The notes below the pieces were generated by a model. The model searched no databases and was not told the origin of the DNA. It saw nothing but the letters and a program-made list of their open reading frames with translations. DNA of 64,000 nucleotides from positions 24,285,657 through 24,349,656 of the forward strand of contig CM119263.1 in assembly GCA_051294375.1 (NCBI GenBank), in the 5' to 3' direction. Numbering within the stretch: the stretch's first letter is position 1; each line of letters starts with the position of its first letter. The translations under genes and the position numbers were made by a program. Positions 1 through 64,000 of the stretch are shown here, piece after piece. The stretch is from Paraspadella gotoi (lineage: Eukaryota > Animalia > Chaetognatha).

Positions 1-43
1 TCAAATTAAAAAAAATCTTCGGANNNNNNNNNNAGAAAGTTTT

Positions 44-1861
44 TTACCTCAATATCGAATTAAGAGTAAAATAAGAGATCATGGATGAAAAGAATATTCG
101 CCAAGTAAGTCCTTGATTCCAAAAAGAAGCCCCTTCCTCCAAAGAGAAAAGAACACCGCCTACGGGCGCCCCAAAGGCAGCAGAGACGCCTGCCGCGGCT
201 CCGCCGGACACAAAATCTCTTTTTTCATGGTCGTTTCTAAAACACATTTTAAAACGAATTATTTTTAATTTTCGTACAATTAAAAATAAAATTAATTAAA
301 ACCTGAAATATTCAAAAATCTTGAAATCCTTATTGAGTAATCTTGAACGCCCTTGGGATATGCCAGCAGCTATAACCGCACCTAAATTACGTCCGATATT
401 TAACGTTATTGTCATTGTCTTATGTCTTTGAATATAATTATGTAATCAATTAATATCTTATTAACTTAAATATTAGTATTACCTGAATGAATCATGGGTC
501 CTTCTTTTCCAACAGCTAATCCTCCAGCTACTGAAAAAACTACACCTATAGCTTTGCAAATTAATGTTTTGATTCTAACAACCTGAAAGGAGTTAAAAAT
601 ATTTTTTGAAAATTAAAGTAAATTAAGTTTAATTTTAGTCGGGCGAGAATACCTTTGGAATCTTTACTCCGTTTAAATAGCATTTTATTTGAGGTATGCC
701 GCTTCCCGCGGCGACAGGTGATACATAGGCGACGAGGACAGCGGCTACTATAACAAGAACACAATTGATGCCAACCCAAGCGAAAAGAGGAACGGGAAAC
801 GGATCGGTCTCGGTAAACCTAGGGTAAAATCGTTTTCCAAAAAATAAGGCATTCTATTTCTAATTATCACGTTGTTACGCTACCTCTTGTAAGTGCTTTG
901 GATAACTTTATGCTTGAAAGTTGAAATTAGATCTATCATGATGTCGACAAAGACTGCGACCAAAGCAGTGAATATGCCGATGAAGAGCATGACAACCCAT
1001 CGAAGGACGGATCGTTTTCGAACAAAAGCTTGTCCTGGAGGGAAGCAAGAGTAAATCAGAAAATAAAATTTGACGAGTTTTCAATTCCATTGCCTTTTGT
1101 ACCTTTGTCGACTTCATCGGCGATATAAATCTTGTTGTGAAAATCTTCGTAATCGAGACTTTCAAATTCATTTGAGAGGGCGTGATCGAGTGCATCGTGT
1201 CCATCGCGGTTTCCTTTATATCGCTCCCATAAATTACGAATCCAACAATACTGATTAATGGGTTCAACCTACAAACAAAAAGACTCTTTAAAACGTAAAT
1301 AAAATTGGTAAACCAGAATTGACTATATTGGGGTACTTATCCCCAAAATACAATTTACGACTATTATGGCAACAGCCGGGTTGCCTGTGATGCCCATTGG
1401 GATGGGGCATCTCACTGTTGGTTTTGGAGGCTTCCGACCCTCAGTGACGCATCCAGTCACTGGCGCGGTTACCCTAGGACGGTCTCGCTTTGCCAACGCA
1501 GAGGGAAGTCGTTAGGACTGTGGATGGAACACAACGCCTGGGATGGTGTGTTCCCCCTCTGAGTCAATGGTATTGGCTGAACGATCGTGGTGAGAATATA
1601 CCACCACACTATTTTAGAAATGAAACAAAAACCTTCCTCCAACCAAAAATTATTTTGATCAGATCAATTTGTCTCAAGCCATCTAAGATTGCTTCATTAC
1701 CATAAATAATCAACAGGGCAGAAACTCACCCTCACGTCATCTTGGTTTTGAAGCAGAGAATCCTGAGTGTCCGATCTTATGGCACCGTAATTAGCGCGAT
1801 GATGGGGCATATTTGGGCTATCATTCACGCTGGATCGACGCAATATAGAACGACCCTCCAT
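44..1861 (-). CDS. CLCN7: H+/Cl- exchange transporter CLC-7-like, 5' part; multi-exon, runs into an N gap and the window edge
   Basis: Exon peptides [48 protein letters not shown] and GKEGPMIHS are CLC signatures of the CLC-6/7 branch. ATG at 1861 ([11 protein letters not shown]...) with a GTGAGT donor near 1729. Confidence 0.85.
1365..1608 (-). mobile_element. Solo LTR of the twister-bearing non-autonomous LTR element, in a CLCN7 intron
   Basis: Closely similar to the LTRs at 63016-63271 and 63509-63762. Flanked by 4-bp TSD CTAT (1361-1364 and 1609-1612). Confidence 0.85.
1417..1497 (-). ncRNA. Type-P5 twister ribozyme candidate (in solo LTR)
   Basis: Minus strand: GTTGGC AAA GCGA GA CCG TCCTAGGG TAA CCGC GC CAGTGAC-TGGATGC-GTCACTG AGGG T CGG AA GC CTCC AAAA CCAAC. 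It has UAA, GA, T1 (CGG/CCG), T2 (GC/GC), P3 and P4. Confidence 0.75.
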
Positions 1862-2141
1862 AGTCAAAATTATTCTTGGAGCGTATTACGAAAAAGACAC
1901 ACGAGTTTGATTCCACATAGTAACTTGCGGTTTGTTATTTGGCGGGAGCGGCATATCAAGAGATTTATATTTTTTCAAGCGACATTAGTTAGTACGAATG
2001 TCTGTGGTTTTCAAAAAAAAAAATAAACATCGTTAAGGTACAATAAAAAGAAAAAAGTGGAGTCTTGACTTAAGCCCGTCAGGCGAGCTAAAAATATAAC
2101 AAGAGATCATTTGGTGGGATTCCGTTTTCAATGAGTTTTAG

Positions 2142-3448
2142 TCACTTTAAAGGTTTGACTTTATGCAAGAAAGTTTCGGCGGCTTGATGAACAAATTCGT
2201 CCCGCTTCATGGTGAGATGATTGTCACCTTTGACAAAATAAAATATCAGAGATCCCGTCTAAAAAAATTACAAAACTGAAAATTAAACCAACTTCGACCG
2301 GAGGAACTCACCGTGATGGTTATCTCCGCTCTCGATTAAGGCCTGACTGAAGGTTGCAGTCAATTGATCTGGACACAAGGAGTAACCGGCCTCAATCACG
2401 GAAGTAGCGTCGTCTCCTGTGACAATGAATTGACAACAGCATGAAGTATAGACACGGAACATAAGCTGTATGAAAATCCGCACCCGTGGTTGTGACGGCG
2501 AGTAGCAATTGCTGAAGCGCTGCGTCACACAGGGTTTTGTTTGCTCTGCCGAGGTGATTGGCTGCGGGGAACTGCGGGGAATCGGAATAAATAAAATTAA
2601 TAAGGACTGCGGTGGATATAAAATCTGTCGTAAGGATTACGTGACTGGGGAAGGCGGATGATGTGTCCAAGGCGTTGTATAATGCTTGGGTTTGTTTGAT
2701 GTAATCGTGAAAGACGAAGGAAGTTACCACCCCAGCGCGGAATACGTCATAGACGACCACTTCATAATCCCTAATTGCCGATAAAAAAATGTATTTAAGA
2801 TATTTTTTTTAAACAAAATTTCAGCTAGTGATTAAAACCACTTAGAACATAACATCCGTTTACATAGGTCTCTTTTTTCTGTTGACAATGGACAATAGGA
2901 CAATGTCCAATGGACATGCGTTGCCATGATAAACTCCAACACCAGTCAACACCTGCAAGCAATTTTTTTTAAAAGTTTGTCAGCTACATCGGTAGGAACG
3001 TCTTGCAAAACAAGATCGAGCAGTTCTCCGAAGACAACGCCGTTGATGCCGCGGAGATGTCGGTGCACCTTGCACTGGCTCAATATTTCGTAGCTGGACT
3101 GAATATTGTTTTGAAAGGCGGGTTGAGTGTAGTGGGTAAGAAGCAGCGTCTGATACGCTCTAGTCACTTTGTTTCCTTTATCACCGACGGCCTCGAAGTA
3201 ATCGGCCAGAAAGCCAATGGGGTCTTCCGGTCTGTTCTCAATCACCTAAAGATAAAAGCAGTTCAATTTTATTCAGATCTGCCATAAAAGAATTTGCCAC
3301 CTTCATTCAGCTCTGTCATAAAAGAATTTGCCACCTTAGCCAAAACGTCTCGAATCTGGGAGGCAACGTTGGTCCTTTCGAGAAATTGGCGCTCCGTTTC
3401 CGGTCTTTGGTCGCAGGCCGAGCCGCCGCTTTTTCTTTTATCGCTCAT
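2142..3448 (-). CDS. TPGS1: Tubulin polyglutamylase complex subunit 1-like (multi-exon)
   Basis: Peptides FLERTNVASQIRDVLAK / IENRPEDPIGFLADYFE / YDVFRAGVVTSFVFHDY / AFPSHVILTT...LGRANKTLCDAALQQL. TGA at 2142-2144. Confidence 0.75.
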
Positions 3449-3704
3449 CACTGACTAGAAGTTACTAAGAAAGAGTTTTCTCGCTCTCCTGATCGAGACG
3501 AAGAGTTTTTCAGCTGATAATCTCTAGAAACAAACAAAAAAGACGGATTGCCATAAAATTAAAATATTTTATGGCTTATATATTTTGATACAAACAACGT
3601 AAGAAACGCAACAATTTTATGCTGATATCTATAAATACTAATATTTTCATGAATGTCATGAACAACGCGCTAGCTTCGATAATTGTCTACTTGTATAGCT
3701 GTTA

Positions 3705-4479
3705 CCCCGTGGGCCAAATCCAATGATACAAAAAAAAACCACTGCCGTACTTTACTGTATTGAGATAGACTAAATTAGATTTTTTTAAATTGATAGATAA
3801 ATCTAATAAAGGTGCTAAAATTTACAAGTTTTGGGCGAATTATATTTGTTAAAAATCAAGTGCGTTAAATAATTTACCATTAAAAAGTCAAACCTTTTGG
3901 TGACTGGGAGAGTGATACTCCAGCCTTTATTCAAAAAAATTATAGTAGGCTGACAATCATTACCAAGAATCCTTATCTGTGCCAAAGGGATTAATGGCAA
4001 GATGAAGAAGGGTATCTTCCTCCCTAGAAAAACTAAAAAAGGAGGAGTAGGTTAGGTTAAGACAATGGTCAATTTTAAAGAATTGGCGGTTTAAGAAGAT
4101 GAGTGGCCAATGCATCTCAGCATTAAAGTTTTTTATCCAAATTTTTACAGAAGAAGGGATATTCCTTAGCTATCCTGAGGTTCCAACCGGTGACATCTCA
4201 ATTTTTTCTTGTGGCGATTCATTTGTAATGATGAAAAATCAGAACTGCTTTTGGACAAGGTTTTTTGCTCCATGAAGAATAATATTTTACTAGCAATAAC
4301 GATTTTTTTTTACTTGTTTGGTAAGCATTTTGAGAAAGTTTTAACTTTTTCTAAGGAATTTTTTGGACATTTAAAAAGGTCAATGATTTTTGTATTAAAT
4401 AATATAAGAAATTTAATTTAGGCTTATAGTTTTCGTATAATTTATTTTTCTTTTGTATCAGTCGATTTTGCTCACGGGG
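3705..4479. mobile_element. Non-autonomous TIR DNA transposon (TA TSD)
   Basis: ~29-bp imperfect TIRs CCCCGTGGGCCAAATCCAATGATACAAAA ... TTTTGTATCAGTCGATTTTGCTCACGGGG, flanked by TA on both sides. Confidence 0.7.
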
Positions 4480-5132
4480 TAGTATAGGACCAACGAATTG
4501 ATGACTAGAATAACTTAATCAATCTGCTGCTTTTTAGTCTTAAAAATTAGTAGTCTTTTGTTATCATTTTATGCTATTAAACCGTATAAATGTTATTCTA
4601 AACACATTAAAAACACAATAAAATTATGCACTAAGGGTCCAACAAACTAAGTATAAACATCAACACCTCAACTGGTTAAGTACGTCTGCGCGAAATTGAA
4701 CTTTTAAAATTGGCAGTGAAATTTGACGTTCGACTAGATTTGAGTTAATTTCTTTTAAATTGAGAATGTCAACAAGGTCAAAATTTCGATATATTTTTCT
4801 ACTTTCAAACGCCAGGACCCGTGTCAATTATGTTGGGTGCAAAAAGTATCTCAAGTGTTTATATCAAAAGTGTTTCATAAATTACTATCAATTGTATAAT
4901 ACTATTGAGATAAACTAGGATATCTGTGGCTTAAATGAAGGCTAACGAATGCAGAAAAAATTGAATGAAATGAATAATTTCGATTCGGTATAAAGTGTAC
5001 AAAAGCGTGTACAAACAACAACGAAAAAAACCGTTAAAAACCTATTAGCACATTTGTCAGTCATCTAAAGAGAAAAAAAAATCTCTTAAGATTATTAGCA
5101 AGGAGTTTTTATTGCGATTTGAAAAAAAGCAA

Positions 5133-8100
5133 TTACTTTTCGGAACCATGGAATGGTTTCTCACGATACGAATCGAAATGAGGCCAGGTCTCCAACTCGA
5201 AAGATCTTCCGTCTCCACCGCGATCGACGTCCGATCTTCCGCTAAAGAATCGCGAACGGCGAGGAGACGATTTAGATCCGGGATCGTCGCGGGAAGGTTG
5301 GTCTTCGACATCGTCTCTGTGCCTGGCATTGTCGTCCCTCGAATGGTCGTTGACGACGTCGCCATAGTCCAAATGAAGATCGTCGGATTTGCGCCATCTG
5401 GAACTTCTCTGAACGGGTCGGGCGGAATGCCAATTCCGCGAGTGAGAATGCCGATGACGAACGTGAGTCGTCAGGCGCGCGCGGCGGTGCATCCACGGAT
5501 TGATCAAGGGGCCATTTGCGTTAAGGCTAGGTGTCATTGATCTGCATGTTCGAGGGAAAAATCAATAAGATTGCGATATTCCCTATTTCACAAATCAGGA
5601 GTCAATAAATGTTAACTAGACTAACCGGGCGTTGACGAGATAACCCCGGGCACGGCCCCTTGAGAGACCCCCAGAAAGCGATCTAGGTCGAGAAGACGGT
5701 CGTGAAAATTCTTCCCCAAATAACGTGCGCCTGATGGGACCGCTCTGCGAGGGCGGTTTCCGGGGTTTGGAGAAGAGAGGTGTCGAGGTTCGCGACTGGC
5801 CCGAAGAATCAGTGGCGCCGGAAGCGACCGAAGAGCCCACGCTTGAACCTTGACGCGAAATGAGATTTTTGATCGGCGCCGAAGTGGTCTTTGGTGAAGA
5901 AGGGGGCGTGGGATAAACGGGACGGCTGATGGTCATTGCCGAACCGGGGAGGGATCCAGTGCTCTTGTTGGCGAGCATTCGAACGAGCAGCTGCTTCGTA
6001 AAGGGAACCGTCTTAACGGACGATCGGACCGTACTCTTTGAACGTGACCTGCTAAAAGGGGAAATTGCTGAATAAACCGTCGATTCGGAAAAAAAATCTT
6101 AAAAGTATAGTGATCTCGCCAGACGTTACCATCAAAGAAAATAAATTAAAAAAAAAAAGAATGATTGATGCGATAACGAATTATTGATATAATAGTAATT
6201 GATTGATTTAATAATAATTGATTAATGTAATAGTAATTGATTGATGTGATAACCAATTATTGATACGATAATAAACAATTATTGATGTGATGATAACCAA
6301 ATATTGATGCGATGATAACCAAATATTGATGCGATGATAACTAATAATTGATGCGATGATAACCAATGATCGATGCGATGATAACCAAATAATTGATTCG
6401 ATGAGTCATTCATTGACGCGATGAATCATTCATCGTAAATAAATCATGCTTATTTGAATGAGAGAGAAAGAGAAAAAAAAAGATAGAGAGAAGCTAGATA
6501 GCTACTGCAAAGCTGAAGTCGTTTTTAAACAAATCAGAAGAAGCAGCGATGGAAAAAAAAGAGCGATATATAATTATAAGAGAGAAAATTTGCGATGGTA
6601 AAGAAGCGTGACGACGACAACGGTCACAAAGAAGCAGAGGCGAACCAAAATCACAATCAAACAACAAACGCCCATTGTTCCAAACCTTGATTTCCTCGGC
6701 GTCGCCTTAACAGGTTCGATAGGCGGCGGTTGGTTGTGGAGATCTTTCTTGGTGGGCGCGGCCACACTTTCCCCCACGCCCGGAGGACCCTGTAGAAGGC
6801 TTATAATAAATACCAAAAAAAAAGTATAAGGATCATCGAAATCGTCTAAGAAATTTTTGGACCCATGACAAACTTTGATACTCAAACCATATTTGATACA
6901 GGAAAACTAAGTTTTATACATAACAAACTAGGCTTAATATATAAAAAATAAGTAAATAAATAAATCAAAATTAAATTAATAAATAAAATTAAATAAAAGA
7001 AATGAATTGTATGAATGAATTAAATTCAAATTTAATTTTAAAAAAATGAAAGAATTGAGATAAATAAATTGAGAGATAAAAAAAGATAAGTAAAAGATAG
7101 TAAAATGATAACATGCGAGTCTGCGATGCTTAAAATCATAAGTTTAAAGCTGATATTTTTAAAATTAAATAAAAAGAAAGAGAAAAAGAAAGAAAGAAAT
7201 AGAAAAAAAAAGAGGAAGAAAGAAAGAAATAGAAAAAGAAAGAAAGAAAGAAAGAAACTTTTATTGAAAGAACAGACCTTTTCGCCAGGAATATTAATGA
7301 TTTTGACCGAGCTATTCCGATTCGTAATCTTCTTCGCCAATTTTCGCGACAACTTTGCCCGATTGGCTTTACGTTTTCTCTCCCGCTCCCGTCGTCGAGC
7401 CCATTCTCTTTCCTGAGTCAATAATTTATAGATTAATTGATTCATTTGCATACTTCACCCTTCAATAGCATTTTTTTAATCGTAATTCATGCCAATCTAT
7501 GAACCTTCTGTCTTTGTTCCTCCTTTCGCTTGAGCCTCTCCTTCCGCCTCAACTCTTCGGCTTCACGGGCTTCGGGTTTGAAGGGAAGACCCGATTCATC
7601 GTCATCGGGATCATCGATGTCTGGCGTGATTATAAATTTCTACAAGAAAAATTAAATATTATGAGGTTTTTTTCATCAGGCTTTCCCTACGGTTAACAGA
7701 AAGTAAATAAGAGTACCTGGACCAGAGCACCCTTGCCAAACTGTTCGAGAGGCATTTTGGAGAAGATGTAGTGATTGTTGAGCCACTCCTTAAACCCCAC
7801 GTGCGGGATTCGTAGGCATCGAAGGCCGTCTTGATGGAGCTCGTATCCGAGGCGGCATTCGCATTTAAATCCGCCTTAGTACAAAATTATTTTTTTTGAT
7901 TCTGTTCAGATTTAATAAAAGATCCGCTATATTTTTTCGACGAAAAGAATTACCGATGGTATTGACGCAGTCGTGGTCGCACGCGTTTCTCCTGACGGCG
8001 CATTCGTCATACTGCTTGACGAACGAAGCGGAAAATCCTCCTTTCTGAACTGTCCCGTCGGAGACGAATTTGACCCAAAGTTTGTTTTTGGAGGATTTTA

Positions 8101-11100
8101 TCGTCTCGGGGGATTTATACCTGATTTAGTAAAGACAAAAACTTTAGAAATATAACAGTTTGGTTTGAATCAATTCAATTCATGGTCGAGGTTGTTGTCG
8201 TGGTAATTGTCCCAGATTCAGATGCATAGGCATAGGTAAAACAAACCCGCAGTAACGTCCAATAATTGGAGAATCTTCCGTGTATCCGTCTCGAACTTCA
8301 AGATAGTCGTAAACGCAACCGTCATGTTTTTCGATCTGCAAATTTTTTTCAACTTGAACGAAAAAAAGTCAACATATAAAAAAAGGAAATACAAACCTCA
8401 AAAGATTCAAATGACAAAGCGACGGCGAACCCATCTGGCACAGAAATCCTCCATACGCAGCCTTTATTCGGTCTATACTCATCCGGGAAGTTGGGACTGC
8501 TCAGTTTTCCGCCGTCCTCTCCTATTTAAACCAAGAAAATTACACATCATCCAAATTGTTTGAACTTCAACGGAAAGAGTCTACCTTTAGACAGGATATC
8601 CCCGCCACAAACGGCTTCGTATGTTGCGCGGAAACCGGCACCTCGATTTCCGTACGACGATCTATATTCCACCCAGAGTCTCTCCCCAGAAGATTTGAGA
8701 AGGGGCGGCAACCGGCCGCTGCCGCAAAATCGACCGAGAAGCGGCGCCCTTTGATTGATGAAATTCATTAATATCCGAGTAAGGAAGAATAATCCAGATT
8801 TCGGCTCACCTATACCAATGACCGTCCCTCACTTCAAGGTAATTAGTGTAGCAATTTCGCGTCAATTCTATGTTCATGTTTGTAATATTGAGAATAAGCT
8901 TTTCGCCGTGCGTGGCAGTGATGCGCCATTGACAAAATCTTTCATTTCCGGTATCTGGCTTAGGATAACCGGGGGAAACAACTGCTCCAGAAGGATCCTA
9001 TGATTAAACAATTATCGTTAAAGCTCAACTTAACATAAATTAACAATTTTATCACTTGTCACCTGCATAGTTTTGCCACAAGGCGGACAGCGATACAGCT
9101 TTTTAGCCTGGCGCACGTCACCTTGGCTCAACCACACCCTTTGGCCTATTTCCGGTCTTTTTTGGCCATCTGGAACTCTAAAATATGAGAGATTATTGAA
9201 AAAGAACAATTCATATAATGACGGGATCGCGGTTCCTGACCTTGGTAGAATCGTGTCGAGGTAAGTACCACGAGAAAACGTATTTCTCGCGTAATGCATT
9301 ATGCTACCGTAATCATACGGCTCCCCCAAGGAATACACTTCACTACTTCCCAACACATTAAAATTGTATTCCTGTGAACAAAAAAATATTTTTGAAAAAT
9401 CTTAAAAATATAGTGATCTCGCCAGTCGTTACTATTAAAGAAAATTAATTTAAAAAATCCGGAAAAAAAACGAATGATTGATGCGATAACAAATTATTAA
9501 TGTAATAGTAATTGATTGATGTAAATAATAATTATTAATGTAATAACTATTAATTATATAATTAATATATAATTAATATAATTAAAAGAGAGAACATATA
9601 ATTAAAACGTAATTCGTAATAGTTTTTATAGAAAATTATTTTGTAAATTAAACAAACAAATGCGTGTAGCAATATGAAACATGGTTCTAAAGGATCTTGA
9701 TGATGAGAAGCCATATCTAATTTTTTAACTTCCTATGATATCACACTTTTATAAAAATTAATTTAGGAACAACAGTTTTTGTTTGGGACGAACAACGATT
9801 TTATTTAACAGGCTAGTCAAACATGTTTCAGCTCTCAGATTAAAGCCTTCATCATCAGTGTTTGAAAATCAAACAAATTTTTACCTATCCCTCACTACTT
9901 ATTCTCCTTTTCACATTTCATTTTTAATTAACCAGTTGTAAGTTATTATCATTATCAATTTAATGTTAAGTTTACCTAAATTATTTATTCACCATATATC
10001 TTTGTTGTACATTAACAAATATAATTATTTTCTCTATCTCTCTCCCCTTCAACTTTTCACCTTCAAATTTAATCTATTTTCTTTTTCCCTGTCATTACCT
10101 TCACCTGTCCTTATATCTGACCAGTGACCACTGTCCTTTTGATTCTTTGTTGGAAGCTCTCTTTCCCCCCAAGATAAATGTCAAAGAGAAAATTTGTTTG
10201 AATTTCAAACACTGATGAAGGCTTTAATTTGAGAGCCTAAACATGTCTGACTAAACCTGTTAAATAAAAAAATATATAATTGTTTTGTAAATAAAACAAA
10301 CAAATGCATGTAGTAATATAAAACATGAGAATCTAAAAAATCTTGCTGATTAAAAGCGATATCTAAATTTTTAGCTTTTTATGGTTACACACTTTTACAA
10401 GTTCCAATTATAAAAAAGCGTGACGACGACGACAACGATGGTCACAAAGAAGCATCACTTAAACTAAATCAATATGGTGGACTAAAATCCACCAACCGTT
10501 CATCAGCGGCCATTGGTGCCGGAAGCAAGTCATTCGCCTCCCAACCCAAAGGTCCGGGGTTCTAGCCCGGTGGTCGTCTGGCAGTTAAGAGGGACGGGGC
10601 GCTTAACCCGCCTGTAACACGGTGTTACAGCCTGATCCGAAGCTCAGGGACTGCTTATATTGAACGGTTCTGTCACTAACTCATAACAATAATTACTGTC
10701 TCTTCATCAAGAATTAAAAATTGACGAACCTGGTTTGGAATAATGTTTTTCCGAATAATAATGACGTGTCGATCTCTGCAAAAAAAAATCGACTATTGTT
10801 ATCAAGATAATCCTCTCCGCTCCCGAACCAACCTGTCTGGACGAGTGTGTTCGTGCCAAAACCCGATGACGTGACCAAGTTCGTGGACGACTATTCCGAA
10901 CTTGTCGCAATTGTTGCCGATGGAGATGGCTTGGGGTCCATTGCCCCTCTTTCCCACAAAAGAGCAGCAACCGCAAGGACGGACGGTAAAGATGATGTAG
11001 TCCTTCTCAGTCGTACGTTCCACGAAGGAAATGCAAGTGTAGTTTTCCCAATGTCTCATGGCCTGAAACAAAAATTATTAAAATTTTAAACTTTAAACTA

Positions 11101-11906
11101 TTGAATACATTTAATTCGTAATAAAAAGGAGTCGTCACCTGCTTAAACAATGCTTTGTGCGAGCCGCTAAAATTAGAATCTACCACATATGGGATAACGG
11201 CGTGGTCCCAGAGTCGCTCCATTCTCGCCGTCGCAGCACGCCGATGACGAGTTCGAGAAGCACCGCCGGGCGAATCGCGATCCCCTGTCGCCTCCTTCCC
11301 GGCAAGTCGCGCCTTCAAATTCACTTCCCGACGATCTTTGGTGGCCCGAAGGTACTGTTGAGATTCAATGCGCCGATATTCGGCGTCGCTCAGGGCGATG
11401 TCACCCAAGAACCCTTTGGCGGAGCATGGGTCTTCGAACGTGACGTTGATGAGACGCGAGTGGGCGTCCAGTGCGGGTCGAGTGACCTTCTTCAGCGAAT
11501 CAGAAACGAAAAAAGAGGAATTCGAGCTAGTCTCGTTCGGAACCTTCGACCGAAACGAGTCGATTGAAAAATCTTTGGAAAAGGCACTTTGGCTGGCGCG
11601 GGTACTTTGGCGAGCTTGAAAGAGAGAAATCACAGGAGTAGCGTTGGATGAATCGTGGCGCGAGTTAAGGTGAGGCATTTGACGAAAAATCGGCTTTGGT
11701 TTCGCTTCCCTTTGGGAATGATAAAAATCGGATTGTTCGAAGTTGGACAAATTTCTTGCTTCTTCGGTAATACATGGCGGTTGAGTACAAGAAGGTTGTG
11801 ATGATAATTGAGAAGAGGGCGAAAGGCATAGAAGAGCCACGAAGCTGAGTATAACGTCTGGGTAGTGGAATACGGTTCTCATCGTCAAACGACGAAAGTG
11901 AAACAT
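5133..11906 (-). CDS. BMP1/tolloid-like astacin metalloprotease: signal peptide, prodomain, astacin, CUB-CUB-EGF, long basic tail
   Basis: Furin site RHRR|[10 protein letters not shown], zinc motif [18 protein letters not shown], Met-turn [12 protein letters not shown] motifs LWVEYRSS and [37 protein letters not shown]. The 3' exons are less certain. Confidence 0.9.
6095..6660. mobile_element. HINE/DINE-1-like repeat family A, partial copy
   Basis: Starts AAAATCTTAAAAGTATAGTGATCTCGCCAGACG and contains a GATGATAACCAAATATTGATGC-type minisatellite. Same family as copies near 9400, 35230 and 48760. Confidence 0.6.
9396..10460. mobile_element. Repeat family A copy, interrupted by an inverted-repeat insertion
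   Basis: Same 5' block (GTGATCTCGCCAG) and same 3' block (GCGTGACGACGACGACAACG...GGTCACAAAGAAGCA) as the other copies. Confidence 0.55.
9799..10269. mobile_element. Inverted pair of Penelope-like terminal repeats with degenerate minimal hammerhead cores
   Basis: ~80-bp inverted arms (9799-9882 and 10189-10269). The right arm reads CTGATGA AGGC...GCC TAAAC ATGTC. The left arm (minus) reads TGATGA AGGC...GCT GAAAC ATGTT. Confidence 0.5.
10506..10695 (+). mobile_element. tRNA-derived SINE-like element carrying a twister ribozyme, in a BMP1 intron
   Basis: GC-rich island in AT-rich intron. Acceptor-like stem GCGGCCA/TGGTCGT (10506-10577), T-arm-like CCGGG GTTCTAG CCCGG, Gly-like TCGCCTCCCA, followed directly by the twister fold. 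Confidence 0.6.
10581..10654 (+). ncRNA. Type-P5 twister ribozyme candidate
   Basis: GCAGT TAAG AGG GA CGG GGCGCT TAA CCC GC CTGTAACA-CGG-TGTTACAG CCTGA T CCG AA GC TCAGG G ACTGC. P5 GCAGT/ACTGC, T1 CCG/CGG, P3 8 bp, P4 5 bp; P2 is short. Confidence 0.75.
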
Positions 11907-12125
11907 TTTAATTTTTATTCATTCTTAGGAGAAGAGCAAAGTCACCAATCGTTGCATGATTTAATTAGGTTTGAAATTAAAAAACAACCAACGAAGCAGT
12001 AAAAACCTGACGGAATGATAAGTTTAACATAAAAATAATTTTTATTTCAACGTCTCGATTTTGCAAGAATTAGCAAATAACACATTTTAAAATAAGAATA
12101 TTCTCTGTAACTTATATTCCAAAAA

Positions 12126-15100
12126 TTAAACGGAATGAGCACGGAAGAGTTTTCGAAATTTTTGAGCCGGGTAAGTAAAGCCCTGAACAGTTATTTTAAG
12201 ATCAACAAACAATTTTTCTAATTTTACGGAATTCAAAACATCCATTTCCAACCTATGAGAAAAATTAGGTACATATATACTCTTTATAGTTTTTTAAATC
12301 ATATATAAATTTGTGGAAAAGATAATAATTACTTTCTTTCTGGAGACATAGAGAATTCGTCAGGTCCTTGTGTACCCGAACAACCGCCACAATGGAGGTG
12401 ACTTGAATATCCTATTAGATCAAGATTTAGCAGAGAAAAAGTAATTAACAGCCATATCTTCTAACCTGGATGAACCATCCATTCACATGATAAGACTTCG
12501 TTTTGACCAAATGTTCTTTCAACGTTTTTAATTGCCTTTTTAATGTGAGGCAAAGTCATATCATACCTAAAGTAACAAATGACAACAAAATTTTTATCGG
12601 CTTTCAAAACAAATAAAAGTTTAAAAAACAATTTTGGATCCATCCACAACATTTTTAAAATTATCATATTTTTAAAAAATATCTTTTTATAATTTAATTC
12701 TCTGAAAAGGTAAACAATTTACCGACTCAACTAGGAGTTGACCGACAGACGGACAAAGTAAATTATAGAATATAGAGTCAGGCCTAAAAATTTTTACCCT
12801 GTCAAAGATAACCCAATAAAGGCGCGTGTAAAATAAATTTTCTGTTGAGTAAAGATGATTTTTGCATATTTGGAATCTTGACAAACCGCAAGATAAAAAA
12901 CAAGTCTTTCTCGGGGTTCTATCCAATCCGCAAATCGGATATCAAATTCGTAGGGTAAACGGGTTTCGACGATAAGGTTCTTTTTCAAACAGGACGCAAA
13001 AACCTTCGGATTTAAAAATATTCTTATATGTCATCACAACCAAATCAATGAAAAGAATTTAATCACCCGTGCAATAGGTGGAATCACATGAACGTGCTGG
13101 TGACCATCCACAAAAGGAGGACTAATAACATAAATTTATTCCAACATCAAATAAGTCATGCAAAGACCGTAAGAGAAGAAGATTTACCTGTGACCAAAAA
13201 AATGCCGGTAAATAGCTATTTGCGCCTCAAGTTCAACTTCCACCTCCTTGAAGTCGATGCAATTTCGTTTTAGAGCCTCGCGAAAGCCATGTTTCCCCAA
13301 AAAAACTCCGGTTTTTGCATTAAGAAGAGATTGCACAATGTGAGTTGCTAAAACAAAATTAGATATTAGGTATACTTCTTCAGGGTGTATATATAAAAAT
13401 ATTAAAATTATAGAGATCACACCAAACGTTACTCTCAAAGAAAATTAATAAAAAAATCCCCCCCCAAAAAACGAATGATTGATGCAATAACCAATTATTG
13501 TTGCGATAACGAATTATTAATGCATGACAAATTATTGATATGATGATACCAAATTATTGATGTGATGATGACAAATTATTGATATGATGATACCAAATTA
13601 TTGATGTGATGACGGAATGATAAGGAAAATGTTTTAAAAAACAAGTTTGAGCAAACAATGTCGGATCTGCCCACGATCATTATCGGTAATTAATTAATTA
13701 ATAAATAAATAATTATTTAATTAATTAATAATCAATTTATTCAAGTTAATTATTTAATTAATTATGCTAATTAATTTGATCCAAAATGTTTTTTTGATTA
13801 ATTAACTGATTAATTAATTGATTAATTAATTGACTAATTGATTAATTAACTAATTAATTATTTGATTAATTAATACATCTTGTATTTACATTTAAAATAA
13901 AAATAAAAAGAAGCATAATCAATTAATGAAACAGGTTCTTTTTTTTTCCATTTAAACTCATTTCCACTCAAACGATTCCATCGAAACTTGATTTCCAGTT
14001 TAATCACACACTTTTCTACCCAAATACAAAATTTCAAGTCAATCGCCCCATCCACTCATGAATAATTAGTGTTCAAATAGTGAAATATATTTTTTTTTCC
14101 ATTTAAACTTATTTCCACTCGGACGATTCCATCGAAACTTCATATCCAGCTCAATCACACACTTCCCTACCCACACACAAAATTTCATTCCAATCCATCC
14201 ATCCAATCACGAGTAATTGGTGTTTTTTGCTAAGGTGGGATGGACGGACGGATGGACAGATGGACATCGTTTTTTTTTACATAATTTATCATAATTCGAT
14301 GTTCTGATATGATTGAGGGGGCGGACCGACAAAGTGAATTATAGAGTCGGGATCTGCTGAAAGCAGATCCGACTAAAAATACAATAAATCAATAAAACGA
14401 AATGAAATGAATGAAATAAAATAAATGAAATGAATCGCATAAAATGAATCAAATGAAACGAATCAAATGAAATGAATCAAATGAAATGGTTGTTTGAAAA
14501 CAAAACAATACAAAGAGTTTAAAAAAATTTCTGAGCGGGCAATGGAATTTCTAAAAAATTCGTTTGGCGATTTTATTTTCTTTCTTATATAATAATACTA
14601 AGGATCTCCACTTTATTTTAAAACTAACTGGTACAAAATTAAATCTTAAAATGAAATACTACTCCACAAAATTATTTGCAATTTACAAAATAATTTAGAT
14701 AATTTAGATTTGGACAACAATTGGGTTAACAGAAAACAAGCTTGAGCAAACAATGTCGGTTCTGCCCACGATTAGTAGCGGTAATTAATTAATTAATACA
14801 AACTATATAAACTAAAATAATAATTTAATTAATAAATTATTTTATCCGTAATGTTTGTTTTTAGGTATTTTCGTCACTGACCACGACAAAAGCAACGACG
14901 ACGACGATGGCGACGACAATATTGCCAATAAAGATTGACTTGATTGATTGTTTAATTGATTAAATAATTAATTAATTTATAAATAAATTGATTGAATAAT
15001 TAAAAAAAGTAAACCTCGCGCAGAAACTTGTGGCAGCTTACCACTTATCGGTCGGCCTTCGGTCAAATTAAAGTGTAAACCAACAGGGATTTGATTCTCT

Positions 15101-15736
15101 TTCGACAACCTGACGGCGTGAACTGCAAATCGTCCATTCATTAACATCGTTGTGCGACTTATTTTTCCTTTTTTGAAAAGTTCTGATAAAGGAAATGAAA
15201 ACGATAAAGTTTTTCTTTGGACATTAGTGACTGGGACAAAATAGGTTATTTTGTAGTCGGGCATTGTATAAGTTCACCCCGCCTATAAGCATGACACCTT
15301 CAGTCGTGACCCCGTGGCTCATTGAGCAATATCATCAGCTCATATTGGAGGGAAAATATTGCTGACCGTCCATGAGAATCCGATTTCAATCCACGAGAAT
15401 CCACGATTTCCATTCGCGAGATTCTGCTTCCAACACTAATGACCATTAGGTACCGGGATCGATCCTTAATAGTACCTACGGAAAGCGTGAGGAAGACTGT
15501 AAACCGCCCTGGAGGCCTGGAAAACACCTAAGCCTGGTTCCAATCCCAGGACCTCTTCCATTGCTGCTAGGGGGGTTAAAGAAGTTGCTTCAGCCCACTA
15601 AGCACCTTTTCCACAATTTATTTGGTGATTATATAATTTGTACTAATTTTACAAAATTAATTCATAGCTCACCAACTATTCCAAGATTTCTTCGTGGACA
15701 GTATCCAAAATCATCGGCGGTTATCATCAACTTCAT
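12126..15736 (-). CDS. YDJC: YdjC/ChbG-like carbohydrate deacetylase (multi-exon)
   Basis: Motifs MKLMITADDFGYCPRRN, VGLHFNLTEGRP, DGHQHVH and EWMVHPG. Confidence 0.85.
13895..14380. mobile_element. HINE/DINE-1-like element (family B) in a YDJC intron
   Basis: ~140-bp internal tandem duplication, GGAC/GGAT microsatellite, terminal palindrome AGTCGGGATCTGC-TGAAA-GCAGATCCGACT followed by an A-run. Confidence 0.5.
15260..15605 (-). mobile_element. Putative tRNA-derived SINE in the first YDJC intron
   Basis: GC-richer island. The minus strand begins with A-box-like TAGTGGGCTGAAGC and B-box-like GGTCCTGGGATTGGAACC, then several hairpins. Single copy in the window. Confidence 0.4.
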
Positions 15737-15951
15737 TTCGAACCCCTTATTTTGCAGTCAAATAAAACAAACATATAAATTAAATCTAAACAATTGAAAA
15801 CAAAAATTGAGCAGATTCAATTTAAATCGGCAATTTTGAACTTTAAAAAAAACTAAGTTTTTTCATGATTTGAATTGATAAAATCGAGTTTCCGGTTTTT
15901 TGTTTTTGTTTTTTTTTTTTTTAATAATTTTACGTCGACGCCCTGGCAGAT

Positions 15952-18400
15952 TTACCGGAGCCACTCCGACGCTTTTGCCAACCAGATAACCACAGAGTCG
16001 TACGCGATTTGTAACGTTTCTACCGAGACTGCCCACCATTTGGCTATGGACTCATTCTCCTCAAGCGTTGATTTGACGTTCGTCGAGTAGGTGATGACCA
16101 CGCTCCAGACTTCAGTCAAGTGATCTATCACCGCCGTCATAAACAGTCGCGCATAATGTGTTCCCGTGTTCCAGGTACCCGACAGAGACTTCTCCGCTGA
16201 CTCCCTCCAACCAGGGGCTTGTCCGTCCAAAAACGCCATGCCCGACTCCCAAGCTCCAGCAACTTGTCGAAAGAAAACCAAAATCAGTTGCCCAGCAAAA
16301 AGGAGCGTAGCGTAGACGTATTCTTGAAACAATAGCGCGTAAGGGGCGATCAGGTCCACGCTTCGAGAGTAAACGAATGGAAGGTCGACGCTGACCCATT
16401 CGCGGATGACGCGCTGCAAGTGGGAGGCATTGGCGAGAACTTGATCAAGTTGGGAAGAAAATCCAGCATCGCGAAGGAAGCGAAATGTCATCGACTCTTC
16501 CGCATCGCCCTTGGCAACGATCACGATATCCAATGCAAAGAAGCTGAGCATTAGAAAAAGGAATCGCATCAGCCACTTTTTCCCGCGGCCAACAGCGGAA
16601 CTTTCCTCAATGGCGGAAACCGTTCGTTCGTGGAGAGGTCGGCAGTTTTCTTCGCAAAGGCGAAGCCCAACCGGGTCTTGCTTAGAGCCAGCACCTCTCA
16701 ATTCTTCATTAGTAACTTCAAAAGATTTGACAGTCTCTTTCAAGCGCGCCTTGTCGATTTTCTCGGTCGCCTTCGACCCCTGGCACTCGACGAGGTGCTT
16801 AAGAAGAGCTCCGCTCTGGGGCAAGTGTTTGGTGTAAAGTTCCCTCCACACGGAGAACGATTTGGGATCTTGTACCAAGCAGGTTGTCAATGAGGAAAGA
16901 TATGCTCCTTTAAGAGGGCCGTTCGTATCGGCGCGGCTTAAGTAGGACGGAAAATAAGTATGGAGCGAAGCTGACGGATCTGCCCCATAGGCCATTGACT
17001 TGAGTTTGGGTAAAATAGATTTGCTTAATTTTCTCATTTCCACCGAAGTGATGCAAGTTGGGTTCGACTGATTGAAGAAATCCAGAAGTGTGAAGTATCC
17101 CGTCAATCCCAGAGACTTGGTTCCCATATGAAGATGCTTCGAATGAATGTTGAGGATCAGATCGAAATGCGCCAGTATGAAAGGTGCCAAATGACGCGTT
17201 GAGATCGAGGGAAACATAATCTCGAAAAAGACACGTATTCCCGTCGCCAAATCTTTGTGGCCAGACTGGCCTATAACCCACAAAACTGCCAGACATCGCA
17301 AAGGTCGGCCTTGATTTTCGCACAAAATTTCTGAAAACTTTGCTAAATCCCCCAGAACGTTGGTCGGCGACATGTAGGCCAATAGCTGAGCGGTTATCTG
17401 ATAGCCGTAAATGGACAAGCCCTTGCTAAGATCCGTCACCATGGACTGGACACAGTGGTGGAAAAAAATTTCTAAAACGTTGTTGGTAGTGCTCTGCAAA
17501 GTCTTGACGACGAGCTGCTTGATGCCTGGTGGAAGCTCGGACGACGGAAAGTCGGCCCTCTCGTTTGGATGCGTCGGGTCCTCGAGAGGAACCTCCTCAA
17601 AATGAACGTTGAGAAAACTTGCCATATCTTTAAGCCAAAGCAAGGTCGAATTGGGAAAAGCCCGTTTGGATTGGCTCAAAGCCTTCTCCAAACTCTCGGG
17701 CGTCAGACTCTTCATCGCGGCGGCCAAAGTCGGAGGTTTAGTCGGTTTCCCGGATTTCTCGCTTTTCTTCTTTCCTCCGCCACCATCTGGCCGAGGGCTC
17801 GCTTTCGAAGAGACGCTGAAATCCAAACGAAAAGAATTCATTACCACCTCGAAAATATAAACTTACTCGTGTGGCGAATCCTAAATTCGGCTCGCGTATA
17901 GCTTGGTGAAACTCAGCTCGTCCTATTGGCTTGGACATCTAAGTACTCATTCATCAACCGTGAGTTCCGGGTTCGATTCCCTCACGGTCACGCTGGTTAA
18001 GTGTGATGGTGTCGGCATAAACACGCCAGTGACACTGCAGGTCCAAAGACCTGAGCGCCTGCTATCGGGAGATTCTCAATCTCCGTGCATCACACCTGTC
18101 TCTCTAGTTACTAGTTACTTTTAAGATTCGTTTCAAAGCTTTGTATAACACATTAACACATTATGGTGAAACTTACGCGTCATCGCCACTTCCTTGATTT
18201 TTTGCCCTTTTGTCCTTGACGTTAGAAAAGGCCTCGAACATAGTGGGCGTCTCTTTGACGGGTTGGAGGTGAACCAAGTCTTCAATCTTGGTCATGGTCT
18301 CCAGTGCCGGAATAGCGCGCTTTCTGTCAGCCTTAGGCAAACTACCACTTTTTTTCGCTCGTGAACTGACAACAGTCTCCCATCGACCCACGTTTGCCAT
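15952..18400 (-). CDS. TMEM214: Transmembrane protein 214 (2 exons; intron about 17816-18176)
   Basis: N-terminus MANVGRWETV; motifs LLWLKDMASFLN, VLWVIGQSG, LHTYFPSYLSRA and WRELYTKHLPQS. Confidence 0.85.
17870..18123 (+). mobile_element. SINE-like element with tRNA-like T-arm and twister ribozyme, in the TMEM214 intron
   Basis: B-box GGGTTCGATTCCC inside stem ACCGTGAG/CTCACGGT, then the twister fold, hairpin GGAGATT-CTC-AATCTCC and a (TAGTTAC)2 tail. Confidence 0.55.
17991..18057 (+). ncRNA. Type-P5 twister ribozyme candidate (T2 variant)
   Basis: CGCT GGTTAA GTGT GA TGG TGTCGGCA TAA ACAC GC CAGT-GAC-ACTG CAGG T CCA AA GA CCTG AGCG. Perfect P2 ACAC/GTGT, T1 CCA/TGG, P4 CAGG/CCTG. L4 reads AAGA instead of AAGC. 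Confidence 0.7.
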
Positions 18401-18620
18401 TTTATCAATGATTTTTAACAGATTTTAAGAGAACTAAAATATGAAAACCGATAATGTTATAATTTAAAACTTTTTTCCGAATTCAAAAACAACGAAGAGA
18501 GACTAAACACTAGGCCGGAACAGGTTGAAAACTAGAAGTTCTCTCAATAAATAATGATAAAGTGACTGTTAGAGAATATGAAAATAAAAATAATTTTAAA
18601 AAATTATCCTATTAATAAGC

Positions 18621-18994
18621 GCACGGAAGCATTTAAAGATTATTTTATTACTATATATAGTTAAAAAATATTTTTGAATTTTTTAATTTTTTTTAATGGA
18701 TTCTGATAGAGCTTTAAAAGTTAGATAAAGGTTATTAATACAAATTTTAAAAATTTTTTGTTTTATTGATAAAAATTTTAAAAAACTATAAAATTCAGCC
18801 AATGATGATGATGATGATGATTTTTTAACGTTTTTTCTGTTTTTAACCAATTTCTTGTCAAAATTTTAAAAAATTGTAGTACTAACTTTCATTTAACTTT
18901 TCATGCTCTATAGAATCCGTTCTTAAAAACTAATTTTTTTAAAAAAATTTTTGTCATTTGTTATATATTAATAAATATTTAAAAGCTTCAGTGC
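18621..18994. mobile_element. AT-rich foldback/MITE-like element
   Basis: Termini GCACGGAAGC...GCTTCAGTGC and internal inverted arms GGATTCTGATAGAGC / GCTCTATAGAATCC. Confidence 0.5.
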
Positions 18995-19458
18995 AACAAC
19001 CCAATGAACTAATTCAAAAAGTTGCATTGAAAATCGATTTAGTAATAGAAGGAAAAAAAGAATTTTTTTGAGAGAATTAAAAGTTATAAAAAGTGTTCAA
19101 TTTTGGCTCGCCTTACTAAACACAGACTAAAATAAAAATACAATAACACAAATAAAATAAAGAAATGTATTAGAATTTAGTCGTAGTGGATTGTTTAATG
19201 CCCTGAACAATGCTATACCGAATCAAATTTTTTTAAAAATAAGTGAAAATAAAAATAAAATTTTCATTATAAACTTTAGATAAAAAGAAAGAACAAAATT
19301 AATTGTGACTTGTATAAATAAAATTACTTCTGACATAAACTGCAATTTTATTTAATTCTAGATTGAAAGAATATAAGATTGTAATTGCCAATAATAATAA
19401 TAATAATAATTACCAAAATAAATTATAAACTAGATAAAAACAAACATGTTGAAGCGTG

Positions 19459-21849
19459 TCACCATGACTTTTTTCTCGATTTACGTTTTTTACTTGTCTT
19501 ATCCGTGCTTTTGTTTTTTTTAATCGACAATCTCCTAATGAGAATGATTGAGGTAGGCAAGGTAAGACGACCCGTCGATATTAAGGGATGGTTGTGGTTT
19601 TGCACTCCAAACTTATATGAACCTCCGTTAATGATGCGATGTCGGCTTTGATCATTCACAGTAGTAAAAGATACTAAAAAAAATTCAATCAATTAGTAAT
19701 AGTTGGACGTTTTGGTAATCCTTCTTTACACAATGACAATGTAAAAGAATTTTTAACCATGTTCCCAAATTAAATTATAAAAGACAAGATAAGACGGTCG
19801 TCAGCTGTTACCTGGACAATCATTTTTTAAAGAAAGGCAAATCCAAGACTCGACAACAATATTTTTCCATGCAATTTTTGAAGAAAGAATAAATTCGAAT
19901 CCGTCCAGAACGGCTCTTAAAATAAGAATATTAGATTAATCTAGAAATTATATTTAAGAAGAAAAAAATCCGAACCTGTAATGTAAATTTCCAAGACCAA
20001 CAGCGGACTTTTCAATTGCTTCATTACATATGAATTTGGCAGTTTCTTCCAGCGAAAACTCATAAATAATGGGAATTCCTATTTTTAGTTTACTATCATC
20101 GAAGCGTTTTATCACAGACGACCGGTTTTTACATCGTGTACTTGAATTAAAAATAAGAGACTTTTTATGATTTTCGGAAATTGATCTGCTTTCTACATAG
20201 TCTTTACAAAAATCGGAGGTCGAAAGTCTTACGTCATCACCTTCCTCGCAATCATCACAATTCTCAGTAAAATCCCACGATCCAGAGTCGTCGAGCTCAT
20301 CAGCGAGCACACGAGTTTCCGCGTCAATAGGATAGGCCCCAGCATCAGTAATGCTCAACAAACCTTCGAAAGAAGGACCTTGCAATTTGTTCTCAAACAC
20401 TCGTAATCTGCGAACGCAATTGTCGCACTTCTTGTTATGGGAGCAATCCTGACATGTTTGACCTGAGGACGCAAATCGTGAAATTGACGTGGAAACAATC
20501 TTAGAATTAATAGCGGTACTGTCGGGATAATCTTCCTGAGAAAAACTTTTGTCAATTTTTTTGGATCTGCCAGATTTATGCACCGATCTTTGGCCAAAAG
20601 GTTTAACAACATCCTGGTGTAATTTTAGGTGTTGCTTTTTTTGCTTTAAATTATGAAAGGTTTCTCTTTCACACTGTTTAAAAGGGCACGAATGAATGTC
20701 TTGGATATGCGCTTCTAAGCTTTCTTTAGTAAATAATTTAGAATTTAATTCGTGCTTAACACAAACGACACATTTGTAATCTTTAAGGCTTATATTTTTC
20801 TTTTTTGATAACTGCCCTCCGAGTCCTATATGGATATTAGAGCAGGATAAAACTGAGTTATCTTCAAATCGTTGTTTCGATTTCTGTTGGGATGAAGCAT
20901 CTGTAGTACTTATAGAAGGTGGAGAGGGCACAACAGAATTCTCTTGTGGCGTTGTTAAAAGTTTTTTTGCCGTCACATTTTCTTTCGTGGTTGAAAACCC
21001 TTTATTAAGACTCAAAGAAATACCACCATGCATCCGGTGTTCCAGAACATGAGCACTAGCTTTTGAAAAAAATCCATAACAAATGAGGCACCCATGTACA
21101 AGGTCCAAATGCTTAAAAAACAGGCTTCGCTCGATGATAACCGTACAGAAAAAACAACGGATCTTTGTTGAAGGAAAATTACTAATAAATTTCATAAGAT
21201 TGGATAAAAGAAACTTGCTTTGAGATTCCACATGTTTAGTCCGAATGTGAGAAGGCAAAAAGTCGAACGTATATTCGTTCCTACAGTATGAACATTTGCG
21301 AAGAATGGTGGTTTGAGTATTTTTGTTACACGAAGAATGAAAAATTTTTTTATGGCCAGTTATATCAGCGAAGAAACCGCAGCAATGTCGACAGATATGT
21401 TTAATCCAGTAATGTTTTCTCATAGCGACGGAGTCAATTTTTTCTTCACAAAACGAGCATAAAAGAATTTTGGGCGTGACAAATAGCTTCGGAAAGTTTT
21501 CGATCGCTCTTTCAATGGAAGATCTTTCAAAATGGCCATTGTCCAAATTTGGATTGCCTTGTTCGGATACTCTTTCAGTTAAATCACACGAAGAGCATCG
21601 AAGAAGACCACAATTACGGCAAAACTGATCCTCTGTTGATTCAGAAGTAGTTACGAGTTCCGATACTTTCACGTTATTTTTTATGTTAATAAAATCGGTT
21701 TCTCTTGATACTTCTTCACTTGATCTAGAAACAAGTAAGGACTTATCTTCCTCAAACGTTTGCCCGCTGATTTTCTCGAGAATCGAAGTTCGGGATAGAT
21801 TTTCGTCTATACTTTTAATCAAAACGTTTTTCCCGCAATTTTGTTCCAT
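19459..21849 (-). CDS. Cys/His-rich C2H2-type zinc-finger protein, family not recognised
   Basis: 631-codon ORF with repeated CxxC-x11/12-HxxxxH units (e.g. CSYC...HIRTKH, CFFC...HLDLVH). Probable extra 3' exons to about 19459. Confidence 0.6.
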
Positions 21850-22295
21850 TTTTTTTACGTTTTTTAAATTGAATGATTATCACATTTCGTACTTCCTACA
21901 AAAAAATAGTTGTGAAACTAATAAATAAAAAATGGCAAAAGTTGTTGCAACTATTTCAACAAACAGATTAAAATTTCACATTTTAAGGATATAGCAATAC
22001 CTTTATTATTGCCAATTATTAAAAAAACATTAAAAAAAAGCATGTGACAATACAAAATAAGTATACTTTAATATATTTTTAGAGAATGTTATCACGTCGT
22101 TTTAGAAAATGAAAATGGTTTTGAGTACACAGAATTACTTACGTCATCAAAAAATATGAATGTAATTCAATAATATGACCAATGAATGAATACACGAACG
22201 TTGTTGGCAGTTTGATGGCTCCAAAAGGGCAATTGTTCTCTAAGCAGAAGAGTTTCGAAAATGTTTAGCAGTAATCGATATCGATTTCAGCATTT

Positions 22296-25200
22296 TTATT
22301 TATAAATCGTCTCCGGATTTCCAGATTTTAATGCAGAATATCTTGCCGCCGTAAAAAGGTAATCGCTGAGTCTATTAAGAAAAATAAGCGGATCTTTTTC
22401 CATTTCACCGTTGGAAACCAACGAAACGACACGACGCTCGGCTCGCCTATTAATTTAAGAAAATAACTGACATATTTAGCCAAATAAATTATTAAATTAA
22501 AAAACTTACCTACAAATAGTTCGGGCAACGTGTAACGAAGCTGCAATTTTACCACCAGAAGGAAGAATAAAATTTGTCAGCGGCGGTAATTCCAAAGTCA
22601 TCGCGTCGATCCACTCCTCTAATCTTATAACTGTTGTTTTTTCAAAATCGCCAACATGCTAAAGACAACAACTTTATTAAGTTCGTTTTCAATGAAAGTC
22701 GTACGGTACTGCTAATTTAAATATTAAAACGTAACGGAAAATTTGTTGTCATAAAGCATACAGGCGACCCAAAATTTATTACTTTTTCTTATTCAGAGTT
22801 CTGGAATTCAAAATTGTTTGTTCAATACTTGTCCTGTACTAAATCGATTTGTACTACGACTTTTTTATTTAGTAGCATATCCAAACATTGAAGGATCTAA
22901 ATGTTTATTGATACATAGGCAATGAAAAAAAATTTATAAATATAGTTATTGCAAACAATTGCTTACTTTTTTGTGGGCATCTTTGCGAGATGACTTAGGT
23001 GTTGCGACATGACTAGCAACGTCCTGGAGCGTGCATTGAATAAACTGCAGTTGATGGGAAAGATCGATTGCGTCGTTTGACGTGAAAATAGAGTTTTCGA
23101 GGCAATGTTCTCTCCCTGTCAAGCAAGAGAATAAAAGAGAAAAAAAGATCAGGGGACAAAGTCAAGCAACTACGTCCACATGCCTAATTTTACGAGTTCA
23201 ATCCTAATTAGCCTGGCAAGCTTCATATGGGACGGGTTGGAATATCTTTACAAAACCTTGGGAATATTACCTTGGTACCAAAATAAGAGATTTGAGATAG
23301 AACGATTTTTTGTCTACAAAGCCAAAAGGTTCGTAATAAAAATCGGGTTACTCCAATATGCAAATGAGATTAACGTTTCACAGTAATATTTTAATTTAAT
23401 AAAAACTTATTAATCTTATATAAAAAATTAAATAAATATAATAAAATCGAATTTAAAAGCTAGTATATATAGTTTGATCAGCAGATAGGATAAAAAAAAT
23501 AATATTAAGCACTAAAAAGCACATGAAAATACTGTTGCAATGAAGGTTTTTGTAACTTAATCTTGAAAGATAGTAAGACAGTGAACAATGACAAAAAGCT
23601 ATTGAGACAGAGAGAGATACAGTTCAATCAGTTTTTTTGTTTTTCTCATAACCATTTTGGTACTGATTACTTGAATCATATCAAAATACTTTAATAGCAA
23701 GGATTCGTTAGAAGCTTTCCTTTCCAGCGCTCTCTTCAATTAACTTCATGATTGTTTTTGTGATTCTCTCCGTCTTTGTCATAGTTATTATACATCACTA
23801 GGAAAAGAGTGAGCATTATCATTTTATTTGAGCTAATAATATATGACAGTAAAAAAATTAATATTATTTAAGAATTTTAATTTTGGGGCCACTTGGAGGT
23901 AATTAAAAAAGCGAGGGTAAATCTTTCATTTGTCATGGGTTAGGTTCAGTTTTATCAAATTCTAACTTTTATTACTTTACACTATTATAAAGCCTATATC
24001 TAAAAATAATACTTTTGGGTCAATCTGTGTCTTTCTCTCTTTCTCTCTCTCCCTTTCTCTCTCTTAGTCTCTCTCTATATTTCGTATTTGTTTTCAGAAA
24101 AAACTTTTATTCTTGTTAAATCTTTTACCATGATAATAACTTAAAAAATAATTCAAAATATTTAGCAAAAATATACTTTTTGTACTTGCAAATACAATTA
24201 TGTCAAAATTATATTGTGGGAATAAATAAACGAGTTTGTGAAAGAGTCTTGATTGAATGCTTACAAGGAACCGCTCTGTCATTATCTTGTACACTACGGC
24301 GCAAAGAAAACCACTTTTTCATATCGAAAAAAACCGTATTGGATGGCTGAATTTTACAAAGATATAGATACATAAAATAAAGCTTATTAAATGATAAAGC
24401 GATTGGTACAAGTCCCAATAAAATCGAGCAAAGTGTTCGAAAGTTAGAGGACGACAAAGTCGATTGGTACAAAAATCGTCAAAAAGAGTCAATGACTTTT
24501 CCCTATTAAAAGTGTTTATAATATGAAATTGGTACAACCAATATAAAAATTATCCATTCATTTAATAAATAAGCTATCTTTCTCCTGACTTTGGATAGGC
24601 TTTGTGGTTTAAGGCCTCCATCACAGCATCACTCTTACAAGATAATGACATGTCTCGTTTATTCACTCCCAGAGTACCTGGTTTCCCTATCAATGAAGTG
24701 GTATAATGTTTCAAAGAATGTTTCAATTGTATGAAATGACCACTCCCTTAAGTATTAGATCGGGGAATACTATGAAATTGGTACAACCAATATAAAAATT
24801 ATCCATTCATTTAATAAATAAGCTATCTTGTCCCTGACTTTGGACAGGCTTTGGTGGTTTAAGGCCTCCATCACACTTACAAGATAATAACATAGCAGGT
24901 TTCTGCAAGCTTTCAATCAAGACTCTCTCACAGTCTTATTTATTCACTCCCAGTGAACCTGGCTTTCCTATCAATGAAGTGGTATAATATTTCAAAGAAT
25001 GTTTAAATTGTATGAAAAGGACCACTATATTATACTCTACTCAGCATCAAAATACAAGGAGCTGAATTTTATGAAATTGGTACAACCAATATAAAAATTA
25101 TCCATTCATTTAATAAAAAAGCTATCTTGCCCTCACTTTGGATAGGCTTTGGTGGTTTAAGGCCTCCATCACTCTTACAAGATAATGACATAGCAGGTCC

Positions 25201-26542
25201 CTGTAACCTTTCATTCAAGACTCTCTCACAGTCTCGTTTATTCATTCCAAAGTACCTGGCTTCCCTATTAATAAGAATTTTATTTCATATCAATAATGAT
25301 AATAATAAAATGGTAAAATGTTTCTAAGAATGTTTCAATGGTATTGTAATAATATAATTTTCTTGCACCAATTGATATATTTTTTTAAAATATTTTTTTA
25401 AAATTAAAAAAGAAATAGTTGTTTTACCAATTTGATAATGAAAATGAAAAAAAAATCCAATTTGTAAAATTTTGATAGCCATGTTAATATTATTAGATTA
25501 ACTTTTTTAAATATTTTTTATTATACAGAACTATCAAAACAAATTAAAACATTTTATTAATTGTTTTTTAAAAAAATAGTTATTATTAAAATGTTTATGC
25601 TCTCTTTTGCCTTATATTCAACCTTACGATGACGCATTAATCTCATTTGCATATTCGAGTCACTCGATTTTTATTACTAACCTTTTGAGCTTACTTGACC
25701 TACCGGTTCTGATCATATTTTGAAAGTTTTTTGAAAATCTGAATCTAGATTCAGGCACTATCCTAATTCAATTTTTTTTAAATAAAAACGCAGAGAGAGA
25801 GAGAGAGAGAAAGAGAGAGCGAGAAAGAGAAGCCAAATCGTTTTCAGACGAATCAGCAGAAGCAGCAGGAAAAAACTTTTTCATTATAAAATAAACTGGT
25901 AAGCAGAAGCAGCCTCTGAAGAAAAAAAAAGAGAGGAAAAAAAAAAGAGAGAGAGAGAGAGAGGAAGAGAGAGGGAGAGAGAGAGAGAGAGGAAGAGAGA
26001 GAGAGAGGAAGAGAGGAAGAGAGAGAGAGAGAAAGAAGCCAAATCGTTTTCGGACGAATCAGCAGCGACAGCAGCAGAGGCAGCCAGAAAAAAATAAAGT
26101 AATCAAAAGGCAGCAGCAGAAGCAGCAAGAGAAAAGAGAGAAAAAGAAAAAGCCCCTGCAGAGCCAGCTGCAGACTCGTTTTTTCTCTCGATAAATCAGC
26201 CTGGGAAAAAGAGAGAGAGAGAGAGAGCTACATATAATTAAAAGAGAAAAGAGAGAGAGAAGGAGACATACCTAATCCGATCCAGGAAGAAAGTTCATCA
26301 ACACTTCCCAAAGCTTCAAAAACATTATCGTCCTTTTTTCTTCGTTCCCCAGTGAAGAGACTAGAGTTTCCACCGTCGCCAGTTTTGGTGTAAACTTTCA
26401 TAGATCGAACGTGACTTCGATCGACCGAATAGAATCCAGAATTCAAGTAAATTCCAATAGAAGCTAATGTAGATCGAGGAGACGAGGCAACAGGAAAGCG
26501 TTTAAGAAGTATTCGTGAAAATAAATGCTTAAGAAGAGACAT
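22296..26542 (-). CDS. MMAB: ATP:cob(I)alamin adenosyltransferase (about 3-kb repeat-filled first intron)
   Basis: Exon 1 [42 protein letters not shown]. Later exons [40 protein letters not shown] and [14 protein letters not shown]. Confidence 0.9.
24522..25330. repeat. Three tandem units of about 250-300 bp in the MMAB intron
   Basis: Unit start TATGAAATTGGTACAACCAATATAAAAATTATCC at 24522, 24771 and 25070. An inverted fragment lies at about 24210-24295 and a short copy at about 48109. Confidence 0.8.
25790..26265. repeat. GA/GCA-rich simple and low-complexity repeat
   Basis: (GA)n tracts and a duplicated AGAAGCCAAATCGTTTTC.GACGAATCAGCAG. Confidence 0.8.
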
Positions 26543-26776
26543 CTGAATGAGATTGTAACAAGAAAAACAACAACAGTGATTAAAATTGAAATATTTTTAT
26601 ATAAAGATTAAAGTATTTTTTATCACGGAAAGAAATTGATATTCGTTTTTACTCGTATGTCGCCAATACGAACAATCAATGAAATAAACTGATGACTCAA
26701 CTCATGAGGTCGCGGAGTCACCACAAAACTGAAAGAAAAATCAAAATGCTAGTCAATATAAGGTGTAATATGAATA

Positions 26777-28059
26777 CTACATCCAAACATTGAAATGTGT
26801 TCTTTGAGCCGAAGGATTTTTCCGGTGTGCAAGTTGAGTTCTAATTTGCCATCTGAGTTTTTGGCGCCTCTTCTCTGTCGGTGGCACAAACGTATTAGGC
26901 TCGTAACATCGCTGAATAGGGTGAATCTGGAAGGCAACGCAATTTTAAATGACTAATTAAATGACTGTATAAAGTATTGAATAACAATAAATATAATTTA
27001 TTTTCGCCAAAACGCACACGATCGTGACGTTGCATTTGTTCACGTATTGCCCAGCGAAGATCCTTGTGTTGCTTTTCCCCAGCGGCGGGAAAAGCCGACC
27101 ACGCTTCTCTATACTGGTGGTATCTGAACAGATAACAATGAACATTGAACAATGCAAAACGTTTGTGGTACAACGCAACGTTTTATTATTTACATCAAAA
27201 TATTTTGAACATATTGCGGCTGTCAGAGATGAAACTCGCAAAATTAATGACTTACAATATGAGTTTAAAGATCGTGATAAAAAAAATATCATTTCTGAAA
27301 ACGTAATTAGTACTTACCTATTAACTGGGTCGTGCCGTTTTCTGGGCGGCTCCGGAATTTTTCGAATGAAGGATGGAAGGTGTCCCTCAGGGTCCCTTAT
27401 GGGCAGATCGGACATCGCCGATCCGATCCGCATGGGGAGGAATACCTTGTCAGAGGGAATCTCGTTCACGTCCAGCTCCGTTCGATTTTCGTCGTCTTCG
27501 TCGTCGGGATCCTCAATATAAGTCAATTCCTCCGTCGAGATGTCTCTGTTTCCTCGACTGTCACGACGCAAAATTTTGCGACGAATAACGGAACCAGAAG
27601 AGATAGAGTCGTCGGACGATCGCCGGGTTGTTTGGTCTCGACGATCCGGCGGAGATTCGGGCAGCCCGCGAGACGTCATCTGGGAATCGTCGATCGACGC
27701 GGAGGAGTAGACCGATTCGTTGAAAGAGTCGCATTTTGAAACGACCGTCTTCTCGAAGGCTCGCGCTTTCGAAGATCCCCAGTGAAAGGATGTGTGGGAG
27801 GGATAGCGCAAGAGACCGTCGCCTGGGCGAACAGTCAAGACCGTAATCATAGCATATTCATTCATATCCGATTCTCTCTAAAAGATTTCTTACTTGTATC
27901 GCCGCCTCCTGAACTCACGAAGCTGGACTCGTTGCATCTCTTCTCCTCCCCCGTCAACTCTTTCAGATCAGCCATAAATTCCTTCAATTTCTCGGGCGGA
28001 ACTGCATCATAGCCCAAAAGGCGCAGTTCTTCTATGACTTCCGCCTCCGTGAAATCCAT
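26777..28059 (-). CDS. HYLS1: Centriolar/ciliogenesis protein HYLS1
   Basis: HYLS-box DPVNRYHQYREAW...GEKQHKDLRWAIREQM and C-terminal PNTFVPPTEKRRQKLRWQIR. Confidence 0.8.
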
Positions 28060-28389
28060 GACAAGTTATTTCAAGTTTTAATAATTTTTTTTTAACGATT
28101 ATCATAAAAAGAATCGGAAAAAAAATATTCAACTACAAAAAAACATTACTTTACGTTATAAAAAACGTAGAAAAATTACACAAAAACATTATCTAAAAGA
28201 TAATCTAAAAAGGTAGACAAGGTTTCAGATTTTTTTTAAATCAACGGGTCGTTTGCAAAATAGTCATTAAAAATGGATACACGATTGTTTGGCGAAAGAG
28301 AGAAAAAGAGAGCAAAAATAATATGACAATGAGTGATTTCTTAATCAAGCAGGTAAGTTCTACAATCTACATTTAATCTTCACTGTCTA

Positions 28390-30941
28390 CTAGTCCTGTG
28401 AGATCATTAAAATCTTTGCAATGGACGCCTTGCTCGACTTTCTCAAGATCATTTTGCGGCATCTACGGTCGACGTAGATGATGTAAAGCGCTAAGAGAAC
28501 TACAAAGCAAACTCCGTAAGCACCAAAGCAGATGCTGACGTCCCAGTCGGTGAATCCTAATACGCCGCCGAACGGCGACGAAGTCGGATTTCGACGCCGC
28601 GTTTGACGCTCGATCGCGCGAAGACGCTGGAACGAACAGCCGGAGTTGAGAAAAAATAATGACAAAAAGATATAAGCACGCTGTGTGGTATACCTCTACG
28701 TCAAGATGACTACCCAGCACCGCGGTCCGAAGCTTTTTCTCGCGGGTCCGTCTTTTTATCTCGGCAATACCACCGGGTCGAAGAACTGGTTTAATTATTT
28801 CTCCCTCGATGCTATTAATTCCCTGGCGTCTTCGGTGCGATTTTGCGTTTCTAGGGCCTGTACGCTCAGTCGGAAATGCGAGCTCGTCCGCCGAAAAAAC
28901 GGAAATGTTACTGTAATAATTTTTTAAAAAAGTTTTGGCGTTCAAGTAGTGCCATGCGTCGCGGTTGCCTTCGATGCGACAAGATGGACAGGTGTCGAAA
29001 TCCGGAAATTGGATTTTAGGCGCAAGCGGATCTTCACTTTCGTCTCCTACAAAGAAAACAAGGCATTGCGCCGCAATAAATTACTGCTTATGAGATCGTA
29101 TTACGAGTAATATAATTTATAATTTCAAATCATAATTTAATTTGACCTTATTTAACAAGTATCGACTCATGACTACAATAATAATTTTACTGTTTTGGAT
29201 TCATTTAAAGTAATTGCATTAAATTTTTTTTCAAATAATCCGACCTGCAAGTCGGGCGTTGACTTTGTTGTGAGCTTTCCAAAGCCATAGAATGACGTCG
29301 TCGTAAGATTGCACGCTGTCGTCAAGATCTTCTTTTATCATCTCCTCGAAGTGAGACGCACATTCTCTGCAATGATATACATTATAGTATATATAGTTTA
29401 GTTAAAAGATATGCCAATGAAAGTAGAAAGCTTTGACAAGTCGCTCACCTACAACTGAAAAAGCTTTGGATGTAGCCAGCCATAACATCCAGCACCTCCC
29501 TCCCCTCCGCTTTTTCTTCGTCGACCCGAGCGTTGGCGTCGGCGGCGAGAACGCTAAGAACGTGAAACAATGTCCAAGTTGCACAAGGATAACCGCGAAG
29601 CGTCTCGCGACTACCGCGGCACCCGACCCATTCCTCGACGAATAATGGGTCTTCGCGGGTCATTCGCGATCTTATGCGCTTGAGCCATTCACGGTTAGAC
29701 ACGGAGCGGGACCCCACAGAACGGAGCCACACGTTCAAGTTGTTTAAATAAGCCATGGTGTCCGTGTCACCGGGAAAATATTTGACAAGTAATGCCACGA
29801 ATTCTTTGGCGGACTTCAAGTCTTCGCCTTCTAATATGTTCAGCATTCCAATCTCCTGCCGAAGAGCGTATCTGATCATCTTTAACAAATCAGACATGAA
29901 AACGCCCTTTGGAACTGGAGGTGCCGGCGAAGTAACAAAAGATTTGATCGGAAGTTGCGGTACGTGAGTCAAGCCGACCTGAGACCACGGCAACAACTCT
30001 TTCAAACGGGCCTGAAGCGCAGAGGAATCTGCCGTGTCGACGTTAAGAGGTACGACGAGAACCTTTTTATTCGACGACCAAAACGATTTGGCGGGATTAG
30101 GCAATAGCAAATGGGCGGAAGGCACTTTACCAGAATTAAATTCGAGCAGAAACCTAGGATTTTCTTTTTGGAAAACGTCCACGTCGACGCCCAACGTCCG
30201 TATCTTTGGGTCGCTGGAAATATCGAGCGTCGTCCGCTTGGCCGAGTACGAAGACGCGGAGTGGAAGACGAGAACGACGGCGCCGATCCCTTCCTCGCTG
30301 AAAACATTGTTGATCGAGTCTAGTGTCACATCCTTCTCTAATTCGCGGAAAACCGGCCATGCGCTAGGCCGTTGCGAACCGAGATGCATTTCCACAAACT
30401 CAAGCATCTTTCTCTCGTAGAGTTCGACGATTCGCTCGGGGTCCGCGTCACTCACTTTGACTTCGAGACCCTTTTGACCCGGAAGCGACATGGCGGGAAA
30501 AAGCTTCACCGTCGGGAATCCTCGAATTTCGAACGAGGTGCAAACGGGAAAGTTTTCCTCCGAGGCGCAGTTAATCGCGGCGACTCTAATCACGTTCGAC
30601 CACTGAGCGTTAGAAGCATAATAGGCGTTGAAATCGTCATTCAAAAATGAAAAAAAAAGAACCCAAGGTACCTGAAACGTCTGTGACGCCAGTCTCCTCC
30701 ACAGGGGCGCGAAATGGACGCAGTGTCCGCACCAACTTGAGTAAAACTCCACGATGAATGCTGTGTCTTTTTGGTATAAAGTCGAGTTGATGTTGAAATA
30801 CTCTAATTGCGTGAGGGTGTCGTTTCCGTTGTAAAGAGACACCGCTTTTCGATGATGCGGAGCGGCCCATACTTTTCGAAGGGCAGAAAAGACCACGACG
30901 GCAAGAAAACATTTGACAAGAATCCGGATCATTTTTTTCAT
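28390..30941 (-). CDS. QSOX: Quiescin sulfhydryl oxidase, paralog A
   Basis: Thioredoxin motif [14 protein letters not shown]...[31 protein letters not shown] and a C-terminal TM helix. Confidence 0.9.
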
Positions 30942-31092
30942 TATTACTTCTTTATCCTAATAAGGTTACGAATTTCTCTTCAGAATCATTTCTTATTTCC
31001 GTCCCTACTTTCGGTTGAGAAAAAAGGCAAGAAAAGCAAAACAAAGATTTTTGAGTATTATCGAGTTCATAAAGACACGAAATAAGTAAAAT

Positions 31093-32898
31093 CTAAACGG
31101 ACGTGACTAGAATTACAACCATAACTATTTGAATAAATACGTTAGGAGTCGTGGAGAAGGAAAAATTGCGATAATTGCCGTCGATAAACCGGCCGTAATG
31201 AGATTTGAGAAAAGTGAGAACTTCATCCTCGAGCCATGACCCGTTCTTAGCGTAACAAGACGGACAGTCGATGTTGCTCGGAAATTGCATTTTTGGTGAG
31301 ACGGGGTCTTCGCTCAGGTCCCCTTTAATTCTTTCGTTGACTTTGTTGTGAGCTCGCCACAACCACAAAACCGCCTCGTCATAGGTTTTCACTTCTGAAG
31401 AACCTTTGTACATTTCAGAAAAATGTTCGGCACAATGCCGACAACCGAAAAAGTTGGAGATATACGAATACATGGCTTCTAAAACTTCACATTCATTTAT
31501 TTTGTCAGTCTCGCCTCTTGGCTGAAACAGATCGTTTTCGGAATCGTTCTGCGGTTTGAGGTGTTGGTGATGATGAATATTCCAAACGATTTTCCTCGGT
31601 TCTTTGATAAGTTTTATTCCTTTATTTCTCAAACTAGCAGAAACCGTCAAAACGTGAAAGGTTATCCAAACCGAGCAAGGATATCCACGATATTTAGGTT
31701 CACTGCCGCGACACACCCTCCACTCCCGTTCGGGCGGCAAAGATCCAATTTTTTCGTTCCAGGTTTCTATCTCGATGGCAGAATTCCTTTCCGCCTTCAG
31801 CCACGAATCCAGTCTGTTCAAAGTCGTCATCGATTCCTCGGAACCAGGGAAATAATCTAAGAGAACTTTGACGTAAGCTCGAACGGCTTCCAACTTTGTC
31901 CCGCTCAACGACTGGTGGGATCCTATCTCTTGATATAACGAAATACGAAGCATATTCTCTAGATCAACGTTGAAAGAGGACTTCCCAACAAACGCCGGAG
32001 ATCTGAGCTTCGTTGAAAGATCCGACGGAGCAATTTCAGGTTCGATATTCCGCACTGAAGATAGAGAAGCCACCTTTTCAATCCATTCGTACGAATCGAT
32101 AAATCCGAATTTAATCTCATCAATCGACAAATCGGAATCCACGAATCGAACCGAGGGAATTTCGTTGATCGCAAAATTGCCAATAAACTCGGGGTTTTGT
32201 TTGCTCACGTCGACCGATAAAACCCGAACGTTCTTGGCGTCTGACAGGTCTAACGCTACAGATTTCGACGCCGTAGTACTGGAGTTTTCAAAAACCAAAG
32301 CCAAAGAAGAAGTCGTTTCCTCGAACTCTTGCTTGAGTTCAGGGACGTTGGAGTAAGTTAAGTTAAGTCGATGGAAATTTGGCCAAGATTCCGGCCTGTT
32401 AGCTCCCGTATGCATCGTGACGAACGAAATCATTTCGCGTAGGATAAATTCAATCCCTTGTTGTTTGTAGATGACCTCCAGCCCTTTGTGGTTCTTGGTG
32501 GCTCGGGCAGGGAAGAGTCTCATTGATGGGTAGGAAGTGACGCCGAAGTCTCGACAGGACTCAGTATTTCTCTTATCGGCGCAATCGAGAGCGGCAACGA
32601 CGATGACGGGGCGCCAGAACCTCGTCCGCGCCGCCAACTTCTTCCATTTGGGAGCAAAGTTGATGCAATGTCCGCACCAGGACGAATAGAACTCGACGAA
32701 AAAAGCGCGGTCGCGTCCAAAGATCGTCCCCTGAAGAGTCGCTTGATCTAGTATGACGACGAAATCGTCGTCATCATAGAGCGGACCGGATTTAGGACGA
32801 TAGAATCGACGAAGAATGTTTTGGGTGGGAGAGACGACGAGGAAGTAGAGGAAGAAAACGACGAAAAACTGGCAGGCGCGTCGAAATATTAATTTCAT
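31093..32898 (-). CDS. QSOX: Quiescin sulfhydryl oxidase, paralog B (single ORF)
   Basis: [49 protein letters not shown] and FPSNIDCPSC. Confidence 0.9.
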   Translation of the reverse strand: MKLIFRRACQFFVVFFLYFLVVSPTQNILRRFYRPKSGPLYDDDDFVVILDQATLQGTIFGRDRAFFVEFYSSWCGHCINFAPKWKKLAARTRFWRPVIVVAALDCADKRNTESCRDFGVTSYPSMRLFPARATKNHKGLEVIYKQQGIEFILREMISFVTMHTGANRPESWPNFHRLNLTYSNVPELKQEFEETTSSLALVFENSSTTASKSVALDLSDAKNVRVLSVDVSKQNPEFIGNFAINEIPSVRFVDSDLSIDEIKFGFIDSYEWIEKVASLSSVRNIEPEIAPSDLSTKLRSPAFVGKSSFNVDLENMLRISLYQEIGSHQSLSGTKLEAVRAYVKVLLDYFPGSEESMTTLNRLDSWLKAERNSAIEIETWNEKIGSLPPEREWRVCRGSEPKYRGYPCSVWITFHVLTVSASLRNKGIKLIKEPRKIVWNIHHHQHLKPQNDSENDLFQPRGETDKINECEVLEAMYSYISNFFGCRHCAEHFSEMYKGSSEVKTYDEAVLWLWRAHNKVNERIKGDLSEDPVSPKMQFPSNIDCPSCYAKNGSWLEDEVLTFLKSHYGRFIDGNYRNFSFSTTPNVFIQIVMVVILVTSV

Positions 32899-33506
32899 CC
32901 TCGACCCTAATTTTTTATTCTCGAATTTCGGCTGTCAATGTCATAAGGAAGGATGCGATAGTAATTTACATCGGAAATTTTTTTCGCAGTTTATTCGAAC
33001 TGACACGAACGAAAAAGACCGAGTATCTTGTATGATCGAGACTTGTGAGTTTCCCTAATTTACTTTCATCACATTTTCAAGTTTTTGTTTTAAAAGTAAA
33101 AAAATAAGTGTCGAATAATTTCGAAGAGAAGGATGGACATTAAACAAAGTTCTGGAAAGAAAATCATTCATATTGTGACAAACTCATTTACGTTTAAGGA
33201 CCTAAACGATATATTTAATTTAATTAGCAGATAGTTTTTTTAAGATATTTTTCAAACTGGCAAAACTGAGAATTTACAAGCTGAAAAAAAAAAAGGACTA
33301 GTTTATCACATGTATAAATAAATGAATCAGGCAATTTGACATTGTAATCTGTAACACATTTTTTTTTATTTAGCGAAGAACGTTAAGTAAAACCGTGAAA
33401 AATCTTAACGCCGTATGAGCCTTCGAAAAGAGAAGTCTTTGAAAAATCTTCGCTTTCGAGGATAAAAATCACGAATTTGATTACTTTTACACTAAGTCGA
33501 AATGGT

Positions 33507-34476
33507 CTAACTTCTAAGCGCATAGAGGATAAGCAAGATGACGCAAACGGCGATGATCGAGGCCAAGATAATCGAATCGCGTCTTTTCCGCAAGTTTATC
33601 CTCTGGACTAGAGAGTTGATGACAGGAAACTTTTGGATGGTCGCCGAGAGTCTTTGCGATATGGAATGAAAAAGGGTGCGCTGTTGATTGAGATGATCCT
33701 TGGTGGCGATGGCGATGGAGATTTGGTCGTCGATCATTTTTTCGCTGTTGCGCAAATGATCATGTTCCTTCATAAACATCTCGGTTCGACGGTTTAAACC
33801 AGAAGAACCTGAAAAAAACAATTTTTATTTCACACCATAAAAAGAATCAATAAAATATTTTATACCCTGCTTGTTAAAGGCGTCGATATCCCTCTTAACA
33901 GACCCCAGTAATTCTTCTCTCTCTCTCAACGCCACTATGTTAGTCTTCGTCTTCTGAAACTCGTGCGAATAGTCTTGAAGAATGTCCCTGTGCCGTTGGA
34001 GTATGTGCAACATGCTAGCTCCTGCCGAAATGAATGAGAATCGAGTAGTTAACCCCGTGAAATTTGAATTTCTCACAGTTTTCTCCAACCGGCGTTTTTT
34101 GTGGCGGCGCCGTTCTCGAAGGCGCGGTTGTCCATGAATCGCGACATGGCGTCGTTTATATTCGTCAGGCGACCAAGTAAATCTTCCATTTCGCGCGTGC
34201 GAGTCTCGAATATTTCGTCGCTTCCAGCACTTTAATGAAGAAAAATTGGTGGAAAACATACATCTCCAGGAACAAATATTCTATATTCTATATGCACCTG
34301 CCATCGAGCAGCGGCTCTTTGTCTGGTGAACTATAAGCTCTCCGGTGATTTTGTCTAAACGAGGTGCCAACTTTGCTCAAAGCGACGAGCTTTATGTCTA
34401 TCTCGTTTTCCAAAAGGCGCGCCTCTTTTCTCAGAGAGTCCCATGATTCTGTTTCCATCGTGAGAACCGTAGCCAT
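33507..34476 (-). CDS. GOSR1: Golgi SNAP receptor complex member 1
   Basis: WDSLRKEARLLENEIDIKLV, LQRHRDILQDYSHEF, INLRKRRDSIILA plus TM anchor. Confidence 0.92.
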
Positions 34477-34731
34477 GCCTTTAATTTACATGAAGTCAAA
34501 GTTTCATTTTTCCTCTTCCTGTTTTCTAATTTTTATACCACACAAAAATAATAAATTAACAAAATATATCAGGCATCTCCCGAGGAGTCACAAAACTTTT
34601 ACTTGTTCACAATCGTTATTAAAATATGACCAATGATTTAGCATGAATGAAATGAAAAACACAGCAAAACGGTCGTGACAGTCTAAATATACATCTAAAA
34701 AGCAAAACGTAACTGTCAATGTCAAAAATGT

Positions 34732-37700
34732 TCATTTCAAGGCGGATTTTTGCTTAATTAGCCCGGCGACAGAATCGATAAATTCACTCGTAGTTGCAGT
34801 TCCGAAAATATCCTTAGTCCGAATTCCTTTAGCTAATGTTTCCATGAAGCTGCTTTCGATAACATCTGCGTGGTAGCCCAAACCTAAAAATAAGTTATAT
34901 ATTTCGGTATTTTTCCTTTTCATAAAAAAATTTAAAAAAATGATCAAAAATTAAATGTACCCAAGTAGTTCAACAAAGACGTGCTTGCGTTTATCATAAA
35001 GACAGGGTTTGCTTCATTTTTTCCAACCAACGTCTTTCCTGTGTTTCTGGTCGCCTGCTCAAAAAGAGCATGTTTATCTCCTGTGAGAAAACATTTTAAT
35101 TTTGAATCATTGTTATATTCCTTTCTTTTCGTTGCGTTTTGGTATTAGGTAAAAAAAAAAAATCATTAAAATCGTTGTAAACACAAAAATCTGTTTTTTC
35201 CCCTAATTTTGAATCACAAACATAAAAATTTTAAAAGTATAGTGATCTCGCCAGACGTTACTATCAAGAAAATTAATAAAAAATAATAAAAAAAAATGAA
35301 TGATTGATGCGATAACAAATTATTAATGTAATAGTAATTTTTTTTTTCTGAAAAGAGAACAGAGCAAACAAATAATTGCGGGAATGGTTGCAAAAATATC
35401 TTATGACAACAATAAACGAGAACAAAAAAGGGGAAGATAAAAAGGAAAAAGAAGAAGAGATCGGGAGACAAAGTCTAGCAACTCCGTCCACATGAGACGG
35501 CAACTCAATCACGGGACTTCGGGAAGCGTTCTCGCGCTGAAGGCAGACAAAATCTCTCAAAAAAGTGCTTAGACGCTTAGTAACTGAATGATATAATAAT
35601 AATTGATTGATGTAATAATAATTGATTGATGCGATGATAACCAAATATTGATACGATGATAACCAAATATTAATACGATAATAACCAAATATTAATACGA
35701 TGATAACCAAATGATGGATGTGATAACCAAATGATGGATACGATGATAACCAAATAATTTATACAATGATAATTTAATAATAAATGTAATGATAATCATT
35801 CATTGATGCGATGATAATTATTTATTGACGCAATGATAGTTAATCATTGATGCGATGAGTGAGTGAGAAAGAAAAGCTGGACAAACGCTGCACAACCGCT
35901 ACAGAGCTTAACTCGTTTTTAAATGAATCAAAAGAAAGAGCAACAAAATAAAAAAAAAGTATGACATATAATTAAAAGAAAGAGAAAGAGTGGACAACCG
36001 CTGCAGAGCTGAACTCGTTTAAATATATAAAAATTGTTTTGTAAATAAAACAAACAAATGAATGTAGGAATATGAAACATAAGAATTTAAAAGACTTCAA
36101 TGATGAGAAGCCATATCTAAATTTTCAGCTTCTTATGGTTATACAATTAACGACAACAATGACGACTATAGTCAAAAGAAGCAGACGAATTAACATCTCG
36201 CCGAAGTCGAGCATTCGCCCGTCTGGCGAGATAAAAACAATATGAATTATAAAAGAAACTAACTCACCAATATTTATTCCAGCTGCTAGACCTGATCCGC
36301 CGGTAAGACCACAAACAATGCTACTGACGATATTACCGTACAAATTAGGGCACACCATCAGGTCAAACTGATGAGGTTTCGATACTAGTTGCATGCTTGT
36401 ATTATCCACAATCATTCCTAAATTTCGAAAGATTATTCAAACTAATATCTGAAATCATTGAAGTCGCTACGAACCTTCAAACTCTATGCTAGGATAATTC
36501 TTTGAAACTTCTCGGCAGCATTCTAAGAAAAGGCCATCTCCCATTTTCATGATGTTTGCTTTGTGAACAGCCGTTACCTAGTAGTGATTAGATTCATAGA
36601 CTTTTTTCTGTCATTTTTCTTTACTATTCCAAAGCTTACATATAGCAGTTTTGTTTCGTTCGTAGTATCTTATTGATTTAGCCGGCTAAATTTTACTTTC
36701 GCCGACCGCGGTTTTGGGGTCTTTTGAAAGATTATTTAAAAATAAATTAAAAAAAAAAATATGGTTAAATTAAAAATAACCCAAAAATATTAATTAATTA
36801 CCTTAAACCGATTTAACCCTAACCACCCCTAAACTTATACCACCATTAACCCTAACCCCTCCCTAACCCCGGTCGGTTAAAGTAAAAGTAACCCATTTAG
36901 CCAATAATTAAAAGATTATTTTAACAAAAACTTCAACCTTTTTCCGATTATTTAATTTGGCAAATTCAAAAGCGAATTCCGCGATCCGCATCGATTTTTT
37001 CCTCGTGATGACTTTGAGAGATTCGATGACCCCCGGGACGGTTTGATGTTCGAGACCCGCGTATTCCCCTTCAGTGTTCTCGCGAATGATTACGATATCC
37101 AACGGTTCCTAACCGTCGAAATTAGGCTAAAATTGCGTGACAAGGCCTATATGTATAATCGAAAGCCGGATGTCCCGAACCTTGTGCCTCGCTTTGAGGC
37201 CCGGCAACGACTTGCAATGAACAATGTCCGCGAAAAGATCTAACTCCGTTCTTAGAGAAACATTCTTTGACCTTTTTCCTTGAGGGAGATTAGTGTTGAA
37301 AAACATGTTGCCTTTGAGCCCGACGCCATTACGACGAATCGCCTTCACTGCCTGAGATGGAAGCATTGCTCGTGAAAATCCAGATTCGTCGAATTCACCA
37401 ATTTTAAAATACTCGAAAACTTACGACGTTGTAATCGTGCTCAGATTCAATGTTGACGGTTTCGAAATCGACGGGAACTCCGGCCAACTGAAAAAGGTAC
37501 TTGACATGCTCGGCCATTTCCGGACCGACTCCGGTACCGGGAATCAGCGTTACCGTGTACCTGCCGCCGTAGGTCACCGCGGCCTTGGTCTTTAAAGGGG
37601 GTAATTTGTGAAGACCAGTGGAAAGGTTTGCGACGGAATCTGTTCCACATGTCCAGCCGACGCTGCCTGCCGCCAAGCCATATTTGTTTTTCGAGGTGGA

Positions 37701-37751
37701 CAAAAAGGAGCGACCCGCCAAACGCAGGAATACGGAGAACGTGGAAGCCAT
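34732..37751 (-). CDS. IDH3G: NAD-dependent isocitrate dehydrogenase subunit gamma
   Basis: [44 protein letters not shown] and [18 protein letters not shown]. Confidence 0.85.
35225..36232. mobile_element. HINE/DINE-1-like repeat family A, near-complete copy
   Basis: Sub-terminal IR ATCTCGCCAGACG (35245) / CGTCTGGCGAGAT (36220-36232), terminal hairpin ATCTCGCC...GGCGAGAT, internal minisatellite, A/T-run flank. Confidence 0.7.
36690..36890. mobile_element. Small IR-bounded element with TAACCC-like repeats
   Basis: TTTTACTTTCGCCGACCG ... CGGTCGGTTAAAGTAAAA inverted ends around degenerate (TAACCC)n. Confidence 0.45.
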
Positions 37752-38049
37752 GAGTTAAATTTTGTCCAATAAATTATTCATAAAATTATGACTGAAAAAG
37801 AAAATAACTTTTTCATAGCTTCAGTGTCACAAAAATGACGTAAACGAACATTCATAACGCTCTTGATTGTTAATATTATCGAATATTTTCAATCGTTAGG
37901 ACCAGATCTCATAGTCCTTTTACTAAAATATTTTTTCTACCCCATGGCGGTGGTTCGATGGTCATAGTTTAACTTTAAGAGAGCCAAAGGTAGTAAAAAC
38001 GTATTTTTTGTTTGTTCGTTCGTTATGTTTACTAAAACTAAAAAAATCC

Positions 38050-39168
38050 TCACAAATCACTTTTTTTAGACCTCGCTCCGAATATAAGAGATCCTACACG
38101 AACGTTAGTGCTTCCAACAGTGACGGCATGTTCAAAGTCGTTTGACATTCCCATACTAAGTTCGAGGTCATCAGGACTCCAAGAGAGAGTCTCCGCCACT
38201 TGGCTCCGCAACGAAAGAAGCCGTTGAAAATCCGGATTAGGCCCCGTTGAAAGATCGTGGTCAAAAGCGCCGATCGTCATTAATCCAGATAACTGCAGTT
38301 CGCGTTTTCAAGAAAACCATTGAAGGATTAATTAATTTCAATTAGTTTTTCCGTACTACGTCATTACCTTCAAGTGAGGGCAACTTGTCACGATATGCGA
38401 ACATAACTTTTCTGCGCCCTGTTCGTCCTCACCACTTTTTTGTGCTTCGCCACTAGTATTTACTTGAACCATAACCTTAAATTGAAGTAAACACCGATTA
38501 ACTTGAGCTAAACATATCTATGTTTAGCTTTATAATTAAAGTATAGAGAAAATATTTTGTCACCTTCAAAGGAGGTTTTTGTTCTTGAAAAATTGATTTG
38601 TTCAATAAATTTGCAAGCTTAATCGAATTCACTGTCTCCACCATATGAATATTGGGACATTTAACGATTAATTTGGCCTGGAATTAAAGTCCAATAAGTT
38701 TAAAATTTACGAGTACTTTATAAAATTTATTAACAGAATTACCTTATTTGATTGTAAAGGCCCAATTAAATGCCAACAAATTTCTGGACACGATTGCTGA
38801 ATCTCTTCATTATTAGCCTTGTCTTTGAAAAATTGGGTTTTATTACTCGAGTTCAATGTTATATAGCCCAGTTCTTAAATTTTGAAATACCAGACAGTTC
38901 CTGGACATAGTTCTCTCCAAAATGTCGTTGTCCAGCATCGTAGCAATCGATGATTAGCTTTACAGGCTTGGTCTGTCAGGTAAATGGAACTAAATTTGAA
39001 TTTTGCCTAAATTAAATGTAAATTTTATTTTCTTCTCGCCTTTGAAACTGCTACTAAACGAGGATGTTTAAATGATGTCCCTTTAAGTTGTCTTTCTTTA
39101 GAAGCTTCGAGAATTTTTAGTTTCACCTCGTTCAAATTCTTAGCTACGTCGAATTCTGGTTCAGCCAT
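38050..39168 (-). CDS. PLPBP: Pyridoxal phosphate homeostasis protein (PROSC/YggS)
   Basis: RLVAVSK|[23 protein letters not shown]-like exon, VQVNTSGE and [14 protein letters not shown]...[15 protein letters not shown]. First intron appears GC-AG. Confidence 0.92.
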
Positions 39169-41125
39169 TTTGGCAACTAGAAAGAAAAACCTTATAATTG
39201 TAAACTGTATTCTGACATTTTCATCGAAAATCTATTAACAAACATTTTTATAAGGCGATTTTTAATTGTTTAAAAAAAATTGTAAATTTAAATTTTAAAA
39301 ATAACTAGCTATTTCGAAAAGTCGCTGGTGCAATAATATTCAATTATTAAAAATATTTCAGTTTTTAAACAAATCTAAGCGCATCTAAAAAAGAAATAAT
39401 GACAAAAAATCATTTGTAACAACTATTTATTTACCATATCTTTTTATCTTTTTTATTCCTAAAAAAATAAAAGAGTACAAAGGAATTCGCTTAAAAATCT
39501 ATGTATAGCTCTTTGTTAACAAAATAATACGTAACTATTCATTCTTAAAGTTTACTTCGAATCATGAAAATTTAAACAACCAGTTCATTAATTATAAAAA
39601 AAGTTTTATGGATACAAAAAAGTATCTCATTTTAAGTTTGGGTTGCACGGAATTAGGAAATTTAAAACAAAGTTCCCTCTTTCAATTGAACCCAAGCCAA
39701 GACTATCACTTAAAACAAGACAAATAGTAATTAGAAAAGTTTCAGTTCAATGGCTATTTGAACTCTTTGAAACTAAAAATTAGCATGAAAAAAGTAAAAA
39801 AAAAAACCTTTTTTTAACTAAGTCAGCCTGCGAGTTTTTCTAAATAATTATCACTAAAACCATAACCAATGACTTAAAAACAAACGGCAGGCATTTGCAC
39901 TCAGCAAGAAATTAACGGAGCAAAACGGGATTAAAGAACAAAAATTGACCAAAATATTCTGCCTTCCTTTTAATTTAATTATTAAATTTTCATAATAAGT
40001 TTTATATTTAGACTGCTAATTTTCTTCTTACAAATAGTCTGTGTCCTGGACGAATATGTACGTTTTAGCTCATCTACTCTCACCTCTGAGGTAGCCAAAA
40101 AGGTTTTAAATTCAGGAAGCCTCAAGAGCTGAGAGCGAGGACAGTATAGTACACCACTTTTCGAGATGAAAAGAAAGGTACGAGAAAAAATAACAATATC
40201 TATCATTCAAGTTAACCGCGATTATTAGACAAACATTCCTTGAAATGCTGTTAAATAATAAGGAAGACTGCAACCCACAAGCCGCAAACTGAGATTTATA
40301 TAATTAAAACAAATCGAAACGGGCATTTTAAAAAAAGCACGCGGTTTGTATTTTTTTTGTTGTCTTATCGCTGTTAACAAATACACTTAATGTTTAACAA
40401 AAAGGCATTCAAAGCTCTAACATGAATGCCAGAAATTCGATCATTTAAAAAACGAATCATTACGGAAGGAAAAGACGAAAAACATAAAGCGCATATTAAA
40501 ATATTTCGATTAATTGACAACGATTAGTAAAGCAGTTCATGAGAAAAATAGGAGAAATATTAAAGAAAAAAAATCATGAAAATTGCTGTCCAATCATGGT
40601 TGTCAAAGAAAGCGTTATTCTTAAAAATATCGCCATGTTTTTGTCTATCCTTGGTCTCGTGATCGGCACGGTAACAAAAAAATAATTGCATACAAGAAGA
40701 GGCAACAAATTTAACGAGTCGATGATCAATGATATGATTAGATCATGGTCAAAAAGATACAATCGGCCCGATTTTACAAAATGCAAAAAACAAGTAAATC
40801 TTTTAATAGTTTTATGATCTCTAACTTGACTAACCATTACAGTTAATATAAAAAATTAGAAATCATTTAACAACATTTTATAATCAAAATTATTATGCAG
40901 ACAATGAAAAGAATCAAAAAGGCGAGTAATCAACGGAGTAGTTTCGATTTTATATATTTTACCGCTTTATCCACCTTTTCCTGACTGCTTAAACACTTTT
41001 TTAGAAAAAAAAATAGGTTATTTTTTTTTGCGTTTTAAAATATTTTAGCACTTAGCAATGTTATTGAAAGCGTATTACGGAGAATTTTCGGGTGTTAATA
41101 ATAACGAATCGTAGTTTGCCAGTGA

Positions 41126-45441
<4,316 letters not shown>

Positions 45442-46145
45442 CTTTCTCTGCTTATCTCTCTCTCCCTCACACCTCTGCCAGTTTAAACTATAGGAAAAGA
45501 AAACAGTCCATAAATAAATATTAAATAAGAGCAATCGTTAGCAACAATCTGTTTTGGCAAATAAATACGAAAGTAAGCCGGAAAATAATTCAACGGAAGG
45601 AATAAAGATGAAAAAAATTCAGCTTGCGAATGTTGGCGACAGTTGGAGTGTGCGCCTAAAGGAAAACTAGTAATTTTTTCGAAATATTCGAGAATGTTAT
45701 ACGCATTATATTGAATTATCTATGTGTATAAAATTAAGGGCTACTGCTAAAAAACATTGCTTCAAAAAAAAACAAAAAAACAAAAAACTTAAAACAATTT
45801 TTAAAAAGTTTGATTTCCCCGGCATCACAGATAAATCTTCGACAGGAAATGACTAATTTCCTCAATAGACAATACTGATGGTAACCCAGAATACCATCTC
45901 AAACATAAATACTAATCAATAAATATTAAATAATCAAAAACAGAAAATAAAAGTTAAAGGATGATTGCCTTATGAGCGATAGGCGGTAGTAGCAAAGAAA
46001 ATAAAAAGCACTATAATCCGATATGATAAATTAAAGAGCGTATAAATAAAAAATTGAGGCCATAAAGTTTTAGCGAGAAAGACAAAACGTGCGGCACACT
46101 GTAATAAATAAGGAATTGATAAATCGGTGAGGAATGGGTGAAGTT

Positions 46146-49100
46146 TCACCACTTTTTTAATTCTTCATTGGCTTTGATCCTAGCTTCCATATCCTGCATA
46201 TTTTCCCGCATCTCCTCCAGGGCGAGATGCAGCTTTCGCCTTCGCTTCGATTGTTGCTCCCCTCCGTCGCGGTCACACTCGACTCCTTTGATGTCGTACA
46301 ACCAGACGCGTCCGAAGTCATCCCCGGCTGCCAAAATCTGATAATCCAAAATGAAAGACAAAAGCTACAAATGGCTACGGGCAGACTATACAAAGGACAT
46401 GGAGCCTTATAAGCAGGTTTCGACACATTAGCTCTTAAAATCTTCTCACCTGCTCTCTACCCCCTCCAAAGGTCGACCACGCGAGTCGGTTGAGGGCCAC
46501 AGCTGGGTCGGGCCTCACAGACGCGAACGGAAGCTGTAGGTCTGAACTAACGTCCCAGAGCGAGAGGACTCCGCCAGCGTCGACGGCGGCGAACATGGAG
46601 GCCACTCCGGGGGACCAGGCCACGTCGAGAACGTAGTCGGAGAAGTCTTCGAACGAATTGAGACACGTCAACTCGGGCGACGACGACGAGGGGGCATGCG
46701 ATGATCTCCAAAGTTTGACAGTTCTGTTGGATGAGTGGCTAATTTCATAATTATCTAACCCATTACTAATCATTACCGATCATGACTAAACAAAACAGAT
46801 TACCTGTCAAAAGACGAGGTGAGTATCAAATTGCCGTAATCGCGGGAGGGATGGCAAGAAATGCCCGTAACGGGTCCGTAATGACTGAAAAAGTTTTCGG
46901 GCGACGCTCCTTTACCCAGCGATCCAGATCCGTGCCGGTCGACAACGAATACCGTACCTTCTTCGGATCCAACAAAGAAAGATCTAGCCGAAAATAAAAA
47001 AAATAACTATAAAATATTATTGAATACCATGATGAACCACCAAAAGCGCGAATAACAATTAAGAAGAGGTGGTACCTGTGATTAAAGGTATCTTCTTTTT
47101 CATTGGTGAGTTGATGTTTGAAGAAAGACATACAGGTAGCAGCTAAAGGACGGTGAGGGGAATGGACCTGAAGAAGAAAATGATTTCTAATCAATAAAAA
47201 AAAAGGCGATTCTTAAAGGATTATGTTAAAACCTGCGTCAGCTCCATAGTCTCGACCGGTTGAGTCAACATATCCATCGCCCAACTACACATTTTCCCGT
47301 CAGTCGATATGGAAATTAACGAATGTGCGTGAGTAGATCCCATTACTCCCAAGCAATAAACCTGAAACAGAAATGATATTTATAAATAAGTGTTTTGAAA
47401 GAAGTAGCGGGTGGATTTGTCTTACCGGGTGAGTGTGTCCTCCGCTGGCTGAAAGCGGCGTGCGTTGCACTGGGGTTCTCCTGGGAACTCTGTTGTCCCA
47501 CAATACGATTTGACCGCTGTAAGTGCCGCCGATGACAAGGTTTTGATGAAAGGGAGAGAAGGAAGCCGACATAACTCCAGACTGACAGTGAAATATGAAT
47601 TCAGGTTCTGCGGAAAAAAGAAGACGCCCAAATCACAAAGTACTTAAAAATAATATAATGGCACTGTGGACGCAACTCTGAAACTTGTGGCGTCCACAGC
47701 ACATTATTACCAGCCGACGACTTCTCGCTGTTGGCAGACATGAATCTTGCGTTCCAAACTAGGGCGACGCCGTCGGGTTCTAGCGGCGAATCCTCGTGAC
47801 TTCCATATGTGGCCAGCAACAATTCTGTAGATTTGACGAATCAGATTAAAACGCACACTTAAGGGAACGCAGTGATAGAGGGGGGTCAGGAGGGGTCAAC
47901 ATTTTTTTAAATTAAATGACCTTGCGGACTTTATTTCTGTAATTTCTGTTTTTACAATAATATATTGAATTAATTATTATTGATTTATGATAACATGTTT
48001 ATCACTGGGTTCCCTTAAATCACGACAAGATAAATAAAAAAAAAAATTAAATGATCCATTGTTCATAATTATTATTCTCATTTTTTATCAATATACAATT
48101 TATACATTTATGAAATTGGTACAACCAATATAAAAATTATACATTCATATATTGTTATACTTATTTTTATTGCTTTTACCGTTGTGATGCTGGGACCACT
48201 GAAGCGAAGTAACCACCCGGTGCCGTGACCAACGATCGTGAAAAAATAGGTCAGCATTCTTGAGAATGGCTTCGGCGCCGTCATCGTCGTCCTCGAAGCC
48301 TTTCAACTCTTCGCTAGCGCCAACGTAATCAATGAAGATGTCACTTCTCTCCGTTTTTAAAGCTCGTTCCATGACTTTTGAGGAATTCTGCGATTCAAAT
48401 CGAAAGAATAAAAGCAACAAACATGATAGATTAGAAGATCGCATTGACTCACGTGCAAGAAGCTCACGAAATCATCCGACTTTTCGATGACCCGCTTTTC
48501 ATTTTCCGTCAGTTCTTTAAGCAACGTGCGACCGAACGACGACGATGACATGGACCCACTAGGCGTCTCCGAAGTGCCTGATAGAGGAGGGTATACCCAT
48601 TGAAGACTCTCGAACGCTTCCAAGCAACCTTTGTGTACGTATAAAATCTTCATTTGTATCTAATACTTAAAATAAATGCGTTATTAAAATATTGGGAGAC
48701 ATTAATTTTCATCAGTTTCAAGTTTTAAATACATTTTTGTAATCAACATACATATAAAAAATCTTAAAAGTATAGTGATATCGCCAGATTTTACTATCAA
48801 AGAAAATTAATGAAAAAATCTGAAAAAAATAATGAATGATTGATACAATAATAAATTATTAATGTAATAGTAATTGATTAATAAATGGTAATTGATTCGA
48901 TGATAACCGAATATTGATGCAATGATAACCAAAGAATTTATGCGATGATTGCCAAAATATTGATACAATGATTGCCAAAAGATTGATGTAATGATAGCTA
49001 AAGGAATGAGGCGATGATAATCATTCATTAACGCAATGATAATCATTCATTGATGCAATAATAATCCTTCATTGACACAATTAATCATTCATCATAAATA

Positions 49101-51140
49101 AAATAAATGCGTGTATGTGTGAGAGAAAAAAAAAATTAGAGAGAAGCTGGACAGCCGCTGTTTTTAATGAACTCGTTTTTAAACAAATCAGAAGAAGCTG
49201 CAATGGAAAAAGATATAATTAAAGAGAGAAATAAAGAGAAACTGGACAGCCGCTGTAGCAGATTAATTTGTGGATTAACTTAAATGAGATTGATTTCCTC
49301 AATCTCATTTACATATTATCGTATTCTGATTAAGCTTTGATAAATTTTTATTCTATTGCCCTAAAAGTTTAATATTAATATTTTACATTTGTAAATGATC
49401 ATGTTTGCTTATAGTTCAATTAATAACTAAATAATTAATGATTTAATTATCATAATTGCTAGTTTACAACTTTAATTATTCTTGTACAGTCGCTGCAGAG
49501 CTGAACTCATCTATATATATAAAAATTGTTTTGTAAATAAAACAAACAAATGAATATAAGAATATAAAACATAACAATTTAAAAGACCTCAATAATGAAA
49601 AGGCATATCTAAATTTTCAGCTTTCTATGGTTACACACTTGAACTATTTTCAATGTTAAAACAGCGTGACGACGACAACGACTACGGTCAAAAGCAGAAA
49701 CGAATTAAAATCTCACCCAAGTCGGGCCCGTCTGGCGAGATAAAAATAATATACAGCAAAATATGAAAGAATACAGTCATGTGCAAAAAAACGCGCCAAT
49801 TTATTATCAGCTTGAAAAATTTTTTTCAATATTTAAATTTTTTAATTTTTAAAAAAAATTTTAAAAAAATTAAAATTTATTAAAATATAAAAAGTTTAAT
49901 ATAAATTTTATTAAAATTGGGCTATCCGTTTTTTAAATAAATTTTTTTAAATAAAATACTTATAAATAATATTCAATTTTCCCCTTTCTTAAACCACTCG
50001 ACTAATTTTTATAAAATATATATATTGATTAAATTTAATTTTTAAAAATATTCTTATAAAGCATCAGGAATTAAAATTATTTTTTTGCACATGAGTGTAC
50101 GTAGCTAATTTCAAAAAATCATAGCACGCATTAACATTTTAATGGATAAAAATCGGAGAATTGATTTATAATGAGATTAGACGATTTACCGGCGTTAGCG
50201 GCTTCAACGAGAGAAGGGGATTCTGATCTGTCGCCCTTGGGCCTGACTCTCGAGGGAACCGGCATCTGCGCCTTTGGTCGTGTTTGAGGTCCGGCTCCGT
50301 CATAATCCTCCTCATCCTCTTCTCCCTCATCGTCGTCGGACTCTTTTGGATGAAACTCGTCCTCCCATTCGAAAGTATGGAACACAAATGGACCTGGATA
50401 AAATTTCAACCGTTGACCAATGATAGCTATGAAGCCACTAACAATGTCAGCTTGATAATGATACGTCTCATAGTCATACGTCAATAATATAGTTTTAAGT
50501 AAAACAAATTTGTTTTGTAATTGTAAAAACCTTCGTAAAGATGTAGAGGCTTGGCGTCTTTAGCTAGGCCCTGGGAGCCCGAGGGAGTTTGAGTCTGTTT
50601 AGTGTAACAGACAAAATCCTTTGGAAGAATGGACAGCTGCGAAACTTGCGATAAAGAAAGGTTTTTGGTAGGCGTTCGTGCCGTGAAGTATTGGCTGAAA
50701 ATAAAATACATTGTACACATCGGATCATGATTAAAATTAGATATGACTTACCTATTTGGACTAGACAGACATTTAGTCTGATTAACGTTTTGTTGTAGGC
50801 TAAGTTCCCCTGGAGTAGAAGTTCCCGAAGAACTCCGCGGCGTGTCTATGCCGCTCAACCCTCCAAGGCGTGCTTTAGAGATCTCTTGAAGAACTTCTTC
50901 GATGAATGTTTCATCGCATCGCGAAAGGGACCCTTTTCACGACGAGACGAAAATTAAAAAACGCCTCAGTTTCAAAAGGAGCGAGGACAAAGTGTACGTA
51001 CCGGTTTGGCCCGATTTGGCGGTCGATGAGGCATCGTGGGCGGGGTCCCGCTTGGAATGCAAGTTTCGTAATCTTTTCTCCTCGCGAATCGCCGCCAATC
51101 GCGCGCGTTTTTCTTCCAGTTCTAACTTTCGTTGATTCAT
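46146..51140 (-). CDS. DYNC1I: Cytoplasmic dynein 1 intermediate chain (WD40)
   Basis: [21 protein letters not shown]8-binding [31 protein letters not shown]...TPVQRTPLS and [10 protein letters not shown]. Confidence 0.9.
47863..48014. mobile_element. 152-bp MITE with TTAA TSD (Kolobok-like termini)
   Basis: TTAA-GGGAACGCAGTGATA ... TATCACTGGGTTCCC-TTAA. Confidence 0.65.
48757..49741. mobile_element. HINE/DINE-1-like repeat family A, near-complete copy
   Basis: Same ends as 35225-36232 (GTGATATCGCCAGA ... GCCCGTCTGGCGAGAT-AAAAA). Confidence 0.7.
49774..50097. mobile_element. Tc1/mariner-like MITE
   Basis: TA-CAGTCATGTGCAAAAAAA ... TTTTTTTGCACATGAGTG-TA. Confidence 0.7.
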
Positions 51141-51914
51141 CGTCGTCCCTAACGAGTCAGATCGTAGACCAGCCCGAAGATTGTTGCGTTTTATGATGCA
51201 TTACCATGAAATTTTTTCCCCGCAGTGTGATAATCACACCTTTATTAACTTCCTGAGTTTAGGAAAGGTTTCGTTGCATTTTTGGAACAACTGCACTGAA
51301 TTTTTAATCGTAAATAATTTTTTTTTTTCAAATTTCATCGCATATCATTATGTATAAAATGAAGCAAACACAAAAACCGAATATAGAAGTTAGGGGTTTT
51401 TCGACAAAAAAAATACGGTTTTCTATTTTTTCTTTGTCTTTATAAAATTTCAAACTTTTATTGACGTCTTTAAGGGTAATTTGAAAAAAAGCACTTCGCA
51501 TTTTAGTCTCTTTGTCGTCAGAAATTTGCGGAACCTTATAAAGCCTGATGAAGCAATATGTATGTTTATTAAAAAAAGACTACAGAAGATTAAGAAATCT
51601 TCAAGTTGATTACTTGCTAAATTATTTATTAGCGAACGAATGGCCAAAAAAAAAGATTTTTTTTCTCGTTTGTTGCAGCCCAACAAAGGGTAATTTTTAA
51701 AAAAATATTTTTTATCAGAATCAGATAAAAAAATTGTTTTAATATAACTAATATTTTTTATCATTATATTGCCTGCATTAGAGATTAAAAATTGACACCC
51801 TACTTAATTCAAAAATATATTCAGCATTTGGACAAACCGATAGACAAGAAAATAACAAAATGAACATAGGCTTAGGTCCTGGATTTTTGCTTAATAAGGC
51901 CATTTGCAGCGCTC

Positions 51915-52289
51915 TTACTTTTGTCTAGCAAGAATCTGATCTCTTCGAGGATCTCCGGTCCATTCATTGTAAGGGACTTCCACGTGCTTTTGTACATCAT
52001 AGTCCCATCGCATCGAAACGTTTTCTTTCTTTTTTGGTACATCTAGCTTGCCTCCATCGTTGTCCCACCATTTCTCTATTGAGGTCGTTTCTTGATCAAG
52101 AACGTCGGACGGTGTGGTCTTAGAGTCAATAGGATTCACCTGATCATTTTTTTCCGGAGAGGTATTTAAAGAGAGAGACTTAGATCCGAAGCCTCTCCGT
52201 GTAGATGGGTATTTAAAGATAGTCACGGCATAGGAATCATTTTTAACAGCATTTAAAGTTCGAAAAAAAGAGTGAAAAATTAACGTCAT
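51915..52289 (-). CDS. Unknown 124-aa protein, possible mitochondrial presequence
   Basis: ATG directly after a TTTTACAG acceptor; coding-like composition; basic, hydroxylated N-terminus. No family recognised. Confidence 0.5.
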   Translation of the reverse strand: MTLIFHSFFRTLNAVKNDSYAVTIFKYPSTRRGFGSKSLSLNTSPEKNDQVNPIDSKTTPSDVLDQETTSIEKWWDNDGGKLDVPKKKENVSMRWDYDVQKHVEVPYNEWTGDPRRDQILARQK

Positions 52290-52427
52290 TGCTGTAAAAG
52301 AATGAATTACAAAGAATCAAACATGAACATACCAGGTATAAAAAAACGCAGTATAGTAACCAAAAGACTAGAACATAAACCGCCTATATAATTTTTAAAC
52401 ATAGTAATAAATCGGACACATTAATAT

Positions 52428-53144
52428 TTAATGTCGTCGTCGATTAATTTTTATTGTAAAACCCATCCAAATAACAATACAAATAAGACAAGATAACCAT
52501 CCTATAAATGAGATTCTTGACGTAAACCAATTCGAGCAAATCCCTAATATCAAACTAGAGAATCCAAGAAATGCCACGCAGCAGCCGGCTAACGCGTGGA
52601 TTCTTTTGACTTCCTTAGAAGAGAAAAAATCCTGCATGTTTGAGTAAAGGGCAAATATTCCGGCAAAAGCTTGAATTAAAACGCAAGAGATCGTTATAAT
52701 TCCTATTAATCCGTGCCACGTAGTAAAATGAGTCTTGTTGTGTAGCGTCTTGTTGTAAAAGATTACTGCAACACCTATAGATCCTGAAATGACACAGACG
52801 AGCATTGCCACCCAATGAAAACGAACCTGAAAGTGTGCATGTAATGATGTATATATGCAATTTATGCATGCATTCGTGTTAGATTTAATTTCTATCAAGT
52901 AATAGAAATTATAAACAAAAGTTTAACAGACCTTGAGGATGTATTTTGGATTGTTGATGAAAACGTTGAGAGTCGTTAAATCCGAATTGATAAATGAAAG
53001 ACCATCAGTGAGAAGAAAAGCAAAACTAAGAGTCATGAGGAATGGATGCCAATTAAACAATACGCTATCAGGTCCCACCAATGGCCATGTCAAATAACCA
53101 ATTAGAATTAAAGCCAGAAAGCGGGGGATGTGGTACAACAGCAT
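52428..53144 (-). CDS. CYB561D2: Cytochrome b561 domain-containing protein
   Basis: Heme-ligand motifs FNWHPFLM, RFHW, HFTTWHGLIG and KRIHALAG in TM helices. Confidence 0.8.
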
Positions 53145-53973
53145 TGTGAATAAAATAGTTTTTTTAATTGTAAACCTAAGGAAAAATGGATATATAATAA
53201 GGCACATTGAACAAACGTACATATTTTTGTATTATATAACTTATTTGCATCAAAACAAAAGTAAGTCTAATAAAATTTTTCAATAAAACAATAAAATTTT
53301 TCAAACTAACTTAATTTTTTAAAAACATTGCAAGACAATCAAAATTCCGTTCAATAGCAAAAGAATATTTTAATTTCAATACATGATTTAGATTTAAAAT
53401 CCGTAATTTCACTCGTTTAATGACGTAAATGGAAATATGATCAAAACCATTTTTAAAACGGCATTTAATAATATTTTTTAAAAAAAATTGATTAAAGATT
53501 ATTTGATAAGTTAATTTTAAATTGCAATACACCATTATAAATCAAAAAGCTTCCTAAACAATATGGTCTGCAAATAGCCTCCACTAAATCTAGAAGTACA
53601 ATAAATGAGTTCTAAGACATTCTCATTAAATTCTATTACATACAAAAAGTATGTATATTTTACAAAGACTAGAGTTAACAAAACTAATAAGTGTAACCAG
53701 TTATTATCATCGCCAGATATGTTTTTCTGTACAAAATCAAAATTATAAAAATATTGTCCCCGTTTGTGCTCTGCTCTTGTATTATTCATAAAATATCAAG
53801 AATTTAACAAAACAATTCAACTCCCTTCCAAAAAACAAAAACAACAAAAAACCGATAACAAGAACTGTGAACACATGTTTAATACAAATTCTAATGCAAG
53901 TGCAACAAGGATATCATTGCCTTTCTTCAAATTAAGGAGTTGGAGAATAATCCCAGTGCGGAGGTTGAGCACG

Positions 53974-59473
<5,500 letters not shown>

Positions 59474-60187
59474 TATTCCAGGGTTTGACCAATCGAAAAT
59501 TAATTGGTCTGCAGAAGAATGAAAGTTTCTGGTGCTATTTTCGTCTCTTCATATTCGGTTAACTGTTTCTAATCATCTGTTATGTTTGAAAAACAACATA
59601 AAGCCAAAATAAGGAAAAAGTGTATATGAAAATTAAGAATTACACAAATATAAAATTATCAAAACAGCAAAGGTTAAAAAATATACGCATTTAATAACCA
59701 TCTAACTACCAAACTCGGTGTGCAAATCGGAATAACACAAAAAAAAACATTCAAGCTCAAAAACTGTCATGAATTTGCAAATGAGATGGATTTTTAGAGA
59801 GAATTATTATCACAAAAAATATATATAACAGGAACAACCGAGATCTATTTAGTCTATTTACTAGTCCATTTTCAGCAATCTTAAAATATTAAGAAAATTT
59901 TTTAGCTAATTGTTATTCATAAAAATATACAAATATATAAAAAGAATTAATGACCAACTTTCAAACCCAACGTTAATGACAACTGACATATTCTCTCCAT
60001 ATTATATTAAAATATAAAAAGATTTTACATAAATTAAAATAAATCCCAAATTCAAGCATAGCTAATTGATTTTGAGTATTCGGTGAGTATTACTGCAGAA
60101 GCTTAGAAATGAAAAAAAAGGTTTTCCCTTCAAAAGGTTAGCGCATATTTGGCAAAGTTAAAGAAGCAATGTTATTAATAAGCACTT

Positions 60188-61261
60188 TCAGAAACTAGGA
60201 TCTTTAATTCTGCGAGAGTTAGCCCTCTCCTTTTCTCGAAGCAGTCTCCGTTCAAGCTTCATTTTTTTCCGTTCCAGCCTCTCAATCTTGGTAATTCTGG
60301 TTCTTTCAGGACGATCCAATTTGAACCTTTCCTTTCGCGTCCCCTTTTTCCCCTTTTTCACCTTCCTTGTTCTATCTCGCTCCCTCCCGACAGCCACGTA
60401 ATCAGGAACCCCCGCCTTCCCCTCGGTCCTTCCCCAAGTCGCCGAGGATGGTGCAATGACGCGAGAATTACTCCTGGACGGGACAATGGGATTGGATACG
60501 TCGCTTTGTTTCATGACGACCCGGGGAACAGCGGTTGTTACGAGACGCGCCGATGCCTGTTTGTTTTGGCGGCGATTGTTAGGTCGCTTAGACTTGACTT
60601 TTTCTGCTTCCGAACTGGAAGAAACGGCCGGTTTCATACAGGCACCCTTATGGGCCATTCTAATATGGGCATTCTTTTGACAGGCGGCGACCTGCAGGTG
60701 ACATCGACTTTCGTAAGAGTTTCCATCGTTTCCACATATTTCCTTGTTCCGTTTATCTTTTTTCTTTCCTTTCAATGGTCCCGGTTTGGAGCACATTTCG
60801 ACCGGGAAACAGCGACAGACGGGCAGGCCTTGAATATTCTTGACGCAACGTTGCAGCCTTTTGCATTTAAAGCCGAGACATGGGTCGTTGTCTGAGGAAT
60901 TGCGAGAAGACACGCCCTTCGAGGAGGCCATGAATTCTTCGTTGGGTTCACGACAGACCGAGCAGCAGTCCCCGCAAGGTGATATGGCGCGAAATTCCTG
61001 GGGGCAGAAAGAAAGATCCGGGCAGTGAGGCAAGGTTTCGCGAAACTCGAGCACGGCCGACGGACATCGGGAGCGGATAGCGTCCATATCCGCCGTGGAC
61101 GAGTTGAGAGGCCGCGACGATCCGTCCGCGCAATCAATCATTGTCGGGGTTCTTTGAAACGAGGGTGGGCGAACAACAACTTTTCCATTTTGGCGTCGAA
61201 TTGCGACCGAGAAGGGAATTATACAGAGCGTCAAATATAGAGTAAAGTAATTTAATTTCAT
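60188..61261 (-). CDS. Secreted Cys-rich follistatin/Kazal-domain protein with basic C-terminus
   Basis: Signal peptide, vWC-like CP...GDCCSVC, FOLN DPCLGFKC...C...PVCRC, Kazal ICGNDGNSYESRCHL...HKGAC, K/R-rich tail. Confidence 0.75.
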   Translation of the reverse strand: MKLNYFTLYLTLCIIPFSVAIRRQNGKVVVRPPSFQRTPTMIDCADGSSRPLNSSTADMDAIRSRCPSAVLEFRETLPHCPDLSFCPQEFRAISPCGDCCSVCREPNEEFMASSKGVSSRNSSDNDPCLGFKCKRLQRCVKNIQGLPVCRCFPVEMCSKPGPLKGKKKDKRNKEICGNDGNSYESRCHLQVAACQKNAHIRMAHKGACMKPAVSSSSEAEKVKSKRPNNRRQNKQASARLVTTAVPRVVMKQSDVSNPIVPSRSNSRVIAPSSATWGRTEGKAGVPDYVAVGRERDRTRKVKKGKKGTRKERFKLDRPERTRITKIERLERKKMKLERRLLREKERANSRRIKDPSF

Positions 61262-61844
61262 TTTAAGAATTTTTGGGAACACTGAAAGAGACAGTTGATG
61301 ACTTTATGACTGAAGACTTCTAATATTCAGTTAATATGCAGCGAAAAGAATAGGAGCCAAGTTCGGATAAAGCATTATTTTTGCTTGAAGAAAAGTTTGA
61401 GCATTCGTATATGGACCTTGACGGTAGTTGTAAAAGAAAAAAAAAGTAGTTGTGATCAATTAGAATCGTAACATAAAAGACAAATTCCTGAACGACTAAA
61501 ATGTTATATAACTTATAAGCAATTGAACCTAATGCGAGTTTGTATTACATATGTGATTAAAATGATATCAACCTAAACGAGATTAGGGTCCAATGTTCAT
61601 CTCGAAATTGATTCTTAAAACTCTTGAAAGTCCAATAACCAATGGACGACATTAGAGACCACCGGTGCTAATTGATGTACCAATTTTTTTTTTCCGAGAA
61701 AGGAACTAAAAAAAAATATAATCGTTAATAATCAAGAGTCATTCAAAAAGTCTAAACGACCACAGCCAACAATCACCGACGAATAAAAGTAAGGGACGGC
61801 AACGAAGAGTTGTAGATGGTCGACCGGACTTTACAGTCACTCAC

Positions 61845-62110
61845 CAAGAACTACGCCATTTCTGCTCTTCCTTCGACGGAGCAGGAATCCCACCGCCGCT
61901 CCTGGGTCCGCGACTGTGGCGTCAGGCGCCGCTCAGAAGAGGCAGAGACGCTGTGCGGCGGCGGCTAGCCAATTGGGGGAGGCGGAATCGGCCGCAGGAT
62001 TTAAGCGAAGGTGGAGAGCGGAGGTGGGGCGGACAGCTGACGAGAGGCTGCTGCGAGGCTGCCGCGAGACGGACCAACAGAACCCAACAGAATTCCTGTT
62101 TGAAATGCTT
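61845..62110. promoter_or_regulatory. GC/CpG-rich island at the strand switch; putative bidirectional promoter
   Basis: CCAATTGG palindrome at about 61969, GGCGG boxes and ATTTAAG at about 61999. A minus-strand donor GTGAGT at about 61844 could pair with the acceptor at 61283. Confidence 0.45.
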
Positions 62111-62540
62111 GCCGCGCCCCTAGTCGGTCGGTCCGTCATGCGCATCCCGTTGCAACAGGAAGATGATGGAATCCTGAAGAGACGATGTTCACTTGTCTCC
62201 ATTCTCATTGCCGGGATTTTGTTCAGTTGGTCGAACCGCGTGTTATTCTTGTGAATTTAGGCTATATTTGATTATCAACAGGTACTTACAACATCGCCGT
62301 CGTCAGTCTTCTTGTTTTCCGAATTTTATTAGCTCATCGTCGATTGATATATTGTTCGGTTTGGCGCCAACACAGAAACTGGTAGATTTCCTTTCGTTTG
62401 GCAATGCATTGGCAATCCTCCTGCATGACTTCTAAGCCCGCATCAAATCTATTAATTCTTTGAGCAGTTAAATTATCTCGGATTGGATTTTATTTTATTT
62501 TTTATATTTTTTTTAGTTTTTCTTTTGATATACATTCGCA

Positions 62541-63942
62541 ATGACTTCGGTATCAATCAACGCGCTGAGTGCGATGCTCAGTTCGACATCAGTGGCCGGC
62601 AACGAAGTCAGTTTCGAAGGCCAAGGACTCAAACTGAACAGTCCCGAAGATGCCAAAGTCGTTATCGATGCCATCGACAGATGCGAGAACTTAAATATTT
62701 TGAAGTTGGAAGGAAACACTTTGGGAGTGGAAGCCGCTGAGGCGATCGCCAAGGCCTTAGAACGACATCCCGAATTTGAGCGCGCGCTGTGGAAGGATAT
62801 GTTTACGGGAAGATTAAAGACAGAAATACCTCCCGCACTACAGCATCTGGGAGGCGCGATCGTTTCCGCCGGCGCTCATTTGGTCGAGCTCGACCTCAGT
62901 GACAATGCATTTGGTCCCATCGGAATCGACGCGGTGGCAGCATTGCTCGAAAGCGCCAGCGCGTATACTTTGCAGGAATTAAAGTTTAACAACCAAGGTT
63001 TGATGAATAATATATTATGGCAACAGCCGGGTTGCCTGTTGATGCCCATTGGGATGGGGCATTCTCACTGTTGGCTTTGGGGTTTCCGACCCTCAGTGAC
63101 GCCTCCAGTCACTGGCGCGGTTACCCTAGGACGGTCTCGCTTTGCCAACGCAGAGGGAAGTCGTTAGGACTGTGGATGGAACACTACGCCTGGGATGGTG
63201 TGTTCCCCCTCTGAGTCAATGGATTTGGCTGATGGATGGTGGACGTGAGGCGGTGTGAATATACCGCCACAGGATCCCCGGGCCAAGACATCACTCAGGT
63301 TCCTCAAGCCTGAGAGGTGTCTGACAAGACTGTTACCATAGTGGAGAGAGAGAGAGAGAGCGCGAGTTGTGGGGGCATAGGCGTTTGTCGTAGCGTACCC
63401 CAGGGGCATAGGCGTTTGTCGTAGCGTACCCAAAGTCGGCAGGGCATAGGCGTTTGTCGTAGCGTACCCTGAGAAGGTTGCGTGTTCGATAGTAGGGCTC
63501 CCACCACTTATGGCAACAGCCGGGTTGCCTGTGATGCCCATTGGGATGGGGCATCTCACTGTTGGCTTTGGGGGCTTCCGACCCTCAGTGACACCTCCAG
63601 TCACTGGCGCGGTTACCCTAGGACGGTCTCGCTTTGCCAACGCAGAGGGAAGTCGTTAGGACTGTGGATGGAACACTACGCCTGGGATGGTTGTTCCCCC
63701 TCTGAGCCAATGGATTTGGCTGATGGATGGTGGACGTGAGGCGGTGTGAATATACCGCCACAATATACTTATTAAAAGTTGAAAATAAAGCTATTTAAAA
63801 TTGTTTTTCGAAGGTATGGGAATAGGCGGCGGAAAGCGACTCGCCAAATGTCTCATAACGTCACATATTCGAGGCTCGTCCGCCGGGACGCCTTTGAAGT
63901 TGAAAGTCTTTATTGCCGGAAGAAACCGATTAGAAAATCCTG
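62541..63942 (+). CDS. RANGAP1: Ran GTPase-activating protein 1, 5' part; intron 62998-63813; continues beyond the window
   Basis: LEGNTLGVEAA, WKDMFTGRLKTEIP, LDLSDNAFGP, NNQG|MGIGGG and LKVFIAGRNRLEN. Confidence 0.92.
63070..63149 (-). ncRNA. Type-P5 twister ribozyme candidate, 3' LTR (L4 AAGC changed to AAAC)
   Basis: Same fold as the 5' LTR copy, but a G>A change breaks one T2 pair. Confidence 0.6.
63373..63469. repeat. Three exact 28-bp direct repeats in the internal region of the LTR element
   Basis: GGGCATAGGCGTTTGTCGTAGCGTACCC at 63373, 63404 and 63442. Confidence 0.9.
63561..63641 (-). ncRNA. Type-P5 twister ribozyme candidate, 5' LTR (consensus core)
   Basis: GTTGGC AAA GCGA GA CCG TCCTAGGG TAA CCGC GC CAGTGAC-TGGAGGT-GTCACTG AGGG T CGG AA GC CCCC AAA GCCAAC. 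Predicted U^A cleavage between 63615 and 63614. Confidence 0.8.
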
Positions 63943-64000
63943 GTATGATATCGACTTTAGAATTAGAAATACCGTATTTGTACTTCACATGAGCGAATAT

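Follow-up and report, generated by a model that had tools for sequence, protein, structure and literature searches.

The 64,000-nt stretch of Paraspadella gotoi DNA analyzed here (hereinafter designated the window) carries a small LTR element (family A) that, judged by its sequence organization, is a Helenus-type TRIM with a type-P5 twister fold in place of the T-run. In its LTR, a type-P5 twister with a palindromic P1 would follow promoter boxes of tRNA type. On balance we lean towards a model in which this Pol III-driven LTR element uses paired twisters to release a 492-nt monomer that is circularized and copied by Gypsy-type enzymes. The LTR retrozymes known so far are plant elements with hammerheads, animal retrozymes are non-LTR, and retrotransposon twisters occupy the 5′ terminus of RTE elements. 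Placing a twister within the LTR of an animal TRIM of Pol III type would, if true, link these lines and give Helenus a circle-based replication route. A partner-dependent twister would moreover mean that two unrelated ribozyme classes converged on the palindrome-dimer solution.

The features of family A in the window are as follows.

63016..63762, (-): full-length non-coding LTR element, 747 bp, delimited by sequence
63509-63762, (-): 5′ LTR, with contig edges at 63508/9 and 63762 and many unlike flanks
63698..63709, (-): A-box-like motif of the 5′ LTR, no variant of at least 3% among copies (run X3)
63666..63674, (-): B-box-like motif of the 5′ LTR in a T-arm-like hairpin, no variant of at least 3%
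63559..63645, (-): intact type-P5 twister fold of the 5′ LTR, P1 linker UCCUAGGG at 63616-63623, predicted cut between U63615 and A63614
63272-63508, (-): internal region
63497..63506, (-): primer-binding-site-like TGG motif, by sequence, 2 nt past the 5′ LTR
63016-63271, (-): 3′ LTR
63067..63153, (-): twister fold of the 3′ LTR, AAA in place of AAG, predicted cut between U63123 and A63122
1365..1608, (-): solo LTR, target duplication ATAG, intact twister at ~1415-1501, predicted cut U1471
42340..42540, (+): LTR with its 3′ end cut short, decayed linker UCCUAUGG, predicted cut U42464

The full element has the termini TGTGG...CCATA, a 4-bp target duplication (ATAT) and LTRs that are 97% identical, and lies antisense in a RanGAP1 intron. 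Of the RanGAP1 relatives listed (at least 120), those from named sources share 69% identity at most, and two further ones 81%. Its sense strand has no T4 run, and its ORF has no Pfam match. The B-box-like motif, missed by a regular expression, departs at one position from the B-box consensus. Most other copies are 2 nt shorter at the primer site and then match 9 of 10 positions of the tRNA-Trp 3′ end, taken from bee (PMC10886601, Fig. S2) and not from the host itself. The polypurine tract is poor, consisting of GGGGA 2 nt before the 3′ LTR, and the LTR terminates in TA instead of CA. The change from AAG to AAA damages T2 in the 3′ LTR twister, whose predicted cut lies 492 nt from that of the 5′ LTR. 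The solo LTR occupies the sense strand of a CLC chloride-channel gene intron and the shortened LTR lies antisense in a kinase-gene intron. Since a search of 22 long frames, and of 65 short ones among the 151 listed, gave neither RT, gag nor endonuclease domains in the window, no autonomous partner was found there.

In one DNA sequencing run 9443 contigs match family A, in line with the high genomic density proposed in the preliminary description; these are assembled contigs, whose depth is no copy number and which are blind to ends, strand, level and circles, the junction of a circle being identical to LTR sequence. Variants of at least 3% occur at 3 of 80 twister positions outside loop L3 and, in the spacers and L3, at 18 of 103 (Fisher p 0.004); the three are a bulge, a position that gains a pair and the palindrome centre. 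GA, U↓AA (arrow, predicted cut) and U-NNN-AA have no variant of at least 3%, and the A and B boxes vary at 0 of 21 positions versus 15 of 96 (p 0.07). A metagenome scan with the family A P3-P4-L4 pattern gave 21 matches, none with upstream twister parts.

By descriptor and reading, the window contains ten type-P5 (permuted) twister folds in five families (A to E). Those of family A have GA at 1484 (-), 42451 (+), 63136 (-, the AAA copy) and 63628 (-), with T1 CGG/CCG; the others belong to the following features.

10473..10685, (+): family B, probable solo LTR, TATGG...TCATA with flanks TCAA/ACAA, comprising a 5′ hairpin, a tRNA-Gly-like part (10506-10578) and a twister (~10580-10655; GA 10593, T1 CCG/CGG, linker GGCGCU, predicted cut U10604)
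15470..15556, (+): family E twister, decayed in this copy (linker AGACUG, AAUC; GA 15489, T1 UCC/GGA)
17870..18111, (+): family C, likely solo LTR, starting TGTGGCG, B box at 17970, twister at ~17990-18063 (GA 18005, T1 CCA/UGG, linker UGUCGGCA, predicted cut U18018)
24518..25270, (-): family D, three tandem units (GA 25170, 24872 and 24622, T1 CCA/UGG, predicted cuts U25159, U24861 and U24611)

The folds have P2, P4, T1 and T2 in permuted order and end in P5. Six of them had been reported in the preliminary description, each at its correct position with its correct T1 pairs; the count itself fell short by four, family E and the three family D units having been missed. The same description had the helices pairing around a kept core. 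The core part stands, GA, U↓AA and U-NNN-AA being kept by sequence in all ten folds, while the pairing part needs correction for family A, with a mismatch at the first P2 pair in every copy, and for the family C copy, where AAGA reduces T2 to one of two pairs and P3 is shortened. P2 of families B, D and E is 3 bp with a bulge, and T2 of family D is AC/GU, altered on both sides. Five of the ten copies are visibly damaged; P2, P4, T1 or T2 features are affected in the window copies of C and E, the family A 3′ LTR and the third D unit, which lacks P2 and escapes the descriptor. Majority letters among contigs give back the canonical core for C and E.

Compensating, two-sided changes between families occur at T1, T2, P2, P4 and P5, as taken from the descriptor parse and not from a covariance model, and bear out the earlier argument that covariation speaks against chance. 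In 960 dinucleotide shuffles, a loose descriptor with 10 matches in the window (nine of the motifs and an AT-rich chance match at 18768, discarded) gives a mean of 2.08 (max 8), and requiring P5 of at least 5 bp gives 9 versus 1.34 (max 7). The strict descriptor (both T2 pairs and P5) gives 6 versus 0.16 (max 3), the excess over shuffles expected under the preliminary description; the descriptor was tuned after the matches were known, and the six strict matches amount to three families because copies of one family are not independent. An Rfam search of the window returns no twister match at gathering score, the best being 25.6 bits for Twister-P5 (RF02684, gathering 37.6; 24833-24875, E 0.35) and 24.2 bits for twister-P1 (RF03160, gathering 67.2; 42460-42526, E 0.92); local Rfam scans of families B and C give no twister match either. 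Covariation and shuffles, both drawn from sequence, argue against chance and confirm the ten as type-P5 twister folds, and self-cleavage at the predicted U-A step is highly likely. Because a twister with a palindromic P1 goes undetected by Rfam, many others may have been missed.

The P1 linkers of families A (UCCUAGGG), B, C (UGUCGGCA) and D (AGGCCU), 6–8 nt long, are self-complementary end to end. In family E the window linker is not palindromic, and the majority linker of the other copies, CGGCCG, is (85-89% of depth in run X3, 53-100% in run X7; AAGC, 97%). The palindrome idea preceded the family E contig data, making this an out-of-sample outcome. All five families have a Watson-Crick pair at the innermost linker position, a pair that no hairpin could form; among shuffle matches with 6- or 8-nt linkers, 6 of 183 are fully self-pairing. 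Because the families are related, their palindromes do not count as five separate events, and in family A the palindrome centre is broken in 3.2% of depth with no compensating change listed. Forcing P1 into a hairpin costs +2.7 to +5.7 kcal/mol, compared with -8.3 to -11.0 for the linker duplex. P1 does not close into a stable hairpin as in a type-P5 twister but can form between two copies; what was described earlier as a mini-hairpin is more aptly called a palindrome.

Folding of the natural two-LTR transcript, with pseudoknots outside the calculation, gives the swapped form an advantage of only 3.5-5.5 kcal/mol compared with separate twisters. Every constrained fold is 35-41 kcal/mol less stable than the free minimum, and in the free ensemble pairing between the two linkers reaches ~1%. 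Folding energy left monomer versus dimer undecided. Stem P1 is reported to be dispensable in a mini-twister, with a rate near wild-type (PMC5408937), so single twisters may cut; cleavage without P1 has also been termed inefficient (PMC8501958). With P1 a short palindrome, cutting is likely best when two copies pair, and pairing of two twister copies probably plays a role.

Families B and C had been described as SINEs. Read as tRNA-derived SINEs, they would lack a tRNA head at the very 5′ end, an A-rich or repeat tail and a long target duplication. In both, 20–35 nt precede the tRNA-like part, the ends are LTR-type and the flanking repeats nearly reach 4 bp (3 of 4 in each, with no A-tail in B). 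The three families A, B and C are collinear, and their similarity extends to the sequence upstream of the twister (z 2.1-3.5 versus shuffles), so common descent of a whole LTR explains all three, and B and C probably represent solo LTRs of the type seen in A. Family B, known here from one window copy, lies antisense in an intron of an astacin/CUB (BMP1-like) gene, and family C antisense in a TMEM214 intron. The start of family C resembles that of A, its 5′ edge is backed by 59+24 contigs with unlike flanks, and one contig from the locus in another individual ends in GTTGCCATA, as in A; the window copy is decayed in P3, T2 and the 3′ end. ARAGORN makes no tRNA call at default settings, and its relaxed settings are too noisy (36 and 212 calls), family B being called tRNA-Gly amid 35 other calls. 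In run X7, which may be RNA, a loose end is consistent with a spliced joint at 17815.

Family D, between exons of a cobalamin adenosyltransferase gene on the sense strand, has cut sites spaced by 298 and 250 nt, no P3 and a P5 of up to 9 bp. A search for A and B boxes found none there and T-runs are present, whereas T4 runs are absent from families A, B, C and E. The family D twister is similar to the twisters of E (z 6.6) and B (z 5.2) and its flanks are mostly unlike, so that sharing of a twister module across element types is possible for family D.

Family A shares with Helenus/TRIMp3 (Kojima 2024, PMC10886601) a non-coding length of <1 kb, two LTRs, tRNA-derived A/B boxes, a putative primer site, solo LTRs, several families per genome and the 4-bp target duplication of animal Helenus; B and C are seen here as single LTRs. 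It differs in having a twister and no T-run after the B box, in its TG...TA ends and in its weak polypurine tract. No ribozyme is reported for Helenus in that paper, and the five twister L4 words occur three times in its data file, never in LTR records (line breaks may mask words). In most published Helenus LTRs examined, a T-run follows the B box; in two from gall wasps, by eye, an unremarked type III hammerhead fills that slot instead.

Plant LTR retrozymes (Cervera et al. 2016, PMC4918200) likewise have a self-cleaving motif per LTR, a non-coding interior, a primer site (putative in family A), a 4-bp target duplication, a monomer without terminal repeat and a proposed circle and Gypsy RT. 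Family A differs in its animal host, its internal Pol III-type boxes and its predicted dimer dependence, and is known from sequence alone, whereas circles are shown in plants. Having a twister and not a hammerhead in each LTR, it would work like a retrozyme but falls outside the definition. Cut-site helices that are palindromes completed by a second copy are described (PMC6765202, PMC7229834) for the dimeric type I hammerheads found in Penelope-like elements and in amphibian non-LTR retrozymes, whose palindromic stem III is the precedent for a dimer. The tandem units of family D, 250–300 nt, also recall non-LTR retrozymes; the ribozyme class is different here, and A, B and C are LTR-type. The T-variant twisters of the Schistosoma RTE element Perere-3 (PMC8501958) share the animal retrotransposon context and weak P1, but they are type-P1, begin a non-LTR element at its 5′ end and have P1 completed by the flank, compared with type-P5 inside an LTR here.

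The order P5-P2-GA-T1-P1-UAA-P2-T2-P3-P4-L4-P4-P5, the U↓A site and both pseudoknots are those of Rfam type-P5 twisters (RF02684, clan CL00120); the 6-8-nt palindromic P1, a T1 other than CCC/GGG and the family D T2 are not. Among 44 distinct phage type-P5 matches, 29 pass P2 and P4, and in 28 of them the linker is 15-26 nt long, 27 being long hairpins. The lone 6-nt-linker case is a junction of two type-P1 twisters, and two short-linker phage matches turned out to be tandem type-P1 twisters. Eukaryotic type-P5 forms with a short P1 could already be included in the alignments of Roth et al. 2014.

In the model we favour, RNA polymerase III would likely read through both family A LTRs, and the two LTR twisters would pair via their palindromes and excise the monomer. 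Cuts at the same position of both LTRs give an RNA without terminal repeat, which makes a circle necessary, in keeping with the argument made for plant retrozymes (PMC4918200). The circle-ready RNA would then be circularized, a step we hold to be somewhat probable, and a Gypsy-type RT would very likely copy the circle back to DNA. The weak P1 would keep a lone twister slow to cut in the finished circle and likewise in solo LTRs within host introns; in family D, the same pairing would take place between tandem units. More tentatively, animal LTR retrozymes may exist, Helenus-type TRIMs having repeatedly swapped the terminator for a ribozyme (a twister here, a type III hammerhead in gall wasps), with the twister acting as a domain-swapped dimer that counts two LTRs, excises unit-length RNA for circularization and stays quiet in the circle.

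Cutting as monomers, with the short linker a vestigial P1 and a ribozyme-defined monomer and circle still made, would agree with the mini-twister result (PMC5408937), with a 6-8-nt linker able to span the helix end and with the modest advantage of the swapped fold. We consider it unlikely, as it leaves full self-complementarity, innermost pair included, unexplained in five sequences, does not account for the family E outcome and faces unfavourable forced P1 hairpins. More doubtful still is a twister that merely replaces the Pol III terminator, the cut falling in the 3′ LTR alone and leaving a linear RNA bearing a terminal repeat of ~100 nt that follows the ordinary LTR route without a circle. 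The twister does occupy the T-run position of most published Helenus LTRs, A, B, C and E are without a T4 run, and in Cassandra a Pol III promoter yields a terminal repeat that is short; yet the same motif stands in both LTRs with no sign of a silent 5′ site, and paired twisters form two equivalent active sites.

A module swapped between an LTR element and tRNA-headed SINEs, as proposed earlier, is very improbable for families B and C, whose LTR-type ends, leading 20–35 nt, near-4-bp repeats, missing A-tail and collinearity with A outside the twister outweigh their tRNA-like parts; the family D twister, similar amid unrelated flanks, counts in favour of a swap. We give least credence to inactive relics or functionless pattern matches: sub-gathering Rfam scores, the damaged half of the window copies and the tuned descriptor point that way, against two-sided changes at T1, T2, P2, P4 and P5, a canonical core restored in the C and E majority letters and a core that varies less than the spacers. 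Weighing against the paired-twister model, one solo LTR with an intact twister and the tandem array of family D lie in host introns in sense orientation, which sits poorly with a simple host-protection argument; the intronic insertions are antisense in 4 of 6 cases, too few for a test.

The permuted twister was sought with a descriptor (GA, T1, linker, UAA, P2, T2, P4 and U-T1-AA-T2, with T1 and T2 the pseudoknots and P2 and P4 stems), which recovers all six twister folds of the preliminary description, together with three more and one AT-rich chance match; a tenth motif, with a damaged P2, was spotted by eye. The motifs fall into five repeat families.

Twister motifs in the window, by repeat family
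Family A (LTR element): four LTR copies; T1 CGG/CCG
Family B: 10593; T1 CCG/CGG
Family C: 18005; T1 CCA/UGG
Family E: 15489; T1 UCC/GGA
Family D (array 24518-25270, minus strand): three tandem copies; T1 CCA/UGG; T2 altered on both sides, giving AC/GU

Against 960 block-wise dinucleotide shuffles of the window, the loose descriptor gives 10 matches versus 2.08 per shuffle, the descriptor with stem P5 gives 9 versus 1.34, and the strict form with both T2 pairs and P5 gives 6 versus 0.16; the density thus exceeds that of shuffled sequence, the check that had been proposed, with figures that are too favourable because the descriptor was tuned on its own matches and the copies are non-independent. 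Independent support for the fold is provided by other copies of the families. An Rfam scan reaches the gathering score nowhere in the window, its strongest weak matches being Twister-P5 on a family D copy and twister-P1 on a family A copy, and local Rfam scans of B and C return zero twister matches. We consider it very probable that the ten motifs adopt the twister fold.

The P1 linkers read UCCUAGGG in A, GGCGCU in B, UGUCGGCA in C and AGGCCU in D. P1 had been described as a mini-hairpin, which computed folding of these four linkers contradicts: hairpins are unfavourable, and self-duplexes are predicted at -8.3 to -11.0 kcal/mol. Palindromic linkers make up 6 of 183 shuffle matches of such lengths. 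The window copy of E reads AGACUG, contrary to the palindrome idea set out beforehand; the linker of other E copies is CGGCCG (85-89% of depth in sequencing run X3, 53-100% in X7), and copies other than the window's carry AAGC at 97%. Phage type-P5 twisters with T1 CCC/GGG differ from the window families and their short palindromic linkers: of 44 distinct matches, 29 satisfy P2 and P4, and 27 of these have a long P1 hairpin. Two phage contigs (L040 and L014) carry type-P1 twisters directly in tandem.

Family A is represented by a 747-bp element (63016-63762, minus strand) with two LTRs 97% alike, an ATAT target duplication, a primer-site motif (TGG) and a weak purine tract, and by a solo LTR (1365-1608) with an ATAG target duplication. 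In one DNA run 9443 contigs match the family, and contigs leave it into unlike flanks at both ends (118+98 at one, 61 at the other). Among family A copies, the 40 listed of 41 table rows show variation at 3 of 80 twister positions outside loop L3 versus 18 of 103 in the spacers plus L3 (p 0.004), and at 0 of 21 box positions versus 15 of 96 (p 0.07); constraint is not limited to the twister, because the 50-nt 3' end is likewise invariant. Minor variants at 63591 and 63601, at near-equal depth in two runs, change a P3 A-U pair to G-C and probably represent one subfamily with a compensatory change, their co-occurrence being read from the matching depths. At 63476, some X7 and X10 contigs depart the interior about 30 nt past the LTR into different G+C-rich sequence, possibly a second interior type belonging to another subfamily or an autonomous partner. 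The interior also holds a 28-nt repeat present three times, each a hairpin (63373-63469), and a (CT)n tract.

Family C opens with TGTGGCG at 17870, where 59+24 contigs mark the edge; one X3 contig of the locus places its end at GTTGCCATA, the same as in A, and other copies (56 contigs) carry AAGC and an A-like P3. Family B spans TATGG to TCATA, flanked by TCAA and ACAA, and is presumably a repeat. A, B and C can be aligned over their whole length, through a 5' hairpin, a tRNA-like part, the twister and the 3' end; their upstream parts are similar above shuffles (z 2.1-3.5), and similarity in the 3' part extends to A and C (z 3.5) but not to B. This organisation fits Helenus, a group of TRIMs that have tRNA-derived boxes and, in animals, 4-bp duplications (PMC10886601). 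Given these LTR-type ends, the collinearity and the Helenus-like features, the earlier assignment of B and C to SINE-type elements finds no support. No sense-strand T4 run occurs in A, B, C or E.

Family D consists of tandem units of 250-300 nt with T-runs, in which no A or B boxes were found. Apart from a weak upstream resemblance to A (z 2.0), its flanks are unlike those of the other families, but its twister closely resembles the E and B twisters. Next to the array lies a fragment of the unit in inverted orientation (24217-24291), and a 43-nt piece is found at 48109-48151. Such tandem and inverted pieces presumably resemble Penelope-like insertions.

In family A, Pol III would initiate close to the 5' LTR's A box and, meeting no terminator, produce a transcript across both LTRs, in which each twister's 5' half could pair with the other's 3' half and the two palindromes would form one helix; this swapped arrangement is feasible in one transcript because it is nested. 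Cuts at U63615 and U63123 would free 492 nt without terminal repeat. If circularised, this monomer could let tRNA-primed reverse transcription copy the LTR twice, as has been argued for the circles of plant retrozymes (PMC4918200). Joining in animal retrozymes is done by host ligases (PMC7229834), and animal Helenus is thought to rely on Gypsy enzymes (PMC10886601). Counting against the mechanism are the reported dispensability of twister P1 (PMC5408937), an energy model in which the swapped form gains only 3.5-5.5 kcal/mol, linker pairing of about 1% in the unconstrained fold, and the location of both the D array and an intact solo LTR on the sense strand of host introns. On balance we lean slightly towards the whole model of paired LTR twisters, an excised circularised monomer and copying by Gypsy enzymes.

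The window comes from an animal, and its intron-split genes encode a CLC channel, a BMP1-like protease, TMEM214, cobalamin adenosyltransferase, a kinase and RanGAP1. Two neighbouring long open frames (29445-32934), likely a tandem duplication, encode thioredoxin and sulfhydryl-oxidase (QSOX) domains. A dispersed AT-rich repeat family of at least five copies (6092-6410, 9383-9748, 13395-13635, 35224-36148 and 48745-49640) has internal 19-22-nt tandem units and no relation to the twisters.

Published accounts, as far as accessible, describe twisters in RTE elements (PMC8501958; PMC7761336), hammerhead dimers (PMC6765202) and twister structure and permutation (PMC6154101; PMC10085705). Our search of the accessible, mainly open-access literature found neither a twister in an LTR nor a natural palindromic-P1 twister. 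The accessible main text of the Helenus paper (PMC10886601) mentions no ribozyme, and a word search of its whole data file found no twister L4 word inside an LTR. Two gall-wasp LTRs in that file (Helenus-2_SyJa-LTR and Helenus-2_SyUm-LTR; Data S1), each with a tRNA-Trp primer site, carry in the same slot a hammerhead-like type III motif that is absent from the paper's discussion. It lies past the B box, without a T4 run and, as read by eye, comprises a GUC site, a 7-bp stem I, CUGAUGA, a 4-bp stem II, GAAA and a 6-bp stem III, with a 12-nt complementarity between loops I and II.

What the first reader, a model, noticed from the sequence alone, without database searches (positions are those of the whole stretch)
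10465..10695. tRNA-like head fused directly to a twister ribozyme
Seen: a tRNA(Gly)-like domain (10506-10577) is followed 3 nt later by a twister, with cleavage predicted at 10604/10605. AACCGTTCA (10494-10502) and TGAACGGTT (10661-10669) can pair and enclose both domains. Inference: cleavage would cut the Pol III promoter head from the body, which is paradoxical for an ordinary SINE. It may imply tandem or circular intermediates, religation, or 3'-trailer processing of a tRNA-like RNA, analogous to tRNA-associated HDV-like theta ribozymes of phages.
Basis: partly seen in the sequence, partly recalled or inferred. Interest (0 to 1): 0.8.

Follow-up and report, generated by a model that had tools for sequence, protein, structure and literature searches.

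The report
Twister-ribozyme mini LTR retrotransposon in animal
The flagged stretch is one copy of an abundant 234-base repeat in an animal genome, likely the lone terminal repeat of a tiny non-coding LTR retrotransposon, with a tRNA-like promoter followed by a predicted self-cutting twister RNA that would trim the element's transcript into a likely circular intermediate, a design previously described with hammerhead ribozymes in plants.

Summary
It is a 234-bp repeat (10473-10706) with sharp ends, a 4-bp target duplication and hundreds of different flanks; some copies continue into a tRNA-Trp-like primer-binding site. So it is most likely a solo LTR of a miniature LTR retrotransposon (TRIM). 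The twister is type P5, with catalytic residues and both pseudoknots intact. Rfam misses it, but it is the top hit of a model built from phage twisters. Three more repeat families in the window carry the same fold with compensatory changes. One is a complete LTR-internal-LTR element (63016-63762, 4-bp duplication) with a twister in each LTR. This removes the paradox: cutting in both LTRs would release a unit-length RNA that keeps the second LTR's promoter, as in plant retrozymes. In all four families P1 is a 6-8-nt palindrome (3 of 93 phage controls), suggesting two copies must pair to cut. The tRNA-Gly label is weak. Cleavage, Pol III transcription, circles and family A's full-length form are untested. 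I found no paper on twisters in LTRs.

The parts
10469..10472 (.). Left target-site duplication (TCAA)
   Evidence: Sequence; family boundary
10473..10706 (+). Family A repeat, 234 bp, TA...CA ends; likely a solo LTR
   Evidence: depth step of 3-4 orders of magnitude in 3 of 4 runs; 208 and 238 contigs of run X7 leave the sequence at 10473 and 10706
10475..10494 (+). 5' terminal hairpin, 7 bp; a similar hairpin starts family E LTRs
10494..10502 (+). 5' arm of the enclosing helix
   Evidence: 11 of 5000 shuffles reach 9 bp
10506..10577 (+). tRNA-like segment; likely internal Pol III promoter (A-box-like 10514-10525, B-box-like 10558-10568). This copy has A at 10524 where about 98-100% of family depth has G
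   Evidence: Sequence; not called by ARAGORN or Rfam
10581..10654 (+). Type-P5 twister fold: P5 10581-85/10650-54, P2 10589-92/10607-09, GA 10593-94, T1 10595-97/10637-39, T2 10610-11/10642-43, P3 10612-19/10623-30, P4 10631-35/10644-48
10598..10603 (+). P1 segment: 6-nt self-complementary stretch that forms no hairpin alone; predicted duplex between two copies
   Evidence: duplex -8.3 kcal/mol, hairpin 0
10604..10605 (+). Predicted cleavage site U/A
   Evidence: Position in the twister fold; not assayed
10661..10669 (+). 3' arm of the enclosing helix
10707..10710 (.). Right target-site duplication (TCAA)
10730..10775 (-). Small exon of the host tolloid/BMP1-like gene (name from my reading of the astacin motif in the translation); the element lies in the next intron on the opposite strand
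17870..18110 (+). Family B repeat: TG start, A-box and B-box (17970), P5 twister 18001-18053, predicted cut 18018/18019, 8-nt palindromic P1; 3' end approximate. This copy lacks one T2 pair and part of P3 that family contigs keep
24518..25272 (-). Family C: three tandem 250-300-nt units, each with a P5 twister core (GA at 25170, 24872, 24622); T2 changed on both sides; no clear tRNA-like head; two of three cores have a P4 mismatch
63016..63762 (-). Family E complete TRIM: LTR 63762-63509 (254 nt), internal 63508-63272 (237 nt, opens with a TGG primer-site-like motif), LTR 63271-63016 (256 nt), 4-bp duplication ATAT. Twister in both LTRs; predicted cuts 63615/63614 and 63123/63122 give a 492-nt unit; the 3' LTR core has a damaged L4 loop
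   Evidence: LTRs identical at 250 of 257 columns
1365..1608 (-). Family E solo LTR with 4-bp duplication ATAG and a twister core (predicted cut 1471/1470)
42340..42540 (+). Family E LTR, 3'-truncated and decayed, twister core recognisable

Best explanation
This 234-bp high-copy repeat with a 4-bp target duplication is likely the solo LTR of a miniature non-coding LTR retrotransposon whose LTR holds a likely tRNA-derived Pol III promoter and a predicted P5-type twister ribozyme, so a full element would be cut once in each LTR and likely closed into a circular RNA that a host Gypsy-type element would likely copy. SHOWN: the repeat, its ends, the duplication, the primer-site-like motif in some copies, the twister fold with covariation across four families, and one complete LTR-internal-LTR element of the sister family E with a twister in each LTR. 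INFERRED, in order: (1) Pol III starts in the 5' LTR and reads to the 3' LTR. (2) The two twisters cut, possibly after pairing through their palindromic P1 segments. (3) The released unit (492 nt for the family E copy) carries the 3' LTR's promoter, and its ends are held together by P2, P5, T1 and, in family A, the 9-bp enclosing helix. (4) A host ligase joins the 5'-OH and cyclic-phosphate ends. (5) tRNA-primed reverse transcription round the circle yields solo-LTR, full or tandem cDNAs that an LTR integrase inserts.
For: LTR nature. Sharp ends, hundreds of distinct flanks, and AT-rich 4-nt target preference on both sides. TCAA duplication. Contigs of X7, X9 and X10 continue past 10706 into a motif matching 13 of 14 nt of the tRNA-Trp primer site of Gypsy-32_NVi and Helenus-2_SyJa. 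Family E has two 97% identical LTRs and 4-bp duplications at both its full and solo copies. A and E 5' ends align (1 of 2000 shuffles, segment chosen after inspection). B has the same 35-nt B-box-to-GA spacing as A and a sharp TG start. Twister. Top hit of a model from phage P5 twisters; 18 of 20 phage loci submitted to Rfam were Twister-P5. T1 varies as CGG/CCG, TGG/CCA and CCG/CGG; T2 is G-C or A-U; P2 to P5 differ in sequence but pair. A loosened descriptor finds 6 loci in the window against 22 hits in 400 shuffles. The main family A variants of the cleaner run X5 fall in loops or the tail, or turn G.U into G-C. Natural twisters tolerate P1, P2 and most P4 defects but not pseudoknot or catalytic ones (PMC11662667; PMC5113685). 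Pairing idea. P1 is fully self-complementary in 4 of 4 families against 3 of 93 phage controls, and is 6-8 nt against 14-25 nt. Precedent. Plant LTR retrozymes (PMC4918200); dimeric hammerheads with palindromic stem III (PMC6765202).
Against: Rfam recognises neither the twister nor a tRNA. Family A closes L4 with A-U; 0 of 60 phage loci fetched with that closure gave a complete fold, against 93 distinct complete cores from 191 loci with G-C, and this P4 position is the least tolerant one. No full-length family A element was seen: the contigs joining 10706 back to 10473 have single-copy depth and may be unique DNA between two solo copies. No polypurine tract was seen for A, and E's is at best a short G run. 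Termini are TA...CA (A) and TG...TA (E), not TG...CA. Whole-LTR similarity between A and E is not significant (56 of 500 shuffles). E has no clear B box and C no clear tRNA-like head. The 3' LTR core of the one complete E copy has a damaged L4. Predicted fold of the 492-nt unit is only moderately stable (z -1.67 linear; 1 of 40 shuffles as a circle). Both descriptors were tuned after seeing the sequences.
Confidence: 0.65

Rival explanations
1. The element is an ordinary Helenus-like TRIM. The twister fold was inherited from an ancestor but is inactive in family A, which spreads through an uncut linear RNA with normal strand transfer.
For: A-U closure of L4 was not seen in 60 phage loci; P2 is imperfect and P1 cannot form a hairpin; Rfam gives no hit; Helenus elements spread without any reported ribozyme (PMC10886601).
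Against: Catalytic residues and both pseudoknots are intact across the family. Pairing is kept through double changes between four families. About 94% of tested natural twisters cut despite helix defects.
Confidence: 0.14
2. The twister is active but works as a single copy and no circle is made. Cutting simply defines RNA ends or frees the element from read-through transcripts, and the palindromic P1 is just a minimal hairpin.
For: P1 is dispensable in tested twisters, so a 1-2-bp stub may suffice. Twisters at the 5' end of Perere-3 act as end-formers (PMC8501958).
Against: Cutting at the same site in both LTRs leaves no terminal repeat for strand transfer, which is the argument for circles in retrozymes. 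The central two P1 bases pair Watson-Crick in all four families, which a hairpin does not need (18 of 66 even-length phage controls).
Confidence: 0.15
3. It is a tRNA-derived SINE with an internal ribozyme, like the hammerhead SINEs of Schistosoma, propagated from tandem arrays by a LINE.
For: Promoter-then-ribozyme order is the same as in those SINEs (PMC6765202). Family C is a tandem array without visible LTR hallmarks. The 3' half of the twister resembles the RTE-associated twisters of Schistosoma.
Against: 33 nt upstream of the tRNA-like part, no tail, fixed 3' end, 4-bp duplication and primer-site-like motif; a complete two-LTR sister element.
Confidence: 0.04
4. The twister trims the 3' trailer of a functional tRNA-like RNA, as proposed for phage theta ribozymes.
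For: The 12-bp acceptor plus T-arm stack is kept, and two common variants turn G.U into G-C in it.
Against: The cut is 27 nt from the tRNA-like end; the anticodon arm is broken; the unit is a mobile repeat with target duplications.
Confidence: 0.02

Closest known systems
Plant LTR retrozymes (Cervera, Urbina and de la Pena 2016, PMC4918200; passages read)
   Same: Non-coding LTR-internal-LTR layout, a self-cleaving ribozyme in each LTR, 4-bp duplications, primer-binding site, solo LTRs, Gypsy-like features.
   Different: Animal host; P5 twister instead of type III hammerhead; tRNA-like promoter boxes in the LTR (families A and B); shorter unit (492 nt against 600-800); tRNA-Trp-like instead of tRNA-Met primer site; circles not shown here.
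Helenus / TRIMp3 (Kojima 2024, PMC10886601; parts 1-4 of 6 and supplement searches read)
   Same: TRIM under 1 kb, tRNA-like A and B boxes inside the LTR, 4-bp duplications in animals, tRNA-Trp primer site as in Helenus-2_SyJa.
   Different: The paper reports no ribozyme in Helenus. Ten exact 7-8-nt twister-loop terms in its consensus file showed no twister context in the passages displayed (not exhaustive). Termini here are not TG...CA; polypurine tract unclear.
Type-P5 twister ribozymes (Rfam RF02684; original paper Roth et al. 2014 recalled, not read)
   Same: Order and identity of the core: P2, GA, T1, P1, UAA, P2, T2, optional P3, P4, 8-nt L4.
   Different: P1 is 6-8 nt and palindromic instead of a 14-25-nt hairpin; closed P5 stem; family A has an A-U closure of L4 and a bulged P2; below Rfam detection.
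Metazoan non-LTR retrozymes and Schistosoma hammerhead SINEs (PMC7229834, PMC6765202, PMC7761336; passages read)
   Same: Short animal repeats cut by a ribozyme into unit-length RNAs; some ribozymes work only as dimers; Pol III promoter before the ribozyme in Schistosoma.
   Different: Those lack LTRs, primer site and 4-bp duplications and use hammerheads.
T-variant twisters of Perere-3 RTE elements (Liu et al. 2021, PMC8501958; passages and supplement search read)
   Same: Twister in a retroelement, weak P1, similar sequence from the cut site to L4.
   Different: There the ribozyme is P1-type at the 5' end of a non-LTR element and the copy starts at the cut site; here it is P5-permuted and internal to an LTR.
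Theta ribozymes of gut phages (Kienbeck et al. 2024, PMC10879173; abstract only)
   Same: Self-cleaving ribozyme just downstream of a tRNA-like sequence.
   Different: HDV-like fold, cut adjacent to real tRNAs, phage context, no mobile-element hallmarks.

Membership tests
Twister ribozyme, type P5 | Catalytic G, GA and YAA at the cut site | tested here: met
Twister ribozyme, type P5 | Two pseudoknots T1 and T2 | tested here: met
   3 of 3 and 2 of 2 pairs in A; double changes between families
Twister ribozyme, type P5 | Helices P1, P2, P4 | tested here: inconclusive
   P4 5 bp but A-U closed; P2 2 pairs or 3 with a bulge; P1 forms no hairpin alone
Twister ribozyme, type P5 | Reaches the Rfam RF02684 gathering score | tested here: not met
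   No hit; that model has a long P1 and no P3. So a twister-class fold, not a member of the Rfam family as modelled
Twister ribozyme, type P5 | Site-specific self-cleavage | not testable with these tools
   Needs an assay
TRIM (miniature LTR retrotransposon) | Two LTRs around a short non-coding internal region, under 1 kb | tested here: inconclusive
   Met for family E (747 nt); for family A only solo copies and the start of an internal region were seen
TRIM (miniature LTR retrotransposon) | Fixed 4-6-bp target duplication | tested here: met
   TCAA for A; ATAT and ATAG for E; 3 of 4 match for B
TRIM (miniature LTR retrotransposon) | Primer-binding site after the 5' LTR | tested here: met
   13 of 14 nt match to a tRNA-Trp site in family A contigs; E has a similar TGG motif whose tRNA I could not assign
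TRIM (miniature LTR retrotransposon) | Polypurine tract before the 3' LTR | tested here: inconclusive
   Only a short G run in E; not visible for A
Helenus / TRIMp3 | tRNA-derived A and B boxes in the LTR | tested here: inconclusive
   GGTTC and YGG present in A and B, TRGCY in B and E; programs do not call a tRNA
Helenus / TRIMp3 | Pol III transcription | not testable with these tools
   Absence of TTTT is uninformative: 1324 of 2000 shuffles of A and 1557 of 2000 of E also lack it
LTR retrozyme | Self-cleaving ribozyme in each LTR | tested here: met
   Predicted twister in both LTRs of E, one with a damaged loop
LTR retrozyme | The ribozyme is a hammerhead | tested here: not met
   It is a twister; no hammerhead hit in Rfam scans. 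Works like a retrozyme, not a member as defined
LTR retrozyme | Circular RNA intermediate | not testable with these tools
   All runs were contigs, which cannot show RNA ends
tRNA-derived SINE | Starts at the tRNA head and ends in a tail, with variable longer duplications | tested here: not met
   Starts 33 nt upstream, fixed tailless end, 4-bp duplication
Theta ribozyme | HDV-like fold cutting adjacent to a tRNA 3' end | tested here: not met
   Twister fold; cut 27 nt downstream

The most novel reading that the evidence does not exclude
This animal hosts a diversified group of LTR retrozymes built on twister instead of hammerhead and driven by a tRNA-type Pol III promoter. Their twisters are obligate pairs: the palindromic P1 lets the 5' LTR and 3' LTR copies swap halves, so only a complete two-LTR transcript cuts itself, and the swapped core left behind holds the two ends for ligation into a circle. 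This would be a built-in completeness check for retrotransposon RNA and would explain why the many solo LTRs are harmless inside genes.
Probability: 0.35. Interest if true: 0.9.

Novelty: new variant of a known kind. Interest (0 to 1): 0.78.

Why it matters
Twister ribozymes are widespread but have few assigned roles, and LTR retrozymes have been described from plants with hammerheads while animal retrozymes are described as lacking LTRs. If right, this gives twister a second mobile-element role, extends LTR retrozymes to animals, and joins two separately described designs (Pol III TRIMs and circular-RNA retrozymes). It also shows a blind spot: Rfam misses every copy here, so such elements may be common in unannotated genomes. 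The predictions are cheap and sharp: a cut at a named bond, a 492-nt circle for family E, and cleavage that depends on two matching palindromes.

Tried and rejected
No whole genome is held for this window, so copies could not be collected from an assembly. Rfam scans found no twister or tRNA for A or B. ARAGORN found nothing at default and is noise at relaxed thresholds. Self-BLAST found no second family A copy in the window, and the primer-site motif of A does not occur in the window. A metagenome scan for the LTR-end/primer-site junction gave 4 loci, all GC-rich with no further similarity, taken as chance. The family A core was not found in prokaryote genomes or viral contigs. The first phage scan (20 loci) gave no complete twister and was dropped from the control set. 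No RNA holder listed in the run search. Run X9 is RNA only by guess and is contigs; its element-to-intron depth ratio is like that of the DNA runs, so I draw nothing on expression. Runs X11 and X12 (other organisms) laid nothing on family B, which is no proof of absence. Summed contig depth is not a copy number; I use it only as 'very high'. The joint 10706 to 10473 was first read as LTR-internal-LTR and then set aside because its depth is single-copy. A MITE was rejected (no terminal inverted repeats). Lack of TTTT was rejected as evidence. An enclosing helix in B is 10 of 11 pairs with a bulge by my reading, but its longest perfect run (5 bp) is ordinary (1268 of 2000 shuffles) and the single-sequence fold does not show it; none was clear in E. 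Two rows (C1, C3) were mis-indexed and dropped; one search gives the right places. A fourth-ranked model hit at 15484-15550 (E 1.2) is not counted. The host clade could not be placed: named TMEM214 relatives are 29-35% identical, unnamed ones up to 68%. Look-ups of earlier findings by sequence, by place and by the first word set gave nothing.
Full report
CONTEXT. The window is animal genomic DNA with short introns. It holds TMEM214, two QSOX-like genes and PDZ/WW, Kazal and LRR exons. The finding lies in an intron of a tolloid/BMP1-like gene, 24 nt from a small exon at 10730-10775, on the opposite strand. The host clade could not be placed. No assembly is held.

CHECK OF THE OBSERVATION. The twister is a P5 permutation: P5 10581-85/10650-54, P2, G10593-A10594, T1 10595-97/10637-39, a 6-nt P1 segment, U10604/A10605, T2 10610-11/10642-43, an 8-bp P3 and a 5-bp P4 around an 8-nt loop. 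Rfam does not see it, so I built an independent control. Two pattern scans of viral contigs returned 191 loci holding 93 distinct complete cores. Of 20 loci submitted to Rfam, 18 were Twister-P5. A model from 48 of the 93 ranks 10589-10648 first in the 64 kb (24.6 bits, rough E 0.0013); a model from the 10 chosen P3-bearing ones ranks it second. A descriptor written after seeing the sequence hit 6 times in 1000 shuffles. The enclosing 9-bp helix is reached by 11 of 5000 shuffles. The tRNA-like part is the weak point: no program calls it at normal thresholds, and the Gly label rests on CCC in a loop with 3 of 5 stem pairs. A-box-like and B-box-like motifs at tRNA spacing and a 12-bp acceptor plus T-arm stack are present.

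WHAT IT IS. Laying contigs of 4 of the 12 listed runs on 10420-10780 showed a repeat with sharp ends. Summed depth rises from 326 to about 4 million in X7 and from 18 to 0.4-0.85 million in X5; this is not a copy number, but 208 and 238 X7 contigs leave the sequence at 10473 and 10706 into unrelated flanks (135 and 162 in X5, 40 and 61 in X9). Most laid contigs are 95% identical or better in X7 and X5, so the family is young. This copy has a 4-bp duplication, TCAA, and the flanks of other copies favour an AT-rich 4-mer on both sides. Some contigs in X7, X9 and X10 continue past 10706 into a TGG motif that matches 13 of 14 nt of the tRNA-Trp primer site shown for Gypsy-32_NVi and Helenus-2_SyJa. 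These are LTR hallmarks. No variant of 5% or more touches P2, the catalytic GA, the cut site or T2; the only ones in the core are a P3 loop change, one change at the loop-closing P3 pair and C>T or G>A changes at CpG sites (5-13% in X7, 3% or less in X5). This copy differs from the family at 10524 in the A box.

SISTER FAMILIES. The models and descriptors led to three more families in the same window. B (17870 to about 18110) has canonical boxes, the same 35-nt distance from B box to GA, and a P5 twister. It is also high-copy with a sharp TG start, its family contigs keep the T2 pair and longer P3 that the window copy lacks, and one X5 contig reads the same terminal letters as family E. C is three tandem units at 24518-25272 on the minus strand, with T2 changed on both sides and no clear tRNA-like head. 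E includes a complete element at 63016-63762: LTRs of 254 and 256 nt identical at 250 of 257 columns, a 237-nt non-coding middle that opens with a TGG motif, and an ATAT duplication; also a solo LTR at 1365-1608 with an ATAG duplication and a truncated copy at 42340. Each E LTR carries the twister, with T1 fully swapped (CCG/CGG); the 3' LTR core of the complete copy has a damaged loop. A loosened descriptor finds 6 loci in the window against 22 hits in 400 shuffles. Kinship of A to E rests on layout and on the 5' ends (1 of 2000 shuffles, segment picked after inspection); whole-LTR alignment is not significant for A-E (56 of 500) and is borderline for A-B and B-E (2 of 500 each).

HOW IT LIKELY WORKS. 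A transcript begun at the 5' LTR promoter would lose its head at the first cut and end at the second, leaving one full unit that carries the 3' LTR's promoter (492 nt for E). That RNA has no terminal repeat, which is the reason plant retrozymes are modelled as circles read round by a borrowed reverse transcriptase to give solo, full or multimeric cDNAs (PMC4918200). In a P5 twister the cut lies in the middle, so the two ends of the unit still pair through P2, P5 and T1, and in A through the enclosing helix. RtcB-type ligases join such ends for animal retrozymes in vitro (PMC7229834). Transcription, cutting, ligation and the helper element are all inferred.

THE P1 SEGMENT. An earlier AI note on a different genome (e1-9558858) suggested that twisters with an odd P1 may work in pairs. 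Tested on these families, P1 is fully self-complementary in A, B, C and E, with four different sequences; none folds as a hairpin alone, and each forms a predicted duplex of -8.3 to -11 kcal/mol. Among the 93 phage cores 3 are fully self-complementary and all are 14-25 nt. Hammerheads with palindromic short stems are known to cut as dimers (PMC6765202). A two-LTR transcript supplies both copies. Against this, P1 is dispensable in tested twisters, so a single copy may cut anyway.

IS FAMILY A ACTIVE? For: catalytic residues and pseudoknots are intact, and tested natural twisters tolerate helix defects (PMC11662667; PMC5113685). A similar third-pair P2 mismatch occurs in C, which nevertheless shows compensatory changes elsewhere. 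Against: the A-U pair closing L4 gave no complete twister among 60 phage loci, and that position is the least tolerant in P4. I put activity at about 0.7, the LTR reading at about 0.9, circles at about 0.55 and two-copy cleavage at about 0.4.

COMPARISON AND NOVELTY. It works like a plant LTR retrozyme and is built like a Helenus TRIM, but meets neither definition in full: the ribozyme is not a hammerhead, and Helenus has no reported ribozyme. Animal retrozymes are described as lacking LTRs, primer sites and polypurine tracts. Twisters in retroelements are described at the 5' end of RTE elements. Ten literature searches listed no paper on a twister in an LTR, on an animal LTR retrozyme or on a palindrome-paired twister; most listed papers I saw only as titles and abstract openings, the library lacks most subscription papers, and Repbase was not available.

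WHAT I READ. PMC10886601: parts 1-4 of 6, passages, supplement part 1 of 11 and term searches; the unread supplement parts could hold a twister that exact terms missed. PMC8501958: passages and one supplement search. PMC11662667: abstract, passages, section 32 part 1 of 2, sections 33 and 35. PMC5113685: part 1 of 2. PMC4918200, PMC7229834, PMC6765202, PMC7761336, PMC11721086 and bioRxiv 2022.07.19.500677: passages. PMC10879173: abstract. Roth et al. 2014: recalled only. The canonical A-box to B-box spacing and the tolloid label are from my own knowledge.

VERDICT. Real feature; new variant of a known kind; interest 0.78.

Noticed in passing
window 15440-15550 (+): Weak twister-like string (E 1.2-2.3 with my models) preceded by a B-box-like motif and a short stem; may be a fifth, decayed family or chance.
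   Followed up: partly
window 24217-24291 (+): Inverted fragment of the family C unit lacking the twister core; part of it is about 76% like family A's sequence just downstream of the twister.
   Followed up: partly
window 48107-48151: Isolated 45-nt end of the family C unit with a terminal hairpin; all four such ends are followed by TA, so C may not be an LTR element.
   Followed up: no
window 63372-63469: 31-nt unit repeated about three times, plus a CT run, inside the internal region of the complete family E element.
   Followed up: no
window 10473-10706, 17870-18110, 63016-63762: Families A, B and the complete E copy all lie opposite to the strand of the nearest gene, so their twisters would not be in the host pre-mRNA; three cases only.
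   Followed up: no
window 6091-6640, 9395-9881, 10270-10452, 13389-13612, 35207-36243, 48735-49752: Another dispersed repeat family with 19-23-nt internal tandem arrays; family A is inserted about 20 nt past the end of its alignable part at 10452. It recalls Helitron-associated repeats (my recall, untested).
   Followed up: no
window 29445-32934 (-): Two adjacent QSOX-like sulfhydryl oxidase genes only 30% identical, with apparent in-frame short introns.
   Followed up: no
window 19954-21876 (-): 640-codon open frame with no Pfam hit.
   Followed up: no
run X9 contigs laid on window 17870-18034: Two long contigs (1374 and 1823 nt, depth 1053 and 339) contain diverged family B heads; one skips the 5' half of the twister. 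They may be abundant host transcripts with an embedded copy.
   Followed up: no
L143, L144, L187, L193, L197, L203, L214: Several viral contigs carry clusters of two to five P5 twisters a few hundred bases apart, many followed by a ribosome-binding-site-like motif.
   Followed up: no
run X10 (organism B), window 10646-10707: Two short low-depth contigs of another coded organism match the 3' end of family A, one with the primer-site-like motif; could be a relative or carry-over.
   Followed up: no

Follow-up and report, generated by a model that had tools for sequence, protein, structure and literature searches.

Results

A non-coding LTR element within the RanGAP gene

The window (the whole 64-kb stretch of DNA analysed) contains a gene for a Ran GTPase-activating protein (RanGAP), one intron of which holds a 747-bp LTR element, here called family A, in antisense orientation to the gene (Table 1). 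The intron is bridged by a contig of run X9, from which the element has been spliced away with it, and we infer from this junction that the intron was ~65 nt long prior to the insertion. The RanGAP protein shows 50–69% identity to animal homologues and 81–82% to two further proteins, and in a tree it forms with these two relatives a branch of its own, beside the arthropods, without firm support.

The anatomy of the element largely follows the original prediction, which had been made from the sequence of the window. The claimed pair of ~255-bp LTRs measures 254 and 256 bp, and the two align with 250 matches, three substitutions and four gaps over 257 columns; the claimed 4-bp target-site duplication is present as ATAT on both flanks, and the TGG motif expected 2 nt past the 5′ LTR starts at 63506. 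The termini are TG...TA, not TG...CA. The element had also been described as containing no ORF: the sense strand does carry one 125-codon ATG ORF, but it found no match in a Pfam search, and a 2-nt deletion present in 56–59% of the contig depth (three runs) shifts its frame; we therefore rejected it as a gene and regard the element as non-coding.

Table 1. Positions, strands and basis of assignment of the features discussed in the text.
Feature	Position	Strand	Basis
Host intron of RanGAP, 816 nt, GT-AG	62995..63810	+	Junction 62994/63811 in a run X9 contig
Family A element, full length, 747 bp	63016..63762	-	LTR + 237-bp internal region + LTR; non-coding
Family A 5′ LTR, 254 bp, begins TG, ends CATA	63509..63762	-	Contig loose ends cluster at 63508/63509 and 63762-63767
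Family A 3′ LTR, 256 bp	63016..63271	-	LTR-LTR sequence comparison
Target-site duplication ATAT, left flank	63012..63015	.	Sequence
Target-site duplication ATAT, right flank	63763..63766	.	Sequence
P5-permuted twister fold including P3, both pseudoknots (T1, T2) intact, cut predicted at 63615^63614	63561..63641	-	Descriptor, covariance model
Twister fold of 3′ LTR, T2 guanine lost (63083), predicted inactive; would-be cut 63123^63122	63070..63149	-	LTR comparison, PMC5113685
Putative primer-binding site, 3′ part, complementary to 3′ end of tRNA-Trp	63495..63506	-	tRNA gene comparison
Putative primer-binding site, 18-nt second block complementary to tRNA-Trp variable loop and T arm	63472..63489	-	Comparison with tRNA of L003
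Three 29-nt internal repeats	63372..63469	-	Each a hairpin within the predicted circle
Polypurine tract position, a mere 5-purine run, 3 nt ahead of 3′ LTR	63272..63282	-	Sequence
Weak A-box-like motif upstream of ribozyme with a degenerate B box; might be an RNA polymerase III promoter	63699..63709	-	Motif search
Family A solo LTR, duplication ATAG, twister with T1 and T2 intact	1365..1608	-	Sequence, descriptor
Family A LTR lacking its 3′ end, no duplication	42340..42541	+	Sequence, descriptor
Family B, ~225-bp LTR-like unit, ends CA; P5-type twister at 17992-18062, T2 mismatched	17870..18094	+	Covariance model
Family C, ~213-bp LTR-like unit, ends CATA; intact P5-type twister at 10581-10654	10473..10685	+	Covariance model, descriptor
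Family D, triple repeat of ~170-200-bp units that end CATA, TTAT either side	24522..25270	-	Second covariance model

Elsewhere in the window we noted a second dispersed repeat family of at least six pieces (6091–6587, 9395–9754, 10270–10452, 13389–13758, 35207–36243 and 48735–49752), a tandem duplication at 29445–32934 in which two adjacent long frames match sulfhydryl oxidase (QSOX-type) domains, and Pfam-negative long open frames of 205–640 amino acids at 11007–11918, 19954–21876, 28463–29080 and 41126–41983.

Ends and copies of family A

Contigs from two DNA runs of the same organism aligned to family A in large numbers, 14,191 on 62700–64000 in run X1 and 8,273 on 63455–63770 in run X2, with 1,021 and 796, respectively, fitting only partially. 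Loose ends lie exactly at the LTR edge 63508/63509 in 113 + 100 contigs of X1 and 120 + 99 of X2, with other DNA beyond, and the contigs reveal hundreds of further insertions with identical ends. Constant ends flanked by short duplications are what an LTR integrase leaves behind. The Gypsy-type integration originally claimed is well supported by the 4-bp duplications at three insertions, the fixed ends and the tRNA-Trp primer site described below, and the element was therefore probably inserted by a Gypsy-type integrase.

These observations bear directly on another origin for the repeats, namely that they are Penelope-type pseudo-LTRs or tandem units of a non-LTR retrozyme, generated via target-primed reverse transcription. 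The known animal retrozymes are indeed non-LTR tandem repeats (PMC7229834), and one of the families described below, family D, consists of three AT-rich repeats in which a primer site was looked for and none found. Such an origin is nevertheless highly improbable in view of the 4-bp duplications, the TG...TA ends, the constancy of those ends over hundreds of contigs, the solo LTR with a duplication of its own and the tRNA primer site 2 nt beyond the LTR, features that animal non-LTR retrozymes are stated to lack in the same paper.

The depth of the internal region is around one-fifth of that of the LTR in X2, which, contig depth being a rough guide, suggests that many family A copies are solo LTRs. 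In X1 contig depth rises ~10,000-fold from the flanks to the element, but summed contig depth is not copy number, and we claim only the order, hundreds to thousands of copies. The solo LTR of the window (1365–1608) appears to be intronic, with its ribozyme sense to the host and splice-like motifs near 1727 and 1268 (minus strand), and with its intact pseudoknots it could cut the host pre-mRNA; the units at 63 kb and 18 kb are antisense to their host genes.

None of the listed runs containing the element is recorded as RNA. Run X9 gave 587 contigs on 62700–64000 in addition to the spliced RanGAP contig; these give neither strand, ends nor level, and intronic copies or DNA would look alike. Depth in X9 is higher downstream of the cut site, an observation unused as evidence. 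Record 1 of run X11, which apparently reads primer site, internal region, LTR and primer site, was rejected as evidence of a circle because collapsed LTRs cycle in any assembly graph. Run X10 holds one 199-nt RanGAP piece without differences, which may come from the same organism, and it was excluded as a second host.

The twister fold of the LTRs

Read from 63641 to 63561, the motif of the 5′ LTR consists of P5, AAA, P2, GA, T1 (CCG), a short P1 hairpin, U^AA with the predicted cut, P2, T2 (GC), P3, P4 and P5, and its P4 loop is U-CGG-AA-GC, that is, U, T1, AA and T2. This domain order agrees with Table 1 of PMC8501958 and with the consensus line of Rfam Twister-P5, and the same order is shown by published twisters (PMC5408937). 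A strict twister descriptor, designed with the element already known, matched three of the four family A LTRs in the window, compared with one match in 150 shuffled windows and none in 20,000 shuffled LTRs; a relaxed descriptor requiring Watson–Crick T1 and T2 found five motifs in the 64-kb window and none in 100 shuffles. Full matches were obtained for the 5′ LTR, the solo LTR, the 42340–42541 copy, family C and the middle copy of family D, and not for the 3′ LTR of family A or for family B, in both of which T2 is broken.

In the 3′ LTR, T2 reads AC (63083 and a gap), a minority state among the copies: the guanine equivalent to 63083 is retained in 16,203 of 19,840 of the contig depth of run X1. 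In the rice twister, non-pairing changes in the C14–G30 pair, equivalent to T2, abolish activity; 33 of 69 single mutants keep more than 0.8 of the activity, mispairing is frequently tolerated in P1, P2 and P4 but not in T1 or T2, and the G of the GA motif does not belong to the four positions that tolerate no change (PMC5113685). Judged by this tolerance rule and the loss of the T2 guanine, activity of the 5′ motif is plausible and the 3′ motif at 63149–63070 is probably dead, so that the copy as a whole, its 3′ ribozyme being broken, is probably half-dead. The claim of a P5-permuted twister in each LTR is therefore borne out for the layout in both, but T2 has its GC/GC pairing solely in the 5′ LTR. 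Similarly, the two predicted cut sites are 492 nt apart, as had been calculated, but release of the predicted 492-nt unit from this particular copy is unlikely because of the broken T2 pseudoknot in the 3′ ribozyme, and the claim applies instead to the family.

Several features of the motif depart from an ideal twister. P1 has two pairs; P2 has a C–A mismatch adjoining the active site, where no variant at or above 2% occurs in the family; and the twister is not the minimum-energy fold of the 81-nt motif, an alternative structure reaching –32.2 kcal/mol compared with –22.1 kcal/mol for the twister helices when the pseudoknots are left out. The Rfam scan of the window gave zero matches reaching the gathering score, and no hammerhead was found in scans of either the window or the element. 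The family A element has a partial twister-P1 match (15.8 bits, E 0.38–3.8), families B and C have no significant Rfam match, and family D matches Twister-P5 over positions 1–58 of 58 (25.6 bits, E 0.0044, cutoff 37.6). The covariance-model check proposed earlier therefore leaves the element itself below the cutoff, but does find Twister-P5 in family D, though also below the cutoff. The Rfam P5 consensus is without P3, which families A–C have; their scores lie below the curated cutoff and their activity is a prediction, and the absence of P3 from the consensus may explain why they were missed.

Variation among family A copies

In run X2, variants reaching 3% of the depth occupy five of 13 loop positions, none of 68 stem and core positions, 15 of 121 positions of the upstream LTR and none of 52 downstream (Fisher p = 5e-5 for loops versus core and 1e-3 for upstream versus core), in a table of every difference above 2% over one LTR; the contigs are depth-weighted, the counts reflect subfamilies and not independent events, and the loop and core classes were set after viewing the variants. 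At a threshold of 2%, two core positions vary, both of them CpG, one keeping a G–U pair in T1 and the other being the outer pair of P5. The 52 nt downstream of the ribozyme (63509–63560) are as invariant as the core, so that a scarcity of variants is not peculiar to the ribozyme. This stretch, the last of the LTR, contains two hairpins, has no variant at or above 2% in three runs and is possibly an integrase, packaging or ligation signal.

Related folds in three further families

A covariance model built on four family A motifs matched 17992–18062 in family B (35.9 bits, E 5e-8) and 10581–10654 in family C (19 bits, E 0.004), and a second model matched family D at 24826–24884 (E 0.018) and 25125–25182 (E 1.4). 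The first seven bases of the family B unit are those of family A, with no matching duplication, and the flanks of family C match at three of four bases, with no exact duplication. The repeats of family D are separated by spacers of ~97 and ~77 bp; two of its three twister folds are those matched by the model, the third is damaged, and T2 reads AC/GU. A partial inverted copy of family D adjoins the triple repeat at 24219–24291. Family B (17822–18176) seems to lie in the first intron of TMEM214 on the minus strand, an intron deduced from reading frames and homolog length; the best-scoring named relative of this TMEM214 is 33% identical.

Outside the twister motif, comparison of the four families gave no BLAST match better than E 0.02, but the catalytic and pseudoknot positions (UAA, GA, T1, T2 and U-NNN-AA) are kept in all four of these families otherwise almost without common sequence, and the cut site lies mid-unit in each, 113–149 nt from the start. 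When families A, B and C are compared, both partners differ in 12 of 26 pairs and 96% of cells pair, which none of 500 shuffles reached; this count covers six motifs of these three families, to the exclusion of family D, with three of nine model matches (E >1) dropped and the alignment fitted to nested helices. T1, which the covariance model does not score, covaries at two of its three pairs, and T2 is broken in two of the six motifs. The loop-only variation among copies, taken with the covariation across four families, argues that the twister fold is under selection, and the description of 63016–63762 as a non-coding, non-autonomous LTR element carrying such a fold is well supported.

The same evidence bears on whether the fold is a relic, or a packaging or dimerisation signal that no longer cuts, in what would then be a plain TRIM. 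The fixed P2 mismatch, the minimal P1 and the competing fold are what such a reading would lead one to expect, as are the lack of an Rfam hit for family A, the equal invariance of the downstream 52 nt and the two copies with a broken T2. We nevertheless regard it as improbable, given that the bases retained over four families sharing almost no other sequence are the catalytic and pseudoknot ones, and that the helices carrying the defects, P1 and P2, are among those in which the rice enzyme often tolerates mismatches.

Primer site, possible helper and possible promoter

The putative primer site of family A is, on the basis of complementarity, in two parts and directed to tRNA-Trp: the 18-nt block is joined by 12 bases on the internal side that match the 3′ end of the tRNA with two extra bases, which are absent from 56–59% of the contig depth. 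The 18-nt block is specific to tRNA-Trp, none of the other 13 tRNAs of contig L003 pairing over more than 7 nt; the comparison tRNA is that of another organism and not the host, and part of the primer pattern was modelled on tRNA-Trp. When genome contigs were scanned with the sequence that follows the 5′ LTR, two loci matched, L003 and L002. In L003, positions 1011–1082 are a tRNA-Trp(CCA) gene within a cluster of 14 tRNA genes (1–2581), some with eukaryote-type anticodons (AGG, AAG and AAT), filed under a bacterial genome; contamination or a large virus is the likely source of this contig. L002, a eukaryote-looking contig also in a bacterial bin, has at 1495–1540 on the minus strand ~40 nt that would pair with the whole 3′ half of tRNA-Trp, CCA included. 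This is probably a long primer site from an unrelated LTR element, and no twister lies near it. Twister model R2 gave no match in either of the two genomes behind L002 and L003, an uninformative sample. The two primer-site patterns had no locus in viral contigs; the twister pattern had none there and one in metagenome contigs (L001), which was rejected as a chance match, lying beside a bacterial integrase-like frame and failing the structural descriptor.

A tRNA-Trp primer combined with a 4-bp duplication is typical of the CsRn1 lineage of Gypsy elements (PMC3630058), but other Gypsy and Helenus families also prime with tRNA-Trp (PMC10886601), and CsRn1 as the helper lineage is therefore a lead only. 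In addition, loose contig ends at 63476 and 63517 reveal a different element that has just a ~42-nt box, comprising LTR end and primer site, in common with family A, and this element is a candidate helper. Among the 43 long frames of the window, none belongs to a reverse transcriptase or integrase family.

As for transcription, a pair of A and B boxes as loose as that of family A arises in 16% of shuffles (15–16% for families A and B), no such pair was found in family C, and the boxes tested for are absent from family D; the polymerase III boxes are thus no better than chance. Just upstream of the twister, families B (17959–17988) and C (10550–10571) have tRNA T-arm-like hairpins with a B-box-like motif, possible internal polymerase III promoters like those of Helenus. 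The sense strand of family A contains neither a T4 run nor AATAAA, and ARAGORN and Rfam found no tRNA.

A linear life cycle has to be weighed at this point, in which an active twister would form just one terminus of a linear transcript and replication would follow the usual TRIM course, in the style of Cassandra or Helenus, with no circle. Transcription would start in the 5′ LTR, the 5′ ribozyme would be skipped or misfolded, and the 3′ ribozyme would replace a terminator or poly(A) site, leaving terminal repeats. The conservation evidence fits this scheme equally well, the strong alternative fold could block one copy of the ribozyme, and the box-like motifs of families A, B and C and the lack of a T4 run or AATAAA are in keeping with it. 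Animal Helenus TRIMs also have 4-bp duplications, Gypsy-like primer sites including those for tRNA-Trp and many solo LTRs (PMC10886601), and the RNA of Perere-3 is trimmed at one end by a twister (PMC8501958). However, the LTRs are copies of one another, so that a transcript begun upstream of P5 carries two whole ribozymes, and the promoter boxes occur at chance level in families A and B and are missing, as a pair in C and as tested in D. On balance we consider a linear cycle rather unlikely, though it is an alternative to be taken seriously.

Discussion

We consider it fairly probable that family A is a non-coding animal LTR retrozyme built on the twister ribozyme and mobilised by a tRNA-Trp-primed Gypsy element. 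Its anatomy is strongly supported, whereas its chemistry is predicted; of the original proposal of an animal twister analogue of the plant retrozymes, an LTR element with a selected fold has been found, while cleavage, circle and helper keep the standing of inferences. In the proposed mechanism, the twisters of both LTRs, which likely self-cleave, would cut the transcript to give a 492-nt unit without a repeat, 106 nt of its length being LTR sequence at the leading end and ~148 nt LTR sequence at the trailing end. The usual first strand transfer would find no landing site on such an RNA, and it is for this reason that a circle is proposed, its closure solving the problem; the identical argument has been made for the plant retrozymes (PMC4918200). 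The circle, predicted to be moderately structured (58% paired, z –2.1), would then be copied back into DNA by the helper, the predicted Gypsy element.

The resemblance to the plant LTR retrozymes (PMC4918200 and PMC7761336) is extensive. These too are non-coding, with a self-cleaving ribozyme motif in each of two LTRs, a 4-bp duplication, a primer site right behind the 5′ LTR, solo LTRs and a GC-rich unit (57% in family A), and just as the plant elements share a box of LTR end and primer site with Gypsy elements (PMC4918200), so family A shares its ~42-nt box with another element. They differ in having a type III hammerhead and a tRNA-Met primer, where family A has a P5-permuted twister, a putative tRNA-Trp primer and an animal host, and in having LTRs of 300–400 bp and units of 600–1000 nt, compared with ~255 bp and a predicted 492 nt. 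In addition, the polypurine tract of family A is weak, and its circle is a predicted one, whereas the plant elements accumulate as circular RNA. With the hammerhead absent, family A is not an LTR retrozyme in the strict plant sense, and our claim is that it works like one.

Animal non-LTR retrozymes likewise are non-coding and have a ribozyme repeated a few hundred bases apart, but they consist of tandem type I hammerheads and are described as being without LTR, primer site, polypurine tract or 4-bp duplication (PMC7229834), whereas family A has LTRs, a primer site and a duplication. By anatomy, the nearest animal class is Helenus/TRIMp3, animal TRIMs of 311–1263 bp, a size range that includes family A, with a 4-bp duplication, a Gypsy-type primer site and many solo LTRs (PMC10886601). 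Their LTRs contain a tRNA-derived segment with boxes A and B; family A has possible motifs resembling these boxes, and no tRNA was found by ARAGORN or Rfam. No ribozyme is reported for Helenus, the word appearing once in that paper, in a reference title, and a search of its supplement for six twister loop variants gave three hits, all in internal regions and none in a twister context.

With respect to the ribozyme itself, the motif has the Twister type P5 arrangement (Rfam RF02684; PMC5408937), P2-GA-T1-P1-UAA-P2-T2-P4(U-NNN-AA-T2), with closing P5. The twisters of Perere-3 and other RTE elements resemble it in serving an animal retroelement (PMC8501958), but in that case a coding non-LTR element carries a single ribozyme at its 5′ end, whereas family A is non-coding with a ribozyme in each LTR. 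The freely available literature searched contains hammerhead retrozymes of the plant LTR and animal non-LTR kinds and twisters in RTE/Perere-3 and in viroid-like circles; within that scope no twister in an LTR element was found, in agreement with the earlier impression that none had been described.

Taking the families together, we incline slightly towards the broader view of an old radiation of twister LTR retrozymes, with at least four families in 64 kb and probably thousands of copies of the largest, each making a viroid-sized circular RNA and riding on a tRNA-Trp-primed Gypsy element. Retrozymes have so far fallen into two groups, LTR elements of plants, which use type III hammerheads, and non-LTR elements of animals, which use type I (PMC7761336, PMC7229834 and PMC9695139), and a twister in animal LTRs breaks both of these pairings of host and ribozyme. 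The LTR pair at 63016–63762 provides a ready pair of predicted live and dead ribozymes, and the many copies make the proposed circle route testable in genome data. Tandem twisters are already an engineered route to circular RNAs in mammalian cells (PMC7229834), and twister-bearing circular RNAs have been found in transcriptome surveys (bioRxiv 2022.07.19.500677); if the proposal is true, it would give tandem twisters a natural job and the surveyed RNAs a genomic source. Family A would then be, within the literature searched, the first animal LTR retrozyme and the first non-hammerhead retrozyme, and cut-and-circularise retrotransposition would have arisen again with another catalyst.
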